Assembly: GCA_977017575.1 (NCBI GenBank)
Contig: CDRNVI010000060.1
Coordinates: 124,001-188,000, forward strand
Length of the DNA stretch: 64,000 nt
Origin: Paramoeba atlantica
Taxonomy: Eukaryota > Protista > Discosea
Direction: 5' to 3'
The notes beneath the pieces are model-generated. The model searched no databases and was not told where the DNA came from. It was given only the letters and a program-made list of their open reading frames with translations. Below are positions 1-64,000 of this stretch, piece after piece (within the stretch, counting starts at the first letter, position 1; every line of letters starts with the position of its first letter). The position numbers and the translations under genes were made by a program.

Positions 1-380
1 GATGAACACATCCCCTTCTTCCTTTGTAACGCCCTGGGTATAGCTCAGTGCTTCGCAGGAGCCTGGACCCCGTCCGTGTGGGAGGACGGAATGGCATGCT
101 GGAGCTTCACAACGACGGAGGGTCTGATAGCCGACTCGGAATGGTCGGCCGAGTGCGTGCGGTGTAAGCTCCACAGAGGGTGCATCGAGGCCAACCCGGG
201 ACCAGGTCGCGGAAAACGTAAGTATACCCCATCCAAATCCTCCTGTCCCGATGATAATAACCTCGTGAACACAACGGGACAGACGAGCCAGACGAGCATA
301 CACTTCGAGGATACCCCCACCCCGCTACCCTACGAATATTACACTCCGAACCCTAATCGCACATCCCCTTCCCATGGGGG
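1..380 (+). mobile_element. Fragment of the N-terminal region of a CRE-like non-LTR retrotransposon, with a 2A-like motif
   Basis: ORF 76..507 segment FTTTEGLIADSEWSAECVRCKLHRGCIEANPGP aligns with FLSSESLISETGRSAHIIKCNLRRGYIEANPGR (5326..5832), which lies upstream of CRE-type RT fragments. Right boundary is approximate. Confidence 0.55.
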
Positions 381-940
381 AGTCATGCTTGATGCCAGCG
401 AGGATTACGCTGGATACAATCTGCATACATCATGTACACACATCATACCATCATGTGACGATCTCCATCCAAGAAACGGTCCCGAGAGTACGTCCATTTC
501 GCGTTAAAAGTGATCTGCGGATTTGCAACTCCAGGACGCTCGACGTGACGGGCCTGCATCACCCAGATGGCGAAGAGAACGAGAAATATCAGATGGGAGA
601 CATGCATCAAAAAGAAAGGAGAAATAGCAGAAAATACTCTGTTTTGACCTATGTTGTGCTTGTATACTTTACATATACGTATGTATGATTACCATTAGCA
701 TCTTTACCACTTGCATCTTTGATCGACCCCAGAGAAATTTGGGAGCAGATAACTATATGTAAGTACATACATGTGTATGTATACATACATGTATATTGTA
801 CCCGCTTTCAAACTTATTTTCTTTGTGTACGAAGAAAAAAATTATCCTACAATTCGCGAATTATTTATATTGCAGTTATATTTACATGTGTATAATCATA
901 CATTACTAACACAAGCTTACATAACTTATGCGTAAGTAGC

Positions 941-1795
941 CTACACGAATTCTATCAATGTATCTATTGTGTTAAAGCATCTTTTTTCAAGACCAACTTG
1001 CATCACGCGACCACGCAAATTAGGATTGTTATCTAAGCGACAGTACGCCGCATTTTTTACCCAGCACTCCGCGTTAACCAAAAGTTCGAAATTATTGTCT
1101 TGTGCATAGAGTTCAACAAAAAAGTCCGGAAGATTACGAAAATCAAGTTTCCCACTAAAATGGTTGTTCGAAACGTCCAAGACTCGTAAATTCAATGGTA
1201 GATGGCACAAATCTATTGTCCCATCAAACTTATTATGTTCCAACCACATGTCGGTTAAATTAGGAGGCAACTTTGTGAGGTTGATCTGCCCGGTAAAATC
1301 GTTTTGGTTTAAGTAAAGCTTCTCAATGAGAGGAGGCAAAAATTGTGGATCAAACCTGCCAAAAAAACGATTAGAACTAAGATTGCATAACTTTAAAGAT
1401 TGCGGAAGACAACGAAATTCAACCTCGCCTGTCAAGTCATCATTATCCAGATGCAGGTCGATGAGAGTCAATGGAAGATACTTCCAAACAACCAAGCCGC
1501 GTGTTGGATACACTTTTGGAACATAATCTGAATTGGTCCAGTCTAATGCTGTGACTTCATCCATCTCATTGCACGTCACACCCGACCACTTGCATGCTGT
1601 TACGTTTGTACACCATGTGGGATGCAGACCTTCCAGATTTTTAACAAAACGAGCTAAATCGTATTCTTGTGGTAATGCGGCACCGCGAATTCTACCCGGC
1701 GCTCGTGATGTAGATTGTGATGACACGGAACCTGGCAGTGATACCGTTGCCCCATTTCGAGTAGGTGCGTCGTCAGCTGACGTTACTGAATACAT
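941..1795 (-). CDS. Leucine-rich repeat protein (284 aa)
   Basis: N-cap ACKWSGVTCN followed by 22-24 aa repeats LPxxLxxLxLxxNxFxGxI/LDL; family N-terminal motif RIRGAALPQEYDLARFV. Confidence 0.92.
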   Translation of the reverse strand: MYSVTSADDAPTRNGATVSLPGSVSSQSTSRAPGRIRGAALPQEYDLARFVKNLEGLHPTWCTNVTACKWSGVTCNEMDEVTALDWTNSDYVPKVYPTRGLVVWKYLPLTLIDLHLDNDDLTGEVEFRCLPQSLKLCNLSSNRFFGRFDPQFLPPLIEKLYLNQNDFTGQINLTKLPPNLTDMWLEHNKFDGTIDLCHLPLNLRVLDVSNNHFSGKLDFRNLPDFFVELYAQDNNFELLVNAECWVKNAAYCRLDNNPNLRGRVMQVGLEKRCFNTIDTLIEFV

Positions 1796-2310
1796 GGAGT
1801 AAACATTTACAAGAGTCCTGCATTTTTGATATATGCATTTGTATATAGTACATTGAGACTGTATACTACCCCTCTTATTATCATTTTGTTGAAAAGGCCA
1901 TGGACTCGATTAATCCCAAAATCTCCCAAAAATGTTTTAAAGACTATCTAAAGTGAGGGGATCCATGGGGCAGCATGCCCAAACTCTTCTACCAGTGCTA
2001 CCACGATTGACATAAAACTGCGCATTCATCGAACTCCTAACGGAAGGCACTCCTTTATGACGCTTCATCCAATCAGGTCATATTTATAAAAAACGTTTTA
2101 CATGATTTCTTTGTCCAGAGGAGCGCACTGTCTGTGGTATCATATCACATATGCATATACTATCCACGCTGTCCTGATATTCAACAACTCTTTACCGGGC
2201 CCTAATCCTACATCCCCTGCTCTGGGGGGGTATGCCGGAAGCCAGCCATCGCGGCGGAAGCAAATGTCACCGGCACTCCCCAACGGACGACATTAGATAA
2301 GGGGTCATCG

Positions 2311-4230
2311 GTGATGGTGGAATCATCTCGCATTACAGAAGGCCAGCAAACCACCCCAATAGCCCAGGGCGCTCCAATTGAGAAGCGTGGGCAAGCCCCC
2401 TCCTCCGAGAGCTTAGCGGAGCTTCTTGGGAGGGGGTCCCCGAGTAAACTTTACGCGGTCCAATGCCCGGCATGGAAGGAATACACTGCCAGTGTATGTC
2501 ATGACTTTCTCAATAAGTCAGGGGGGGACAAAGTTGAGATGGCCTGGAACCTCCTTTTAGCCGTAAAACGTTTCCTACACCTCCCTGAGGATAGGCGGAG
2601 TTGCAACGACAGCTAGCACGCGAACTCTGAATAAGTTCGAAGACCTTGGCTCCATCCCCGAGTCAGGCCAACGGCCCCCCGTGGTCCGTCAAAAAACGGG
2701 TGGAGGAATTGTGCAGGGCGGGTTGCTTCTCTAGGACGGCCAAAACGATGGAGGCGCCCCTCAATCCACCGGCCAATCCCACGGCGGCCCTAGAACAGGC
2801 TAAGCGACTACATCCCACAGGCGGGCCCTACATTGCGGGGAAATTCAGGTACAATAGGGACCGACACGGAACCCTACCCTCCCCCGCCGATGTGGCCAGG
2901 AAGGCCCCAAGCCTGGCCCCTATCCGCGCCCCCCGGACCTACGGGATGGACCAAGGAACTGCTTGTCCCAGTCCTCATGGAAGGTGGACCCTGCGACTGT
3001 ATCACGTGGATAATCCACGGGATTATGACAAACTCCCTACTCCCCTCAATGAGGGAACGGCTCACGGGGGCGTCCCTAAAACTATTCACCAAACCGGACT
3101 CCCCGGCGGGGCACCACTCTTCCTACAGGCCCATCGCCATGGGAGAGTGCGTCCTCAAGGTGGCGGGGCTCCTTGCCTGGAGAAAATCCGGGAACATCTC
3201 CCCACTTGCTTTCAGGGCATCCAGTTTGGAGCCCAATACACGCAGGGGTGTGAGCACATAATTTATAATGTGCGACAGCACTTCAGGGACAGGCCGAAGG
3301 AGGTCATCGTGGCGGCAGACCTCGAGAACGCTTTTAATAGCATCTCACGGTCGGCAATTTTTAGGGCGGTAAGGGGGGATCCGAAACTTTTCCGCATTGA
3401 GGGCATCACCCTCTTCAGCTACGGTACTACACGTACGCTTCACCTTGGGGAAGGCCAATCCATCACGAACTCAAGTGGGGTCAAGCAAGGTGACCCCATG
3501 GCTCCCATCCTATTTGCCATAGGGATCCAGGGGGCAATTGCCAGAGTGGCGGCCAACTTCACAGGCACGCTGAAGGTCTGGGCGTACCTGGACGGCGTCA
3601 CCTTCGCGGGTGAACCCAAGGTATGCGCGGAAGCCCTAGGCTAGGGAGGCTAGGTTAGGCTAGGGAAGAAGAATGGGTGCTCTCCAAGGCGCCGAAGGTA
3701 ATCTCCTTCTTGGGGAAACTTAAGGACAGTAGCTGGCAGTGTATCTTGCCCCTCTTAAGACTCTGTGGGAGTCCTCGATGGAACTACATCGTAAGGACCC
3801 ACGAGCCCCGGGTCACTAAAGTGGCCGATGCCCAAGTCGGCACAGCCGTCCTGGCATGTGCTGAGGCATTGCTCCGGGGGATGGACTCCTTGGGAAAAAT
3901 ACCGTTTTCCAATCACCTCTTGACGGCAGATTTCCTGGGGACCATCCCCTTCGAGCACAAGGCCGAGGGCATGCAGGCCAAGGTGAAGAACGCCCTACAG
4001 GGCCGACCCCAGGGCATGTAAGCCAACGAGCAGCCCCACGCAACCTCTGTGAGGCCGCGTTAGGGAAAGCCCCAACGGCTACCCAACTGGTCTGCATGTG
4101 ACGCATTAACCTCTTTTTCAGACATTCTGGGGAGCCGCACATCAACACCTCATAGGCCTGCAGGCCCACATCCTAAACGTACACGCCCCGAAGCGCACTC
4201 GGAAAGCATTGTACGAACTTTTGGGAAGTC
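2311..4230 (+). mobile_element. Decayed CRE-clade non-LTR retrotransposon (RT region, frameshifted)
   Basis: RT motifs across frames: APGPTGWTKEL, SSYRPIAMGE, GIQFG, AADLENAFNSISR, GVKQGDPMAP, WAYLDGV (degenerate YxDD); post-RT segment LLRLCGSPRWNYIVRT. The QFG and DLENAFNSI pattern is typical of the CRE/SLACS/CZAR clade. Boundaries approximate. Confidence 0.85.
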
Positions 4231-4708
4231 ATGCCCGGGGCGCCTACGCCCTCAAACGAGAAGGCTGGTCGGAGTTCCTGAGCCTCTTCAAAGAATGTTT
4301 CTTCGTGGCAGCGCAACTCCCTACAGCAGGATTCCCCACTCTCGAAGCAAATCCTCCATGGCCTCCACAGCACCACTTCTCTACCTCCACAGCACCACTT
4401 CCACACCCCTGCCTTCCACTTTAACCCTACACCGGGACCAGATCCAGGATCACACCCGCATAGCTTCGCGCCAATTTACGCGCCCGAGGAGGGCAGCCCC
4501 CTGGATTACGGGGCGAAGGTATACTCATTACCCTAGACCTTGGCCCCGAACGGGCCGGACGAATTCGAGTTCCTTGCGAAGCTTCAACCTCCTTTTCAGA
4601 CATCCTGGGGATCGTGGGGTATACCATTGGGGTGCCCGACGAGAGCCTACTCCTCAAGGACACATCTGGGGAAGTGACCCACATTACAGATCGGGAGAGT
4701 TTCTGTAC

Positions 4709-4733
4709 AAGATACAGTTTCTGTACCTTGTTG
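4709..4733 (+). other. Relict spliced-leader exon sequence
   Basis: AAGATACAGTTTCTGTACCTTGTTG contains the kinetoplastid/diplonemid SL core ACAGTTTCTGTAC and ends in TTG. It is followed by TTC rather than GT, so it is a processed copy and not an SL RNA gene. Confidence 0.85.
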
Positions 4734-5345
4734 TTCATCCTTTCTTTCCCCGGCAACGGGCATAGTCTAACTGTTCATATGCCCGTTGCCGGCCGGCACT
4801 AAGGCTGAAACTGTTCCTCTTTCTCGGCGAAGTAGGGGACGCGCTTCTACCCCATCACCCCTCCCCGGCACTAAGGTCGGGACTGTCCCTCTTTTCGTTG
4901 AAGCAGGGGACGCGCCTTTCACCCTTCGCCCCTCCCCGACTCACTCTCCTGGAGTGAGTGTGCTTCCCTCTCTCGGCTTTTCTTTCTCGTGTCTACCTTT
5001 CCGAGGAGGCAATGCGTCACGGTGGCCTCCCTTGAGGACCACTAGACGTGTCCTTCGCTACGACTTCCGGCTCTCCGCACCTGGCGGTCACCCAGCTCTC
5101 CGCACCTCGGCTCTGTCGCAGCTCTCTTCACCCGGATTGCCCCCGAAACTGTAATATGGGGATTACGCATCCGGCTCTCTGCACCTGCACATGACAACCG
5201 AGCTCTCTGCACCTGGGACGCCAGCTCTCTGCACCCTCTTGCCACAGGCGAAGGCGAACTCTCACGTGATCCACCCGTCGTATGCGGGGTAAGGACATGT
5301 AGTGAGGCAAATCTCTGCACTATAAGTGCATGAAAAAACAACAAC
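4709..5345 (+). mobile_element. SL-headed short non-coding retroelement (SINE-like, about 640 bp)
   Basis: Starts with the SL relic, has a 15-bp stem at 4750-4792 and internal GCTCTCTGCACC repeats, and ends AAATCTCTGCAC-TATAA-GTGCATGA plus an A/CAA tail. It splits an otherwise continuous CRE ORF. Homologous fragments at 41883, 49099 (same 3' end) and 57532. Confidence 0.75.
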
Positions 5346-7353
5346 AAAATGCGCCCAAAGGATCTCTGTACGCCTGACCCTACCACCAGGCAGCACAGGA
5401 TACATCGACACCAAAGCAATACGAGTGTACGACGGTACATTCCAAGGCAGCCTCTTAGCGCCGGGCATAGGAGCCGCACATGTTATCCCTGCCTTCCTCA
5501 GCAAACAAATAGGAATTCTCGATATCCTAACCGTAGCTTGGAAGCCCAAGGAATACGAGGACGGGATTTTATGGAGCTTCTTATCTTCCGAATCCCTCAT
5601 CAGCGAAACAGGACGGTCCGCCCATATAATCAAGTGCAACCTGCGCAGGGGCTACATTGAAGCCAACCCGGGACGCCGCCATAGAAATCCCCCTCCAAGG
5701 GCGGGCCACCCCACTGGCCAGCGAGACGATCTTGGAGGGCATTGCGACCGCGCCCAACGTCGCCAGCCCTCCCCACACTACGGCCCGGGACGGAGACTCA
5801 GTCCAAGACATACATTTGTATGCCCCCGATAGGAGGCGAACCCACAAACCCAAGTCGCTCAAACCGAGGAGCTAGGATAAGCCCCCTTCCCCGAAAGTCT
5901 GGCGGAGCTATTGGGGAGGGAGTCCTTGCGAAAATTATATATTTGTATGAGGTGCAATGCCCCGCCTGGCGGGAGTACGTGGCTAGCGTTTGTCACAACT
6001 CCCACTTCAAATCGCAAGAGGAGAGAATCGTAATTGCATGGAACCTCCTCCTCCTCCTCCTCGTAGTCAAACGCTTCCTCTTCTTCCCTGAGGATACGCT
6101 GTCACAACGACATCTAGCACGCGAATTTCGTATGCGTCCCCACCTCGAGCGGTCGGAAACCTTGGCTCCGACCCCCACCGCGGAAAATAGATCCCCCATG
6201 TCAGCAATAAAACGAGCGGAGGAGCTCGTAAGGGCGGGAGCTTTCTCGAGGGCGGCCGCAAGATCCCCCGGCCAACGCCACGGCTGCCCTCGAACAGGCG
6301 GAACGCCTGCATCCAACAGGGGGGACCTTCCTCCCCAATTCGGAGCGCAATACACTCAGGGCTGCAAACACATTGTCCACAATTTCAAGGGATACAGTTT
6401 GGATCCCAATACAACGTGTATACTCAACGGTGTGAGCACATCGTCTAAGCATTTACAGAATGCCCGACAGCATTTTCGAGACAGACCGGAGGTTGTCATT
6501 GTGGCTGCAGACCTTGAAAATGCTTTCAATAGCATCTCGCGGTAAGCTCTCTTCCGGGCCCTAAAGGGAGACCCGAAACTTCTCGGTTTCGAGGAGAAAG
6601 AAAAGTGGGAAGACTAGCAACCTCTGGGAGGAGGCACATCCATTATGAGCTCCCGGAGGGTAAATCAAGTCGACACCAAGCAAACCACGACCCCAATCCC
6701 TTTCGCCATAGGGAATCGCCTAGGGAATTTTCGCCTTCAGGATCCATGGCGCCATAGCCAAGATGGAGGCCTAATTCCCAGTATCCCGGTCACTAAAGGT
6801 CACTATAGTGGCAAATTCTCAGAAATCTCAAAATCGATCAAGCCGTCCTACTACATGCGGGACGCCGAGTTGGAAAAGGCAGCCGGCCTCCGGTATCGGG
6901 TCGCCCCGATTTCAGAATGTGAGCTCCAGTACTTTTGCGGCACAACCATTCGAAACAAGATTTTCAACCCTCCAATGTATATATTGAAAAAAAGAATATT
7001 ATTCTTCTTTTTATTATACTGATTTTAGTATTAAGAATATAAGAGTTTACTATGGTTTGTACCGTACGCTTAGAAAAGGAAACTGCGGAATTGATCCCAT
7101 GAAACGTGCTTACAAAGCGGATCAATCATTGCACCCCTATCATACATACACGACAGAAGCCAATACAAGACAAAATATTCGATACTACATGTGAGTAATA
7201 TAAAATACAAAAGACGTGGAGCTCCAATATACGACAGTAGCTGCGGCATTATCCACTCACGTCAACTCTCGTCTCTCAAAGATGTACCCATTATTGCCCA
7301 TTACCTTCCATCGGCAATCCTAGAGACATCTACGGTGATCCCTGCCCTCTTCT

Positions 7354-8259
7354 CTACACCTTCTTTTGAAAATTCCTCTTTTCCCGCTCAGCCCTGAACG
7401 TATCTTGCCGAAGTTTATGCTGGGCCCGGAGATTGTTCCGAAACGACGCTTGGCCCCTCCCTTCCCGGGATAACAGCGAAGGCTTTCGATCCGAGGGCAG
7501 CACCCCAATCGGGCGACCAAACACATCCCGACGGAGCTGGAGTCGCGAGGCGATCCGACTCGCCTTCTCCTTCCACCGATTGGTGACTTGGAAGGCATAG
7601 AAATTATCTTTTATCAGTTTATCCACCCCGAGTCGAGGAGGAGAAGACTTTGTTGTATTTTCCATGTCTCCTTTTTTCTCCCGTAAAGACTTTGGGGTTT
7701 CGCTCACTAAAGCTTTACGACTTAAGGCTTTACGTGAGAGTTTACGACGGGATACGGTGTGCCACCCGTCGTCGCTGTTTTGCGAATCGTTTTCTTGATC
7801 CGATGCTGGGGTTGGGGGAGAAACCGCAAGTGAATTTACGTTTTGCACATTTCCTAATGTTTTGTTACGCACTGCGGATTTCGACCCAGAAGTGAGATGG
7901 GAACGACGGGCAGTTTGTTGCCACAGTTCATTCTCTTTCTTGGAGTAGGATTTCAAAAAGGCGTTGTTGCGGGCCAGGATTGTCGAGGCGTCCTCGAAGG
8001 AATCATTGATTTGGGTAATGTACTCCCCGAGGTGGAAGGGTTTGATCGTGTGAAGGTCGGGTAAAGTGGGCTCGGAGGGGTCCAGCGTCGGGGGATTGGA
8101 TACAGGCGATGGTACGGAAGGGTTGGAGGAAATTGGCTTATCTTTGGACAGCTTTCTTTTGTTTCCCCTGTTTTTTAGGACAGTGGACTGCTTTTTTACG
8201 GTAGATTGCGCTGGCATGTGGAGGTTGGGGTATCTTATACAGAAGACATATATTTCCAA
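7354..8259 (-). CDS. Hypothetical protein (301 aa, basic and Ser/Pro-rich); possibly transposon-derived
   Basis: Long open frame on the coding strand of the cluster, likely start MPAQSTVKK; no recognisable domain. Confidence 0.4.
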   Translation of the reverse strand: MEIYVFCIRYPNLHMPAQSTVKKQSTVLKNRGNKRKLSKDKPISSNPSVPSPVSNPPTLDPSEPTLPDLHTIKPFHLGEYITQINDSFEDASTILARNNAFLKSYSKKENELWQQTARRSHLTSGSKSAVRNKTLGNVQNVNSLAVSPPTPASDQENDSQNSDDGWHTVSRRKLSRKALSRKALVSETPKSLREKKGDMENTTKSSPPRLGVDKLIKDNFYAFQVTNRWKEKASRIASRLQLRRDVFGRPIGVLPSDRKPSLLSREGRGQASFRNNLRAQHKLRQDTFRAEREKRNFQKKV

Positions 8260-8523
8260 AAGCTTACGAGAAGATACTCACACTGTCCAAATCGCTAAAA
8301 TTATTGTCCTTACATTTTCATCGTATTTTTCAATCAAGAGCATAAAAAAATTATGCTTTAGTTTTTCGCACTATAAACACAGTACGCAAAGTACATGGAT
8401 ATACAGGGGGTATGTATACAGTTCGTGCGTTGATCCACCGTTATTATGGTGAAAAGCTTGTTGTAGTCTCACCCGTAGCATATTATCGTCCACGAAAGGA
8501 AATTAATTTTATTCTCTAATACC

Positions 8524-9612
8524 TCAACCTTCATATTTCCCTAAGGAGATGAAGTGCCACCCATCCTGATCAAGCGCATTCCACCACGTAGAATCCGCAA
8601 GTTGCGTGGATTCTTCCATCGTTTCGATGCTATGATGGAGGCGTCCAGGAACAGATCCGTTATAAGCAAACCAATCACCGGAAATTGCATCATATTTCGC
8701 AAACCGAGTTGGAATAGTACTCAAATCAGTTTTCATCCGAGGAGGGTTTGAAACACATATCGAAGATAAGCCATGAGGCTTACGACGCATATCTATGTAC
8801 ACGGTAAGGTCGTTCTTAAAAAAAGAAACAAACTTCATGGAATCCGGCAGGACAGAAATGTCAACTTCGCCAACAAAACTATTTTCAGCAAGTGCAAGCC
8901 CTTTCAGTGGTGGAGACAGCCTTGAAAAATCAAGTAATCCGGCAAAAGAGTTGTTATACAAGGAGAGCGATTTTAGCGAAGATGGGAGATGACTCACGTC
9001 GAGCGATCCTTCGAAAAGGTTGCAGTCAAGGGCCAGTTCTACAATGGATGCAGGAAGCGATGTAAAACATAGGGTACCTGAAAGAGCGTTTTCATACAAA
9101 TATAGAATCTGGATCAGTGGGGGCAATGCTGTCAAATCCAATACCCCTGCAAAATGGTTCTTATGCCCCCAAAGTCGTGTCAATGCTGCGGGAAGATCAT
9201 TAAGAGGAAAGGGGCCACTGAGTTGATTTCCGCTCAGACTAAGCTCGCTTAACATATCCACTTGTCCCAGTACAACCCCACCGCTGAGCTGGTTCCTCTC
9301 GAACGCTCCCCTTCGTAGTGTACTCGGGAGAAACGAAAAGTTCAGGCTTCCTCGCAACCCCCTCTCATACCATTCGATGTCTATGATATTACGATTTGAA
9401 TCCACATGAACTCCAATCCAATTCATTGCAGTTCGCTCCACAGTCCACGAGGGATCGGGATTAGAGAGGTTGGCTACAAGTCTTGCTAGGTTGTATTCAG
9501 GAGCCAGAACGGATGTATGTACTTTAGATGGCCGTGTTATTGGTGTGTCGCAGCCAGAAAAGAGTAACAGTTTGAAAATGCTACTCAGCACGTGGATATT
9601 GATCGGTGTCAT
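8524..9612 (-). CDS. LRR protein with Trp-rich C-terminal domain (362 aa)
   Basis: About nine LRRs; C-terminus PTRFAKYDAISGDWFAYNG...WWNALDQDGWHF; close paralog of 16896..17984. Confidence 0.92.
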   Translation of the reverse strand: MTPINIHVLSSIFKLLLFSGCDTPITRPSKVHTSVLAPEYNLARLVANLSNPDPSWTVERTAMNWIGVHVDSNRNIIDIEWYERGLRGSLNFSFLPSTLRRGAFERNQLSGGVVLGQVDMLSELSLSGNQLSGPFPLNDLPAALTRLWGHKNHFAGVLDLTALPPLIQILYLYENALSGTLCFTSLPASIVELALDCNLFEGSLDVSHLPSSLKSLSLYNNSFAGLLDFSRLSPPLKGLALAENSFVGEVDISVLPDSMKFVSFFKNDLTVYIDMRRKPHGLSSICVSNPPRMKTDLSTIPTRFAKYDAISGDWFAYNGSVPGRLHHSIETMEESTQLADSTWWNALDQDGWHFISLGKYEG

Positions 9613-9654
9613 TTACACGATGTACGAGTGTTATTCTATAGTATTAAACGAGGG

Positions 9655-9795
9655 TCAGATATCCTAATTCAGAACTGTCCTAATTCGGTGATCACTATCC
9701 TTCGGATCACCATCCTAATTCGGAATATCCTGAATTAGGATATTCGTCCAATTAGGATGTTCATCCAGCGTTACTATGATATCCTAATTCAGAAA
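9655..9795. repeat. Cluster of (A)TCCTAATTC motifs in both orientations
   Basis: atcctaattc recurs at about 9661, 9678, 9712 and 9781; the inverse aattaggat occurs at about 9733 and 9750. Confidence 0.6.
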
Positions 9796-9974
9796 ATGTT
9801 TATGGATTAAAAAATATCCAGTCTAAAGTGGGCGAGGGAGATACCAAGAGGGCAAGTGCGGCAGATTCCCACAAGAAAACCGGTATCTCCCTTGTGATAT
9901 CCGAAATCGAATCCCAATTATTCAAGATTGCCACGGACTGTCACTGATAAGCTAGGCCCTTCACACAGCTTGAG

Positions 9975-10100
9975 GGAGCTGGTTCCCTGAGGGGAAGGTC
10001 CGGGACAGTCCTTCCAGTACCAGGCCTGGTCGGATCTCGGCCCAGCCCTCTTAGAGTGAGGCCGCCGGGTATTATACGATGAGCGGGGTTCGAATTAGCC
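9975..10100 (-). mobile_element. Fragment of tRNA-derived SINE-like family B
   Basis: Reverse complement matches about 42105-42230 (ccgctcatcg...cactctaagag...cagggaaccagctccct). Confidence 0.6.
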
Positions 10101-10162
10101 GTAAAGATTTCCGAACCTATTTCAGCGGGCTCTAGGGTAGGGGGGCACAAGGGTAGTAGGGA

Positions 10163-10331
10163 GCGAATGGCAAGAATGGAGTACATGGTGCTTAGACGGC
10201 GAGTTCGATTCTCGCTTATCGCATAACACCTGACATGGAAGAGGACATCTGCCTCGGAACTTCCAAATCTGTCTGTGAAGGGTGTGGCTTGCCAGTGCCC
10301 GTCCGGGGAAATCCGGACTGATTTGGATTTT
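10163..10331 (+). mobile_element. Internally deleted copy of tRNA-derived SINE-like family B
   Basis: A-box-like TGGCAAGAATGG and perfect T-arm GCGAG-TTCGATT-CTCGC; 3' end cctcggaacttccaaatctgtctgtgaag...gatttggatttt is shared with 42057..42430. Confidence 0.6.
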
Positions 10332-10574
10332 GGGCTCTAGAGTGAAAATGATTCCTTAAAATCAGAACGTATGAAATTGTCAGACAACTTTCTCCGTCAT
10401 ATCACAAAATTTGAAGTAAAAAGAGTGTCAATTCAAAATTTGGTTTCTTCTTTTGGTATACTCGATACGAGAAAAAAATTCGCGCCTGCAAACAGGCTGC
10501 AGTTTTTGCGTTTTTGATGCACTGAATATGAGAAAGTGCGCTGGATAGGATAATCTAAGTGCACTATACATCAT

Positions 10575-11192
10575 TCATCCTTTCGTAAACCATGAATTGG
10601 GAATCCCCCACCAAGCATTAGTGGGTACAATATTTCTAGGGACTGATCCCTGCAGTTTGGGATTATTACGTATATCAAACCCAGAAGCGGCTTTAGCAAG
10701 GGACGAATGCTGAAGACATGAAAGATCCACGAAGCCACTGAAGTCACAACGCGATATATTCAATACAGAGATTCCGGTAGGAAGATGTTCGAAATACACT
10801 TCCCCGCTAAATAAATTATAATGTACCCACAATTTCTCCAAACCTGGTGGTAATGCAGAAAACTCTAGGGTGCCGCTCAACTGATTGTAAGATACATCTA
10901 AAAACTTTACAGACCGCGGTAGATGCTCCCAATGCAATGTTCCAAGTAGCCCTTGATAACTCCATGAAATATCTATGACTTCACCTTCATCATCACACTT
11001 CACATTGTCCCACTCACATGCAGGTGTGGCAGTACTCCAGGACTCATGTGGATTTTCAACATCACTGATAAACTTTGCGAGTTCATATTCCTGGGGGAGA
11101 AATGTGCCTCTCACCTTACTTGCACGCGATATTGAAGACAGTGGTACGTCCGCGTCCTGCGAACGTGTTTGTAGACAGCTTTTAGAAAACAT
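10575..11192 (-). CDS. LRR protein (205 aa)
   Basis: SKVRGTFLPQEYELAKF motif, ACEWDNVKCD cap, four to five LRRs. Confidence 0.9.
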   Translation of the reverse strand: MFSKSCLQTRSQDADVPLSSISRASKVRGTFLPQEYELAKFISDVENPHESWSTATPACEWDNVKCDDEGEVIDISWSYQGLLGTLHWEHLPRSVKFLDVSYNQLSGTLEFSALPPGLEKLWVHYNLFSGEVYFEHLPTGISVLNISRCDFSGFVDLSCLQHSSLAKAASGFDIRNNPKLQGSVPRNIVPTNAWWGIPNSWFTKG

Positions 11193-11385
11193 GTGTCATG
11201 TTGTTAAAAGAGGACTTTCTTTGAAAATGCATAAGACCATAAAAACAGCATAAAATGATACATTTTCGCAGCACTAAAGTAAATTCAATTAATTTATTCA
11301 TTAAATGACCATAATTTATACACAATACAGAATGTCTCAAATAGAGAGGAAAAAGGCTCTCATGGAAAGAATATCGGGGAGGGGG

Positions 11386-13029
11386 GGCGTTCGGTGAGTA
11401 ATTTGTAGCAAGTCCCGTTTGAAGAGTACTCATCGAACGGCGCGTCCTGTTGCTTGAGGAAAATAATTTACTGCAATTTGGGGGAAAAAACGTGCATTAA
11501 ACGCGCATCATGGAATTCCATCGACTTGAACTACAAAAACTGAATCTTTATTGCAGATCGCTGTATTCGTACTGGTGCTGTTGTTGTAATGGACAATTGG
11601 ACCATTGTAATTGGACAATTGCACCATTCACAATACTACTCGTCGATTTTTTCAGGATAACGACGCGCTACTCCGACGCGCAACTGTCGGAGCTGACTTC
11701 ATCAGACTCCTCGGGAGGGAAAGTAAAATGATCACGAATGCATTCCAAGAGATTGGCAAAGCGATTCTGCCATGAGACCTCCCGGCCATCATGCGTGTCG
11801 CCATACTTGACGCATTGCAACGCAACGTTGCGGCGCAACTCGAAAGTGGTGGCCCCGAAGTTGTAGTGCTGCAAGCGCACCCAATACTTGATTGTATTGT
11901 GTACGCTCTCGGCACCATTCGTATGGTACCCTTTTTCGCTTACAAATTTCTTACTGTGATTTACGGCGTAATGTCGACACACCTGGTGCACCCCCCTGTA
12001 TTTCCGCTTTCCTATAAAAGTCTCATCCACCTGAACCCGTCCAAACTCGTATTTAGCAACTTGCTCCTTGCGGAGTGCTGCGTTAGCAACCGAGTGTAAA
12101 ATTCCTTGGACAACTTTGCGATCCAGGTCGCGATTTCGAGATATCTGACCAGTGGAGGTGTTGTTCGCTATGTCCCCCCACACAAGTAACAAATTTCCAA
12201 GTGTTAAGTGCATCCTCATGCTTATATATTGTATAAGGCTCCCATTTTCCCGCTTTCTTTCAACAGGGATTCCGATTTCCGGGCTCATGATAAGTACAGA
12301 CGAGAATGTTCGGGGACCGCGGAATCTCCACCATACATGTATGATGGGGCCCGTGCACAGGACAAATGGGGTGATAAAAGAAGGTATGCTTCAACATCCA
12401 CGTGTACGCATTTTCACCTTGCGGAATATCCATGAGACTTCTCCAACGACGCTCACAGTTGGGCCTTGCTCGCAAACGGGGGCTTTTGCCTCCAGAAGTG
12501 GGCTTCGCTCAAAGGTGAGCCTTGCTCGCAAACGGGGGCTTTTGCCTCCATAAGTGGGCTACGCTCACAGCTGGGCCTTGCCTCTAGACAGGCAAACTAG
12601 GTGTCGCAGCATAGGAAAGCACATACACAATCTTGTGGAAGTGGCATAGGTTCTCAGTGCGCGACCCGCGCGCTGGAGCGCGCAGGTCGCCAAAAAATAT
12701 AATTATGTCCCAGGGCTACGCTCACAGTTGGGCCTTGCTCGCAAACGGGGGCTTTTGCCTCCAGAAGTGGGTTTCGCTCAAAGTTGGGCCTTGCTCACAA
12801 ACAGGGGCTTTTGCCTCCTGAAGTGGGCTACGCTCACAGTTGGGCTTTACCTCCAGACACGTAAACTAGGACGCAACTGTCGCACCTGGAAAGGCATTAA
12901 ACATTCTTTTTGTGGTCGACCGTCGATTCCATGAATTACTCACGGAACGGGAAGCCCATTCCGTGAGTCTCATCGAACGGGGCGTTACTCACCGAATGGG
13001 CTCCCCGTTCAGTGAGTACTCATCGACGG
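11386..13029 (-). mobile_element. Merlin (IS1595-like) DNA transposon remnant
   Basis: ORF 11668..12288 has VQVDETFIGKRKYRG and HYAVNHSKKFVSEKGYHTNGAESV, hallmark ISXO2/Merlin DDE motifs, with an internal deletion. Imperfect inverted ends gcgttcggtgagtaatt (11387) and aattactcacggaacggg (12934). No TSD found. Confidence 0.8.
12449..12870. repeat. 56-bp minisatellite, two blocks of about 2.5 units, inside the Merlin element
   Basis: Unit acgctcacagttgggccttgctcgcaaacgggggcttttgcctccagaagtgggct at 12449, 12505 and 12561 (partial), and again from about 12718. Confidence 0.85.
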
Positions 13030-13307
13030 AGACAATGCTTACTATAATCGCTTCCGCATTTACATCTCCTAGTCGTACAATTTCTAGGTTTTCTAGTAGT
13101 ACAATTCCAAGTGAATTCCAATTTGAAAACAACAACACCCAAAGAAGAGTCTAAAAAAATAACGTTTAAACAGTTTAGGTGATAGATCAGACCCGTTTAT
13201 TATTCCTTCACAATAACTTTATACCTTCGCAATAATTTTAAATCCTCGCAAACTACCACGAGATATGGTACAAATTAACGTACTATGCCAGGAGGACTGC
13301 GGGTCAA

Positions 13308-14027
13308 TTATGAGAAGTACTTTTTCGCCAGTGGAACAACATTACAGTCTATGATCTGAAACTTATCGTCCTGGACGTGAACTTCTGGGTTACCGGATAA
13401 ATCAAGAGCAATCAATTTACTTGGCAAGGCGTCCAGTCGTACGTAGCCGAAAAACGCGTTATTGGCCAAGGAGAGATAGCGAAGCATGGGGGGAAGGCAC
13501 GTTAAATCGGGCGTTCCAATAAAAGCGTTTCTGCTTAGGTAGACACTATCCATGTTTTGAGGTAAACATGTCAGGAGAGCTTCGCCAGAGAATTGATTAT
13601 GCGACAATGTAAGCGTATTCATGGCAGCCGAAAGCAAAGACAAATCAATGCCACGGTGAAAATTGTTGAAACTCAGATCCAGAACTTCGAGACTACTTGG
13701 GAGCCTCTCAATCGGAATGACTCCACCTAAATTGTTGCTCATCAAATTCAGTTTCACTAAAGTGTGTGGCAAGAACTCCCATTTTAGAAATCCAGAAATC
13801 CCTCGATGAGACCACTTAATTTCGGTTACTTGCTCAGATTCATTACACAAGATGCCTTCCCACTGGCATGCACGGTGACGCACGTTCCATGTTGGATATT
13901 TCTGCTGATTTGGGTAATTATCCGCAGCTCGCTGGGTTACGTCCGCTATCCACTTTGTGAGTTGATGTTCTTGAGGTGGGAGGTTGCCGCGCACTCTGGC
14001 GGCGCGAACAGAGATTCCGGAATCCAT
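13308..14027 (-). CDS. LRR protein (239 aa)
   Basis: ACQWEGILCN cap followed by LRRs; paralog of 19710..20429. Confidence 0.92.
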   Translation of the reverse strand: MDSGISVRAARVRGNLPPQEHQLTKWIADVTQRAADNYPNQQKYPTWNVRHRACQWEGILCNESEQVTEIKWSHRGISGFLKWEFLPHTLVKLNLMSNNLGGVIPIERLPSSLEVLDLSFNNFHRGIDLSLLSAAMNTLTLSHNQFSGEALLTCLPQNMDSVYLSRNAFIGTPDLTCLPPMLRYLSLANNAFFGYVRLDALPSKLIALDLSGNPEVHVQDDKFQIIDCNVVPLAKKYFS

Positions 14028-15062
14028 GGTAAAACTTGAGTGAAGGAAAAGTATATAATATACGGCCGTATTAAATACTTGGGAAAGATTCTAGATAGTT
14101 CAGATTTGCGCTGATTGTATAACTACCGCCCTACCGTCGATTGTAATCGACTATCCCATAATAAATATGAGAATTAAAATTATTAATTCAAAAAATATGT
14201 ATACAAAGAAAGATATGTCTCGAAGGATATGTATTATACATGAGGGGCTGCGGTTTATTATTCTGAAACAGCGCGAAACAGCGGTTTGTTTTTCAGACTT
14301 GCGTAGGTGATGAAAAGTCTGAAATTTCATGTACAAACTCATAGCATGTACTTAATAAAGTCCGTTGTGTTCTGTGATAACGTGTATGATTGCATATCAT
14401 GTGCAAAGTTTATGAGCACGATAAATATTTGGCATATTTGTGAAACTTATTTCATGAAACGCGTAACTGTGTTTGACAAGCCAGTAGTCCAGATTTCTCC
14501 TGAAGAACCTTCCGAGAAGGTGGCAAGCATCATGGAACGCGTAACCAGAGCCCTGTAATCTTTTTCTGAGAGAAAGAGGAGCATTGGTAATGTTCCTGTT
14601 GGTTCCTCTATCCTTTGTTACACAGTTCTTCTCCTGCAGCACCGAGGACATCTACTACTAGATGTGCGTCCACGTGAAGTGTACTTTCTGGGCTAGGCTG
14701 CCCAAGACATAGAAAGCTACCTTGAGGAGCAACAATTATATGATCCGCGACGAAAAGGCGAGGTGGGAGACCTTGTCGAGAGCTTGTGGCGCTCGGGGCA
14801 ACGGTCTCGCGCTTGCGCAGCATGGCGCCAAAATATTATCTCACCTTTCTCGACAAAAATTATCTCACCTTTTCTCGAAAAGTAGCGACAGATAACTAGA
14901 TTATAAATTACTTGAAAAAGCATACCAGATTGACTCGCCGGTGCATCCGAAAAAGAAAGTAAAGTTCACAATAGTGATAAATCAGCACGCACGGAATCCT
15001 TCTAGGCAGGTTCTTTTACGGGGGCCGAGGGTGACTGCACAGTTTATAAACAGTTCACTATA

Positions 15063-15713
15063 CAGTGGTTTCAAGATATCTCCCCCTCGCGGAAAATTGA
15101 TTTTTTTAATCCGTTTTCGCTCATTTTTGCAGCATTGGATAGATCTCGTTCTTCTTGTGAAGGGCTTTGCCGCTCTTTTTTTGTAGGGACCCCCTGGTAC
15201 CCCCTGCGCTCAAAAAAACATGATTTTTTTAAGACATTTTTCTGGAACACATCCATTTTTTTTAGTTTTTTTCATCATGAAAACAAGACCAAGCAACCCC
15301 AAGCGAGGTGAATACGTTGAGGGATGGAGCGACAAAAGAGAAGACAACCCCCCGATATCTCATAAATCTACGCTCTCTGTCCCCCTGTCTGATAGACTGC
15401 AAATAATTAAAAAATACGAAAACGGTGTGTCGATTCACAAATTAGCGTCAACTTTTGGACGTGACCGCCGTACAGTACGAAAATTTATTAACTTGTGGAA
15501 AGAAAAAGAAGATTTGTCCCCCCTAAAATCACCTAGTAAAATCGTGTTTTGGCTGTTTTTCAGGTCACCATATGAGCACCAGGGGGTCCCTATGAAAAAA
15601 AGGCGGCAAAGCTCTTCACCAGGGGAACGAGATCTCTCGTTTGCAACAAAAATCAGCCAAAACGAATAAAAAAAATCAAATTTCCGCGGGTGGGAGTTCA
15701 ATTGAAACCACTG
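15063..15713 (+). mobile_element. Internally deleted Tc1/mariner-type element with about 140-bp imperfect TIRs
   Basis: TA|CAGTGGTTTCAA...TTGAAACCACTG|TA with TA duplicated at 15061 and 15714; TIR similarity extends to gggacccc; residual HTH LQIIKKYENGVSIHKLASTFGRDRRTVRKFI. Confidence 0.88.
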
Positions 15714-16895
15714 TAACTACGTAAGCTGTCTTCAATCATTTTGGTAGGATCTGGTGACCAGAGATACGTTTCCTGATGTACGTTTCCTGTTCTTTCACAC
15801 GTTGCTCAAAAATTGTCGACTGCAGTTACTTCTTAAGCAGCTTGTGAGCACATATTTAACTCCGTAGACTTTCTGCACTCTGATCTTCACTTAAAACTGA
15901 AGCCTGGCTTTGTTGGGCTAGAAATTGACATTCGATGTCGTCTAAAACGACCTGTTGGGTTTACAAATAGTGATATGAGCGATTCTTCTACTAAATCTTT
16001 AGAACAGACAGCTTCTGTTGACAATGGCCGCTTTGAGGACTCACTACATAAGCAATCAGCCACGATATGCTATCTACAAGCGAGTTGCTTCTCGTAGCTG
16101 TTTTCGGAAACTTCTTGCAGAGCCAACGTTTGACGCTGGAAGAATTCAAGATACAACAAACCGATACCGCGTTGTGCACCAAAATACAAGACACTATATC
16201 CCAAGATGATGACATGTGAAATTAATAGTACTAAGCGAATGAAGTGCAAGAGCTCCTGATATGGCGCGGAAAATTCCACTGGATGTGACCGCAATTCACT
16301 CGGGCTTTCGTCTTAAAAGTGCGCCGAAAAATGCACATGCTGTTCGCAGAGATTTCTTTCATAAAAAAAAATCTAACCTGAGATTTTGAGTCCTTGCGTT
16401 GAGAATAATTGTGCTTCTTTTTAGGAGACTATAATTAAATTCGTTTGATTCCGACTTTCACCTAGAAAGTGCACAGAAAAAAAACGAGATGTGTGCAGAG
16501 TTTTATTTGATAAAATCAATGTAACCTGAGATTTTGTGCCTCCCGTGCTTTAATAGACGTCGTCAATCATCCATAGATAAGAGGATGTCAGAGGTATTAG
16601 AGCAAGACATATACCTGCGACGGTATACCCTGTGACACAACATGGTACGGAAAGAGGTACAAAAGGCTGTGGAAGAATCACGACACACACAATAATACTA
16701 TTCATTCGACCAGCAGCGCCTGTTTTCTCAGACTGAAACCTCTTTTCCCAGAACTGACAAATACATAAGTATTTGTCGTATGTGAGTAGGGGAGGGGAGG
16801 TGACAATTATACATGTACAGGGGTGCGAATCTAAAGGTGGGGGGGTCTAAAATTCGTATTCCGTATTTATTCTTCTCCTATTTTAAGATACAATC

Positions 16896-17984
16896 TTATC
16901 CTTCATATTTCCCTAAGGAGATGAAGTGCCACCCATCCTGGTCAAGCGCATTCCACCACGTGGAGTCCACAAGTTGCTTCGCTTCTTCCATCGTTTCGAT
17001 GCTCTTCTGAAGGGACTCAGGCACTGATCCGTTATAGGCGAACCAATCACCAGAAGTTGCGTCATATTTCGCAAACCGAGTTGGAATAGCACTCAAATCA
17101 GTTTTCATCCGAGGAGGGTTTGAAACACAAAGTGCGGATAACTTATGGGGTTTTCGATGCATATCTATGTACGCGGTAAGGTCGTTCTTAAAAAAAGAGA
17201 CAAATTTCATGGAATCGGGCAATATTGAAATGTCAATTTCGCCAACAAATTTATTGTCAGCCAGTGCAAGCCCATTCAGGGAACGCGACAGCCTTGAAAA
17301 ATCGAGCGATCCCGTGAAAGAGTTGTTATACAAGGAGAGGGATTTTAGCGAAGGTGGGAGGTGACTTACCTCGACCGAACCTTCCAAGCGGTTGCAGTCA
17401 AGGGCCAATGCTACAATGGATGCAGGCAACGATGTAAAGCACACAGGACCTGAAAAAGCGTTTTCATACAAATATAGAATCTGGATCTGTGAGGGTAAGG
17501 CGGTCACATCTAGCCCCCCGGTAAAATGGTTACTATGGCCCCAAAGTCGTGTCAATACTGCGGGAAGATCATTAAGAGGAAAGGAACCACTGAGTTGATT
17601 CCAGCCTACACGAAGATCGTTTAGCATATCCATTCGTCCAAGCTCGACCCGGCCGCTGAGGTTGTTTTTATGAACAAAGCATTTTTCTACGGTGCTGGGG
17701 ATAAATAAAAAGTTGAGGCGTCCTTGAAGCCCCATTTCATGCCATAGAATTTCAAAGACATCACGATTTGAGTTTACACTAATTCCGATCCAGTGCATTG
17801 CAGTTCGCTCCACAATCCACGAGGGATCAGGGTTAGAAACGTTGGCCACGAGTCTTGCAAGATTATATTCGGGTGGCATGACCGACTTGTGCACCTTGCA
17901 CGGCCGATTAGTGGATCTCTCCGAAGCAGAAAAGAGTGGTAATTTGAAATTGTTGCCGAACATTTTCATCTTGACCGGTATCAT
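16896..17984 (-). CDS. LRR protein with Trp-rich C-terminal domain (362 aa)
   Basis: Same length and architecture as 8524..9612. Confidence 0.92.
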   Translation of the reverse strand: MIPVKMKMFGNNFKLPLFSASERSTNRPCKVHKSVMPPEYNLARLVANVSNPDPSWIVERTAMHWIGISVNSNRDVFEILWHEMGLQGRLNFLFIPSTVEKCFVHKNNLSGRVELGRMDMLNDLRVGWNQLSGSFPLNDLPAVLTRLWGHSNHFTGGLDVTALPSQIQILYLYENAFSGPVCFTSLPASIVALALDCNRLEGSVEVSHLPPSLKSLSLYNNSFTGSLDFSRLSRSLNGLALADNKFVGEIDISILPDSMKFVSFFKNDLTAYIDMHRKPHKLSALCVSNPPRMKTDLSAIPTRFAKYDATSGDWFAYNGSVPESLQKSIETMEEAKQLVDSTWWNALDQDGWHFISLGKYEG

Positions 17985-18840
17985 GTCACAGGAATACGAT
18001 TACTTAACTACTTACTTAGCACTACTAAGTACTAACTACTTAATTACTACTACAAGCTATACCACCGCAGTAATATCAGAAATTCTCGAGATCTCACTAT
18101 CACGCTATGGGCGATATCACACCCCCCGCCCCCCAGGGCAAAAAACTCAAAAATCACACCGAAAAGCAAAATTACCCTAAGGGCTTTACTTTACAAACCT
18201 GCTCTAATTTTGTACATATTAAAGGGGGGAGGGAGAGGGGCGCATAGTAAAGGGGGGTCACAGTATGCTGATAGGATGCTGATAAAAGAATCCTCTTTAA
18301 TAGATCATGAAGAACGCGATCGAGTAATATAGGCCCTACAAATTTTATTTTAACCCTAATACCGGTATCGATGAAAAAGGTGAGTTTTCCAAAATATTTT
18401 ACTCCTGTCCCCTCAATTAAGCGCACTGGGTCAGTCCCCCCCAGTTTAAGAGCATATTTTGGAAACGAGTTTTTCGCTGTCAAAGCGCAGACATGGGCGC
18501 CGCGAATTTTCGAAAAGCCTCCGCGCTTCTCGATAGATTTTGACTATTTTCTCGTGCGCTGATTGACTTATTGTGTATTTTATCTTTATTGAAGCTTGTA
18601 TCATAATTAATTATTTTCATCTTCACTTAGCTTTACATTTTGTAGAATCGATTTCTCTCTTTCTTTTTTGAACAATGCCCACCCTTGATTCATGGATAAC
18701 CTTTCAGCGTCCATTGCCGAGGGTTGATGAAGTCGTTGTACGAAGTCAAAGCTCATCCAATCTAGCAGAACCCTCGTCTCCAAGGGAAATCACTGATTCA
18801 ACCACGAATTCCTAGAGGTCCTGCTACCCATCCCCCCACA

Positions 18841-19010
18841 ATGCAAGATCGCTTGGAGATTTGCCGCTCCCCTCTAAGCGTAACTCAGCTGTGTCACAAA
18901 TATGAAACAACAAGATGGACTATTATGAGGACGAAGAGCAATCGTGAGACTCACTACCAGGCTCCCATAACGATCCGAATCATCGATAACGATACTATCG
19001 ATAACGATCC
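18841..19010 (+). mobile_element. Possible pogo/CENP-B-type HTH remnant
   Basis: RLEICRSPLSVTQLCHKYETTRWTIMRTK resembles the HTH at 38273..38671. Confidence 0.35.
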
Positions 19011-19019
19011 TACCGTATA

Positions 19020-19361
19020 CCCCCCGCAGTAAGGTACCCCCCCTCCAGTAAGAGAGATTTGGCCCTTTTTGGGCTGACCCCCAGTAAGAGAGATTTGGAT
19101 CGGGAACCCCACTGGAGGCGTACACACGGTGTATAGGACGTAGGGGGTGAGTGTCCGCATGTCGTGGGCCTCGGGGGTAACCCAACTAAGCGTTTTAACA
19201 CGTTTTCAGAAGGTGTTTTTCAGAAGCAAAAGCAAAGTTTTTCAGAAGCAAAAATAGAAACAAAAGTTGGAGGAGAAGATATAACTGGCCAAAAAAGAAC
19301 ACCCCCCAGTAAGAGAGATTTGGCCATTTTGATCAAAATCCATTCTCGTACTGGGGGTGGG
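19020..19361. mobile_element. MITE of the CCCCCAGTAA family
   Basis: TA|CCCCCCGCAGTAA...TACTGGGGGTGGG|TA; internal repeats CCCCAGTAAGAGAGATTTGG; related to 21759..22057. Confidence 0.7.
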
Positions 19362-19709
19362 TATAGGGGTACTAGGGGGTGGGTATGACATGAATAATCA
19401 TGTAGCTGCGAAGGTTGATCGTATCGGGACACTGCATGCTTTGAAGTTGTTAGACTACTATAGTATACGAAACTTATCTTGCTCCAAGTTATAAAAAATT
19501 GCCTTACGCGATGGAGGAATCCCGAAGATCTCGGGATACTGAAATTCAAAGAGGATATCGTTCTCCGTTACAATCGACAACAAAACACCAATCGACAGAA
19601 AAATACGCCTTTTCTTTTTTAGCATTCCAACGCAGAAAGAGGCCTCACAGTGCCTTTTTTGGGGACGTAGTGCCGGATATCTATGGGGGTTAACGGCAAT
19701 CCCATATCA

Positions 19710-20429
19710 TTATGAGAAGTATTTTTTCGCCAGTGGAACAACATTACAGTCTATGATCTGAAACTTGTCGTCCTGGACGTGAACTTCTGGGTTACCGGAT
19801 AAATCAAGAACAATCAATTCGTTTGGCAAGGCGTCCAGTCGTACGTAGCCGGAAAACTTATTCTCGGCCAAGGAGAGATAGCGAAGCATGGGGGGAAGGC
19901 ACGTTAAATCGGGCGTTTCCTTAAAACGGTTTCGGTCTAGGTGGACGCGCTCTAGGTTTTGGGGTAAACATGTAAGGAGCGCTTTTCCTGAAAACTCATT
20001 GTGTGACAACCGAAGTGTCTTCAAGGCAGTGGGAAGGAGCGTCAAATCAAAATGGTGGTTAAAAAAGTTAAAGCTGAGATCCAGAACCTCCAACCCGTTT
20101 GGGAAAGAGCGACTCAGTATATCGCCACCTAAATAGTTGTTCAACAAATGCAGTTCCACCAAAGTATGTGGTAAGAACTCCCATTTCAGAAATCCAGAAA
20201 TCCCTCGATGAGACCACTTAATTTCGGTTACTTGCTCGGATTCATTACACACGATGCCTTCCCACTGGCATGCACGGTGACGCACGTTCCATGTTGGATA
20301 TTTCTGCTGATTTGGGTAATTATCCGCAGCTCGCTGGGTTACGTCCGCTATCCACTTGGTGAGTTGAAGTTCTTGAGGAGGGAGATTGCCGCGTACTCTG
20401 GCGGCACGAACAGACATTCCGGAATCCAT
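19710..20429 (-). CDS. LRR protein (239 aa)
   Basis: Ends nearly identical to 13308..14027, with divergent central LRRs. Confidence 0.92.
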   Translation of the reverse strand: MDSGMSVRAARVRGNLPPQELQLTKWIADVTQRAADNYPNQQKYPTWNVRHRACQWEGIVCNESEQVTEIKWSHRGISGFLKWEFLPHTLVELHLLNNYLGGDILSRSFPNGLEVLDLSFNFFNHHFDLTLLPTALKTLRLSHNEFSGKALLTCLPQNLERVHLDRNRFKETPDLTCLPPMLRYLSLAENKFSGYVRLDALPNELIVLDLSGNPEVHVQDDKFQIIDCNVVPLAKKYFS

Positions 20430-20601
20430 AAAAAAATGATTTATATAGGAAAAGGTCTGGTTTGGGGTTTGAAACGTGATATTAAATGGAAACTCTGTGA
20501 CCGTTTTTTAACATTTCCATTTTATAGTCTAAGGGACTATGTTTTCCGGTTAAAGGTAAGGTGAATAGAACCCAGCAGTCTTTTCCTCTTTCACTTCCTT
20601 A

Positions 20602-21726
20602 TTAATGACGTGTGGGTTCGTGGACGTACCATTGGTTCTCTTCAAGCGTTTTCCACCATTCCGGTTTTGATTCACTCCTCGCCGAGAGGATACTCTTCTT
20701 GGACCCCCCACAAAATACTTGTGGTACCGTTCCGTAGTACACGTACCACACATTCGAAAAGGTGTCCCACTTTGCGAGCCTCGCAGGGATCTCATTCAGA
20801 ATTACACTCTTTTTCGGAGGCGCTTCTACGCAAATTTTACTAAGCTCCTGAGGCGTGCATCTATCGTCAATGTAAACCATCACATCGTTATCGAAAAGAG
20901 AAACAAAATACACCGAGTTGGGGAGATGCGAAATATCTGCATCTCCTTCGAACTTGTTTTGGGCGAGCGCGAGCTGTCGCATGGATGGAGGCACCTGTGA
21001 AAAGTCCATCCGCCCAGTGAAAGAATTGTTATACAGCGACAATGATGTGAGGCAGCGTGGAAGTGTTCGAAAATCTAACCATCCCTCCAATCGGTTACAA
21101 TCCAGCGCGAGGTCTTCAATTGCAGGTGGCAGTGAATCAAACGAAACCACCCCTGAGAAATCATTTTCACTCAAATAAAGAATCCTGATGATTGGGGGCA
21201 GGACGGACAAGTCGACGCCTCCCGAGAAAGCGTTATTATGCCCCCAGAAGCGAACCATACCACGTGGGAGTTCCTCAAACGCTATCGGGCCGTCCAGGCG
21301 GTTGTAACTCACGCGGAGATCATGCAAGTTCTCGTACACACGCCCAATAGTGACCTGCCCTGTAAGATGGTTCTTATCAAGAAACGCCTTCCGTAACGTA
21401 TAGGGGAGAAATACAAAATTTAGGCTCCCCCGCAGGCCCATCTCGTTCCATCGTAGTTCGTGAATCTCCCCACTGCCCTCTTGCACGGTTACTCTGACCC
21501 ACCCTCGAGGGGGCGTGTGAACCGTCCATGTGGGATCCGGGTTGGAGAGGTTGGCCACAAGGCGAGCGAGGTTGTATTCGGGGGCTAGGACCGATTTGTG
21601 TACTTTGGAGGGACGGGTAATCGGTCGATCGCAACCTAACACGCGTGGTACATGAGGAGGTGTTATGCCGAGCTCGGCTATGGGGAAACGAAACATGGAA
21701 GTAAAAGGTGGAGTATAGGAAATCAC
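20602..21726 (-). CDS. LRR protein with Trp-rich C-terminal domain (up to 374 aa; ATG start probably MFRFP)
   Basis: RPSKVHKSVLAPEYNLARL motif, about nine LRRs, C-terminus PARLAKWDTFSNVWYVYYG...WWKTLEENQW. Confidence 0.9.
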   Translation of the reverse strand: MISYTPPFTSMFRFPIAELGITPPHVPRVLGCDRPITRPSKVHKSVLAPEYNLARLVANLSNPDPTWTVHTPPRGWVRVTVQEGSGEIHELRWNEMGLRGSLNFVFLPYTLRKAFLDKNHLTGQVTIGRVYENLHDLRVSYNRLDGPIAFEELPRGMVRFWGHNNAFSGGVDLSVLPPIIRILYLSENDFSGVVSFDSLPPAIEDLALDCNRLEGWLDFRTLPRCLTSLSLYNNSFTGRMDFSQVPPSMRQLALAQNKFEGDADISHLPNSVYFVSLFDNDVMVYIDDRCTPQELSKICVEAPPKKSVILNEIPARLAKWDTFSNVWYVYYGTVPQVFCGGSKKSILSARSESKPEWWKTLEENQWYVHEPTRH

Positions 21727-21758
21727 ATGGTGGTGTCAACAAATCACAGGGGCAAATA

Positions 21759-22057
21759 CCCCCCAGTAACCCCCCAGTAATAGACCCCCAGTAACAGAGA
21801 TTTGGACGTTTTTGGGCTGACCCCCAGTAACAGAGATTTGGCTCGGGAGGATGTTTGGAGGGGGGAGGGGGTGTTTGGGCGGGGTGAGGGTGGTTGCGCG
21901 GGAGCGAATGGCGTAGTTGCGGGGTTGTCTGGGAAGAAAATCAGCGCATCCATGAACAAAAAAGGTATTTTCCCACCAAAAAAGCATACCCCCCAGTAAC
22001 AAGGATTTGGATAACTAACAAGGATTGGGTCCAATATCGATTCTATTACTGGGGGGG
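21759..22057. mobile_element. MITE of the CCCCCAGTAA family
   Basis: TA|CCCCCCAGTAA...TTACTGGGGGGG|TA; internal CCCCAGTAACAGAGATTTGG repeats. Confidence 0.8.
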
Positions 22058-22192
22058 TATACGGTAATGCATTTGTCTTTATTTTTTCACTCTTTTCGTA
22101 TGCTTTCGAATCGAGGGTAGAGCGGTCTTTATACAACCACTGCAATAATGTGTGTACGCAACATCGTAGCGTTATCCTATTAATTCCCACAT

Positions 22193-23284
22193 TTACAGTA
22201 TCATATTGCCACTCGGCTGAAACTCCACCCACTTATGTTCCTCCAGTTGCGTCCACCACGAGAGTTTCGGATCCTTTGAGCTTTGCCTCTCAACCGGATT
22301 CAAATCGGATCCAGGAGCCCTCCCGCCATAAGAATACCAGACATTGGCGGACGTGTCCCATTTCGTCCAGCGAGCGGGAAGGTATCGCAGACGAAAATTT
22401 TTCCTGGGAGGGTCGTAGAGACAAAGCTGGTCCAGCTGTCGAGACGCGGCATCCAGATAGACCGTCACACGGTTGAGAAACAGGGAAACGAAGTACGTGG
22501 ACTTTGGCACCATAAAGAGCTCCACATCGCCATCGAAATGGTTTCTCGCAAGCGCAACTTGTCGTATGAGGGGGGGCAGTTGGGAAAAATCCAGAGTCCC
22601 GGAAAACGTGTTGTTGTACAACGATAATTGGGTGAGCGATCTAGGAAGGGTGCCTAACTGGAGATTTCCCTCCAAACGGTTGTTGTCGAGCGCTAAATCG
22701 ATAATAGTATAGGGAAGACCTTCAAAGCTCACGACTCCAGAGAAGTCATTGTCATGCAAATACACAGTGCGAATGGTCGGCGGTAATGCGGTCAAATCCA
22801 ATGGTCCGGTGCAGCGATTCTTGTGGACCCAAAGTCGTACCACTGCGCGAGGAAGATCACCCAAAAATAATGGACCTTCTAGTTGATTCTCCGGCAAACG
22901 TAGATCCCGCAGTTTGTCTGCGTCAAGTTCAATGTTGATTCTTCCAGAAAGAAAATTTTTTCCGAGCGATAGAAATTCTGTTGTACGCGGAAGTAGTGCG
23001 AAATTTAGACTCCCACGTAGACCCATGTCGCACCAGTTGATCTCATAAACGTCGCCATTCATACGCACCGCAACCTTATGCCACGATTTCGCACTGTTTT
23101 CTACGGTCCATGTGTGGTGAGGATTCGAAATATTTGCGACGAGTCGTGCCAGATCATATTCTTGTGGCATACAAGACCCATGGACCTTCTTTGGTCGAGA
23201 AATCCCAGGGTCACATCCTAATGTGGACTTCAGTCGAAGAATGGCGCGACTTGAAATGTAGCCGTAGAAATCAACAGAAATCAT
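22193..23284 (-). CDS. LRR protein with Trp-rich C-terminal domain (363 aa)
   Basis: RPKKVHGSCMPQEYDLARL motif, LRRs, C-terminus PARWTKWDTSANVWYSYGG...WWTQLEEHKW. Confidence 0.9.
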   Translation of the reverse strand: MISVDFYGYISSRAILRLKSTLGCDPGISRPKKVHGSCMPQEYDLARLVANISNPHHTWTVENSAKSWHKVAVRMNGDVYEINWCDMGLRGSLNFALLPRTTEFLSLGKNFLSGRINIELDADKLRDLRLPENQLEGPLFLGDLPRAVVRLWVHKNRCTGPLDLTALPPTIRTVYLHDNDFSGVVSFEGLPYTIIDLALDNNRLEGNLQLGTLPRSLTQLSLYNNTFSGTLDFSQLPPLIRQVALARNHFDGDVELFMVPKSTYFVSLFLNRVTVYLDAASRQLDQLCLYDPPRKNFRLRYLPARWTKWDTSANVWYSYGGRAPGSDLNPVERQSSKDPKLSWWTQLEEHKWVEFQPSGNMIL

Positions 23285-23430
23285 TTCCGTGTGTAAAGCT
23301 ATTTCGCTTTAGTAGCATAAAACAAACTGTATCTGTGAGTTAACGGTGAATTTGAAAGCAGTGGTGTGCTGTCGTCCCCTTCTGGAGATAATAATTACCC
23401 CACACGTTATATGGATTACGTAATGAATTA

Positions 23431-24361
23431 AACCCCCCCGCACCAAAAAGGCACCCACCCTTAACTTTTCAGCCAATTGTCCGTTTGGGCTGATTTTTGT
23501 TGCATTTTGCAGATCTCAACACAAAGACTTTGCGCGTGAAGAAATGAGACAAAAAGAAACGAATACGTATATTTTAGGTAGAGATTACCATTTTGTCACT
23601 TTTTCTCCGTTACTCGCCACACAAGCTTTGAGGCGAGCATCGAAGCTCTAAACCGAATCATCAATATATTCTTGAGGCAATTTCCGCCAAGCTTTACGTA
23701 CGCTTTTTATGAGATCTTCTTTAGTTGCAGGATTGTATTCATCTACAAGATTTTGTACCATGCTCCACACGCTTTCTATTGGTGAGAGATCGTGGGAGCT
23801 GAGCGGACAATTTTTAAATAATTTCATGTTGCCGTCCTCAAGGCACGCTTTTGTTTCCTTGGCAGTCTAAGGTGTTGCCCCATCTTGCTGAAAAATACAG
23901 TTTGAGGGGAATGATACTTTTTTTAATGTTTTAATGTACGAAACACATGTAATTGAGATGGGTGGGAGAACAAGGTGTCTTTTGATTCTGTTTTTTACTT
24001 CAGGGCTCAGAGTATAAACATTTTCAGGCGAATTGTTTTTCAAATATTTTCGAATATATTTCACATTGACATTAAACTCGCGGGCTACTTGCCTTATCGC
24101 AACCCCTTGGCCAAGCCTCATGCGCAATAACACTTTTCCACTTTCTGTAAGACCACCCCTGGGAAGTCGATACGTATTTCTTGGCATGAAAAGTGAATTT
24201 TTTTAAAATATAAATTCATTTTCTATTTATTTTTCGACATGACCTAAAGAAAACGGGAGCGAACAGATCTCAAAATTTTGCACGATAAAGTGGTGCGATA
24301 ACCCCCCAAGCCCCCCTCGCGCAAAAAATAAGGGTGGGTGCCTTTTTGATGCGGAGGGGTT
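23431..24361 (-). mobile_element. Internally deleted Tc1/mariner (IS630-Tc1-mariner) element
   Basis: TIR AACCCC(C/T)CCGCA(C/T)CAAAAAGGCACCCACCCTTA at both ends, flanked by TA. ORF 23867..24187 has an HTH and IFQQDGATP; the downstream frame has CPLSSHDLSPIESVW (a WPxxSPDLNPIENxW motif). Confidence 0.88.
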
Positions 24362-24959
24362 TATAACCCGCCTAATAAAAACACGGATCCGTACTTTAAA
24401 TTTTTTTTAAGTAGAAAACAGGGAACATGATTAACAGAGCAAATAAAAGAAGCTATGGATCTACATGTAGGTCGGTGGAGGTCATCCACCGCACATTCAG
24501 TGGACGCTGAAATGCGGATTATGAGAGCTTGCGAAAGTAATTGGTAAGTGGGTGAGAAGATTAATATAAGGGAGGAGAAAATGGGACTATACTATACGCA
24601 CTGTGGCACTTGAACCTGGAGGCGGCCTAAAATTTGTAAAATTTGTTCAATTTTGTAAAATAATAGCGCATTCGAGAGTTGTATGTCTCGAAGATGTTCT
24701 CGCAGAGTTGTATGTCTTTGGCTTATTCGGACCGCTCAAATTAAACAATTTAATCCGGCGAAAAAAATATTATTTTTTTCATGTGAAAATTCGGCAATTT
24801 TTCTCCCCTTTTCTCCCTTTTTAATAAACCGTTTTTATGCCACAAAAGCGAGTTCGCTCGAGGACATCGCGCGGTACACTGTCTGCTCGATCCTATTCTT
24901 CCCCCGCAAGGCTCAAGGAGAGTCATAGAATGCTTTTAGTAGCAGACTATGAGCAAACA

Positions 24960-25630
24960 CAGTCTTTCTCCTGAACATCTCAGAACTTGGGGGTGCACGA
25001 AGGCACTGTAAAGCGATGGATTGAGCGCCATGTGCGACTGGGGATGTCGGAAGTCCCATTTCTTTGCGTACATCTCTTGTTTCTACTCCCCTTCTCAAGG
25101 AAACAGGACTAAAATTAATTGATGACGGTGTAAGAGAAATGACTTACAGCATTCCTTCCTGGAGAGGGCACTTAAAGTAGCTGCATCGATGGAAATTTTT
25201 GTGTTCTATGCGAACTTTGCGAAGACTGCTAGAAGGAGATGACTCAAGAAGGAAGAAGGTATATGTCATTACCTTGCGTCCGGACCGGATCGCCATCCAC
25301 TGGGGTCAAAAAACAAAGTCCTCTCGGGCCGACCCATTCCGACCGGATGCATTTACTAAATGCATCAGTAAATTTTTCACTGTAAATTTTACGGTGATCG
25401 AGGGGGACTTTATGGAGGAATCATACCGTCTTTTGAAGAACAACAATATGGCACAACAGTTCAGCAGGGTTACTCCGGAGGATGTTTCCAAGTTTCTTCG
25501 GGACCAATTGGGAACGGGATACTCATCCCACAGCCTAAAACATGGAGCGGTGCGAGCTATGATGGAGGAGGTGGCGAGCAACAAACTGAAAGTTCTTCCT
25601 TCTTCCTTGTGCTTGTGTAGCGGCCTGTGA
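24960..25630 (+). mobile_element. Tyrosine-recombinase remnant of a TATE/VIPER-like (DIRS-order) element
   Basis: IAIHWGQKTKSSRADPFRP and YSSHSLKHGA (HSxR/KxG box); homologous to 42781..43450. Left boundary approximate. Confidence 0.7.
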
Positions 25631-25932
25631 ACGGGTAGTAGGCATAGTCCAAACTGAAACACAAAGTTAGAGCGCATCGGGGCGCAATACGAAACATCAA
25701 CGCAGGACACACGTGGAACTCTAAAAGAGTTTGGTCACGTATGTACAGGAAAACCGAGCGTCCGACACCGTAGTTGATGGAAGACGTACCGTTGCATGCC
25801 AAAGAAGTGTCTTCACTATACTTAGACCGGGTGCGGGCATTAATGAATACTAAAACACGATATACATGTAGATTCGATTATCTGTGAAAGGAAATCATAA
25901 GTCCATCAACACCACTCTGCACAACAAGGTCT

Positions 25933-26010
25933 AACTCCGTTAGAACGAATGAGCCTAAAAACTCCGTTGGAATGAAGCCTAAAAAACTCCGTTGGAACGA
26001 AGCCTAAAAA
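25933..26010 (+). repeat. Tandem repeat, three units of about 25 bp
   Basis: aactccgttggaa(t/c)gaagcctaaaa repeated three times. Confidence 0.8.
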
Positions 26011-26119
26011 ATAAAAATCGTGAATTGTCTGACATTTCTCGGCGGCCTTAATTTGACATCAGGTCACAGGTATGGTACATACATGTATGTAAGTTGTTAG
26101 GATAAAATGTTAATTTTCT

Positions 26120-26545
26120 TTTTTGGTGTGCACCCCCTAGGCCCACCGGAAGCCTACGCCAGTCCTGTACCGCCGCCTGCACAATCTGGGCGTTCCCTCT
26201 CTGGATGGCCACCCCGATGACCATCAAGAGATGGGCGAAACACCCGTTCTTGTCGGATGTGTAGTGCCGGGCCACCTTGTTGAGGAAGGTCAAGGTTTAT
26301 GGGCCCGGGATCCCGTAGGTGAAGAAGGCCAGGGGGTCAAAATCCATGCCCCTCACCGACGCCATCTCCTCATGAGAGCGCCTTTGGTTGGCCTCAGCCA
26401 TCCTCAACGTGTGGGATGGCTCCGCGGCCTCCTTCTCCACGTACGACGGGGTCAGTGGGTTCACAACTGTGGCGTCAACCAGGACGATCTTCCGTCCCAG
26501 CTGGAAACAGATGTCTGGCCCCCGTCCGTTGTCGAACGTCATGAA
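26120..26545 (-). mobile_element. 3' end of a CRE-like element (restriction-like endonuclease and C-terminus)
   Basis: RPDICFQLGRKIVLVDATVVNP...FDPLAFFTYG (PD..D endonuclease) followed by IGVAIQRGNAQIV; A-rich end at about 26120. Confidence 0.85.
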
Positions 26546-26739
26546 TAATCTTATCTCTCACCTTTTCTCGAAAAGTAGCGACAGATAACTAGGGGGGGTA
26601 CATTATATTTTTTAGTTGCAAGGGTTTTTTATACAATGTTTAACACTGTAGTGTATTTTGTACACAACAAATTTGTGAAGTGTATTTTGTTTTCTTTCTA
26701 AAGTGGAGACCACGGAGTGATTTCATCATGAAGATGCTA

Positions 26740-27170
26740 GTTCCTTGAGAAATATGATCCAAACTGTTTTCTGTCCGAAGTCTGGGGTCGGAATAGATAT
26801 TCAAAACAAGCGTGGGGGGTCAGCATGGTCAAACAAACCGCACCTGAGAAACCGTTAAACCGTTGCGAATAGTTTCCACGTAGCTGATTAGAGTTCAAAA
26901 TAAGCTTCGCCAAAGACTTGGGAAGAAATTCACACCGAAGTTTACCGGAAATAACACTAAAGATTAAAATCTGGTTTAACTTCTTGTTGCTCATTATACG
27001 TTACTCCGGTCCAGGTGCGCACACGGGCGCGGGTCTTTCATGTAGAAGATATCGAGAAGACGTCCGATATCTTCTGTTTTGTTCCTCCAGACCGGAGGAA
27101 CAATCCCTACAGGACCAGTAGGGGAAGCTTATCTGATGCGAGCGGCGTTGGAGCTTGAACCAGGATCCAT
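26740..27170 (-). pseudogene. LRR pseudogene fragment
   Basis: CTWTGVTYNEQ cap and ISGKLRCEFLPKSLAKLILNSNQLRG, broken by frameshifts. Confidence 0.65.
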
Positions 27171-27549
27171 TCTTCTGTTCAAAATGATAGATAGTCGCCC
27201 AAAGTCACTATGTAAATAATATCTGCGGTCTCTCTTTTCTATACTGTGAGTTTGTTAAACCGAAATTGAACTTTTTTTTGATCACTTTTCTATATTTTTC
27301 GCAGATGCATACACTACATAATGTCGGCACTCTGATTTAAGGTTAATCGTTAAGATAAGTACATAAAGATCATATGTATTCGAAACTTATGCCGACAGGT
27401 CTCATAAAACATGTGGTATACCCGCAAAATTGTCCTCGTTCTCATCGATCCCCCACCATATTGCAACACGCTACCATGACGCTCTTCCACCCAGGCACTC
27501 CAAACCCACCCCTTTTACTTCTCACCCCCCCACCATTCTTTTTTGGATC

Positions 27550-28098
27550 TCACACGTGCATAGATTCCATTATACACATACGTCCAAACGTATTACCCAT
27601 TACCGCCCACAGTAGGGCAAGGTCGAAATACGAAACCGACCCCACCATCGCACACCCCCCCTCTGCGGCGGACAGCGCCACAAGGTCTCCGGGCGCTGTA
27701 AGCCCCACACCCCCGGGTCCGCTCCCAGCGGACTTCGACCCCAGGCCTCTCAGAAGGGCCAGAAGAAGCCCGGAGGAGGTCCCGAGGGCTTGGGTCTGTT
27801 TCCCGGAGAGCCCCGGCCATTGCAGCGCCAGGCACTCCCCTCGGGACATCCCCGGGGGTTGGACCAGGGCGCTGTGGCGGGATAAGGCAGAGGTAGCGCT
27901 GCTGAGCCTTTGGAGGGGGGAACCCCAAAGGGGGGAGGGGGGAGAGAAGGCTCGAGAGGACCTCATCGGAGGGTGTGAGGAAAATGGACGACGCGAGGCG
28001 TCCAGAAGGGTGGAGAAGAGGCGTGCGGCGTGGACGTAGCGCCGGTAGGTGGTGGCGGAGTGAAAAGTACTCCCGCAGTAGCCTCCGAAGCCGCGCAT
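27550..28098 (-). CDS. Hypothetical GC-rich protein, possibly mitochondrion-targeted (start MRGFGGY)
   Basis: GC-rich like the mS41 gene; upstream polypyrimidine tract on the minus strand (about 28100-28140); Arg/Ser/Phe-rich N-terminus RRYVHAARLFSTLLDASRRPFSS. Confidence 0.45.
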   Translation of the reverse strand: MRGFGGYCGSTFHSATTYRRYVHAARLFSTLLDASRRPFSSHPPMRSSRAFSPPSPLWGSPLQRLSSATSALSRHSALVQPPGMSRGECLALQWPGLSGKQTQALGTSSGLLLALLRGLGSKSAGSGPGGVGLTAPGDLVALSAAEGGCAMVGSVSYFDLALLWAVMGNTFGRMCIMESMHV

Positions 28099-28390
28099 GG
28101 AGGAAAAGGGAGTAAAAGAAGAAGAGGTAATATAAAAAGATGAAACAACAAAAAACTTAAGGCAGAGGGCGGCTGTGAGAGTAGGTGGATAAGATTTAAC
28201 GCAGCACAAAAAACAGAAAAATAATGATGTAGATGCAACAAACTTCTAATAAATTTCTTTTACAATGAAATCCTAAAGAAATTGAAAGAAAAAATAAAAA
28301 ATAGAAAAACGTTTCTCAATCAAAAAATGTTGTGAAGGGGGGATCAGAGGGGTCCATATTAAAGGGGGCTCATAGTGGGATTTTCCCTCG

Positions 28391-28714
28391 CTGTTATTGT
28401 TTCTAGAACCCCATCGTAGCTACCAGGACGGACGTCCAACCCGTTGCATCGTGTAGGCTGTGTCTCAAGTCTCCTTTGTGTAAGCTCCTGGAGTCCGGTG
28501 CGCTGGAGCCTGGTTCAGCTCGGCGGTTCCGGATCGGTCCTCTAGGAGAGCAGGTTTGGGCGTGGGCCTTGAAGGCACTCTTGACCAGTCCCTTTATAGT
28601 GAGGTCGCCAGGTTGCAAGTTTGCCGACAGCGGGAATCGAACCCCCAACATGCAGGTTGTAAGGCCCATCGTCTACCAACTACGCCCGCACCGGACCGAG
28701 CTAACTCACCTGGC
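28391..28714 (-). mobile_element. tRNA-derived SINE-like element or tRNA pseudogene (family C)
   Basis: Minus strand has TAGCTCGGTCCGG (A-box-like), loop CTTACAA and GGGGGTTCGATTCCCGC (B-box/T-arm). The cloverleaf stems do not close. About 230 bp of GC-rich body follows, ending aaacaataacag. Confidence 0.5.
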
Positions 28715-28839
28715 GTCAAAAAAACACGACGCCCAACACCAAGGGTGAGGTAAATCTTTAGGGCGATGCTTCCCTGTGCAATAGTAGTTAAAATATTGGT
28801 GATTAAATACTTAGAATGAGAGAATAGCATTCTCACTAT

Positions 28840-29553
28840 TTACAAAAGTAATACATTTGCTAACTGTGGTGACATCTTCGATGGTAAATAAATATTATTT
28901 CCGGTCAAACGTAGACATTTCATTTTAGCTGGAAGCCTTGAGAAATCTACTGGTCCACTAAACAAATTATTTCCAAGATCTAAGTAGCGGAACTGTACAG
29001 GTAGTGAGGTTAGATCCAGGGCACCATTGAATTGATTTGCACGAATATTCAGAAAAACTAAATTGAACGGTAGCACTGTCAAATCTACAGAGCCAAATAA
29101 ACTGCAGCTGGCAACAACGAAATATTTCAGCGAGGCAGCGAGTTCCACAATAGGCAACGTGCCAGTAATTCGAATTTGTTTATTTGTTCGAAATGATTGT
29201 ATTGTGTCTGGCATGTGAATCCATGTAAATGTCCCAACATATTTATCGGCGTGGTGCCAGTCAAGGGGATCCTCTGAGCCCAATCGAAAGGATTCCACTC
29301 GTTGGTTCGTATTACACTGTACCGCAAACCATTCACACGCAGTCGTGTTCGTTGTCCATGTCTCATCCGGATTCGAAATGTTGGCGAAGAATCGTACCAA
29401 ATTATATTCCTGCGGAAAAAATGAGCCTTTTACTTTGGCAGGACGAGACAAGGACGCGTCTTTGCTGAGTGTAAAGGAAACACTTTTACGATAGCACCAC
29501 ATAAAAAAGAAAAACAGTGAATTCAGTGTACGATGTAAAAAGCAGGAAAACAA
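28840..29553 (-). CDS. LRR protein (up to 237 aa)
   Basis: RPAKVKGSFFPQEYNLVRF motif, ACEWFAVQCN cap, LRRs; paralog of the disrupted gene 35727..36172. Confidence 0.88.
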   Translation of the reverse strand: MFSCFLHRTLNSLFFFFMWCYRKSVSFTLSKDASLSRPAKVKGSFFPQEYNLVRFFANISNPDETWTTNTTACEWFAVQCNTNQRVESFRLGSEDPLDWHHADKYVGTFTWIHMPDTIQSFRTNKQIRITGTLPIVELAASLKYFVVASCSLFGSVDLTVLPFNLVFLNIRANQFNGALDLTSLPVQFRYLDLGNNLFSGPVDFSRLPAKMKCLRLTGNNIYLPSKMSPQLANVLLL

Positions 29554-29989
29554 AAATTTGTGATTTTTTTATTGTGCAACCTTTTTAAAAATGTATTTTT
29601 TTTAATTTCTTTGCCCAAATTCTAAAACGAAATCTTTCTAACTTAAACGAGGGTTCGGTTTAGCATACCTGTGACCTCGTACCATTACCGGAGGGAGTAT
29701 GCTATCGTGACCCAGGGTCTTGTACCCGCCCAGTTTTTTAGCAGTTCCTGGTTAGTTCCCCCTGGTTCTCTTTAGCAGTCCTGAATGGTTGTATCTAAAT
29801 CCTTTTTTGTTTGTGTTTAACTTACTTTTCAAACGCAATACTTTATGAGTACTTACCACAGGTCCGAATATACACATATACAGTACACATACAATGTAAT
29901 GTATACATTACACAAACATGTATACATGTATACATTACACAACATTTGAAAATTTTTGCACAATAAAAAATTCACATTTTTTTTGCGAA

Positions 29990-30055
29990 CGCTGTGAATT
30001 TGCAGGGAGTGATGTGAGATCCAGTATACCACTGAACTTATTGTGATGAAATATA
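29990..30055 (-). pseudogene. 3' remnant of the LRR gene interrupted by the retrotransposon at 30056..35711
   Basis: Reads IFHHNKFSGILDLTSLPAN, the expected continuation of DLTVLPPQLWFL at 35727. Confidence 0.7.
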
Positions 30056-31143
30056 TTGTATCATACAGGTAATCCTGCAGAGATTTATGTGGTGAAAACG
30101 CGCACAAAACGCGTTTTAGTCACCTGTTTCTATCCAGCGTCACCAAGAACGTTCTCCTCCATCCAATTTTGGTCATTGCGGTTTTGATATACTATGAAGC
30201 TCCCTCTCAGAGCCTTCACGGTCATATTGCGCCGGCACTCAGCCACCAGCTCATCATTACCCATAAATAGAGAGTTCAGAGTTCGACCAGCACTGCTTAT
30301 TTTTCCTCTCGCTCCGACTTCGAAAACGAGTAGGAAAGTGCTCGGGTTTGTGAGCTTGCGGGAATGGTAGAGATTTGTGTACTAGGCAGTTTTTCGTTCG
30401 TGTGCGTAGACAAAATTTTCCTCCCAGGGGGCACGTCAATTCTATAATATACTGCTCCCCGTTGGACATTTTCACCCACCCATCCGGTCGCAGCTCGGTG
30501 TCGAGTTCCGTGAGCCACGGAGGGGTAGAGCGAAAGTGAGGGAGGTCAAAGTGACTAGACTGGTCCCTTGGAATTTCTGCACAGAGTTTGCGAGGGCTTG
30601 TAGCACCATGTTATGTCGCAGAGTATATCGTCCTTGCTCGAGTGCTTTTCTACACCCGGAGAGAATATGTCGCGCGGTTCGCGTTTCAGTATCGCAGATG
30701 GGACACTTGTCGCTTGTGTGTGTCGATACGCCCCATTTGCGGAGAGACACTCTAGTGGGGAGTGGCGTTCCTGTGAGTACGGAAGCCGTAAATCGTGATA
30801 GCGATTCGCTTTTGAGATTACATAGGGCGGCAGCGAAGTCCCTCGCGAGGTCTGCTTCCGTCGCTACGCGGAACCATCTTCCCGCAACTAAAGTGCGCCT
30901 TTGCACGGCTTCCGAAAGATGCCTCTCATATTCACTGTCGAGAAGTCGTAGTACGTTATTGTGAGTTGAACGAGGTTCCAACCATGCTCGGTGTACAACA
31001 GTTCGCTTGTCGCGGATTTTGCTACATTTAACCATTTTCTGATTTCATTTGTAGCGCATCGCTGGAGGCGCAGAACGTGGTTAAAAGTCAGACATGAATT
31101 GACAAAAAAAGAGTAGCGAAGGCGGGAGATAATACCATTATTG

Positions 31144-32046
31144 CGGTGGTTGTAAAACTACCGCTCTACACTCGATTATTGAAAAAAAAGTGAACAAAAA
31201 CAGTGAAAATATAAAGAGGAACACAGTAATATAATAGAAGAAAAAAATATAAAAGGGGGCTCCGGTGGACCAAAACTGAAAAAAAAATTTGAAAAAAATG
31301 GGGGGTCCATGGGGGGGGTCCAGAGGGGGGGTCCAGGGGGGGGGGGCATGGTCGAGCAAATTTTTTCGAAAAAATTAGTTTTCGAAAAAAAACCGCAGAA
31401 AGGGTAGCCGGGGTCTTGGCGCGTATTTTCCACCCCCCTACCCGGGGGTGACCCCCCCGCGTATCCGCATGACGGGTCCGCCAAGTTCGGATTTTTTCGG
31501 AAAAATTTTTTTGAAAAAAAATTCAACTTGGCGAAAAAAATGACAAAAAAAATATTTTTCCAAAATCGTTTCCCCTATTGTATTTTGATAGTTTGGGACC
31601 TACACTAGCTTTCTACGCAGTTGTTTTCGCAAGGTATCACTTCTTCGAACCGTGGTGCGCCCCTCAAAATGACACATTTTTGACTAAAAAAGGTGAAAAA
31701 GTATTTTTCGGACCTAAAGGGGCATTTTTGTGTCGAAAGAATGGTATGGTTGGAGTCGTATTCTTTACCGAATACGTTCGGTAGGCTTTCATTCATGCCT
31801 GCGAGTGATTTCCCACGCGCAAATGTCGGATTTAGTGCTCTGAGAGCAAAAATATGCGAAAATGACCCCATTTGTACCCGAAATTCGGCTATTTTTGGCT
31901 ATAATCTTTCCGTTTTCCAGGTTAAATTTTCTTTTTTAGGCTCTTCGTTAAACGCGGCGGTAGTTTTCAACGCGAAGCGCGCAGCATGAGTGACTTCTAA
32001 GTTGAAAGCAACCACCGCGTTTAACGAAGAGCCTAAAAAAGAAAAT
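31144..32046. mobile_element. Non-coding insertion of about 900 bp with hairpin ends (Helentron/HINE-like or foldback)
   Basis: Removing it restores WIY-NNGIISRLRY, homologous to WIHQHAIISRLRF of the intact element. TTG is present on both sides. Left end CGGTGGTT-GTA-AAACTACCG; right end 48-bp arms (31924-31971 and 32001-32048, 45/48 complementary). Confidence 0.75.
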
Positions 32047-35000
32047 TTGTATATCCAGAGTCGGGCGGGTAGGTCGTGGGCGCTGGAAGATATGTTGCGT
32101 AACCAGGTACGGAGTCGATTGCGTAGCTTTAGGAACAGAATTTTACCATGCTGGGCACCAGGTGCGAGAGTCATACCCAGGAATGTGCTACCATTATCGC
32201 ATATTTGAGGAATAGGTGTTGCGTCAATCATTATCTGCGGTCGTCTTGTCATGTAGCCTGAGTCTTGAGTCATTGCCATGTGTTGAATCCAACATTTCTT
32301 TGCGTTCAATTTCATTCCGATGTCGCCTAGAACTTTGACCAGTACGTTCGTGGCAATTTGCATTTCCTTTGGTGTGTTCGTGAGTATACTGAGGTCGTCA
32401 GCAAAGGCCTTCAGAAAGGTTTCCTTTCCATCCCAAGTGATTCCGTACTGTGGGCAACTTGAACGGATGAAGCGAAGAACCAATTCCATTGCCAAGTTGA
32501 ATAAGATCGGCGACAGTGTATCTCCTTGTAATACTCCACGGCCGATCTCGATCGACTTCGTAAGGCCTTCAGCACACTTGATTTGAATAGATGCTCCTTT
32601 ATACTGCGCGCTGATATAGTTAATTAGAATTGGGGAGACACGGGCCCATTTTAGGGATTGTAACAGTACTGCGTGGGGGATAGATCCGAAAGCGTTCTTG
32701 ATATCGAACTGTGCCAGTAAGTATTGCCGTTTGTGACGTCGTTGGTGTTCAAGGAGCTCGCATAAGACTTGTGTATGCTCGACGGTCCCATTCATGTGTG
32801 GTAGAAATCCTTTTTGTACTGATGTATCGAGCGCATGAGAATCCAAGGAATGTTGAAGGATTCGGTGGCTCAGGATTGAATGGAAAAGTTTCCTTATGCA
32901 ACTAGTTAAGCTTATCGGCCGCCAATTCTCCATAGTTGATGTAGGACCTCCTTTGTGTATGAGGCGAGTTACGGCAGATTTCCAGGTGGGGGGGCAAACC
33001 CCGAATTTAAGGATATCATTGAATACTTGAGCTATGTGGACAAAGATAGGGCTACAACGCTTGAGTAGAGCGTTTGATACAGTGTCTGATCCAGGAGCAG
33101 CGCCCGAGCGCTTGGAAGATACAGCAGATGCTATCATTTCGGCGTCAATATCCGACCATGGCATGTCGATGTCAGGCCGTGGTCCGAAGAACTCGGCGGG
33201 GGGTATGCTGTGATTCTCTTCAGGTTTTGACAATGATGCCGCGAAGTTCTCAACCTCTTGAAGAGGTACTGTAGGGTAAGACGTCTCGGGTCCCTGGATT
33301 GGGTCAGTGCGATCTAGGCATTCGCCCGCAGCTGTCCACGGGTTTCTCTGGAACCGAGTTAATGCCCATCGTCGATCGATTTCCCTCTTCTGTAGATTGG
33401 CTTCCTCCACGTACAACTTCAACGCTTTCTCTGCTTCCTTAATTTCTCCTCGCTGCTTGTTTCTCGCGGCCCCCTTCATGAAGGTAAGTGCACGTTTGAG
33501 TTGACGAACATGTGTGCGAAGCCTCTTCGTGGTACGTTCGATGGCCAAGGGCCGTGAGTTTCTTCTGGCTCTGCCAGCTCTGGTTCGCAGGAGAAAGCGG
33601 TGTGTCGGGTCGCTCTCCCGTGCGGCTTCAAAGACGGTTACGGCGAGGATCGCGGATAATGTTTTAGCTTGAGACAGGGCATCCTCATCGTTTCGCGCTG
33701 GGTGCACGTACAAGTTGCAACGTTCCTCAATTTTCGCAATACTATTGCCCCACTGTTCCTCTGTAAAACGTACCAGAACTCGTCCTCCCGTTATTGTGTC
33801 AAATGTTTCGAGAAGATTCTGCAGGTCAGGAATGGGATGAATGGTTGGGGCTGGGGCGTGCTGGGATCGAGGGATCCTCTGCAGTGTCGTGCGTCTGCGA
33901 TTTACTTCCGGTGGGGGAGGTAAAGGTAAAGGCAAAGGCAAAGGCGCGGGTTCTGCTACGGATTCCATACGTGGTACAGAAGGTGAGGAATCCGGTTGCG
34001 TCTCGTGGGCTGGTGGGAAATGTCGTAGAGGGCTGGACAGTGGACTCGTGCGGGGCAGGGAGTTGGTGCGAACTGGTAGGCGGGGTGTCACGACTGGGGC
34101 GGGCGGTTCCGAAGCTTGTGAAGAAACTGCAGCGCGTTCGGCATCACCAAGCGCAGGGAATAGAATATTTTTCGCCGTCCAGCTTATGGCAGAGTATGCG
34201 ATTTCGCCAGCTTTGAGGAGAACTCCTTTTTGACAACATGAATGCTTACATTTGGTTTTGTCTTTACATTTATGTGCGCAATTACGGCGAGGGACTGATT
34301 CAGGGGGGATATTGCCATCTCTACTAACATGAGGTTCCGGGGAAGTGCGTGTATGAGAGAGTTCGTGGTTTACAGCCTGCGTACCGCTCAAGTTTCCTGT
34401 CTCGGATGGCCAGCTAGGGTGATTCTGTGGTGATATTATGCTAGCATCGGCAGGAGATGTCCTCGTAAACAAATTCCTGAGTGACCATATTCGATTCTGA
34501 CCGTTTTCTTCGACGATCATGACCCCTGTCTTGCAACATTGGTGTTTGCACTGAGTTTTATTGCTGCATACATACTTATTGTATGTGCCGACACGGGTGA
34601 TAGTTGGCCGTGTTTGCTGATATTATGGCGGACGACGGCGGATGACCGGTTGGCAGATCCTCATACTGGGCCTCTTCGCTCGGTATGGCCTCTGTCGAGA
34701 CTTGCGGATCGGTTTCTATCGATGTGGACTATGTGACCGTGTTAGTGATGACTCCCCGAGGTGCCGTTCTGGTCGAGGATTTTCAGTAGCACCCGTAATG
34801 AGGACTCCTATTTTGCAGCACTGGTGCAAACAATTTGTCTTGTCGCGGCACGTATGCTTACAGGGCCTTCTGCCGGGAGCTAGTGAACTGTCTATAGCCA
34901 CGGCTTCCGAAGAGGGAGGAGGGACGCTAGGATGCACAGACCTTTCGGGTTTCACTTTGCAACATACGTGAAGGCATGCTGCTTTGTCCCGGCATTTATG

Positions 35001-35681
35001 GGCACAAGGGACACTTGGTTTAGTGGGCGGTAGTTTTGACACCTTGACGGGAGCATCACGGATTCTATATGGCGCGTCGTATGTGACCTCCGAGCAACGT
35101 TGGAGTTGTTCAATGGGTTGGGCCTTACGGGTCACGTGTGATATGCGGAATCGTCGTAAGCCTGGCATGTCACCGCCGCGCAATTTCTTTGTGACGGCTT
35201 TGCCAAGCGCGTTCGAGGAGGAGTATTCTGTGTCAAGCTGCATGTCGGGGTCTGTATAAGCAGAGCTCCAGCTCGTGTGATGAAATGTGCGACTAAGGTT
35301 TCCAATTTCATGGTACTCAACGTACTCGCATGCATCGTTCTCGATGACATCTTGAGTGGTACACGTTTGTACTATCGGACCATCGCTCCTTTTGCTTCCC
35401 GACTTCAGGGTTTTTCCGAGGGAAGCTTCTGCTGTGTGCGTGCTTGAGAAAAACTCTCGTTCGGTAAGGGTGATGGCTGCGGCGTGCGTGTCGGGAAAAT
35501 AGGACCATGAAAAGCCATCAGAGGGGCGGATCTTCACTGGCACCGCACGACTTCGGACGAAGTGAAAGTTCTGGGGGTGTCGCTTCGCGCTGACAGGTCC
35601 TCGAGGGAGGCCGTCGTGCGCGTGGGGAGCTGGGGGTGTGACATTAGAGATCATGCTCCGAAAGATAAGTTTAGTACAAAG

Positions 35682-35711
35682 CAACAAGGTACAGAAACTG
35701 TATCTTTATAG
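35682..35711 (-). other. Relict spliced-leader exon at the 5' end of the retrotransposon
   Basis: Minus strand (CTATA)AAGATACAGTTTCTGTACCTTGTTG, 27 nt upstream of the ATG at 35654. Confidence 0.88.
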
Positions 35712-35726
35712 AAGCCATAATATCTT

Positions 35727-36172
35727 TATAGAAACCATAATTGGGGCGGCAGCACTGTCAAATCAATGGGGCCCAACATATTACAATTGAAAACGTCAAA
35801 TCTTTGCAGCAATCCAGGGAGATGTGCAATAGGTAACACTCCGGTGATCCCCCTTTGTTTTTTTGAAGAGAACGATAGTGTGATGTCCGGCATGTACATC
35901 CATGCAAATGTTCCACAATATTTATCATGCCCGTGGACGTTAAAAAAACCTTGCGGGACTAGTTCAATGGAAATCATTGTTGGTTGCTATTGCACTTTAC
36001 TGCAAACCATTCACGCGCAGTAGTGTTCGTTGTCCATGTCTCTTCTGGATTCGAAATGATTGCTAAAATCATATTTCTGGGGAAGAACGGAACCATTCAC
36101 TTTGGCGGGGTGAGGTAAGGTTGTATCGCTGCTGAGACAAGCTAAAATACAACCCGGAGGATAGAGCGACAT
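35727..36172 (-). pseudogene. 5' part of an LRR gene disrupted by the retrotransposon
   Basis: HPAKVNGSVLPQKYD, TWTTNTTAREWFAVKCN and GPIDLTVLPPQLWFL, with frameshift and stop; paralog of 28840..29553. Confidence 0.8.
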
Positions 36173-36624
36173 AAAGAAGCGAAATAAAGTCTAAGTGTAC
36201 CTCGCTGGCCTGCCTGCTACGGACCGTCCTTACTCTTTCTTTCATCCAAGAATCATGCCATCCGTTTCATGCACAAGCTACAAGCAAGCACAAGCTTGCT
36301 CGTGCACATGCTTGTACATTGTACTTAGCGCAAACAGAGAATTCACCCCGTTCTCCATTTCCCACCTTCCCGTTTTACCCCCTGGCGCTCTTCCCTCCCC
36401 GTTTTTTTTCTCCCAATCCACAGGAGTTTTCCCCCAAACTCATAAGGGAAACCACCTCACAAGGCGTATTCCACCCCACCTTTCCCCTTTTATCCTTTTA
36501 CCCTCCTACATCTACCCCCCCTCCTCCCCCACCCTCCCCCTCTTCCCCCCCCCGCCTCCTCTCCTCCCCCACCGCCCCTCCAGCATCACCCCCACCCCCT
36601 TCTCTCTCTTTCAACTCCCGCCTT

Positions 36625-37302
36625 TCACCCCTGCCCTACCCCTACCCCTACCCCTACCCCTCCCCCTACCCCTCCCCCCTCCTGCCTTCCCCCCAGCCTC
36701 CTCTCCTCCCCCGCCGCCCACTCCGGCATCACCCCCCCCACCGCGGCGTCGAACTCCGGCCGCGTCCCCACCCCCTGCTGGTGCGGGCGGTAGTTCCGCG
36801 GGACCTCCGGGAGCATCGTGCGGCACGCGCGCCCGTTGAGCCGCACGAACGGCGCCCGGGCCTCCTCCCGCGCCGTGCCGTCCACGCCCCGGGGGACGTA
36901 CCCCCGGCGGTAGCTCCCCTGCCAGTTCAGCAGGTGCTGGATGACGTTCGGGGGGACCCCCTGGGCCTTGAGCTCCGTCCGGGTCACCGTCATCAGGTGC
37001 TCCCAGTCCCGGAACAGGGAGGCGTACTCCACGCAGCGCAGGCCGCGGGCGGTGGAGAGGCGGGAGAGGAAGGCTTGGATGTCCGGGACTTCCTCATGGG
37101 GGGGACGTAGGGGGAGGGGGTGCATCTCCTCCGGGGAGACGCTCTCAATGGGGGCGAATTTGCGCGGGTCGGGCATGTAGGAGTAACGGTAGATTTTCGC
37201 GGGCTGGCGGCGGGATTTGAAACGGCGGGAGAGGGTGTAGAGGGTGGAGGGGGAAACGGGGGAGGGGGGGAAAGGGTGGAGAGAAAAGAGGAAAGGTGGC
37301 AT
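36625..37302 (-). CDS. mS41: Probable mitochondrial small-subunit ribosomal protein mS41 (Fyv4/IGR-motif, SAM-like domain)
   Basis: VPDIQAFLSRLSTARGLRCVEYASLFRDWEHLMTVTRTELKAQGVPPNVIQHLLNWQGSYRRG fits the Fyv4/IGR pattern (PDVxxFLxxIGRxxxExxxxFxxWxxLxxxxxxxLKxxGIxxxxRxxILxWxxxFRxG) as recalled; basic N-terminus; upstream polypyrimidine tract. Confidence 0.7.
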   Translation of the reverse strand: MPPFLFSLHPFPPSPVSPSTLYTLSRRFKSRRQPAKIYRYSYMPDPRKFAPIESVSPEEMHPLPLRPPHEEVPDIQAFLSRLSTARGLRCVEYASLFRDWEHLMTVTRTELKAQGVPPNVIQHLLNWQGSYRRGYVPRGVDGTAREEARAPFVRLNGRACRTMLPEVPRNYRPHQQGVGTRPEFDAAVGGVMPEWAAGEERRLGGRQEGGGVGGGVGVGVGVGQG

Positions 37303-38272
37303 GGGGTTGAGGAGGGGGGGGTGTAGGGAGAGAGGTGGAAAGGGGTAGAAAGGGAAGGTAAGGTGGTGTGAAAAATGGTAAAGAAGGAAAATGAATGGTC
37401 AAAGTGAAGGATTGTTTTATAGGTTTTTTAATTTTTTTTTTGTAATATTACGTCTCCAAACCCGAACCTCAAAAAAACGGCAAGTATTTATTTTTCTCGA
37501 AAAAGAAAAATATATTGCTCTTTTAACGGTCTTGATTCTTTGTTTGTCCCCCCAACCCTTACCCAGCTAGCTCACGTCGCGGTGGTACCAGCCTTGGACC
37601 GGGGTCGGCGCAATCTGGGAACTTCCTCTCTGGATTTTTGCTTTACTTACATTGCGCCAATAAAAACCGAAAGAGATCTTACTGAAATATTGACATTACC
37701 GTGAAAACATTAATTAAGAATAACTTAAATTAAGGTAACTTTTTTGCCACATAAATATTACTTTAATGTCCGGTACCTTAATGCTTGGTACCTTAATTAT
37801 TGTTTAGAGCTCATATTTCCGATGTCGATATCTTTCGAAACTTGAACAAAATTCAGTTGAAAGTACCTACAACCAGGTCAGTTAGAATATTTGAAGTTCA
37901 TGCGCAGAATCATAATTCGCAATTAGAAGAGTAAATACTACACCTAAAACTCGCGCACTTGTGCATTTAAGTAAGCAATGTTTGGCCATGTTTAGCCCAA
38001 ATACGTGTAAGGTAGCGATTTCCCTGGTTAGCTAGCGTTTTAAGGATGCCTACCCTGCACGATTTTTGGATGCACGCTGATAGGTTCTAAGTTGAAAATG
38101 ACCACCGCCTTTCACGAAGCGACTAAAAGAGAAATTAATTATTGCGATAGATTTTCGTAAAAATGAGTGACACATACAGGTAATTAATACCTTAATTTCT
38201 GGTACCTTAATTATAATTACCTTAATACCGTTACCCCCCTTAGATATTCTAGTACGCTACTTATCCTCTTTT

Positions 38273-38671
38273 GTGACGAAACCTCTGGGACACGAGAGGA
38301 TAAGTAGCGTACTAGTTTACGGAGAAATACTATCTCTGCACTGTATACTAAAACTCTACTACTACCAAATGCGTCAGCCATTACCATTGCTCATTTTTAG
38401 CGCGAATCAGGTTAGGGGTGCTCTAATGCCTCGAGACCCTTTCGTTGTTGTTACTGCCCCAAAGAATATTACCAGCATCCTTCCGACGGCTCAGCTTCTC
38501 ACGGAGAAGCATGTGGAAAGCGAGCGTGAGCGCAAGTCTCGTGTAGAGCTTACAATAGAGCAGAAGCGTAACATCTGCGCGTCTCTGGATGCAGGAAAAA
38601 CAGAACGACAGGTTGCTCAAGAGTATCACCTTGATCGAAGCACCGTCAGAAAAATATATAAAAATCTATAA
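38273..38671 (+). mobile_element. pogo/Tigger-type transposase remnant (CENP-B N-terminal HTH)
   Basis: RKSRVELTIEQKRNICASLDAGKTERQVAQEYHLDRSTVRKIYK. Confidence 0.75.
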
Positions 38672-39158
38672 AAGAAAGCAAAACTGGGACCATCTGGTGC
38701 GCCTTGGCTGCGTTCTATTAACCAGTATCACCCTCCGCGCCAGAATGCCGCAATATATGAGGCCGGAGCCATGCTGCAAACTCTTCGGGAAGCTCTTACT
38801 GGAGTTACGAAGGTTGTATCATGCTAAAAACTTCCCCCCCTTCGTCCCCCTCCTCTTTGTTGCGCCCCCCTTTCACCCCCAGCACTGCCCTCCTGGCCTC
38901 CCCCCCGAAAAGCACTCTCTGCCCCCTCTTCACCTCCCAACGACGCCTCGTCGCCGCCTTCCTCAGACAGACTGGAGACGAAGGGACAGGAAGAATTTTC
39001 TCCAGAAAGTGCTGATCTGCCTTTTGTACCTTAGCCCTCCCTTCATTACTTAAGCAAATATTTATCGTTAACGTCTCATAATTATCATCTTCGTTTACCC
39101 GCAATCTATCCTTACAGTGAAACAAATTGGTTCATCTTATCAGCTAAAGTGTTGTATA

Positions 39159-39488
39159 CTCCTCCTCTCATTAATTCCTATAAATATAAATCATAACAAA
39201 AAAGAAAATTTATATTTATATTTATAGAAATTAATGAGAATGGCTAGGCAAAAAGTCCTGATTAATGATACTGCCTGATGGAAAAACGCTATTTTTCTGC
39301 GATAAGCTATCGCGGAACGTGAGATCCAAGGCGCTTGTCGGAAGTGAGGGTCAAATCTTTCTGCGGTGTTCTCCCCTCTATCCTAGCATTTCCTGTTTTG
39401 TTTCTTCAAAAGCATAATTTTTTGAAAATCTATAATTTTTTTCTGAAAAATTAGGAATGGCATTTATAGAAATTAATGAGAAGAGGAG
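39159..39488. mobile_element. TA-flanked MITE (CTCCTC family); a smaller related inverted pair lies at about 39508..39646
   Basis: TA|CTCCTCCTCTCATTAATTCCTATAAAT...ATTTATAGAAATTAATGAGAAGAGGAG|TA. Confidence 0.75.
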
Positions 39489-41159
39489 TACCACGTCCTC
39501 CCACCTACCCTCTCCCATTAATTTTTAGAAATATAATTACTAGCATAACTTTACTACAGTAAGTAGTACTGTAGTAGTAAAGTACTGTAGTATAATTTTT
39601 CATTTTTGTTATAATTTATATTTATAAAAATTAATGAGAGGGAGAGTATTTTATTCCTCCGAGAACTTCGAATTAATGAGAGGGCGACCGGCCGTCGGAA
39701 ACATACCAGTACGCATTCCGAGGCCTCCCCATCGCCCATCCGCAATCCCTGATAACCAAAATATTAAAATTTCTTCCACCTCGCTAGGGAACAAGGAGTT
39801 GCCCATGAATCGCCACAAACTAACCTCACGGCTCAAACTTTTCTTTCCAAAGCATTGCCGTGCCTCGGAGCACACACTAATTTGTCGACCGAGGGTCTTC
39901 TCAAGAATTATAAACAGCGACTTGAAAACAAAGCTTACATGTACTATCGGTGTGGAGTAATGAGTTTTTCTCCGTTGCACATTTTGTTGAGCAGGAATCA
40001 TCCGACAGCACAATCGATAATTAGCGTTGATGTAGCAAACGATGCTTTTCACAGTCGGGAACCTCTTTTTCACATTTCAGAAGACGAGTGGAACTTTTAT
40101 ATTAACTTTAGAAATTTGATTAGCAACCCTCCGTGCACACCTCCGTATGGAAATGGTGGGAAGATGTCGATAAAGAAAACTTTCCATCTATGCATCAAAG
40201 CCGCTCGCCACTACTCTGGGTGCCACCAATCGTCACAGCATGTGATTCCCTACTGAAGTATAACCCGCGTCACAACCCGCCTCCCCGGATAGCGACGTAA
40301 TAGCCACTCAAATGTTTCTCCGAAGGAATCTAAAAAGTACATGAGCTCGCAGCCGCCCGGGCAACCGCCGCCCGCCTCATGCATGAGTATCGTACTGACG
40401 CTAACGATATACACCCCTGTATGTACACCCCTGTCCAGCTTCATTTACCCCACCTACAGGCCAATATTTTCTTCTATTTTGGAAATATTTAGCATGGGAC
40501 TGTTTTTCGACCCAATCGTCTCGAATCCGCTGTCCTTTTCATGATTGGAATAAAACAATTACTAAAATGACATGACATGACAAAAAAAAATGATTTTTCA
40601 TGGTCTACACTTTTTTTTTCTATTTTTTTTTTCATATTTTTGGGATTTTGTTTATGTTTTTAAAAGTATAAATCGTGCTTAGATAATGCAAAGATGACGC
40701 TAGATACTTTTAAATATCCATTATGATTATCATTAAATATCCAATATGATGACGTTTCCTTTCTATCACAAGTTGAAGACGTTTGCGATAGTTTTTGAAT
40801 GAATTTCTTAATTCGTCAACATGTTCTACTGCTAAAAGGTCGGATGTTTGAAACATAGCGTCTTATATTTCGTGTCTACTCATTCTAGCTAAAGCACGCA
40901 AGGATTATAGTTCCTAGTACCGTGCTATGATCAGGGTTCGACTTTCTGGTGGATTACGCTGATTTGGGAGAAGAGGAAGTCAGTTATCTCTTGGCCATTA
41001 AGGAAAGAACTGAAAATATTGAATTGTTTTAGGGTGGGCAAAACAAAATCAGGTTTTTCGACAAAAATTTTAAGGTCTCGGAGGAAAAAAAGGTCGCTCG
41101 AGTGAAAAGGACAGCGGATTCGAGACGATTGGGTCGAAAAACAGTCCCATACCAAATAT

Positions 41160-41869
41160 TTCTAAAATCCAACAAGATACAAGACCTGTAGGGGGGGGTA
41201 AATGAAGCTGGACAAGGGTGTAGCACTACAACAATAGGACTCGGCAACCAACCTCCACAAGGAGTGGGCGGCGGAACTCCAGAACATTATACTGGGGCCC
41301 TCTACCCCCTCGGGCCTTCTGATCCCCCAGGCCTTGAGGTCGACGAAACTTTTCCCCGGGGCTCCGAAAACCCGGCGGATGCTAACACAGGGGGGCAGAG
41401 GGAGGTCGCCGAGATACTCCCCCCCAGGATGACCGGGAGGATGGTATGATGTGCATATGGGTCCTCGAGGAGTGGGACGTATCCAGGTCCCGGTCCCCTC
41501 GGACTGCCCCCTCGAAGGTTTGTTCCAGGCTGTAGCGATGACTCTAGGCATCCCTACGGATCTCATCTGTCTCTCGCATGGTCCCGGAGTGCCCTACCTC
41601 GAGACGGACAATGATATGGTAGTGGCGGAGAGCATATGGATGTCCCTCATGGTCCTTAATCAGGCGTCTCCTTTCGAGCCCCACATTCGCGTATTCGACG
41701 GCACTGGGCAGGGGTCTTTCACACCCCGACGCACATATCGGGCGACAAAATACCTTTCTTCTTGTGTCAAGCGCTGGGCATCACGCATGATTTTGCAAGT
41801 ACGTGAACCCCTTTCGCAGCTGATGATGGGTCCGTCTGGTGTTGCTTCCTCCCCACTGAGGGGCTCATT
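41160..41869 (+). mobile_element. N-terminal region of a CRE-like element (Ubl-like segment and IRVFDG segment)
   Basis: ORF 41451 GRIQVPVPSD...GIPTDLICL and HIRVFDGTGQGS align with 4539-4660 and AIRVYDGTFQGS (5326 ORF). Left boundary approximate. Confidence 0.65.
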
Positions 41870-41882
41870 GATACAGTTTCTC

Positions 41883-42030
41883 AAAGACACAGTTCCTGTA
41901 CCTTGTTGTACTTTTTCTCCTAGTTCATCTTTTCTCTCTCGGAAACGGACATATTGTCACTATGTTCATGCCCGTTTCCGGATGGCGCTAGGAGAGGAAC
42001 TGTCCCTCTTGTCACAAATTAGGGGTGCGC
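41883..42030 (+). mobile_element. 5' fragment of the SL-headed short element, with a degenerate SL relic at 41883..41908
   Basis: AAAGACACAGTTCCTGTACCTTGTTG, then tactttttctcctAG-ttcatc and the hairpin cggaaacggacat/atgcccgtttccg, homologous to 4734-4830. Confidence 0.78.
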
Positions 42031-42056
42031 CTCCAAAGGCGGAGGTGGCGGAGAAG

Positions 42057-42430
42057 GCGGAGTGGCAAGAATTCAAAGCTTGATGCACATGGTGCTCAGA
42101 CGGCGAGTTCAAACCCGCTCATCGCAATATTCCCGGCAATATTCACTCTAAGAGGCTGGGCTGATAACCGACTAGGCCCAGTACTCGGAGGACCGTCCCG
42201 GACCCTCCCCTCAGGGAACCAGCTCCCTTACCCGGCTTACACCTCTTGGGAGTAAGCCGTGTTGACGTACAGTTCGTCGACGCAGCGTGCTGGTAACAGC
42301 ACGTTGGTGCCGCCTTGGACAAGCGGAATCTGGTAGAGGACGTCGGCCTCGGAACTTCCAAATCTGTCTGTGAAGAGTCTGGCTTGCCAGTGACCATCCG
42401 GAGCAATCCGGAATGATTTGGATTTTTTTT
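42057..42430 (+). mobile_element. tRNA-derived SINE-like family B, longest copy
   Basis: Head gtggcaagaat...gcgagttcaaacccgc; ends gatttggatttttttt; both ends shared with 10163..10331 and the 3' part with 44929..45158. Confidence 0.65.
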
Positions 42431-42780
42431 GGTGTGCCTCCCTTTCTTCATCTCCCACCACCCTGCTCGGAACACGGTTCCGAGTCCCCATGCGCTGCAG
42501 GACCCTTCTACGGGACCACGCGGCGTGCCTTCCCCATCGCGCGGCACCGGTACTTCTGCGCGCAGGAGGCTTCCAAACGCTGGAAGTCTCCCACACAGCG
42601 AGCAAACACGTTGTATGCGTGTTCTAGCGGATATTCCATGCACCTCTCTTGCTCACCAGCCGTGGCGGATTCTGTGGGACCCCGATGCCCATGATGCATC
42701 ATGAATCATGACTCCATTTACCAGCATGCATCCATGGCCCTGGCCATGCTGTATCATGAACTATGTAAGTCATTTGTAGC

Positions 42781-43450
42781 ATGTACGATGGGAATATAAT
42801 CCGCGTCCGACAAATCCGTATATCCTTCCTGGCGCACTGCGCTACACTGTTAAACCTTGGCGGGACACAGACCAATCGGCTCAAGTTCTACATAAAGTCA
42901 CTTGCGGCGGCCGGAGCGGCAGTACCGATGCGTCAGATGTTGCCTTTAACCCCAGGAACTCTGAACAAGTTGTGGAAGAGCTTGCCCCGCAGCGAAGGTC
43001 TTACCGTGGTGCTCTGCTGGAAGGCAGCAAGTCGTTGGACGGAAACAGTAGCCCTCACGCGAGACAGATTCTGCAAAGTGAGGCCGGAAAGGATCGTCAT
43101 ATGGTAGGGACGGAACACCAAGACCTCGCGCCACAATCCGTACCTTGTTGTGCGTCCCAACGATAAATTCTACCACCATGTAAGTGATCAGTTGGCGGAA
43201 AGACAAAAGCATTTAACTTGAGCATACACCACGATCGCAGCGTTCCTTTACTCCGCAAGTTACACCAGCTCGCGCGCCTGAGCCATATCGACGACCAGGA
43301 ATGTGTTTTGGGTGCCGTTCGCCCGATCATTTGTAGAGGAATTGTCAAAAGCGAGATTTTCGTTCGCTGGTGGCTGGCCCTGCCGGTAGCAGCAAGAGCT
43401 TATGGCAAAGCCCCACCCAAACGGCCAATGAATCACACGAAGACCAACAA
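42781..43450 (+). mobile_element. Tyrosine-recombinase remnant of a TATE/VIPER-like element
   Basis: AVPMRQMLPLT...VVLCWKAASRWTETVALT...IVIW*GRNTKTSRHNP; catalytic Arg box ASRW; homologous to 25199..25630. Confidence 0.75.
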
Positions 43451-43619
43451 ATGTGGCTTTTGGAACCAATACGACATACGTCAAATCTCGCAAAGCACAA
43501 CTACTCAGGGCTCTGAAAATATATTATATATACATATTATATGTACAGTGAACATTAACTGTATACATACAATACAGTGACAGTAACTTAATCGCAGGGA
43601 ACTACCTATCAGCCGCCCA

Positions 43620-45374
43620 CACGGTATTCGGGCGCGGGCCCTCAAACGCTTGGCCTTCCGACAGAAAAGGAAGTCTCAGAAATGCTCTCGAGGCCAGTCC
43701 TCCCCTCCCCGGACGACGTGGTGAGGAAGGCCAAACGTATAGCCCTGCTCAGAGCGCCGGGCCCCACGGGCTGGACAAAGGAGCTAGCTGCTTGTATCCT
43801 GGGAGAGGAGGACCCCAGAGAGTGCATCACGTGGGTGGTCAAAGGTATTTTCACAAGCACTCTCCCTACGTGCCTGAGGGACATCCTGGCGGCTTCGAAG
43901 CTCAAACTCTTCGCGAAGCCGGGCGCCCCGAGCGGTCACTCCTCATCTATGCGTGCCCAATCGCCATGGGCGAGTTTTTTACGAAATTGACAAGATGGCT
44001 AGATCTAGAGCGTATTAGCGAAGCCCTGCCTTCCTTTTTCAATGGCTTGCAATTTGGAGCTAAACATTCTCTCGGTTGCGAATTCGTGATTTCCAACGCC
44101 AGAAACACCTTTAATAACTCGGAAGCCGGAGTCATAGGTGCAGCTGACCTAGAGAGCGCGTTCAACAGCATCAGTGCTGCTGTGTGATGATCACACGATC
44201 CTCGTTTTTAGTGCCGGTATGTTGGAGCAACATGTTTGCCGACATTGCAGGGGTCGTATCCTTCTCCTACGGACCCCCCAGTAAAACCCACCTGGGCAAT
44301 AACGTGGCTAATAAAAGCACCACGGGGGTAAGACAAGGGGACCACCACTCACCCATTCTTTTCTCCATTGGCATTCAGAAGTGTTTAGACGAGGTGGCGG
44401 CAGAATTCAAGCCAGATGTGCCCCCCTGGGCTTATCTGGACGACGTTATCTTGGCGCTCCCCCTCCCTTTGCGAGAAAACCCTGACTGGGCTAGAAAAGT
44501 AAACAAAAAGGATAGGGCTTAAACTTAACAGCGCCAAATGCGTTGTAGCGACAAGGGAGCCGGAGGGCTTTGAGCCCTTCCGCGGTACCCGTATCCGCTC
44601 CCCTCATGGCCTGACTATACACTCTCCTCATGGCTTGAAACTGTTAGGGGCGTACGCAACCGATGTAGCCGACGTTTTACGGACATGTTTACGGAAATGG
44701 GCTTGGGACTACATCCGGGACGTGGAGTGGGAGACCGCGGCAAGGCTGCGCTACTTCATGGCGCCGGTGTCTTCCCCCACAGCCCAGTGCGCGTGTGGGA
44801 TCTCTTTCCCTGTAATAAAGAGTTGGCAGTCCACGCTCTGGACTGCAAACGGGGTAAAGGCCGTACACAGGCATCCCGACATAAATTGGTCAAGGATGCC
44901 TTCCGCAACCTCCTAACCCTGGACGGGTAAAAATAAAAAATCCAAATCATTCCGGATTGCTCCGGATGGTCACTGGCAATCCAGACCCTTCACAGACAGA
45001 TTTGGAAGTTCCGAGGTCGACGTCCTCTACCAGTTTCCGCTTGTCCAAGGCGGCACCAACGTGCTGTTGCCAACACGCTGCGTCGACGAACTGTACGTCA
45101 ACACGGCTTACCCAAGAGGTGTAAGCCGGGTAAGGGAGCTGGTTCCCTGAGGGACGGGTAAACCTGGCTTTTACGACTTTCGGGGCATGGGTTGAGGTCT
45201 TCTTGCCTTCCGCGAGGCGTAGAGAGAACCCACACATTAAAGTTCCTACGGAAGGTCGCGGGTACTCAAAAGGAGGATCCCGCGGGTTGTTTCAGACATT
45301 TGCTGATGGCCATGGGGGCGACCACCCAAAAAGGTAATGCGCAGATGGTGCAGGCCGCTATTCAAGGGTGGTAG
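43620..45374 (+). mobile_element. Decayed CRE-clade element (RT, CCHC knuckle, C-terminus); endonuclease core replaced by a family-B insertion
   Basis: APGPTGWTKEL, GLQFG, AADLESAFNSIS, GVRQGD, WAYLDDV, CACG...HALDCKRG...RHKLVKDAF, and the end AMGATTQKGNAQMV. Confidence 0.88.
44929..45158 (-). mobile_element. 5'-truncated copy of SINE-like family B
   Basis: Reverse complement matches about 42203-42430, including the T-rich end. Confidence 0.75.
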
Positions 45375-47006
45375 CCTAGCGCGGTTAGATAATCTGCGTC
45401 GGGAGATGAATAAAAAAACGGACTGCAACCGGACTCCGGCTCACAACGCATCGGATCCCCGAAGAAGAAACGCCGAAGACAAATGCTACGGAGCAATTAG
45501 AAGCGGTAGACGGCTCCATGGAACCGGAACTGGTGATTTCCAAGCAGGAGTAACTGAGTCAGGCAATTGCCGAAGAGGAATTGCTAACAGAATATGCCCA
45601 CGACTGCAAAGTTGCGAAATACTCCAGAATCTGGAGTGCAGATTATATCACACACGGAAACTGCAACACCTATGCACGTTTGTCTTGATTTCCGAGGTGG
45701 GTGCTAGGGGGAAACTCGCTAGCTCCATTCGACCGCTCAAATCTCTTTTTATGGGAGACAACCATCTTGTTTTTGGGTGTTGGAAGGAAATGATGAGAAG
45801 TGCCCAGCGTGGCAGCTTCATCATATTCAAAAAACGCGACTTAAAGACTTGGAACAGTGAACCACGGTTCGCTGAGGTCGCCTAAAGTTAAATTGATAAC
45901 ACGCTTTCTGTGCGCGTGTTCTGGACATTTGTTTTCCTGGATCTATTTATAAACGATCTCTTCACTTTAAGTGTATGACAAATAGATAGATAAACACACG
46001 CCCTGATCTTTAAATGCATACCTTAAGTGCGTATCTTTAAAAGATTGCAAATATAAGTCAAGGAGGACCAGCTTATCGAGTATCTATCGTACAAGACCTA
46101 TCTCCATACATGTACCTACATGTTTCGTATCATACATAATCACCAATCATGCTTCTTGCTCGTACTTACATACGAGTGATATCTGCGTACAACTATGTCG
46201 AGAATTCCAATTCAATTTATTCCATTCTGCGACATCAAAGTCGCCGACAAGCTCCTTGTTATTCGTAAAAAATATTTCCTTCATTGTCTCCGGAAGCTTG
46301 CCAAACAAAAGTCGGGTAAGTTTATTCGAACTGACATCAACAATTGATAACCAGGACTACTTGGAAAGCTTGGCTTCGCACTTAAGGCCTACTATCGGCA
46401 CCTCTGCAAGCAACGTAAAAGTAAACTATGAGAAAGTTCAGCAGCAAGACCCGCTAATGAATGAAAGGTTAAGCGCATCATTTTCTTTATCATGGATTTT
46501 ATTTATATTGTAAGATAACTGAACGGAAAGGAGATAAATAAAGGAAGATAATGGGGGACAGATAACGGGGATCATGAACGCTATAAAACATGATCATAGG
46601 GAACAAGAAAATTCAAAAGTCACACGAAAAAACCGAAAATAATTTATTTTTAACAATAAACGAGCCCCCCCTTTAGGTGGAATAAAGACCTCTCACGCGG
46701 GGCTTCAAAACACTGCTTTTACCAAAGAGGCCCTGAACCTCCTTAACAGGCACCCATTCCTACCTAACACATTGATCCTTTTCAACATCTGATTTTAGGA
46801 ACGCAACGTGGAAAAGATTTATTGCTAGGAAAATGGGAAAAAGAATCATTAGGGATTGTTATACATTAGGGATTGTTGTATCTTGAATGTTCAGTTGAAA
46901 TATATGACATTAGAGACCGCAACGTGCAACTTTGTTTACTGCGGAATAAACCTAGTCCAGAAACAGGGAGAAATCTCGTGGCTTGCAGATCCAGAGGTTA
47001 CGCGTA

Positions 47007-48551
47007 CTGTGACCTCCCCCCTCCTTAATATTGACAGGGGGTATCCCCCCCTTTATTATGGACAAATCCGACCGGGCGCCGCGGAGCGGCATTTTTTTTT
47101 GTCGCATCCATTTTTCTGTTTTTTTGGGTATCTGTAGCTATGTAATTTTCTCAGCTTTCACATAGTTTGTCATGTATAATTCAGACATTTTTCAACCTAA
47201 TGAAAACCGTGGAAGGACCCTTAACCCCTTAGATTAAGGCAACACCCCCAAAGCCACAGGTAGGTGATCCAACAATATTGATTACCAATGAGCGCAATGC
47301 CCACGCTTCTTTAGATATCCACGTAAAGGAGAAAAGGGGACGAATTGAGCTTAATATACGAGAAGCGCGAAAAAAAATGCTTTTTTTGGATTTTCTCTCG
47401 GTAAAAAGAATCCGAGAAAAATACGGAATTTCGCGAAGCGGAATATATGAAATCCGTAGCCACGGTATCAGCTACTTTCAGAAACTCATTGATCGTTCCA
47501 TACGATCAATCGTACCACAGGAATCGTGCTTTTAACGTTCGAGGAGGCGACTACAATGATCCCGCAGCAGTCTGCTACAATAAGTCTGAGGCAATGGAAC
47601 GGGTACACCGCTCCTGCGTTCAAGCCTCCTCGTTATGGTGTCCCCTCACCAGAAATATCGTCATCGACATGATCCGACAAAATACGGGATTGACTTTAAT
47701 TAGTGTTTTGGAAGACACTTATGCGAAGTTCAGACAGTACTATGGAGCTAATGCGGGCTCCACTTGGTAAGCAATCTGTGTAACTTGCTTTTTTTGGTTC
47801 CCGTGGAGAACAAGCTCACACGCAAAAATATCTCAAAAACATGGCGACCATGCGTTCCCGGTACTCTGTCTCATCGTCCTGCCCTCACTGAAGAGCTTCA
47901 CGATGAGCAAATAATTGACAGTCAAGATTGTTTAGGGCAACTAATGCTTCATCCAGACAATGACCGCGGGGACATGGACGCAGAGGGGTGGGATCAGTCA
48001 GTAGCGTACGCTGATACTTTCGAATTGTAAAAGGACTGTTGTTTTATCTTGTTATGATAAGTTTACGTGGATTTTTTCCCGTGAGCTCTTAACGTTGGTC
48101 TTGTTTTTTCCCTTCGTGAACGTAATTTCTTTCTTTCCATCTTTAGTTCATTTGTGTGAAACTTTGTATGAGTAAGAAGTTTGGGCTCGATTTTTACGTT
48201 AGAACATCTACAATTTAACTGAATGGAACCTTTATAGCTACACGGAATATAGAGCTGAATGTTAATTTTCTATTCCTAATTATAGTGTACATCAATAATG
48301 CATATCCTCCATGTGCCCTTCAGCCTTATGAAGAAGTGCCCCTTCACCCTTCATCGACGCCCTCCTCTCCCGCCCTCTTTTTCTGCTCTCCCCGCCCTCG
48401 CTCCTGGACATGAATTTTACAATTTAGATTTTTTGCCGTATTATGAGTAAACGAAGCGGCGCCAAATTTTGTTTTACACCCCTTTCATCACTCCCCCCTT
48501 TATTATGGACAAAAGCCGAAAAAGTCTCCATAATAAAGGGGGGGGGCACAG
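47007..48551 (+). mobile_element. TA-flanked decayed pogo-like DNA transposon
   Basis: TA|CTGTGACCTCCCCCC...GGGGGGGGGCACAG|TA; subterminal cccctttattatggac at both ends; degenerate HTH-like ORF pieces (47278, 47447). Confidence 0.6.
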
Positions 48552-48861
48552 TAAGTGATTAAACATCTCCAAAATGAGCCTACCGCGAACAACACGAAAC
48601 CTTTTCAGACTATGTGGCTACATTAGACATCTATGCACAATTTTAGGTATAGCACCTCGCGAAACGGGAGCCATCACTCGAATAAGTCAGGATAGGGGTA
48701 ATAGTATGTATGTGGAGATTGACAATTATAAGTGCTTTTGGTATCATTTAAAAAACGTGTAATCGACGTATAAAGGGGGGTCGTATAGTATAACGGGGAC
48801 ATCACAGTAATAATTGAGTACACTTTTTCGTTTGTGTGGAAGGCAACTTAGCTTAATATTA

Positions 48862-50062
48862 TTATTTGAAAATTACTTTTGTACCTTGCGTAATGAGGTC
48901 GTCCAATAACTTAGGAAGTATGGAACGGTCAATTTCACCTTCAAGTTCATTATTATCCACGAATAACAGTCGTGTCATTTGTGGTGGGAGCTTATCGAAA
49001 AATACTTTTCCGCTGAAAAGGTTATTCTCGCACTCCAGCACCTCCAACGAAGCGGGTTGATGCCGCAAATCTAGCGTTCCGAAAAATTGATTGTTTGAGT
49101 TGTTCGTTCATGCACTTATAGTGCAGAGATTATGCTCACAAAGTCCGTGCCCGCATACGACGGGTGGATCAAGTGAGGGTTCGCCCTCGCCGGAGGTGTG
49201 CGGGTGCAGAGAGCTGGGGTCCCAGGTGCAGAGAGCTCGGTTGTCATGTGCAGGTGCAGAGAGCCGGATGCGTAATCCCCATATTACAGTTTCGGGGGCA
49301 ATCCGGGTGCAGAGAGCTGCGACAGAGCCGAGGTGCGGAGAGCTTGGCGACCCCCAGGTGCGGAGAGCCGGGAGTCTCGTCGGCGGAGGACACGCCTAGT
49401 GGTCCTCAAGGGAGGCCACCGTGACGCATGGCCTCTTCGGAAAGGTAACTGCGAGAGAAGGGAAAGCCGAGAGAGGGAAGCACACTCACTCCAGGGGAGT
49501 GAGTCGGGAAGGGATGAAGGGGTGGAAGCGCGTCCCATATTAGCCAAGTGACAGAGGGCAAGTTACTTAGATTAACATTACCTGTAAATGCGTTATCCGA
49601 AAGGTCTAATGATACGAAGTTCGCTGGGAATTGACTCAAATCTACCTCTCCCGACAAATCATTCTCCTGGACCCACAGCTCTTGCATATTTTGCGGTAAG
49701 TTAGATAAGTCCACGCCACCTGTAAACGCATTTGCCCCTAATTGGAAAATGCAAAGCGCGGACGGAAGGCTATCCAATTTCACCTCTCCACTAAGCCTAT
49801 TTTCAAACAAATAGCAGTTCTCGAGCGTTCGTGGGAGATAATCGCAGGCTGGGGAACCCGTCATGGGAATCCCCAGCATGCCCTGTCCCACCATTCTCCC
49901 ATAGGGGGACCAATCCATTAGCGTCACACGCTCGCCGTGCTCACAGGCAATACCCTCCCACTCACACGCGGGGGTGTCCGTGTTCCAGCTCGACGGTTTG
50001 AAGAAAGCGTATCCTCGATACTTTGAGTTTTCAGAATGTTTATACGATTTTTTAAAGTCCAA
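48862..50062 (-). pseudogene. LRR gene duplicate split by an SL-SINE insertion
   Basis: Near-identical to 62925..63625 on both sides of the 438-bp insertion at 49099..49536. Confidence 0.9.
49099..49536 (-). mobile_element. 5'-truncated copy of the SL-headed short element
   Basis: Reverse complement matches about 4907-5345 and ends aatctctgcactataagtgcatgaacgaacaac. The empty site is visible in the paralog at about 63160, where 2 bp have been lost. Confidence 0.9.
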
Positions 50063-50373
50063 AATCGAAAGGTAAAAAGGCTTTCCCGTACAGTTTTGGC
50101 GTCATGCTGCACAGTTTCTATAAATATTGTTTTCGTTTTCTAAAATACCAGACTCCCCTACATTAGATGAAAACTGAACCAACCCTTTTGTACTGCTTAA
50201 CCATGTTCAACACTGGGAGCCAACCTTTTGACGAGGAATTTGCATGCAAACAATTTCTCTACATTATCTAACTGTAACTCGTCACTGTAAGAATTGATAT
50301 AGCTACATGTGTACATGTGGAATTTTTGTCCTTATTTGTTTTTTTCTAAAACATACAAAGTTAAAGTACTGCG

Positions 50374-50659
50374 CTACAATACAGTAATTGTAACACATTC
50401 TGGAATTGGCCAAGACTGCACTTCCAAATCGCAGATATTTCCTTTCAAATTCAAATCTTTCATTGTTGCTGGTAAGGCGTCAAATGCTACTTTTCCCGTA
50501 AAAGCGTTGTTCCCAAGGGAAGGTGTACGCATAAACGGCGGAAGGGAGCGCAGAACCAACTCACCATTCAACTTATTACCGGTCAAGTGCAAAACTGTAA
50601 GTTCTTTCGGGAGACAGGTTAAGTTTATACTCCCAACAAAAAGATTTTCATGCAGTATT
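50374..50659 (-). pseudogene. 3' part of the LRR gene disrupted by the intact retrotransposon
   Basis: ILHEN(frameshift)FVGSINLTCLPKELTVLHLTGNKLNGELVLRSLPP. Confidence 0.8.
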
Positions 50660-50740
50660 TATATCTATACAGGGCATTACCTGTAGAGTAATAAAGTCTA
50701 ACAGGACGTACGCATATGACGTCGCCTGCTAGACCATTTG

Positions 50741-53700
50741 CTAACCAAAGCTTTGGTTGTCCCATAAAGGGGATTCCCTTTTCAGCCAGAGTTGAAAGCT
50801 GCTCCGGATCGCCGTTCGGATGACTTCGACACGGCACTTATCTGAGAGTGCCTTGTCACCCAAAAAGAGACGGTTGATGTGACGCAGCGTCGTAGAAGGG
50901 AGACCTCTAGCTCCAACTTCAAAGCATATCAAGTGGCAGTCTGAGTACCTTATCTTTCGTCGGTGTAGAATATTTATGTACTTTTCTACTTTTCGGCAGT
51001 GGGCTTCGTGTACGTTTTCCTCCCAGGGCATCGTCAACTCAACGATAAATTCAGTTCCGTCGTTGAGTTTGACGATTCCATCTGGGCGAAGCTGTGTTTC
51101 CAGGTCGGACCACCATGCGGGTAGTTGACGTAGGTGTGGGAGATCAAAATGTGCCTCTGCGGTATGGGGGGAAGAGAGTATCGCGTTTGCAAAGGTGGAG
51201 AGTACACAATCGTGGCGATATGTGTAACGTCCCTGTTCTAGTGATACCTTGCACGAGGATAAGAGGTGTCGTAATGTTTCCGGTTCTTGTTTACAAATTC
51301 GGCATTGTACTGTATCTGTGCCGTGAATTCCCCATGTCCTCAGCATTGTCCTAGTAGGGAGAGTGTTTTGTACCATTAAAGAAGTTGCGAAGCGGCTAAG
51401 GGAAGTGCTACGTAATCCGTTTATCGCGGCGCTGAAATCTTTCGCCTGTTCTTCCTCGGAGGCTATATCCCACCACTGAATAGCGAACGTTGACCTGCGG
51501 CGTAGTGCGTTGATCATTCGGTCCTCATTAAGCTCAAGAAGAGTTCGTTTTGCGAGATCGCGATCGTCCAGTATGTGTGTGATGTCACATGCTGGTCGAA
51601 TTTGGCCTTTCCTGCGCTTATGTTCTTCAGCCCGTATTCTTTCCTGCAGTGCGGCGGTAACGTTCGGGTCTCGGGACCGCTTCATTTGACAGAGAAGATC
51701 AGCTGTACAGTCCTCCCAGAGTCTGGACAAGCTGCAGATGTTCCATCCACGCTGAGAGTAGATTGCTTCGCTGCATGTAGTTCTAGCCGCATTGATCCAC
51801 CGTTTCAGGGAGTGAGTACACATTTTCTGAAGGCGTAAAATAAAGTTTAGAGTGATACATGGGTGTATAGTAAAGGTGAAGCGTAGCCGAGAGATGATTG
51901 CGTGTTGATGTATCCAAATTTTTGATGGGAGGTCGTGGGCCGACTGGTCAATGTTATGAAGCCATCGCTTCAATAAGGGCCTAACTTTCGTGAAAAGGGC
52001 TCGGGATTGTTGAGAACCGGGGGCAATATTCATGCCAAGAAACGTACTTCCTTCGTCGCATATATGCGGTATAGCTTCGTTCTTGATGAAAATTTGAGGA
52101 CGTCGTGTCATGTAGCCGGGGTGTTCATCATTTTTCTTGGACGCCATGCATTGGACTCTGCACTTTTTGACGTTGATGGAAAGGCCAAGCGAACCCAGTA
52201 CCGTGGATAGTGTTTCAACAGCCAGTTGCATTTCTTTTTCACTATTCGTCAGGACCGTGAGATCGTCGGCGTACGCTTTTAGGAAGCTTTTTGGAAATCC
52301 AGGGAGGTTCAATCCAAATGAGGGAAATGATTTTGCCATGTAACGTAGGGCTAGCTCCATAATCACCAGAAAGAGCGTAGGAGAGAGAGTGTCACCTTGT
52401 AAGACACCTCGTTTAGCTGGGATCGCGCTGGACAGACCTTCGTAACATTTAATGCGGGTACTTGCGTCAGTGTATAAGCATTGGACGTATTTAATAATGT
52501 TTGGGGAGATTCTCGCCCATTCCAGTGCTTCAAAGATGATGTTGCGGGGGACTGAACCAAAGGCGTTACTGAGGTCTAGCTGGGCCATGCAGTAGTTCCA
52601 CTTGTTCTTCCGGTAGTGGCGTAGGAGCTCTGAGAGGGATTGCGTATGTTCGAGAGTACCGTTAATGGCGGGGAGAAAGCCTTTCTGTATCTTGGGGTCA
52701 ATGACAGAGGCTTCAAGTAGGAATTTCGTCATTTTCCGGCTGATGATGGAATGCAGGAGTTTCCCTAGTACGCTAGTCAGGCCGATGGGACGCCAGTTTT
52801 GTGGGTTGTCAGGCTCCCCTTTTTTGTAAATGAGGCGAGTGACGGATATTTTCCATGACGTCGGACATGTGCTGAAGCGCACTAGCGCGTTGAAGACGTT
52901 TGCCATGTGCGTGTGGGAGCTGTGGCATCGCTTTAGAGTCTGGTACGTAATGGAGTCCTGGCCTGGAGCACTGCTGTTTTTCTTTGATGTGAGAGCGTTC
53001 GAAATGTCGATTGAAGCCAGTTCGTCCCAGGTCATTTCTGCCAGAGGACGGTTTCCGAGGACGTCGTGGGGTGGTAAGTGATGCACTGTAGTGGGGTCCG
53101 TAAGTAATGTTGTGAACACACTTTCCACTTTCTGTACATTGCAAGTCGGATAGGCCGGTACACTTTCTGCTTCTGTCCTTTTGTCCAAGGTTTGACTCGC
53201 AGCCGTCCATGGATTGCGGTTGAATTGTTGAAGTGCCCAGCGACTTTCCAGTTCCTGTTTTTGGGCCATGGCTTCTGCGCTGTATATACGTTCCGCCTTT
53301 TTGGTTTCCTTAATCTTTTGTTTCAACGCCATGCGGGGAGCCTTGCCGTGTGTGTATCGCAGCTTCATTTGTAGTTGTTTTACATGTCGAGAGAAGGAAA
53401 AGGCAACTTTTTCGCTTTCTAATGGACGGACTTTCCCCTTTATGTGTCCTCGAGCCGTTCGGATAATGAAACCCTTCCTGGAGTCGACGTCTCGCGCCAC
53501 TTCATATGCCGACACCGCTAGTATTGCACTCAGTAGTTCTGCGTTATGGACGGCGGAGAGTGCGTCGCCAGAGACAGTGAGCAAGGTGTTGCATCTGTGG
53601 AGGGCCCTACGTTCCACCTCGTGCCAGTGCGCATCGGCCAAGTTTATGTTTAACTTGCCCCCCTGGATGTATCGTGCCGTGCGGAAAAGGTACTCCGTCT

Positions 53701-56191
53701 CGTCGAGTGGTCTCGGAGAGGAAGCGGAAGTGGGGGGGTTAAGTTCGGGGTGTTCTTGCTCTTGTCCTGCGTTGGGGCTCCCCTCAGAGTCTCCTTCGAT
53801 TCCCTGATCGAGGGATGGTCCATAGATTTTGCAGCATGGATGGCTGCATTTGAGTTTACTTATGCATCGATGTTGGCATGGGTGCGTCCGCTTCAAGGAG
53901 GAGGCGTGGTCACGCGAAATAATCTCGTATGGTGGAAGTGTTGGGACCATTTGGGGCTTTGATGGCTGTACTTCTTCTTTGTCGTCGGTGCGAAGGAGCA
54001 GAACGATCCGAAACGCCGATAACCCAGGGACCGCTCTCCCGTTCAGTACCTTATTTACCGCTTTACCCATTGAGCTAGGTGATGCGTAGTGGTTGTATAA
54101 TTCCAGGCGGCTGTCGTGAAAAAGAGATACCCAGTTCGCGTGGCGAGAAATGTGACTTGTTGAGTCTACTCTACTAACTTCTAAAAAGTCACACGCTCTC
54201 TTTTCCATAAGTTCGTCTACGGTACACGTTTCTACGACGATGTCGTGTGCTGCACTTTTCCCATTGAGCGCTTTGGACAGGGCGGCTTCAGCCCCCTGGG
54301 GGGAAGGGATACGACTACGCACAAGTTGGCTTACGCATGCTGCATGCACATCCGGGAAATATCTCCATGTGTTGTCGTTGACGAGGCGGAGTTTGACAGG
54401 TTTTGACCGGGACTGGATAAAGTGGAAACGTTGCTTGTGTCGGTTATGGGTTACGGGATGCGTGGGGTCCTGGGGCGGCGGGAGATACTGTGACGGGCTG
54501 TCGGGAGTTTGTGTGGGAATCTGGGGACCCTCGGATTCATCCGAATGTAAATGGGCGTCCAGTTGTGATGGGGGTAAGAGGCTTCCTTGTTCAAGCGGCG
54601 GGCTTTGTATTCGACCTACGCTGTGCGCTTGTTGGAAAACCCAGGATGGGACTTCGTCATCGCCATTCTCATTCCGCGGACTGTGTTGGTGTGCTGGGGA
54701 AGATGAGTCCAAGAGAATGATACTTTCCGGTGCCTTGTTTTTGGGAGTCGGGATGGCTGGTTCCCTGGCAACGGCACGGTCAGCTGTCGTAGTGGTTGTG
54801 TTTAGGGACGGTGTGACGAGATTCTTGGGAAGGGTACATGGGCCGGTGGGTAGAGTATCCTGCCCATCCAGTTTGCTTATCGGTGTGTCAAGCGAAGTCA
54901 ACGGTGTGCCAGTGCGTTTGCAGCAAGGATGGCCGCACCCTGCCTTGTTCTTACATTTATGCTTACAGGGCTCGACACGGTCTGCTTGTTCGGAGGCGGG
55001 GCCTAGGCCTTGCTTGCAACACACGTGCTTACATTGATCTTTACTCTTGCAGATATGCTTGCATACTCTAGTTAAGGCGTGGACCTGAAGTTGTGTTGGA
55101 GATTTAGGTTTGGGGAGGCTTTGGGAGTCCGGAGTTTGACATGGAACGCCTTTGAAAAGTAGGAATTTGGCAAGCGAGCAGGCAGTTGATGCGACGGCAC
55201 GACCGACGGTAACAGTGGGTGATTTTTGATGGGGAGCAACCTCCTTGGGTGGGGGTACATGTAAATCGTGTTCGTCTTTTGGACAGGGTGCTATTGTGTA
55301 CGACAAGCGTTCCTGTCCGGTGCTGCTGTGAGGTCGTACGGTTACCGCCGGGGTTGAGGGAGTGCCGTTAGCGTACGGTTGAGTGCGGCTTGAAAACAGA
55401 TATCGTGTTGCAGCTCGCGCTGCCATGCCAAGTAGGTTGCTTGATTTCGGTACTTTCACATCCTGTGTTACGTGGTCACGGGTGCATGGCGGTGACGTTT
55501 CGTCCCTTTGTCGCGTACTTGGAGCTTCTTTGGGCCCGGATTCTTGACCGCTCGCCGTAGTGCTCGTGAGTTCGTATGTTGTTGGTGTAAGATTACGTTT
55601 GCAACATGGGTGCCCGCAGGTCTGTTTGTTTTTACAGACATGCTTACAGGGTGTGCTACGTTGTACCGGCATTACACTCACAGCCGTGATCACCTTTACG
55701 TCTTCTCTTGCATCCACCGGTGCGTCACTTCTCTTATTGTTGTACGTATCCGGTTTTACTACGCGTACCAGGTGTCGTTTGCAGCATGGGTGTTCACAGT
55801 GAGCTTTGTCCTTGCAGCGGTGTTTGCATTCCGGAACGGTTTGTTGTGTGGTGGGGGGGACGCGGTGAGGGGGAAGTTCGTTTGTGTGAGGAGTGACCAG
55901 GATATGTGGCCGCGTTACACCCCTCTTGCAACAGGGGTGTCCGCAGGTGCTTTTGTCCTTACAAGGATGTTTGCATGGAGCTGGGGGTGCTTCTCCTGTG
56001 TCGCTGGTAAGGGACTCATTGCTCTTTTGGGATATGAGAGCCTGGACGGTTCGGGTAGCAGATTTTGCAACCCTGTCTGTGGGAGTGCCTTTCAGGGACA
56101 GGTTTTTGTTTTGGTTAGACACGTCGCGTGGTCTCTTAGGAGAGTCCTGCGACGCCTGGTGTGTGCCCTTCCCTGGTAGTAAGCAAAACAT
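50741..56191 (-). CDS. Retrotransposon polyprotein: six Cys/His modules, NUMOD1-like segment, reverse transcriptase, CCHC knuckle, restriction-like endonuclease
   Basis: RT motifs NWRPIGL, QKGFLPAINGTLEH, LDLSNAFGSVP, GVLQGDTLSP, YADDL; CRICKQEPETLRHLLSSC; RHD; RPDG...IVELTMPWE...RKVEKY...EVGARG. Confidence 0.95.
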   Translation of the reverse strand: MFCLLPGKGTHQASQDSPKRPRDVSNQNKNLSLKGTPTDRVAKSATRTVQALISQKSNESLTSDTGEAPPAPCKHPCKDKSTCGHPCCKRGVTRPHILVTPHTNELPPHRVPPTTQQTVPECKHRCKDKAHCEHPCCKRHLVRVVKPDTYNNKRSDAPVDAREDVKVITAVSVMPVQRSTPCKHVCKNKQTCGHPCCKRNLTPTTYELTSTTASGQESGPKEAPSTRQRDETSPPCTRDHVTQDVKVPKSSNLLGMAARAATRYLFSSRTQPYANGTPSTPAVTVRPHSSTGQERLSYTIAPCPKDEHDLHVPPPKEVAPHQKSPTVTVGRAVASTACSLAKFLLFKGVPCQTPDSQSLPKPKSPTQLQVHALTRVCKHICKSKDQCKHVCCKQGLGPASEQADRVEPCKHKCKNKAGCGHPCCKRTGTPLTSLDTPISKLDGQDTLPTGPCTLPKNLVTPSLNTTTTTADRAVAREPAIPTPKNKAPESIILLDSSSPAHQHSPRNENGDDEVPSWVFQQAHSVGRIQSPPLEQGSLLPPSQLDAHLHSDESEGPQIPTQTPDSPSQYLPPPQDPTHPVTHNRHKQRFHFIQSRSKPVKLRLVNDNTWRYFPDVHAACVSQLVRSRIPSPQGAEAALSKALNGKSAAHDIVVETCTVDELMEKRACDFLEVSRVDSTSHISRHANWVSLFHDSRLELYNHYASPSSMGKAVNKVLNGRAVPGLSAFRIVLLLRTDDKEEVQPSKPQMVPTLPPYEIISRDHASSLKRTHPCQHRCISKLKCSHPCCKIYGPSLDQGIEGDSEGSPNAGQEQEHPELNPPTSASSPRPLDETEYLFRTARYIQGGKLNINLADAHWHEVERRALHRCNTLLTVSGDALSAVHNAELLSAILAVSAYEVARDVDSRKGFIIRTARGHIKGKVRPLESEKVAFSFSRHVKQLQMKLRYTHGKAPRMALKQKIKETKKAERIYSAEAMAQKQELESRWALQQFNRNPWTAASQTLDKRTEAESVPAYPTCNVQKVESVFTTLLTDPTTVHHLPPHDVLGNRPLAEMTWDELASIDISNALTSKKNSSAPGQDSITYQTLKRCHSSHTHMANVFNALVRFSTCPTSWKISVTRLIYKKGEPDNPQNWRPIGLTSVLGKLLHSIISRKMTKFLLEASVIDPKIQKGFLPAINGTLEHTQSLSELLRHYRKNKWNYCMAQLDLSNAFGSVPRNIIFEALEWARISPNIIKYVQCLYTDASTRIKCYEGLSSAIPAKRGVLQGDTLSPTLFLVIMELALRYMAKSFPSFGLNLPGFPKSFLKAYADDLTVLTNSEKEMQLAVETLSTVLGSLGLSINVKKCRVQCMASKKNDEHPGYMTRRPQIFIKNEAIPHICDEGSTFLGMNIAPGSQQSRALFTKVRPLLKRWLHNIDQSAHDLPSKIWIHQHAIISRLRFTFTIHPCITLNFILRLQKMCTHSLKRWINAARTTCSEAIYSQRGWNICSLSRLWEDCTADLLCQMKRSRDPNVTAALQERIRAEEHKRRKGQIRPACDITHILDDRDLAKRTLLELNEDRMINALRRRSTFAIQWWDIASEEEQAKDFSAAINGLRSTSLSRFATSLMVQNTLPTRTMLRTWGIHGTDTVQCRICKQEPETLRHLLSSCKVSLEQGRYTYRHDCVLSTFANAILSSPHTAEAHFDLPHLRQLPAWWSDLETQLRPDGIVKLNDGTEFIVELTMPWEENVHEAHCRKVEKYINILHRRKIRYSDCHLICFEVGARGLPSTTLRHINRLFLGDKALSDKCRVEVIRTAIRSSFQLWLKRESPLWDNQSFG

Positions 56192-56219
56192 GTCGTTGTA
56201 AAGGGTAGGGAAAAGAAAA

Positions 56220-56237
56220 CAACAAGGTACAGAAACT
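56220..56237 (-). other. Relict spliced-leader exon (3' 18 nt) at the 5' end of the intact retrotransposon
   Basis: Minus strand AGTTTCTGTACCTTGTTG, preceded by aaaga, 28 nt upstream of the ATG. Confidence 0.82.
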
Positions 56238-56243
56238 TTCTTT

Positions 56244-56744
56244 CAACCTCAATGGAGGAGGCAGTGAGGTCAAGTCAAGCATACCTGAAAATCTTGTACC
56301 AGATGAAAAAAGCTGTTCAACGAATTGTGGGAGGGAAGGGGCATCGAAGGATCCTTATAAGGGGTTGTATTGTATGTTTAAAGAACTCAGTTTCGGGGGA
56401 AATGCGGAAACTGGAAGAGTTCCGCTAAGTTTATTATTTCCCACACGAACAGTACACGTTGTGTGGGGTAGATACTCCCATGAGAGATTACCCTTCAGTG
56501 CCCTGGACGACCAATCAATATTGAGCACTTCATCATTGGAATTACAAGCGACACCCGCCCACAAACATGCTTCTGTTTCCTTCCTCGTAATCAGTAACTT
56601 CGTCTCGAGATTCTCAATGAATTTTGCCATTTGCATGTCATGTGAGAGGATGGCTCCTCGCACTTTCCCTAGACGTGTATTCGTGCGAGTATTGGTCAAA
56701 TCCGCCAATGAAGCACTTCTGAGGATTAGTAATGAGATTGACAT
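56244..56744 (-). pseudogene. 5' part of the LRR gene disrupted by the intact retrotransposon
   Basis: RLGKVRGAIL motif, ACLWAGVACN cap, LRRs; after a stop and frameshift it reads FSGMLDLTSLPPPLRL up to the junction. Confidence 0.85.
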
Positions 56745-57531
56745 TAAATAATGGTAATAGAGTACACACAGTTATTAGTATGACAATATGTCGTAAAACA
56801 AAAATTAGTAAATTTTTAATTACTCGTAGTAAAACACGTTGAAAAATTCATGTTTTACACCTTACATTCTTTTCTTTTCGGAGTTCTACTTTTTTTACTA
56901 AAAAGTTTCAGATTACTACATGTCGCACTACATCGGAGAATATTGCTCAGCCATCTGATAAGTTCTTCGTCTAACTAAGAGTTTTCTCACGGAAGACGAA
57001 GAAGTTCGGTTGTTGAAAACGTTTTTGCTGATTCGACAAACTGGCGTTGCTGTCGACGCAGCTCGCGTAGCAAACATTGCGAAAGGTATCAGAAAACAGC
57101 GACAAGCGGGACACACAGTGCTGAAAGGTGGCATGCTGAAGTTTTCGATTTCCTGGGCAAATTCTTGGATGCACCGCAATGCCAGTATGGTGCGACGGGC
57201 AACTACAACTCGAACTGTAACACCTATTGAAGTCGCGCAGACAGCCAATGTATTTTTTTCTCATCTACAGTGCGGGGCTTATTACGGGACGGGTTAAAGC
57301 ACAGCGGTGCGCAGGCATATTCCCCCCTTCCTGGGGATTGGGTTTCAAAATGGTATGTGAGTGTTTACTTTAATACTTTTCATAGGAAAAACTGTCGATT
57401 ATTTCTTAATCCGATATCTTTCTCTAGTGTGGAGAAACCACGAAATGCAATTTACCAACGACGGTTGACTGGATGCTTTCCATTTCTTGATATATTCCAC
57501 TTCTTCGTTTTGATCGATATTAGACTTTCGG

Positions 57532-57750
57532 TACTTTTTCTGCTTAGTTCATCCTTTCTTGCCCACGCAACGAGCGTACCGTTATCAAAATTTCATGCCC
57601 AGTATTCATGCCCTTTCCCTGCCGGTACTAAGACTGGAACTGTCCCCTTTTCTTGCTGAAGCGGTAGACGCCTCTCGATCCCTTGACCCCTCCCAGCCAC
57701 TCCCGTGGAGTGAGTGCTTCCCTCCCAGCTTCTTTCTTGTCCACGTTTAC
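57532..57750 (+). mobile_element. Diverged 5' fragment of the SL-SINE family retaining its splice acceptor and lacking an SL
   Basis: tactttttctgcttAG-ttcatcctttct...gccggtactaagactggaactgtcc...gtggagtgagtgcttccctc matches 4734-4975 and 41909-42010. Confidence 0.65.
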
Positions 57751-58321
57751 CTTTGTCTAGGCATTATGCTGGGCGTTATGGCAACAAGTTATTTCTGTGT
57801 ACTATACTCCTACATTGTCCTTGGATACACTACTAGTGTTGTAGCTCTAATGCTAGTTTAGTTGTAGCTCTAATAGGCAAATTTGCCACGGGAACAACGA
57901 AGCCACCTCAAATAAGAGGTTTCAGAGGGGTGACTCCTGCCCCCAAGGGGGGACAGGGTTTAAGAGGGACGCCCCCGGGCGCTCCCCTTAAACTTCTACG
58001 GAGCTCCGACTTGGTGAAATCATTTTCGCAAAGAGATCCGGAATCCTCAATGTCCCTTGGATGGAACATGCTGGGCTAACATGACAAAGAGTTAGAAAGG
58101 GAGACCGGCGTTGGGCTGTCGTCGGTGATGGGGCGAGGCAACCCCAGCCTTCCGAAGTAAGGACTTCGAGCTAGCTGCAGGGATTCCTGTTCCTGTTTAA
58201 CATCTTTTGGCGGGGTCGTTAACCACATTCCGGGGGGTATAAGACGGCGTGGTAAGCAGGGGTCCAAAAAACTTTTAAAGTTTTATTTATAGCAAAAAAA
58301 AGAAATATTTTTATCACATAC

Positions 58322-58655
58322 CCGTTTAACATACCTATACCTTGGATAACATACCGGGGGGGTATATTATTCTGGCCCGCGACACCTAATATACTCCCCC
58401 TCGTCCCACACATTTTCTTATGTAACGGTGCAAAAGTCCAACCGTAAGATCACGTACCTTTTTAAAAAAAATGTTTCTATGCATTTTTAGATGCATTTTG
58501 ATACGTTCTAGCATTTGGTACTACGCGCGGTACATCTGTAGATACAGGTTCTAACAGTGGAAGGGTTTTTCTTCTCTTAGCTATTGCATTACCAGTCTAC
58601 TTGACATACTTATACCTTGATAACATACCTATACCTTGATAACATACCGGGGGGT
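58322..58655 (+). repeat. Direct repeats of ATACCTTG(G)ATAACATACCGGGGGG
   Basis: One unit at about 58330-58362 and a tandem pair at about 58605-58654. Confidence 0.65.
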
Positions 58656-60297
58656 GGTGTGTTAAATGGGTATGTGGTTTAGTACTATACATTGATGCTA
58701 TAAGTAATTCAAAAACTTCGAAAACTATAAATGGTGAAAAACAAATTTCGCGCCGCTTCGCGGGGCGTGTTTCTATCATGAGTTATATACGCGGGGTACC
58801 TTTCGGGGCTGCTTTTTATATACTATCCCCCCTAGCAATCCGCTTTCTGCATTTGGGCTTGCTCCCCCTTCTTCCTCTACGGTCCTCCAAAGTCGATATC
58901 AAAAGCGATGTCCCATTCTTCTGACACGGGTCGTTGCATGTATAAGAATGATTTATGTGGCGCGATAGTGTCTGAGGTACATGAATGGGTTGGAACCGCG
59001 GCCATTCCAAAAGCCAAAGTTTCGGATGTGTTCCGCGTGAAGTTAGAAGAAGTTTTTATCAGGGTCGTCAAGGTACCTGCGATAAAGACAGCAAAGAAGT
59101 CCTGGAAAACAGACTTGGACTGATGTACAGTACAGTACAGTATGCAGACTCGCCGTACAGATCGGTGAAGGTCAGTGTGGATCAGAGATCTCTAGAGATT
59201 GATGAAGATAATTCTCGAACGCCCCAAAGGGACCACCTGCAGACTCTCCCTTTCAACAGTGGCGAAAATCTGTACAAAAATTAGTATCAAAAAAAAAGCT
59301 TTGCGGCGTTGTTATTCTGAACGATGCGTCAAAATTGCGCTTAAGTGGCCGGGTCAAACGGTCGCGCATAAGTGGGGGGGACAGTAAATAGGCAACCATT
59401 TTCGGTCTGCGGACTGGTACTTCGCTCGTCAGGTGGTCTATGGCAGGGAATGATCAAAGGTCAAGAGGGTTATGTGAGACATTTTTTCAAAAACCTATCT
59501 TCTTTGCTGTGGATGCGACACCAAAACGGGTTGCAGCTTGGCAAATATCCGTTGCACGTCCGAATATTATAAAGACGTTAGAATACGCAATATGGTAAGA
59601 TCACGGAATTGACGTCGCTGAGCGTTGGCCTTAGAACTGGAAGTAAATAACTCAATGGATTTTAAGCCAACTTTAGTTAATATTGCATTCAGAGCTTTCA
59701 GATAGCGAGGTTTCCTCTCAACTGCGTCGCGAGGGTGTTGCTGATATTTGTAGCCCATCTGGAGTACACGGGGACGAAACATGTGGTCTCCAACGAGCAT
59801 ACAGCACATAGCTGTTATAATAATTATTAATAGAGCGCTTGGATAATTAAGAATTATCACAACCTACGCGGACAGTGCGGGGTAGGGAATGGTAGGAGTG
59901 GGTGGTGGAAAGTGGGGGCGGTGGGGCGTGGGTGGGATGTGAGATCAAGAGGTGTGTGTGTGTGCGTGTGTATGTGTGTGAGGATTTGGGGGTCGTCGGT
60001 GATGGGGCGCGTTGTATGTGTGTGCGGTGGTAAGTGGTAGTATCATCTGAGCAGCAGATCATCTGACGAGTGCCGCTTTTAATTTTCAATGTGCAACATA
60101 TGCCCGAATTCACGTTCGGAATGGGTTTCGGAAAAATGAATTTTATTCAGCGCTAAACAACTAATGCGGAGATGCTTGTACTTTTTTGGAAATTGATGTC
60201 TTTTCACACATAACCAGAATACTGGATTGGCCGGATCCCGCACAAACCACCACTCCATCAAGACCTCACTATCCATACTTTTCGGCATTAGGATGTA

Positions 60298-60476
60298 CTG
60301 TCCCCCCCTGTTTAAGCGCACCTTGTTTTCCGTGAAAGGTGCGCTTAAACGGGGGGTCTGAATCACTACATGAAAAAAAAATGGCGCCCCTTCGCGGCAC
60401 CGGGCTCGTCCCTTCAACTTTATGTGCGCTTAAACGGGGGGGTCTGACCGAGTGCGACTAAGGGGAGGGGGGACAG
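60298..60476. mobile_element. Small MITE-like element with CTGTCCCCCC ends
   Basis: TA|CTGTCCCCCCCTGTTTAAGCGCAC...GGGGGGACAG; internal gtgcgcttaaacgggggg twice; the right flank is TC rather than TA; a similar end occurs at about 59375-59388. Confidence 0.5.
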
Positions 60477-60506
60477 TCCTTTAATAATTATTAATAATTA
60501 TTAATA

Positions 60507-61035
60507 CCGGGTGTTACTTAATCACGGAATTTCTTAATTACGGTTAACGGTTAAATTTTCGTCGATTTTAACCTTAAATCGGTTAACCGTAATTAGGGAG
60601 TAACCGTAAATAGGGAAAATCGGTTATGCGTTGCCCACAACGAATTTCAACATCAATGAAACGATAACAATCAACCATCAAGATCGTGCATCTTATACCC
60701 ACTAGATTCAAAAGTGCGCTGTCGCTTTCTTCTAGTGGTATCCGCATCATCGTTGCGTTCCCCGTAGCCAAATCTAAGCTAGAATGTTTCCAAGCCCCTC
60801 GTAATGCAATTATCTGATACTATGTAGCAACGTGGTGGCGCATTCCACATTGCACGAGGAATGCCAGTCGCTCTATTCCTCGCCCAGGAGGCTTTCTGCT
60901 TCCTGATATTCTAGTCACAGGGCGCAAAAAAATATTTTGTTCGGAAAATAAAAATGTCAGTTTTAATCTTAAATAGATTAACCGTAATTAGGTAAAAACA
61001 GTAATTAAGGGCAACCGTAATTAAGTAACGCCCGG
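60507..61035. mobile_element. TA-flanked MITE with subterminal AACCGTAATTA repeats
   Basis: TA|CCGGGTGTTACTTAATCACGG...CCGTAATTAAGTAACGCCCGG|TA, inserted in an (AAT)-rich tract. Confidence 0.8.
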
Positions 61036-61689
61036 TAATTCTTTAATAATAATTATTATCGGAAGAAAAAATTATTAATAATTTTACAGCTATGATACAG
61101 CAAACGGCTTCGAGCGCTTCATAAGTCGATACTTGATAATACCTATTTTTCATGTCTGCGTGAAGAAATCTTATTCGAGAGGTTGCTCAGTTACCTAACG
61201 AAATTCGAGAGCGAATTAAATTTGTTAGAAGTGAAGAGCAAACCCGATAGGAAGAATAAGGAGAAGTAAAAGGGAATGATGAGCAGTAGAAGAATTACAA
61301 TATTGAGAAATACATTATTGAAGTTGGTAATATTTAGGGCTATTTTTGTGATATCAAGTATAGAAAAAGCATTTCACTGTGTATGGCTTCCCTTGTTTAC
61401 GTTTTGAATACATTGTCATATCTTTCAACACCATAACTTAGTTAAGAACCACAATATTCGTACTCAGAAGACGAAGCGGGTAATCAATTACATGCTGCGG
61501 AAGTTCTGACATCTTTACTTCAGCACATAACGCTTCGTTATATCTTATTTATTTATATTTTATGCAGGGCAAAACCTGCAGAGCGATCGTCCGACTGAAT
61601 TGGCGTGATGGTACATGTACTTCTTTAAAAAATAGAGGTCCATTTTTTATGTTAGGTATGTATTGTATTCATACATTGATTTTAGAATG

Positions 61690-62230
61690 TTCGGCTTATT
61701 TCCTAAAGCTTCTGATTTTCTTGTCTGCGTTACATCATTTTTACAACACACTTGTATGAGTAAATCTGGTGGAAGTGAATCCCCTAAAAAGCCTGTGTGG
61801 TACCCAACAAAAATTTCTGAAAAGTAAAGAGAAAGTGAAAAAAACAGAAATTGAACTCAAAATGGTGTGCACCCCCTAGGCCCACCTGAAGCCTACTCCC
61901 TAACACCGCGACGGTACCAATCATGTACCACCTGTACCAATCTTGTAACTCGAAAAGGCGAAAAAGGAATTCGAATCCGAGTATACGGATCTCAACTCCA
62001 TTTTTCATACATTGATGGATTGTTTGATTTATTTATTTATTCCACAAAGCTTCTCATTTTCTTGTGTACGTTTTTTACAACGCATGAGTAAATCTGAAGG
62101 AGGTGAATCCTCCCAAAAAGCTATGTGGCCCTCAGCAAAATTTCTAGAAAGTAAAGAGAAAGTCAAGAACACAGAAATTGAGTCCAAAAGTGCGAAAAAG
62201 GAGTTGGAGTCGAGTACACAGATCTTGACC
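61690..62230 (+). repeat. Diverged tandem duplication with a period of about 327 bp
   Basis: atgagtaaatctg...aaagtaaagagaaagt...acagaaattga at 61757 and 62084, with homologous upstream sequence. Confidence 0.7.
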
Positions 62231-62924
62231 CCTTTTCGATCACGGCAAAAAGTATTTCAATAGAGGTGAACACGGAGAGCCTTGAAACATTTTTTGTGTC
62301 CTTCGTAAAGATAGTGAAAATGATGAGTCAGTCTAACAGTTCAACGCCCGAAATGCTATGGTGGTTTTGGTCTTCTGTCTGCCTCTGCACATCATTGTGG
62401 CCTGAAAGTAGGAAAAGGACAACGTAGGTAGGGGGAAGAAAGTCGGTAGCGAAAAGTCTTAAGGGGAAAGTAAGTGAGGGGAAAAAGGATAAGCAGCAAG
62501 TAGGAAATCAGAGCGTTGTTGAGAAACAGTTGTTCAAAAATTAAGCTTTTCAGACGTGCTTAAAACTTTAAACGTGCTGATGCCGCTTGATGCGCGTTCA
62601 TCTAAAGGGAGAGAGCAAAAAACGGAAGAAACGGGATTAAAATTGGTACCGTTTCAAAGGATTAGTTTTTTACTGGGTAAATAGAATGGGAAAATTGCCT
62701 CTTCGCGGCAGAATGCATTCTCTTCTAAAGCAACGCTAATAGGACGAGCAACGCTGGGATAGGGGGAATAGCATGTATGTGGAGATTGACAATTATAAGT
62801 GCTTTTGGTATCATTAAGAAAAACGTGTAAACGACGTATAAAGGGGGGTCATATAGTATTACGGGAACTTCACAGTAATAATTGAGTACACTTTTTCGTT
62901 TGTGTGGAAGGAAAATTGGCTTAA

Positions 62925-63851
62925 TTATTTGAAAATTACTTTTGTACCTTGCGTAATGAGGTCGTCCAATAACTTAGGAAGTATGGAACGGTTAATTTCA
63001 CCTTCAAGTTCATTATTATCCACGAAGAATAGTCGTGTCATTTGTGGTGGGAGCTTATCGAAAAATACTTTTCCGCTGAAAATGTTATTCTCGCACTCCA
63101 GCACCTCCAACGAAGCGGGTAGATGCCGCAAATCTAGCGTTCCGAAAAATTGATTGTTTGATAATATTAGCCAAGTGACAGAGGGCAAGCTACTTAGATT
63201 AACATTACCTGTAAATGCGTTATCCGAAAGGTCTAATGATACGAAGTTCGCTGGGAATTGACTCAAATCTACCTCTCCCGACAAATCATTCTCCTGGACC
63301 CACAGCTCTTGCATATTTTGCGGTAAGTTACACAAGTCCACACCACCTGTAAACGCATTCCCCCCTAATTGGAAAATGCGAAGCGAGGACGGAAGGCTAT
63401 CCAATTTCACCTCTCCACTAAGCCTATTTTCATACAAATAACAGTTCTCGAGCGTTCGTGGGAGATAATCCCAGGCTGGGGAACCCGTCATGGAAATCCC
63501 CGGCATGCCCTGTCCCACCATTCTCCCATAGGGGGACCAATCCATTAGCGTCACACGCTCGCCGTGCTCACAGGCAATACCCTCCCACTCACACGCGGGG
63601 GTGTCCGTGTTCCAGCTCGACGGTTTCCCTCCCCTACGCCGAGGGGGTCCATGCCGGTGAAACGGAATCGTAATATTCTCCACGAAACGCGAGAGCTCGT
63701 ACTCTTGGGGTAGCTGCGCTCCTCGTACCTTACCGAGCGCGGCTCCCGACGTTTCGTCACTTGTAACCTTCTCTATGGTTTTGCGTCGTTTTCGAGGGGG
63801 TAACGGCGTGTCAGAGAGCTGCACAGGACAGGTGATGGGGAGGGGGTTCAT
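62925..63851 (-). CDS. LRR protein (308 aa)
   Basis: LGKVRGAQLPQEYELSRF motif, ACEWEGIACE cap, about seven LRRs; uninterrupted paralog of 48862..50062. Confidence 0.92.
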   Translation of the reverse strand: MNPLPITCPVQLSDTPLPPRKRRKTIEKVTSDETSGAALGKVRGAQLPQEYELSRFVENITIPFHRHGPPRRRGGKPSSWNTDTPACEWEGIACEHGERVTLMDWSPYGRMVGQGMPGISMTGSPAWDYLPRTLENCYLYENRLSGEVKLDSLPSSLRIFQLGGNAFTGGVDLCNLPQNMQELWVQENDLSGEVDLSQFPANFVSLDLSDNAFTGNVNLSSLPSVTWLILSNNQFFGTLDLRHLPASLEVLECENNIFSGKVFFDKLPPQMTRLFFVDNNELEGEINRSILPKLLDDLITQGTKVIFK

Positions 63852-64000
63852 AAGAGGTGTAAATCAGAGGATACGGTGTCTATTCGATAATATTTGGGAA
63901 AGGGATTCTGTCAAATCTGGAGCCATAGGAACAAATCGCACACGTGTACGTTCTGCTGTGGTAGAGTGAGGCCAACAGCACAAGTAGTTGAGAAACATAC

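What the first reader, a model, noticed from the sequence alone, without database searches (positions are those of the whole stretch)
4709..4740. Spliced and unspliced forms of the same element are both fixed in the genome
Seen: at 4733/4734 the SL is joined directly to ttcatcc. Copies at 41909-41929 (tactttttctcctAG|ttcatc) and 57532-57554 (tactttttctgcttAG|ttcatcc) keep a pyrimidine tract and AG immediately before the same sequence. The 41883 copy carries its own SL 15 nt further upstream. Known: trans-splicing joins the SL at AG acceptors; relict SLs from mRNA recycling are described in dinoflagellates. Inference: the element cycles through trans-spliced RNA, using alternative acceptors, and is reverse-transcribed up to the SL.
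Basis: partly seen in the sequence, partly recalled or inferred. Interest (0 to 1): 0.85.

Follow-up and report, generated by a model that had tools for sequence, protein, structure and literature searches.

The report
Retroposon copy re-spliced at internal acceptor
A short mobile element in a kinetoplastid-type protist normally begins with a DNA copy of the cell's spliced leader plus a 15-base pyrimidine-AG piece; in this copy the leader sits exactly after where that AG should be, which looks like a record of trans-splicing followed by reverse transcription, though no RNA data were available to confirm it.

Summary
At 4733/4734 a 25-nt copy of the 3' part of a kinetoplastid-type spliced leader (SL) abuts TTCATCC, the start of a ~610-nt non-coding retroposon. 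Copies B (41909-41923) and C (57532-57547) carry a TAC-pyrimidine-AG piece before the same sequence.

I fetched ~155 kb more from an ENA assembly of the same or a sister genome. Of six 5'-complete copies:
- four have SL + 14-16-nt piece + body;
- one (C) has the piece but no clear SL;
- only copy A has the SL directly after the AG position.

A's closest relatives (85-94% identical) keep the piece, so A is derived. All 18 SL relics seen end exactly at the exon/donor boundary of an SL RNA gene found in a metagenome contig.

Best reading: a piece-bearing source RNA was trans-spliced at its internal AG, then reverse-transcribed by an R2-type LINE.

The "unspliced form" label is not supported. B has its own SL, and C's homology begins exactly at the upstream SL junction. 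No RNA evidence was available.

The scan has found this before on other DNA of this genome (s1-381656, and many notes on SL-headed retroelements). I found no published report for Euglenozoa. The nearest precedent is dinoflagellate relict-SL retrogenes.

The parts
4701..4733 (+). SL relic heading copy A. 4709-4733 (25 nt) is an exact copy of the SL 3' part and ends at the exon's last base. 4701-4708 is SL-like with mismatches.
   Evidence: The exon boundary is defined by L001.
4734..5341 (+). Body of the non-coding retroposon (SINE-like), copy A. It starts TTCATCC and ends in the family's 3' terminus CACTATAAGTGCATGAA plus an A-rich tail.
   Evidence: In one search the depth at 4693-5363 is 50-100x that of the flanks, and the unique downstream contig starts at 5312.
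4748..4796 (+). Strong hairpin in the 5' module: 15 consecutive base pairs plus 2 outer pairs.
   Evidence: -29.9 kcal/mol, z = -5.8. Copy B keeps it with a paired C-G to A-U change.
41870..41908 (+). Copy B: a partial SL core (41870-81, GATACAGTTTCT) followed by an SL relic (41882-41908, about 26 nt, 2 mismatches).
41909..41923 (+). 15-nt TAC-pyrimidine-AG piece of copy B, lying between the SL relic and TTCATC.
41924..42035 (+). 5' module of copy B. Homology to A stops here; unrelated DNA follows, including an element with 177-nt inverted repeats (42252-45111).
45643..45985 (+). Probable 3' part of the B insertion: a LINE C-terminal coding remnant (45643-45861) and the family's 3' terminus CACTTTAAGTGTATGAC (45963-45979). 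That this belongs to B is inferred.
57532..57547 (+). 16-nt TAC-pyrimidine-AG piece of copy C. There is no clear SL upstream.
57548..57750 (+). Copy C: an old 5' fragment of the element (about 70% identical to A). It has no 3' terminus, and its flanks match nothing else in the window.
49099..49564 (-). Copy D: a 5'-truncated copy (87% identical to A) inside an LRR gene.
50645..56243 (-). Intact R2-type LINE (1816-aa ORF at 50741-56191) with an SL relic at 56220-56243. LRR coding sequence lies on both flanks.
30058..35714 (-). Second R2-type LINE (broken ORF) with an SL relic at 35682-35709 (ATAAAG...TTG, 28 nt) and a 20-nt tandem duplication upstream. Its 3' terminus (ATCTCTGCA-hairpin-ATGA) matches the SINE's, and LRR coding sequence lies on both flanks.

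Best explanation
**What it is.** 4709-5341 is one copy of a SINE-like, non-coding retroposon that shares its 3' terminus with R2-type (RLE) LINEs present in the same window. Those LINEs mobilise it by target-primed reverse transcription.

**The normal head.** The family's RNA carries the host's spliced leader. Genomic copies therefore begin with a 20-32-nt DNA relic of the leader's 3' part. In the normal form this is followed by a 14-16-nt piece, (G)TAC + pyrimidines + AG, and then TTCATCC...

**Copy A.** Together with the pyrimidine-rich leader relic upstream of it, that piece looks like a kinetoplastid 3' splice site. In the lineage of copy A, a transcript of a piece-bearing source copy was trans-spliced at this internal AG. 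The old relic and the piece were discarded as the 'intron' side, and a fresh leader was joined to TTCATCC. That RNA was then reverse-transcribed almost to its 5' end and integrated.

**Shown**
- the sequences and junctions;
- that the leader relic ends at the exon boundary;
- that the AG is present in all other copies;
- that A is derived from piece-bearing relatives;
- that the leader lies inside inserted units.

**Inferred**
- the RNA splicing event itself;
- which LINE supplied the reverse transcriptase;
- how the normal SL + piece form regains its leader each round.
For: 1. **Real SL exon.** L001 carries ...GATAAAGATACAGTTTCTGTACCTTGTTG|GTATGA next to a 5S rRNA gene. Relics in L002 extend to CTTTAACGATAAAG..., identical to that exon.
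2. **Exon boundary.** All 18 clear relics in the window and in seven ENA loci end exactly at ...CCTTGTTG with no intron sequence, and are followed by at least six different sequences.
3. **The SL is inside the insertion.** Both R2-type LINEs have LRR coding sequence on both flanks.
4. **Census of six 5'-complete copies**:
   - four are SL + piece + body (window B, L002, L007, L008);
   - C has the piece only;
   - A has the SL directly on the body.
   - The AG is present in 5 of 5 piece-bearing copies and is always the first AG after the pyrimidine run.
5. **Background rate.** Only 0.2% of window positions follow such a site; 6% follow any AG.
6. **A is derived.** A is 94% identical to L008 over the 5' module and 85-89% to L007, and both keep the piece. 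B and C are not sisters yet both have the piece.
7. **Independent 5' ends.** Relic lengths vary from 20 to 38 nt, which fits independent 5' ends made from RNAs carrying a full leader.
8. **LINE/SINE partnership.** The shared 3' terminus, a 5'-truncated copy and insertion at the same phase of the LRR repeat fit trans-mobilisation by the LINEs. The LINE matches R2 proteins at E = 2e-30.
9. **Read support.** Contigs from three runs confirm A's flank-SL-body junction.
Against: - **No RNA evidence.** The one possible RNA run laid nothing on this stretch.
- **Small sample.** Only one A-type copy was seen directly. The contig break at 4738 suggests at least one more copy or allele, but that is indirect.
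- **Local composition.** The region behind the leader is pyrimidine-rich in all these elements, so the local chance of a pyrimidine run is higher than 0.2%. The safe figure is the roughly 6% for AG alone.
- **The normal form is unexplained.** The SL|(G)TAC junction has no demonstrable AG (C has CGG|TAC). If piece-bearing copies were routinely re-spliced at the internal AG, A-type should be common, yet it is 1 in 6.
- **A counter-example.** A second pair of alternative junctions, LINE 35701 against L003, differs by about 12 nt and is not at an AG.
Confidence: 0.78

Rival explanations
1. Copy A arose from a normal SL + piece copy by an ordinary DNA deletion of the 15-16 nt between the leader relic and TTCATCC, with no splicing involved.
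For: Small indels are common at these 5' ends: a 20-nt tandem duplication at 35715-35734, a duplicated SL tail in L005, and a 1-nt G difference at the junction among copies. One base of microhomology (G) exists at both breakpoints.
Against: Both breakpoints would have to fall exactly at the exon's last base and directly after the AG. That is roughly 1 in 200 even before counting the pyrimidine run, whereas trans-splicing predicts exactly this product.
Confidence: 0.09
2. The leader was added by the reverse transcriptase jumping from the 5' end of the element RNA onto another leader-bearing RNA, not by splicing. Junctions then mark RNA 5' ends, not acceptors.
For: - From memory, not checked here: R2-type reverse transcriptases jump between templates end to end (Bibillo and Eickbush).
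- Head-to-tail element joints exist: 5341 -> 11 nt -> 4709 in two runs, and a SINE 3' end 8 nt before the L007 SL relic.
- Partial SL cores lie upstream of the relics of A, B and L008-2755.
Against: A jump has no reason to start copying exactly at the exon's last base, yet 18 of 18 relics end there without intron or other mRNA sequence. It also does not explain why A's junction lies exactly after the conserved AG.
Confidence: 0.06
3. The leader sequence is an insertion target, as for CRE/SLACS/CZAR elements that land in SL RNA genes. On this view the SL belongs to the target of the upstream element, not to the retroposon.
For: A and B each lie directly downstream of other coding sequence on the same strand. 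These flanks share a ~55-aa domain (E = 6e-7), and A's flank belongs to an RT-bearing element. CRE-clade LINEs target SL genes (PMC12278014).
Against: - There is no SL intron after any element.
- Both LINEs have LRR coding sequence on both flanks, with the SL inside the insertion.
- The position where the relic begins varies from 20 to 38 nt rather than being fixed.
- Even if upstream elements do land in relics, that does not explain the SL|TTCATCC joint.
Confidence: 0.04

Closest known systems
Relict spliced leaders in dinoflagellate retrogenes ('mRNA recycling'; e.g. PMC6050394, PMC5585692, PMC12014239)
   Same: A DNA-encoded leader sits at the 5' end of retroposed units outside SL genes. 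This is taken as proof that a trans-spliced RNA was reverse-transcribed. Later rounds of splicing can occur at a site inside or behind the old relic.
   Different: Here the host is a kinetoplastid-type protist and the tagged units are retrotransposons (R2-type LINEs and their SINE-like partner), not ordinary genes. The re-splicing site is a dedicated pyrimidine-AG piece behind the relic, not an AG inside the leader.
CRE/SLACS/CZAR LINEs of trypanosomatids (PMC12278014)
   Same: RLE-type LINEs of Euglenozoa that are found next to SL sequence.
   Different: Those elements insert at one fixed position of SL RNA genes, so the SL is their target. Here the SL relic is the 5' head of the inserted unit, its length varies, no intron follows, and the targets are LRR genes.
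Perkinsela sp. dispersed SL RNA gene fragments near retrotransposons (PMC5601477, Supplementary Note 1.3)
   Same: A kinetoplastid genome littered with SL-derived pieces, some of them beside retrotransposons.
   Different: The Perkinsela pieces are SL RNA gene fragments: mini-exon plus intron, or stand-alone introns. They are copies of SL RNA itself, not exon-only leaders joined to another transcript.
R2 LINEs and LINE-dependent deletion derivatives such as SIDER, RIME and NARTc (from memory)
   Same: R2-like RT and C-terminal region, a 3' terminus shared between LINE and short partner, 5'-truncated copies, and a preferred target motif.
   Different: From memory, R2 frees its 5' end with an HDV-like ribozyme and targets rDNA. 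No ribozyme was detected here, the 5' end is the host leader, and the targets are LRR genes.

Membership tests
Relict-SL retrocopy (dinoflagellate-type mRNA recycling) | DNA-encoded leader at the 5' end of a retroposed unit, outside an SL RNA gene | tested here: met
   None of the 4 window relics is followed by a GT donor. The LINE insertions are flanked on both sides by LRR coding sequence.
Relict-SL retrocopy (dinoflagellate-type mRNA recycling) | Relic ends exactly at the exon's 3' boundary, with no intron sequence | tested here: met
   18 of 18 relics end at ...CCTTGTTG. L001 shows ...CCTTGTTG|GTATGA.
Relict-SL retrocopy (dinoflagellate-type mRNA recycling) | Junction coincides with a 3' splice acceptor in copies that keep the upstream sequence | tested here: met
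   The AG is present directly before the A junction in 5 of 5 piece-bearing copies. For the upstream junction SL|(G)TAC, and for LINE 35701 against L003, this is not met or not testable.
Relict-SL retrocopy (dinoflagellate-type mRNA recycling) | The leader is added to the transcript by trans-splicing (RNA evidence) | not testable with these tools
SINE / LINE-dependent non-autonomous retroposon | Short, non-coding, with a 3' end shared with an autonomous LINE | tested here: met
   About 610 nt, and the ORF tested gave only one database hit, another copy of the element. The ATCTCTGCA-hairpin-ATGA terminus is shared with LINE 35701 and with the LINE remnant of B.
SINE / LINE-dependent non-autonomous retroposon | 5'-truncated copies, and insertion at the LINE's preferred target | tested here: met
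   Copy D and L002 10102-10538 are 5'-truncated. D and both LINEs interrupt LRR genes at the same repeat phase.
SINE / LINE-dependent non-autonomous retroposon | Head derived from a Pol III gene (tRNA, 7SL or 5S) with an internal promoter (classical SINE) | tested here: not met
   Rfam gives no match over 4600-5400 or anywhere in the window. The head is an SL relic. It is therefore 'SINE-like', not a classical SINE.
CRE/SLACS/CZAR SL-gene-specific LINE insertion | Insertion at a fixed position within an SL RNA gene, with the rest of the gene (intron) downstream | tested here: not met
   Flanks are LRR genes or other elements, relic length varies from 20 to 38 nt, and no intron follows.
R2-type (RLE) LINE as the driver | RT plus C-terminal region homologous to R2 proteins | tested here: met
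   phmmer against PDB R2 chains gives E = 2e-30 over residues 265-967 of the query. Pfam finds RVT_1 and zf-RVT. The catalytic RLE residues were not examined.

The most novel reading that the evidence does not exclude
The leader relic plus the pyrimidine-AG piece may be a portable 5'-end module. On this reading, wherever a copy lands inside a polycistronic transcription unit, the relic and piece act as a ready-made 3' splice site, or the relic acts like a retroviral R repeat for a homology-guided template switch onto any mRNA's leader. Either way the element regains a full capped leader without a promoter or ribozyme of its own. That would be a new way for retrotransposons to define and renew their 5' end by using the host's trans-splicing system. 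The piece is better conserved (13 of 15 positions) than the body (62%) between B and C, and relics reach 32 nt in SINE copies whose relatives carry only 21 nt, so the leader is renewed somehow.
Probability: 0.22. Interest if true: 0.85.

Novelty: new variant of a known kind. Interest (0 to 1): 0.62.

Why it matters
Retrotransposons must rebuild a complete 5' end every generation. Known solutions are internal promoters, ribozymes and target-supplied transcription.

This genome suggests another: the host's spliced leader becomes the element's 5' end. Copy A is the one place where the splice site used can be read directly from DNA, because sister copies still hold the pyrimidine-AG that A lost. 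That ties the leader relics to real trans-splicing rather than to SL-gene targeting or template switching.

It also gives a concrete, testable site for RNA experiments. It extends the dinoflagellate 'relict leader' phenomenon to Euglenozoa and to mobile elements. And the relics are natural tags for dating and tracing retroposition in this genome.

Tried and rejected
1. **Stacked partial SLs upstream of A and B as target-site duplications of an SL-targeting LINE.** Rejected as the explanation of the junction. Relic start positions vary, and the LINEs are flanked by LRR genes. The partial SL cores at 4696-4708 and 41870-81 remain unexplained.
2. **'A-type is the majority form'.** This was my first reading of the depth profile, and I withdrew it. 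The X4 contig aligned over 4716-4869 with 17 gaps is a piece-bearing copy, and the census shows 4 of 6 copies with the piece.
3. **C as a decayed SL + piece copy.** Local alignment to the SL scores only 18, p about 0.05. An 11-nt deletion between the two GTACs would fit, but this stays a suggestion only.
4. **Upstream of B as a CRE-like LINE.** 38400-38700 is a pogo/Tc5-type HTH instead. Only a ~55-aa domain links the A and B upstream flanks.
5. **More copies by other routes.**
   - Exact-protein look-ups of window ORFs: not on record.
   - Metagenome scan with the SINE 5' body: 0 hits.
   - Findings index searched by sequence: blank.
   - Literature search for the leader sequence: 0 papers.
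6. **Rfam.** No HDV-like ribozyme or any other family.
7. **The 15-nt piece as a mutated duplicate of the SL tail TACCTTGTTG.** Only 6-7 of 10 positions match. L005 does carry an unmistakable duplicated tail, so the idea is possible but unproven.

Full report
**1. The observation**

- **Copy A:** ...AAGATACAGTTTCTGTACCTTGTTG is joined at 4733/4734 to TTCATCC.
- **Copy B:** an SL-like stretch (41882-41908) is followed by TACTTTTTCTCCTAG (41909-41923) and then TTCATC.
- **Copy C:** TACTTTTTCTGCTTAG (57532-57547) precedes TTCATCC, which starts at 57548.

The 20-mer ACAGTTTCTGTACCTTGTTG occurs four times in the window against none expected. Besides A and B, it occurs at 35682-35701 and 56220-56239 on the minus strand. 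None of the four is followed by GT, so none is an SL RNA gene.

**2. Is it the spliced leader?**

A metagenome contig (L001) carries the same sequence followed by GTATGAGAAG, which is an exon plus splice donor. A 5S rRNA gene lies on the same contig. From memory, this is the usual SL-5S linkage of bodonid-type repeats.

In loci from an ENA assembly of the same or a sister genome, relics extend upstream to CTTTAACGATAAAG..., identical to the L001 exon. The leader is therefore about 38 nt and ends ...CCTTGTTG.

All 18 clear relics found in the window and seven ENA loci end at exactly that base. They are followed by at least six unrelated sequences.

**3. What the elements are**

*The two minus-strand relics head long ORFs.*
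- The ORFs carry RVT_1 and zf-RVT domains.
- The intact one (1816 aa) matches solved R2 proteins from the RT through the C-terminal region, E = 2e-30.
- Both LINEs have LRR coding sequence on both flanks and interrupt the repeat at the same phase. The leader therefore lies inside the inserted unit, at its 5' end.

*Copy A (4734-5341) is a non-coding retroposon of about 610 nt.*
- Its 3' terminus (ATCTCTGCA, a short hairpin, then ATGA) is shared with copy D, with the 3' part attributed to copy B, and with the 3' end of LINE 35701.
- Copy D is 5'-truncated and sits inside an LRR gene.
- Read depth over 4693-5363 is 50-100 times that of the flanks.
- Rfam finds no Pol III-type head and no ribozyme.

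A is therefore a SINE-like partner of R2-type LINEs.

**4. Census of 5' ends**

A SINE-internal ORF led to an ENA assembly, ERZ24900291. Paralogues of the LINE protein then gave six more loci, about 155 kb in all.

| Copy | 5' structure |
|---|---|
| Window A | SL directly on TTCATCC |
| Window B | SL + TACTTTTTCTCCTAG + body |
| L008 | SL + TACATTTTCCCTTTAG + body |
| L007 | SL + GTACTTTTTCCTTAG + body |
| L002 | SL + GTACATTTTGCTAG + body |
| Window C | piece + body, no clear SL |

These six are all the 5'-complete copies.
- The AG is present in all five piece-bearing copies and is always the first AG after the pyrimidine run.
- Only 0.2% of window positions follow such a site, and 6% follow any AG.
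- A is 94% identical to L008 over the 5' module and 85-89% to L007.
- B and C are not sister copies, yet both have the piece.

So the piece is ancestral, and A lost exactly the stretch from the exon's last base to the AG.

It also corrects my first reading. The high-depth X4 contig aligned with 17 gaps is a piece-bearing copy, so A-type is the rare form. The break of the unique contig at 4738 suggests at least one more A-type copy or allele.

**5. Mechanism**

The product seen in A is what trans-splicing at the internal AG of a piece-bearing transcript predicts: a complete exon 3' end joined to the first base after a pyrimidine-AG. Reverse transcription and integration would follow.

Relic lengths range from 20 to 38 nt. 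In SINE copies they are 21, 25, 26, 29 and 32 nt. This fits independent 5' ends made from RNAs that carried a full leader.

The rivals fare as follows.
- **A plain DNA deletion** would need both breakpoints at exactly these two positions.
- **A template jump** onto another leader-bearing RNA would not respect the exon boundary in 18 of 18 cases.
- **SL-targeted insertion** is excluded by the flanks, and no intron follows any element.

**6. What remains open**
- No copy is demonstrably unspliced. B has its own leader. C begins exactly where the others' leader ends, and it resembles the SL only weakly upstream.
- The normal junction SL|(G)TAC has no demonstrable AG.
- If piece-bearing copies were routinely re-spliced at the internal AG, A-type would dominate. 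It does not.
- How the normal form regains its leader is therefore unknown. Possibilities are a few master copies sitting behind a real acceptor, non-AG acceptors, or a homology-guided switch onto another leader.
- A second pair of alternative junctions, LINE 35701 against the L003 LINE, differs by about 12 nt and is not at an AG.
- No RNA evidence could be obtained.

**7. Surroundings**

SL-headed copies often lie directly behind the 3' end of another element.
- A joint 5341 -> TGTGCATTGAA -> 4709 appears in two runs.
- A SINE 3' end lies 8 nt before the L007 relic, and a LINE ORF ends about 5 nt before the L008 SINE's relic.

This fits end-to-end template jumps by an R2-type RT. That property is recalled from memory, not tested here.

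The flanks upstream of A and B share a ~55-aa domain of unknown nature.

**8. Comparison and novelty**
- Dinoflagellate relict-SL retrogenes are the closest known kind (PMC6050394, PMC5585692).
- CRE/SLACS/CZAR elements use the SL gene as a target, not as a head (PMC12278014).
- The dispersed pieces in Perkinsela are SL RNA gene fragments that include intron sequence (PMC5601477).
- I found no report of leader-headed retroelements in Euglenozoa.
- The scan has noted the phenomenon repeatedly in this genome.

**9. Verdict**

This is a new variant of a known kind. Copy A is a rare, readable record of AG-dependent trans-splicing of a retroposon transcript.

Noticed in passing
window 4533-4697 and 41451-41615 (+): The flanks directly upstream of the SL relics of A and B encode a homologous ~55-aa domain (27% identity, E = 6e-7) on the same strand as the SL. 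It has no Pfam match. In A it ends 4 nt before the SL-like sequence (4701); in B, about 255 nt before (41870).
   Followed up: partly
window 4696-4708, 41870-41881; L008 2721-2734: Partial SL cores that lack the leader's 3' end (…AGTTTCTGTAC, GATACAGTTTCT, AAGATACAGTTTCT) lie just upstream of full relics. Re-splicing does not explain them. They may be template-jump products.
   Followed up: partly
runs X1 and X2 laid on window 5341 -> 4709; L007 14874-15005; L008 6223-6256: Head-to-tail joints recur: the 3' end of a SINE or LINE lies a few bases from the SL relic of the next SINE.
   Followed up: partly
L002 2284-2459, 6099-6118, 17789-17808 (-); L003 9375; L004 9626: Six relics of 28-38 nt are followed by the same AATTATTTTC. 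In L002 they are preceded by A-rich stretches and followed by ORFs, as if processed RNAs had been copied in tandem.
   Followed up: no
L005 9703-9728: An SL relic is followed by a second copy of its last 10 nt (TACCTTGTTG). This is either a stacked or a slipped leader tail.
   Followed up: no
window 35682-35701 (-) vs L003 9375-9430: Two related LINE 5' leaders differ by about 12 nt at the SL junction (SL|CTTTGTACTAAAC against SL|AATTATTTTCAATTTTGTACTAAAC). The shorter junction is not preceded by AG in the longer copy.
   Followed up: partly
window 11532-11556 (-): A decayed SL-like 25-mer (alignment score 34) lies about 340 nt upstream of the start of an LRR ORF (10575-11192). It may be a relic marking a retrocopied LRR gene.
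   Followed up: no
window 42252-45111, also 9973-10331: An element bounded by 177-nt inverted repeats (97% complementary) interrupts copy B. Related pieces lie near 10 kb. An exact GTACCTTGTTG sits inside it at 43140-43150.
   Followed up: no
window 38400-38700 and 56900-57340 (+): Transposase-like fragments lie upstream of B and of C: a pogo/Tc5-type HTH upstream of B, and a pogo-like ORF fragment upstream of C. Both were read by eye from translations.
   Followed up: no
L001 26-63 (-) and 450-568 (+): An environmental contig carries an SL RNA gene start (exon + GTATGA) beside a 5S rRNA gene. It comes from the same organism or a close relative.
   Followed up: partly
window 36505-36737: A long C/T-rich low-complexity tract (CCCCTA-like repeats) lies just beyond the upstream (5') flank of LINE 35701.
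   Followed up: no

Follow-up and report, generated by a model that had tools for sequence, protein, structure and literature searches.

R2-type site-specific non-LTR retrotransposons, together with a non-autonomous SINE, very probably have as their preferred target the DNA of a 23-residue LRR that is encoded by a large host gene family; we put the probability of this reading at about 0.85. The targeting of LRR genes is site-specific and is explained neither by chance nor by a preference for AT-rich DNA. Within the 64,000-nt stretch of DNA that was analysed (hereafter the window), three elements, LINE-A, LINE-C and a SINE copy, interrupt three LRR genes of the minus strand, and all three lie in the sense orientation, as the initial annotation had reported. 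Our placements of the three junctions agree with that annotation to within 1–3 nt. Moreover, it had put the junctions 6–15 nt upstream of a conserved Asn codon, and the measured distances are 9, 9 and 6 nt.

The first of these insertions is the intact one, and its features are as follows.

50660..56243, minus strand: LINE-A, an intact R2-like (RLE) non-LTR retrotransposon
56243-56220, minus strand: spliced-leader (SL)-derived head of LINE-A
56191-50741, minus strand: single ORF of LINE-A, 1816 aa
50660, minus strand: last conserved base of LINE-A, which ends in a 3′ hairpin
50656..50659, minus strand: variable AT-rich 3′ tail, AATA (4 nt), with LRR codon 6 directly after it
56244..56744, minus strand: 5′ part of LRR gene 1, ATG at 56744, LRR score of this 5′ flank 16.4
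50370..50655, minus strand: 3′ part of LRR gene 1, sense-frame LRR score 68.7

The 5′ part of LRR gene 1 terminates in codon 4 (TTG), which adjoins the LINE-A head, and downstream of the element the gene resumes at codon 6 (CTG, 50655-50653), such that the 3′ junction lies 9 nt upstream of the conserved Asn codon (50646-50644). The genome holds 14 copies of LINE-A whose 3′ ends are 99–100% identical, with tails that vary between at, ata, aata and attataattaatta.

Judged from its sequence, the LINE-A protein comprises a reverse transcriptase (RT) followed by a CCHC knuckle and an R2-type restriction-like endonuclease (PD-(D/E)xK) downstream of the RT. In Pfam, RVT_1 is matched at residues 1123-1355 (E = 1e-28) and zf-RVT is matched too, whilst the best PDB matches are R2 proteins (E = 7e-31). 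Alignment with one of these, 9nl3, pairs the CRIC...H...C of LINE-A with CRHC...H...C, and the endonuclease motifs RPD, IVELT and KVEKY with KPD, VVDVT and KVRKY respectively. Residues 1-1000 have no match to Exo_endo_phos, the APE endonuclease family, or to any other Pfam family at E ≤ 5, which is purely negative evidence against an N-terminal APE endonuclease. The N-terminus carries an array of six CxHxC-x5-CxHxCC Cys/His modules, for which there was neither a Pfam family at E ≤ 5 nor a match in the protein Atlas. A CRE-like RT remnant in the window is only 20% identical to LINE-A. Neither a ribozyme nor any other Rfam family turned up when the window as a whole and the SINE region were scanned, and a search of the element against a plasmid collection, uninformative in this setting, gave no match.

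The second insertion belongs to another family.

30052..35728, minus strand: LINE-C, decayed copy of a second RLE family
After LRR codon 4 (last base 35729), minus strand: duplicated 20-nt junction piece of LINE-C, then its SL head from 35700
35687-34716, 34520-31899 and 31035-30472, minus strand: broken ORFs of LINE-C
Ending at 30052, minus strand: 3′ hairpin of LINE-C, then its tail ACAATATA
35729..36110, minus strand: 5′ part of LRR gene 3, with codon 4 (CTA, 35731-35729) as its last codon
29990..30051, minus strand: 3′ part of LRR gene 3, LRR score 28.4

This copy had been called a decayed element. It is decayed, but it is no version of the intact element: it represents a separate family, with no blastn match to LINE-A and 44% amino-acid identity across the RT. 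LRR gene 3 resumes at codon 6 (TTT, 30051-30049) and the junction is again 9 nt upstream of the Asn codon (30042-30040).

The third insertion is a SINE, for which the window also contains an empty site.

49099..49536, minus strand: leaderless SINE copy, 438 nt, interrupting LRR gene 2
48900..50062, minus strand: LRR gene 2, with an LRRNT_2-like N-terminus, interrupted by the SINE
62757..63626, minus strand: uninterrupted paralogue of LRR gene 2 (empty site)
~4709-5345, plus strand: second SINE copy of the window, adjoining the CRE-like RT remnant

The initial annotation was right that a SINE is present, but what it saw is a leaderless copy of an SL-headed SINE of ~0.56–0.6 kb. The copy starts with GGGACG, a discrete start found in some SINE copies, and contains a hairpin (TGCACT/AGTGCA); its 3′ tail is ACGAACAAC. 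The distance of this 6-bp hairpin from the 3′ end matches that in LINE-A and LINE-C, but its stem sequence is a different one. An exact 15-nt anchor at the SINE 3′ end occurs in 68 genomic copies, and given its size the element is probably non-coding. We considered that the SINE might be the 3′ end of a longer element, ‘LINE-B’, as most copies have common upstream sequence; the upstream piece proved to be the SINE’s own SL-headed leader. Two further copies had been said to sit in CRE elements, of which we find only one in the window, beside the CRE-like RT remnant.

Within LRR gene 2 the SINE lies between codon 5 (ATA, plus a T) and codon 7 (TCA, 49098-49096), 6 nt upstream of Asn (49092-49090), and the SINE target site is the same codon-6 site as that of LINE-A and LINE-C. 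The uninterrupted paralogue is 97% and 94.6% identical to LRR gene 2 on the two sides of the SINE, and thus the insertion is recent. The filled site lacks the TA found at 63163-63162 of the paralogue, which, on this one empty site, indicates that 2 bp were deleted and that no target sequence was duplicated.

We mapped the three families in the 45.7-Mb genome. Insertions whose 3′ flanks were at least 80% identical were merged into one event, leaving 71 independent 3′ junctions (LINE-A n = 14, LINE-C n = 7, SINE n = 50). Segmental duplicates with common flanks were seen (L003/L007, W/L080 and L073/L074/L048), and in places (L019/L023 and L025) two or three elements are stacked in tandem at one LRR site. 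LRR genes hold 31 (~44%) of the 71 insertions, and all 31 are sense to the gene. The sense-frame LRR score is at least 10 in 24 of the 71 3′ flanks, compared with a maximum of 2.5 in the antisense frame; the other 7 of the 31 events were called LRR from the 5′ flank or by eye. LRR units make up ~1% of the genome, a fraction estimated from a 26-place motif count with a built-in control rather than from full annotation, and the enrichment is highly significant (binomial P < 1e-28), remaining so even with the LRR fraction set to 3% (P = 2e-28). The suspicion that the coincidence of three insertions exceeded chance is therefore borne out, and far exceeded, once genome-wide copies are included, as is the proposed preference for a protein-coding multigene family.

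The insertions also agree in phase. In all 26 LRR events that could be registered, the 3′ junction falls within ~3 nt of codon 6 of the 23-codon unit, and in these codon 6 directly abuts the family-specific tail. In one LRR event (L027/L028) the phase apparently differs, unless 15 nt have been deleted there. The 5′ flanks stop just past LRR codon 4 or 5, although placement of the 5′ junction is blurred because the SL head overlaps LRR sequence. The units that were hit do not stand out among LRR units and have only generic LRR bases in common. LINE-A copies are 98.7–99.7% identical to one another but their LRR flanks merely 42–58%, and the LINE-A insertions are therefore independent. The remaining 40 insertions (~56%) lie outside LRR genes, showing that targeting is a preference and not an absolute rule; a position weight matrix test detected no hidden LRR-like DNA at these junctions (P = 0.53).

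The initial annotation had itself cautioned that a simple preference for TA-rich sites could explain the phase, and had asked for enrichment to be tested against AT content. An endonuclease with such a preference, acting on insertion-tolerant LRR genes, would produce a phase that mirrors the AT-rich part of the repeat. LINE-A and LINE-C do have AT-rich tails, their flanks open with A or T, and Ile (ATA/ATT) is frequent at codon 5 of the repeat. However, AT content peaks at codons 9-11 of the unit (0.77), whereas the boundary between codons 5 and 6 stands at 0.58 and ranks 38th of 69 positions. With AT-matched control sites, drawn from the LRR-rich window, the number expected out of 71 is 2.0 for LRR units and 0.15 for the phase; the insertions seen in phase number at least 26. 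Moreover, the SINE has an A/C-rich tail and its off-target sites are not AT-rich, yet it uses the same boundary. Given the enrichment, the sense orientation, the phase, the controls and the position of the AT peak, a simple TA-rich preference is rejected, and we regard it as extremely unlikely. It is very unlikely that a few old insertions were spread by duplication or conversion of LRR genes, the phase being inherited and not targeted. Segmental duplicates do exist, but 31 LRR events are left after merging, the divergence of LINE-A flanks far exceeds that of the copies they surround, the site is common to three element families with different tails, and the near-identical empty paralogue points to a recent SINE insertion.

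Site choice might instead follow from base pairing of the cDNA, the SL head or the 3′ tail with LRR DNA, or from mimicry of the SL core. At many 5′ junctions 2–6 nt fit either LRR codon 5 or the SL (AAG, ATA). Against this, the primed 3′ junction is identical for the tails AATA, CAATATA and TAAAACA, the targeted units again share only generic LRR bases, and among the first 100 listed SL-core sites of all families only ~3–5 have LRR flanks (by eye), so that the SL head is not what brings the elements to LRR genes. Mimicry of the SL core by the LRR codons N-x-F-S-G was rejected, as the spacing to the junction is ~11 nt compared with 17 nt and other SL-headed families are not found in LRR genes. 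We consider such pairing or mimicry improbable. Finally, fragile or recombination-prone LRR arrays could have captured elements at breaks without an endonuclease, for which the pile-ups at single LRR sites might speak; these are equally expected where one target site is used repeatedly, and capture at breaks would not yield a near-nucleotide-precise phase or a strict sense orientation. This explanation is hardly credible.

Site-specific insertion into the LRR repeat thus remains the preferred reading, and a mechanism can be proposed. The 3′ junction is the first base of LRR codon 6 ± 3 nt, typically 9 nt upstream of the Asn codon, and in target-primed reverse transcription the 3′ junction marks the position of the first nick, on the antisense strand. 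We infer that conserved, codon-periodic bases of the LRR are what the element protein recognises, namely the middle T of Leu codons, AAY for Asn, TTY, GG, GAY-YTN and YTN-CCN. Recognition would most likely fall to the six Cys/His modules arrayed at the N-terminus. The RLE may then nick the target and the RT prime on the nick, with the template RNA perhaps held via its conserved 3′ hairpin; the SINE would borrow this machinery from the RLE elements. A sense position in a dispensable multicopy family may offer transcription at a low cost to the host, much as rDNA does for R2. A further idea, which is speculative and which we think doubtful, is that the array is a new kind of modular DNA-binding domain reading a degenerate codon-periodic signature, and that the elements drive turnover and diversification of the LRR family. 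If true, the signature exists only because the host’s protein repeat is conserved, and repeated hits, pile-ups and breaks form a built-in engine of family turnover, a partnership between retrotransposon and gene family instead of simple parasitism.

Site-specific LINEs are a natural model for programmable RNA-templated gene insertion. The LRR target is kept constant only via selection on a protein motif, and therefore the element must accept synonymous variation in two out of three bases; nicking nevertheless stays within ~3 nt. The rules by which R2-type elements read their targets could thus be tested on thousands of natural variant sites. Moreover, a coding gene family can serve as a ‘safe haven’. 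With ~6,000–7,000 LRR units offered by the genome as landing sites, the elements probably influence both the origin of pseudogenes and recombination within the LRR family.

We found no published account of LRR-targeting retrotransposons in a literature search, and the targets of site-specific LINEs catalogued in a review are all non-coding or RNA-gene repeats (PMC4640811). LINE-A resembles the R2, R4, NeSL, Utopia and CRE elements in having one ORF, with an RT, then a CCHC knuckle, then a PD-(D/E)xK endonuclease. Further features are shared with site-specific RLE elements: a fixed orientation and precise 3′ junction, a safe haven in a multicopy target, a hairpin in the 3′ RNA close to where priming occurs, and the loss of 2 bp of target without duplication at the one empty site, R2Bm reportedly making a small target deletion likewise. 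In contrast to the R2 group, the target here is a repeat that encodes protein; it is conserved chiefly in its amino acids and hence degenerate as DNA. Specificity is relaxed, ~44% of copies being on target. At the 5′ end there is a copy of the spliced leader, with no ribozyme detected in the Rfam scans, and the N-terminus carries the six CxHxC-x5-CxHxCC modules, for which no match to a typed zinc-finger/Myb domain emerged.

CRE1/CRE2, SLACS and CZAR of trypanosomatids are likewise of RLE type and have spliced-leader sequence at the element boundary, and the host here is counted as Euglenozoan. However, their target is the spliced-leader exon, whereas the flanks here are LRR codons or unrelated DNA, and the spliced-leader piece is the element’s own, variably truncated 5′ head. 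A different comparison is offered by ingi and RIME of T. brucei, a kinetoplastid, whose endonuclease is of APE type and whose insertion duplicates 12 bp of target, whereas the present elements are of RLE type and make no duplication. According to PMC7563717, which cites Bringaud et al. 2002, this LINE and SINE insert repeatedly at one position of RHS genes, making pseudogenes, and each RHS gene has a single site; in the present case every LRR unit contains the target. The initial annotation thought a protein-coding multigene family an unusual target, a judgement that stands, with the RHS hot spot described in that source as a partial precedent: in both cases a LINE and its SINE partner recur at one position in a protein-coding multigene family.

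The LRR gene array spans ~1.1 to 63.4 kb of the window, lies entirely on the minus strand and holds 54 recognisable 23-residue LRR units, which we number L1-x-x-L4-x-L6-x-x-N9-x-F11-x-G13...L20-P21. At two gene starts, 49406-50062 (-) and 56355-56744 (-), the 23-residue repeats are preceded by a cysteine motif of the plant type, resembling LRRNT_2: C-x-W-x-G-[VI]-x-C (Pfam E = 1.4e-4). Three LRR genes are each interrupted by one retroelement in sense orientation:

56243-50660, minus strand, sense with the LRR gene: LINE-A, single ORF of 1816 aa
35728-30052, minus strand, sense with the LRR gene: LINE-C, ORF in at least three broken pieces
49536-49099, minus strand, sense with the LRR gene: SINE copy, a leaderless copy of a ~0.6-kb element

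The LINE-A ORF contains RVT_1 and zf-RVT domains. Judged from its sequence, LINE-A is an R2-type element with a restriction-like endonuclease (RLE), because R2 retrotransposon proteins are its best match among solved structures (E = 7e-31), the alignment to these covers both the CCHC knuckle and the RPD...ELT...K motifs of the endonuclease, and a Pfam domain search detected no apurinic/apyrimidinic-type endonuclease (APE) domain in the ORF. The initial annotation listed LINE-C as a decayed element; its insertion stands, but it forms a family separate from LINE-A, with no blastn match and 44% amino acid identity across the RT. Six Cys/His modules (CxHxC-x5-CxHxCC) are spread across the N-terminal part of LINE-A (window 56191-53200, residues ~70-1000), without a match in Pfam or the protein Atlas, and tblastn finds related modules in LINE-C. 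These six modules in the N-terminal 1000 residues are a candidate target reader, an inference that extends to the bases contacted and to the side of the nick on which they lie. Moreover, all three elements carry a 6-bp hairpin 8-15 nt from the 3′ end (50656-50715, 30052-30110 and 49098-49160, minus strand). The stem sequences differ (ACAGG..., UGCAGG and UGCACU), which fits a common RT recognition structure maintained through compensatory change.

LINE-A, LINE-C and the SINE each carry at the 5′ end a copy of the spliced leader (SL) truncated to differing extents, with 18-36 nt from the 3′ end of the leader present. The full SL is roughly AATCTTTAACGATAAAGATACAGTTTCTGTACCTTGTTG; in the window such heads lie at 56243-56220 (LINE-A) and 35700-35682 (LINE-C). 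In complete SINE copies the SL part is followed by a ~137-nt leader with a perfect hairpin. Four independent SINE copies (window 49536 and genomic loci L021, L051 and L055) begin at the identical base, GGGACG, which in full copies is preceded by a pyrimidine-rich, acceptor-like site, ...GAAGCAG. The common start suggests a discrete processed RNA, arising from trans-splicing with leader loss or from cleavage; an Rfam scan detected no ribozyme at this position. A 19-nt SL core occurs ~780 times in the genome, in many cases directly after the poly(A) tails of other repeats, and therefore numerous retroposon families have been copied from leader-carrying RNA. Among the first 100 SL-core sites, at least 17 have in common the upstream sequence TAGTTGGGCTTCGC...ACAATAAT abutting a nearly full-length leader; they may be the genuine SL RNA genes, or else a further repeat family. 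Elsewhere in the window (2646-5345, plus strand), a decayed CRE-like RT remnant (ORF 2646-3644, RVT_1 E = 2e-9, 20% identity to LINE-A) precedes a complete SL-headed SINE copy at ~4709-5345, which is an off-target insertion on the strand opposite the LRR genes.

LINE-A and LINE-C end in the family-specific tails AATA and ACAATATA, each followed immediately by LRR codon 6, placing the start of the Asn codon 9 nt beyond the tail; the 5′ flanks of both stop at codon 4. Around the SINE copy, LRR sequence runs to one base past codon 5 before the element and resumes at codon 7 after it. Compared with an uninterrupted paralogue in the window (63164/63161), 97% identical to the SINE-filled gene, the occupied site lacks two bases, TA, and shows no target-site duplication. 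At the 5′ junction of LINE-C (35740-35701) a 20-nt piece, comprising 12 nt of LRR target and 8 nt of SL head, is tandemly duplicated, which looks like a junction-repair scar.

Copies were recovered through their 3′ ends from the 45.7-Mb assembly whose contig 60 contains the window. The terminal 301 nt of LINE-A gave 17 matches (14 at 99-100% identity), an exact 15-nt 3′ anchor gave 68 SINE copies, and LINE-C yielded 11 3′ ends. Flanks sharing 80% identity or more were treated as duplicates and collapsed, which gave 71 independent 3′ junctions (14 LINE-A, 50 SINE, 7 LINE-C). A profile derived from 98 host LRR units was then used to score their flanks in all six reading frames. Twenty-four flanks reached at least 10 bits, all in sense frames, and none of the 71 exceeded 2.5 bits in an antisense frame. 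Five further events are LRR insertions by their 5′ flank (L026, L039, L075, L025a and L019a), and two lie in weak but readable LRR units (L019b and L030/L036). Overall, 31 of 71 insertions are in LRR genes (LINE-A 5, LINE-C 3, SINE 23), every one in sense orientation (P = 5e-10). We estimated genomic LRR content by counting the motif GG-N7-GAYYT-N7-YTNCC, encoding G-x-x-D-L-x-x-L-P, which has 3041 matches genome-wide compared with 105 for a reversed control. Calibrated on 358 kb of local sequence, one match represents ~130-170 nt of LRR units, giving a total of ~0.4-0.5 Mb, roughly 1% of the genome. The observed count has P = 2e-28 if the LRR fraction is assumed to be 3%, and P = 2e-13 at 10%. 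This excess over roughly 1% supports the proposed preference for a protein-coding multigene family. The remaining 40 copies lie outside LRR genes, and at these junctions an LRR DNA matrix scores no better than at control offsets (P = 0.53). The LRR preference is thus strong yet non-exclusive.

The single phase and orientation first noted for three insertions are borne out genome-wide: in the 26 events placeable in register, codon 6 directly follows the family tail. The conserved anchor and codon 6 are 2-4 nt apart in LINE-A, except in one case, at 14 nt, that has an extended AT tail; the spacing is 7-8 nt in LINE-C and 6-11 nt in the SINE. Off-target SINE copies likewise have tails of 7-9 nt. 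Therefore, the 3′ junction departs from the start of codon 6 by no more than ~3 nt; 26 random positions would all fall in any one 7-nt window of a 69-nt unit with a probability of ~1e-24. Wherever the 5′ end lay in the fetched DNA, host sequence ends after codon 4 or 5, with occasional larger losses (L011 lacks codons 2-5). Taken together, these junctions place the two cuts only a few bases apart. The sole LRR event seemingly off phase, L027/L028, may instead carry a 15-nt deletion. The unit hit by L026 is a terminal one, lacking F-x-G, D-L and L-P after its Asn codon, and this single case hints that upstream sequence may matter for targeting. Single LRR target sites at L019/L023 and L025 contain two or three elements arranged head to tail, as expected if one site is used repeatedly.

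A preference for TA-rich sites had been raised as a simpler cause of the phase, and we reject it. Across 162 distinct units AT content peaks at codons 9-11 (0.77), whereas the codon 5|6 boundary (0.58) ranks 38 of 69, and neither the SINE tail nor its off-target sites are AT-rich. As a second, conservative control, AT-matched positions drawn from the LRR-rich window (5.8% LRR, minus strand) gave means per 71 of 2.0 in LRR units and 0.15 within 3 nt of codon 6, with maxima across 200 replicates of 7 and 1. Inheritance of a shared phase by duplication is countered by LINE-A copies that are 98.7-99.7% identical over the last 300 nt, while their in-register LRR flanks are 42-58% identical. Moreover, three element families share the site, and for one SINE insertion a near-identical empty paralogue exists.

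Base pairing might also choose the site. Against this, three unrelated tails prime at one boundary, and the targeted units are ordinary LRR units at every position, bar those forced by selection of the reference set. Inspection by eye of the first 100 SL-core sites in the genome, all families included, showed LRR flanks at only ~3-5; therefore, the SL head is not what directs elements to LRR genes.

Our literature search turned up no description of such an element with an LRR or any other coding repeat as its target. The ingi/RIME pair of Trypanosoma brucei has an APE-type endonuclease and a 12-bp target duplication. Its hot spot in Trypanosoma RHS genes, the nearest precedent in a coding multigene family, comprises one site per RHS gene (PMC7563717). 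The elements described here also behave unlike CRE/SLACS, the SL-gene-specific elements of trypanosomatids, in that the SL sequence forms part of the elements themselves, as the 5′ head, and is not their target. LRR units add a new class of target for elements of an already known kind.
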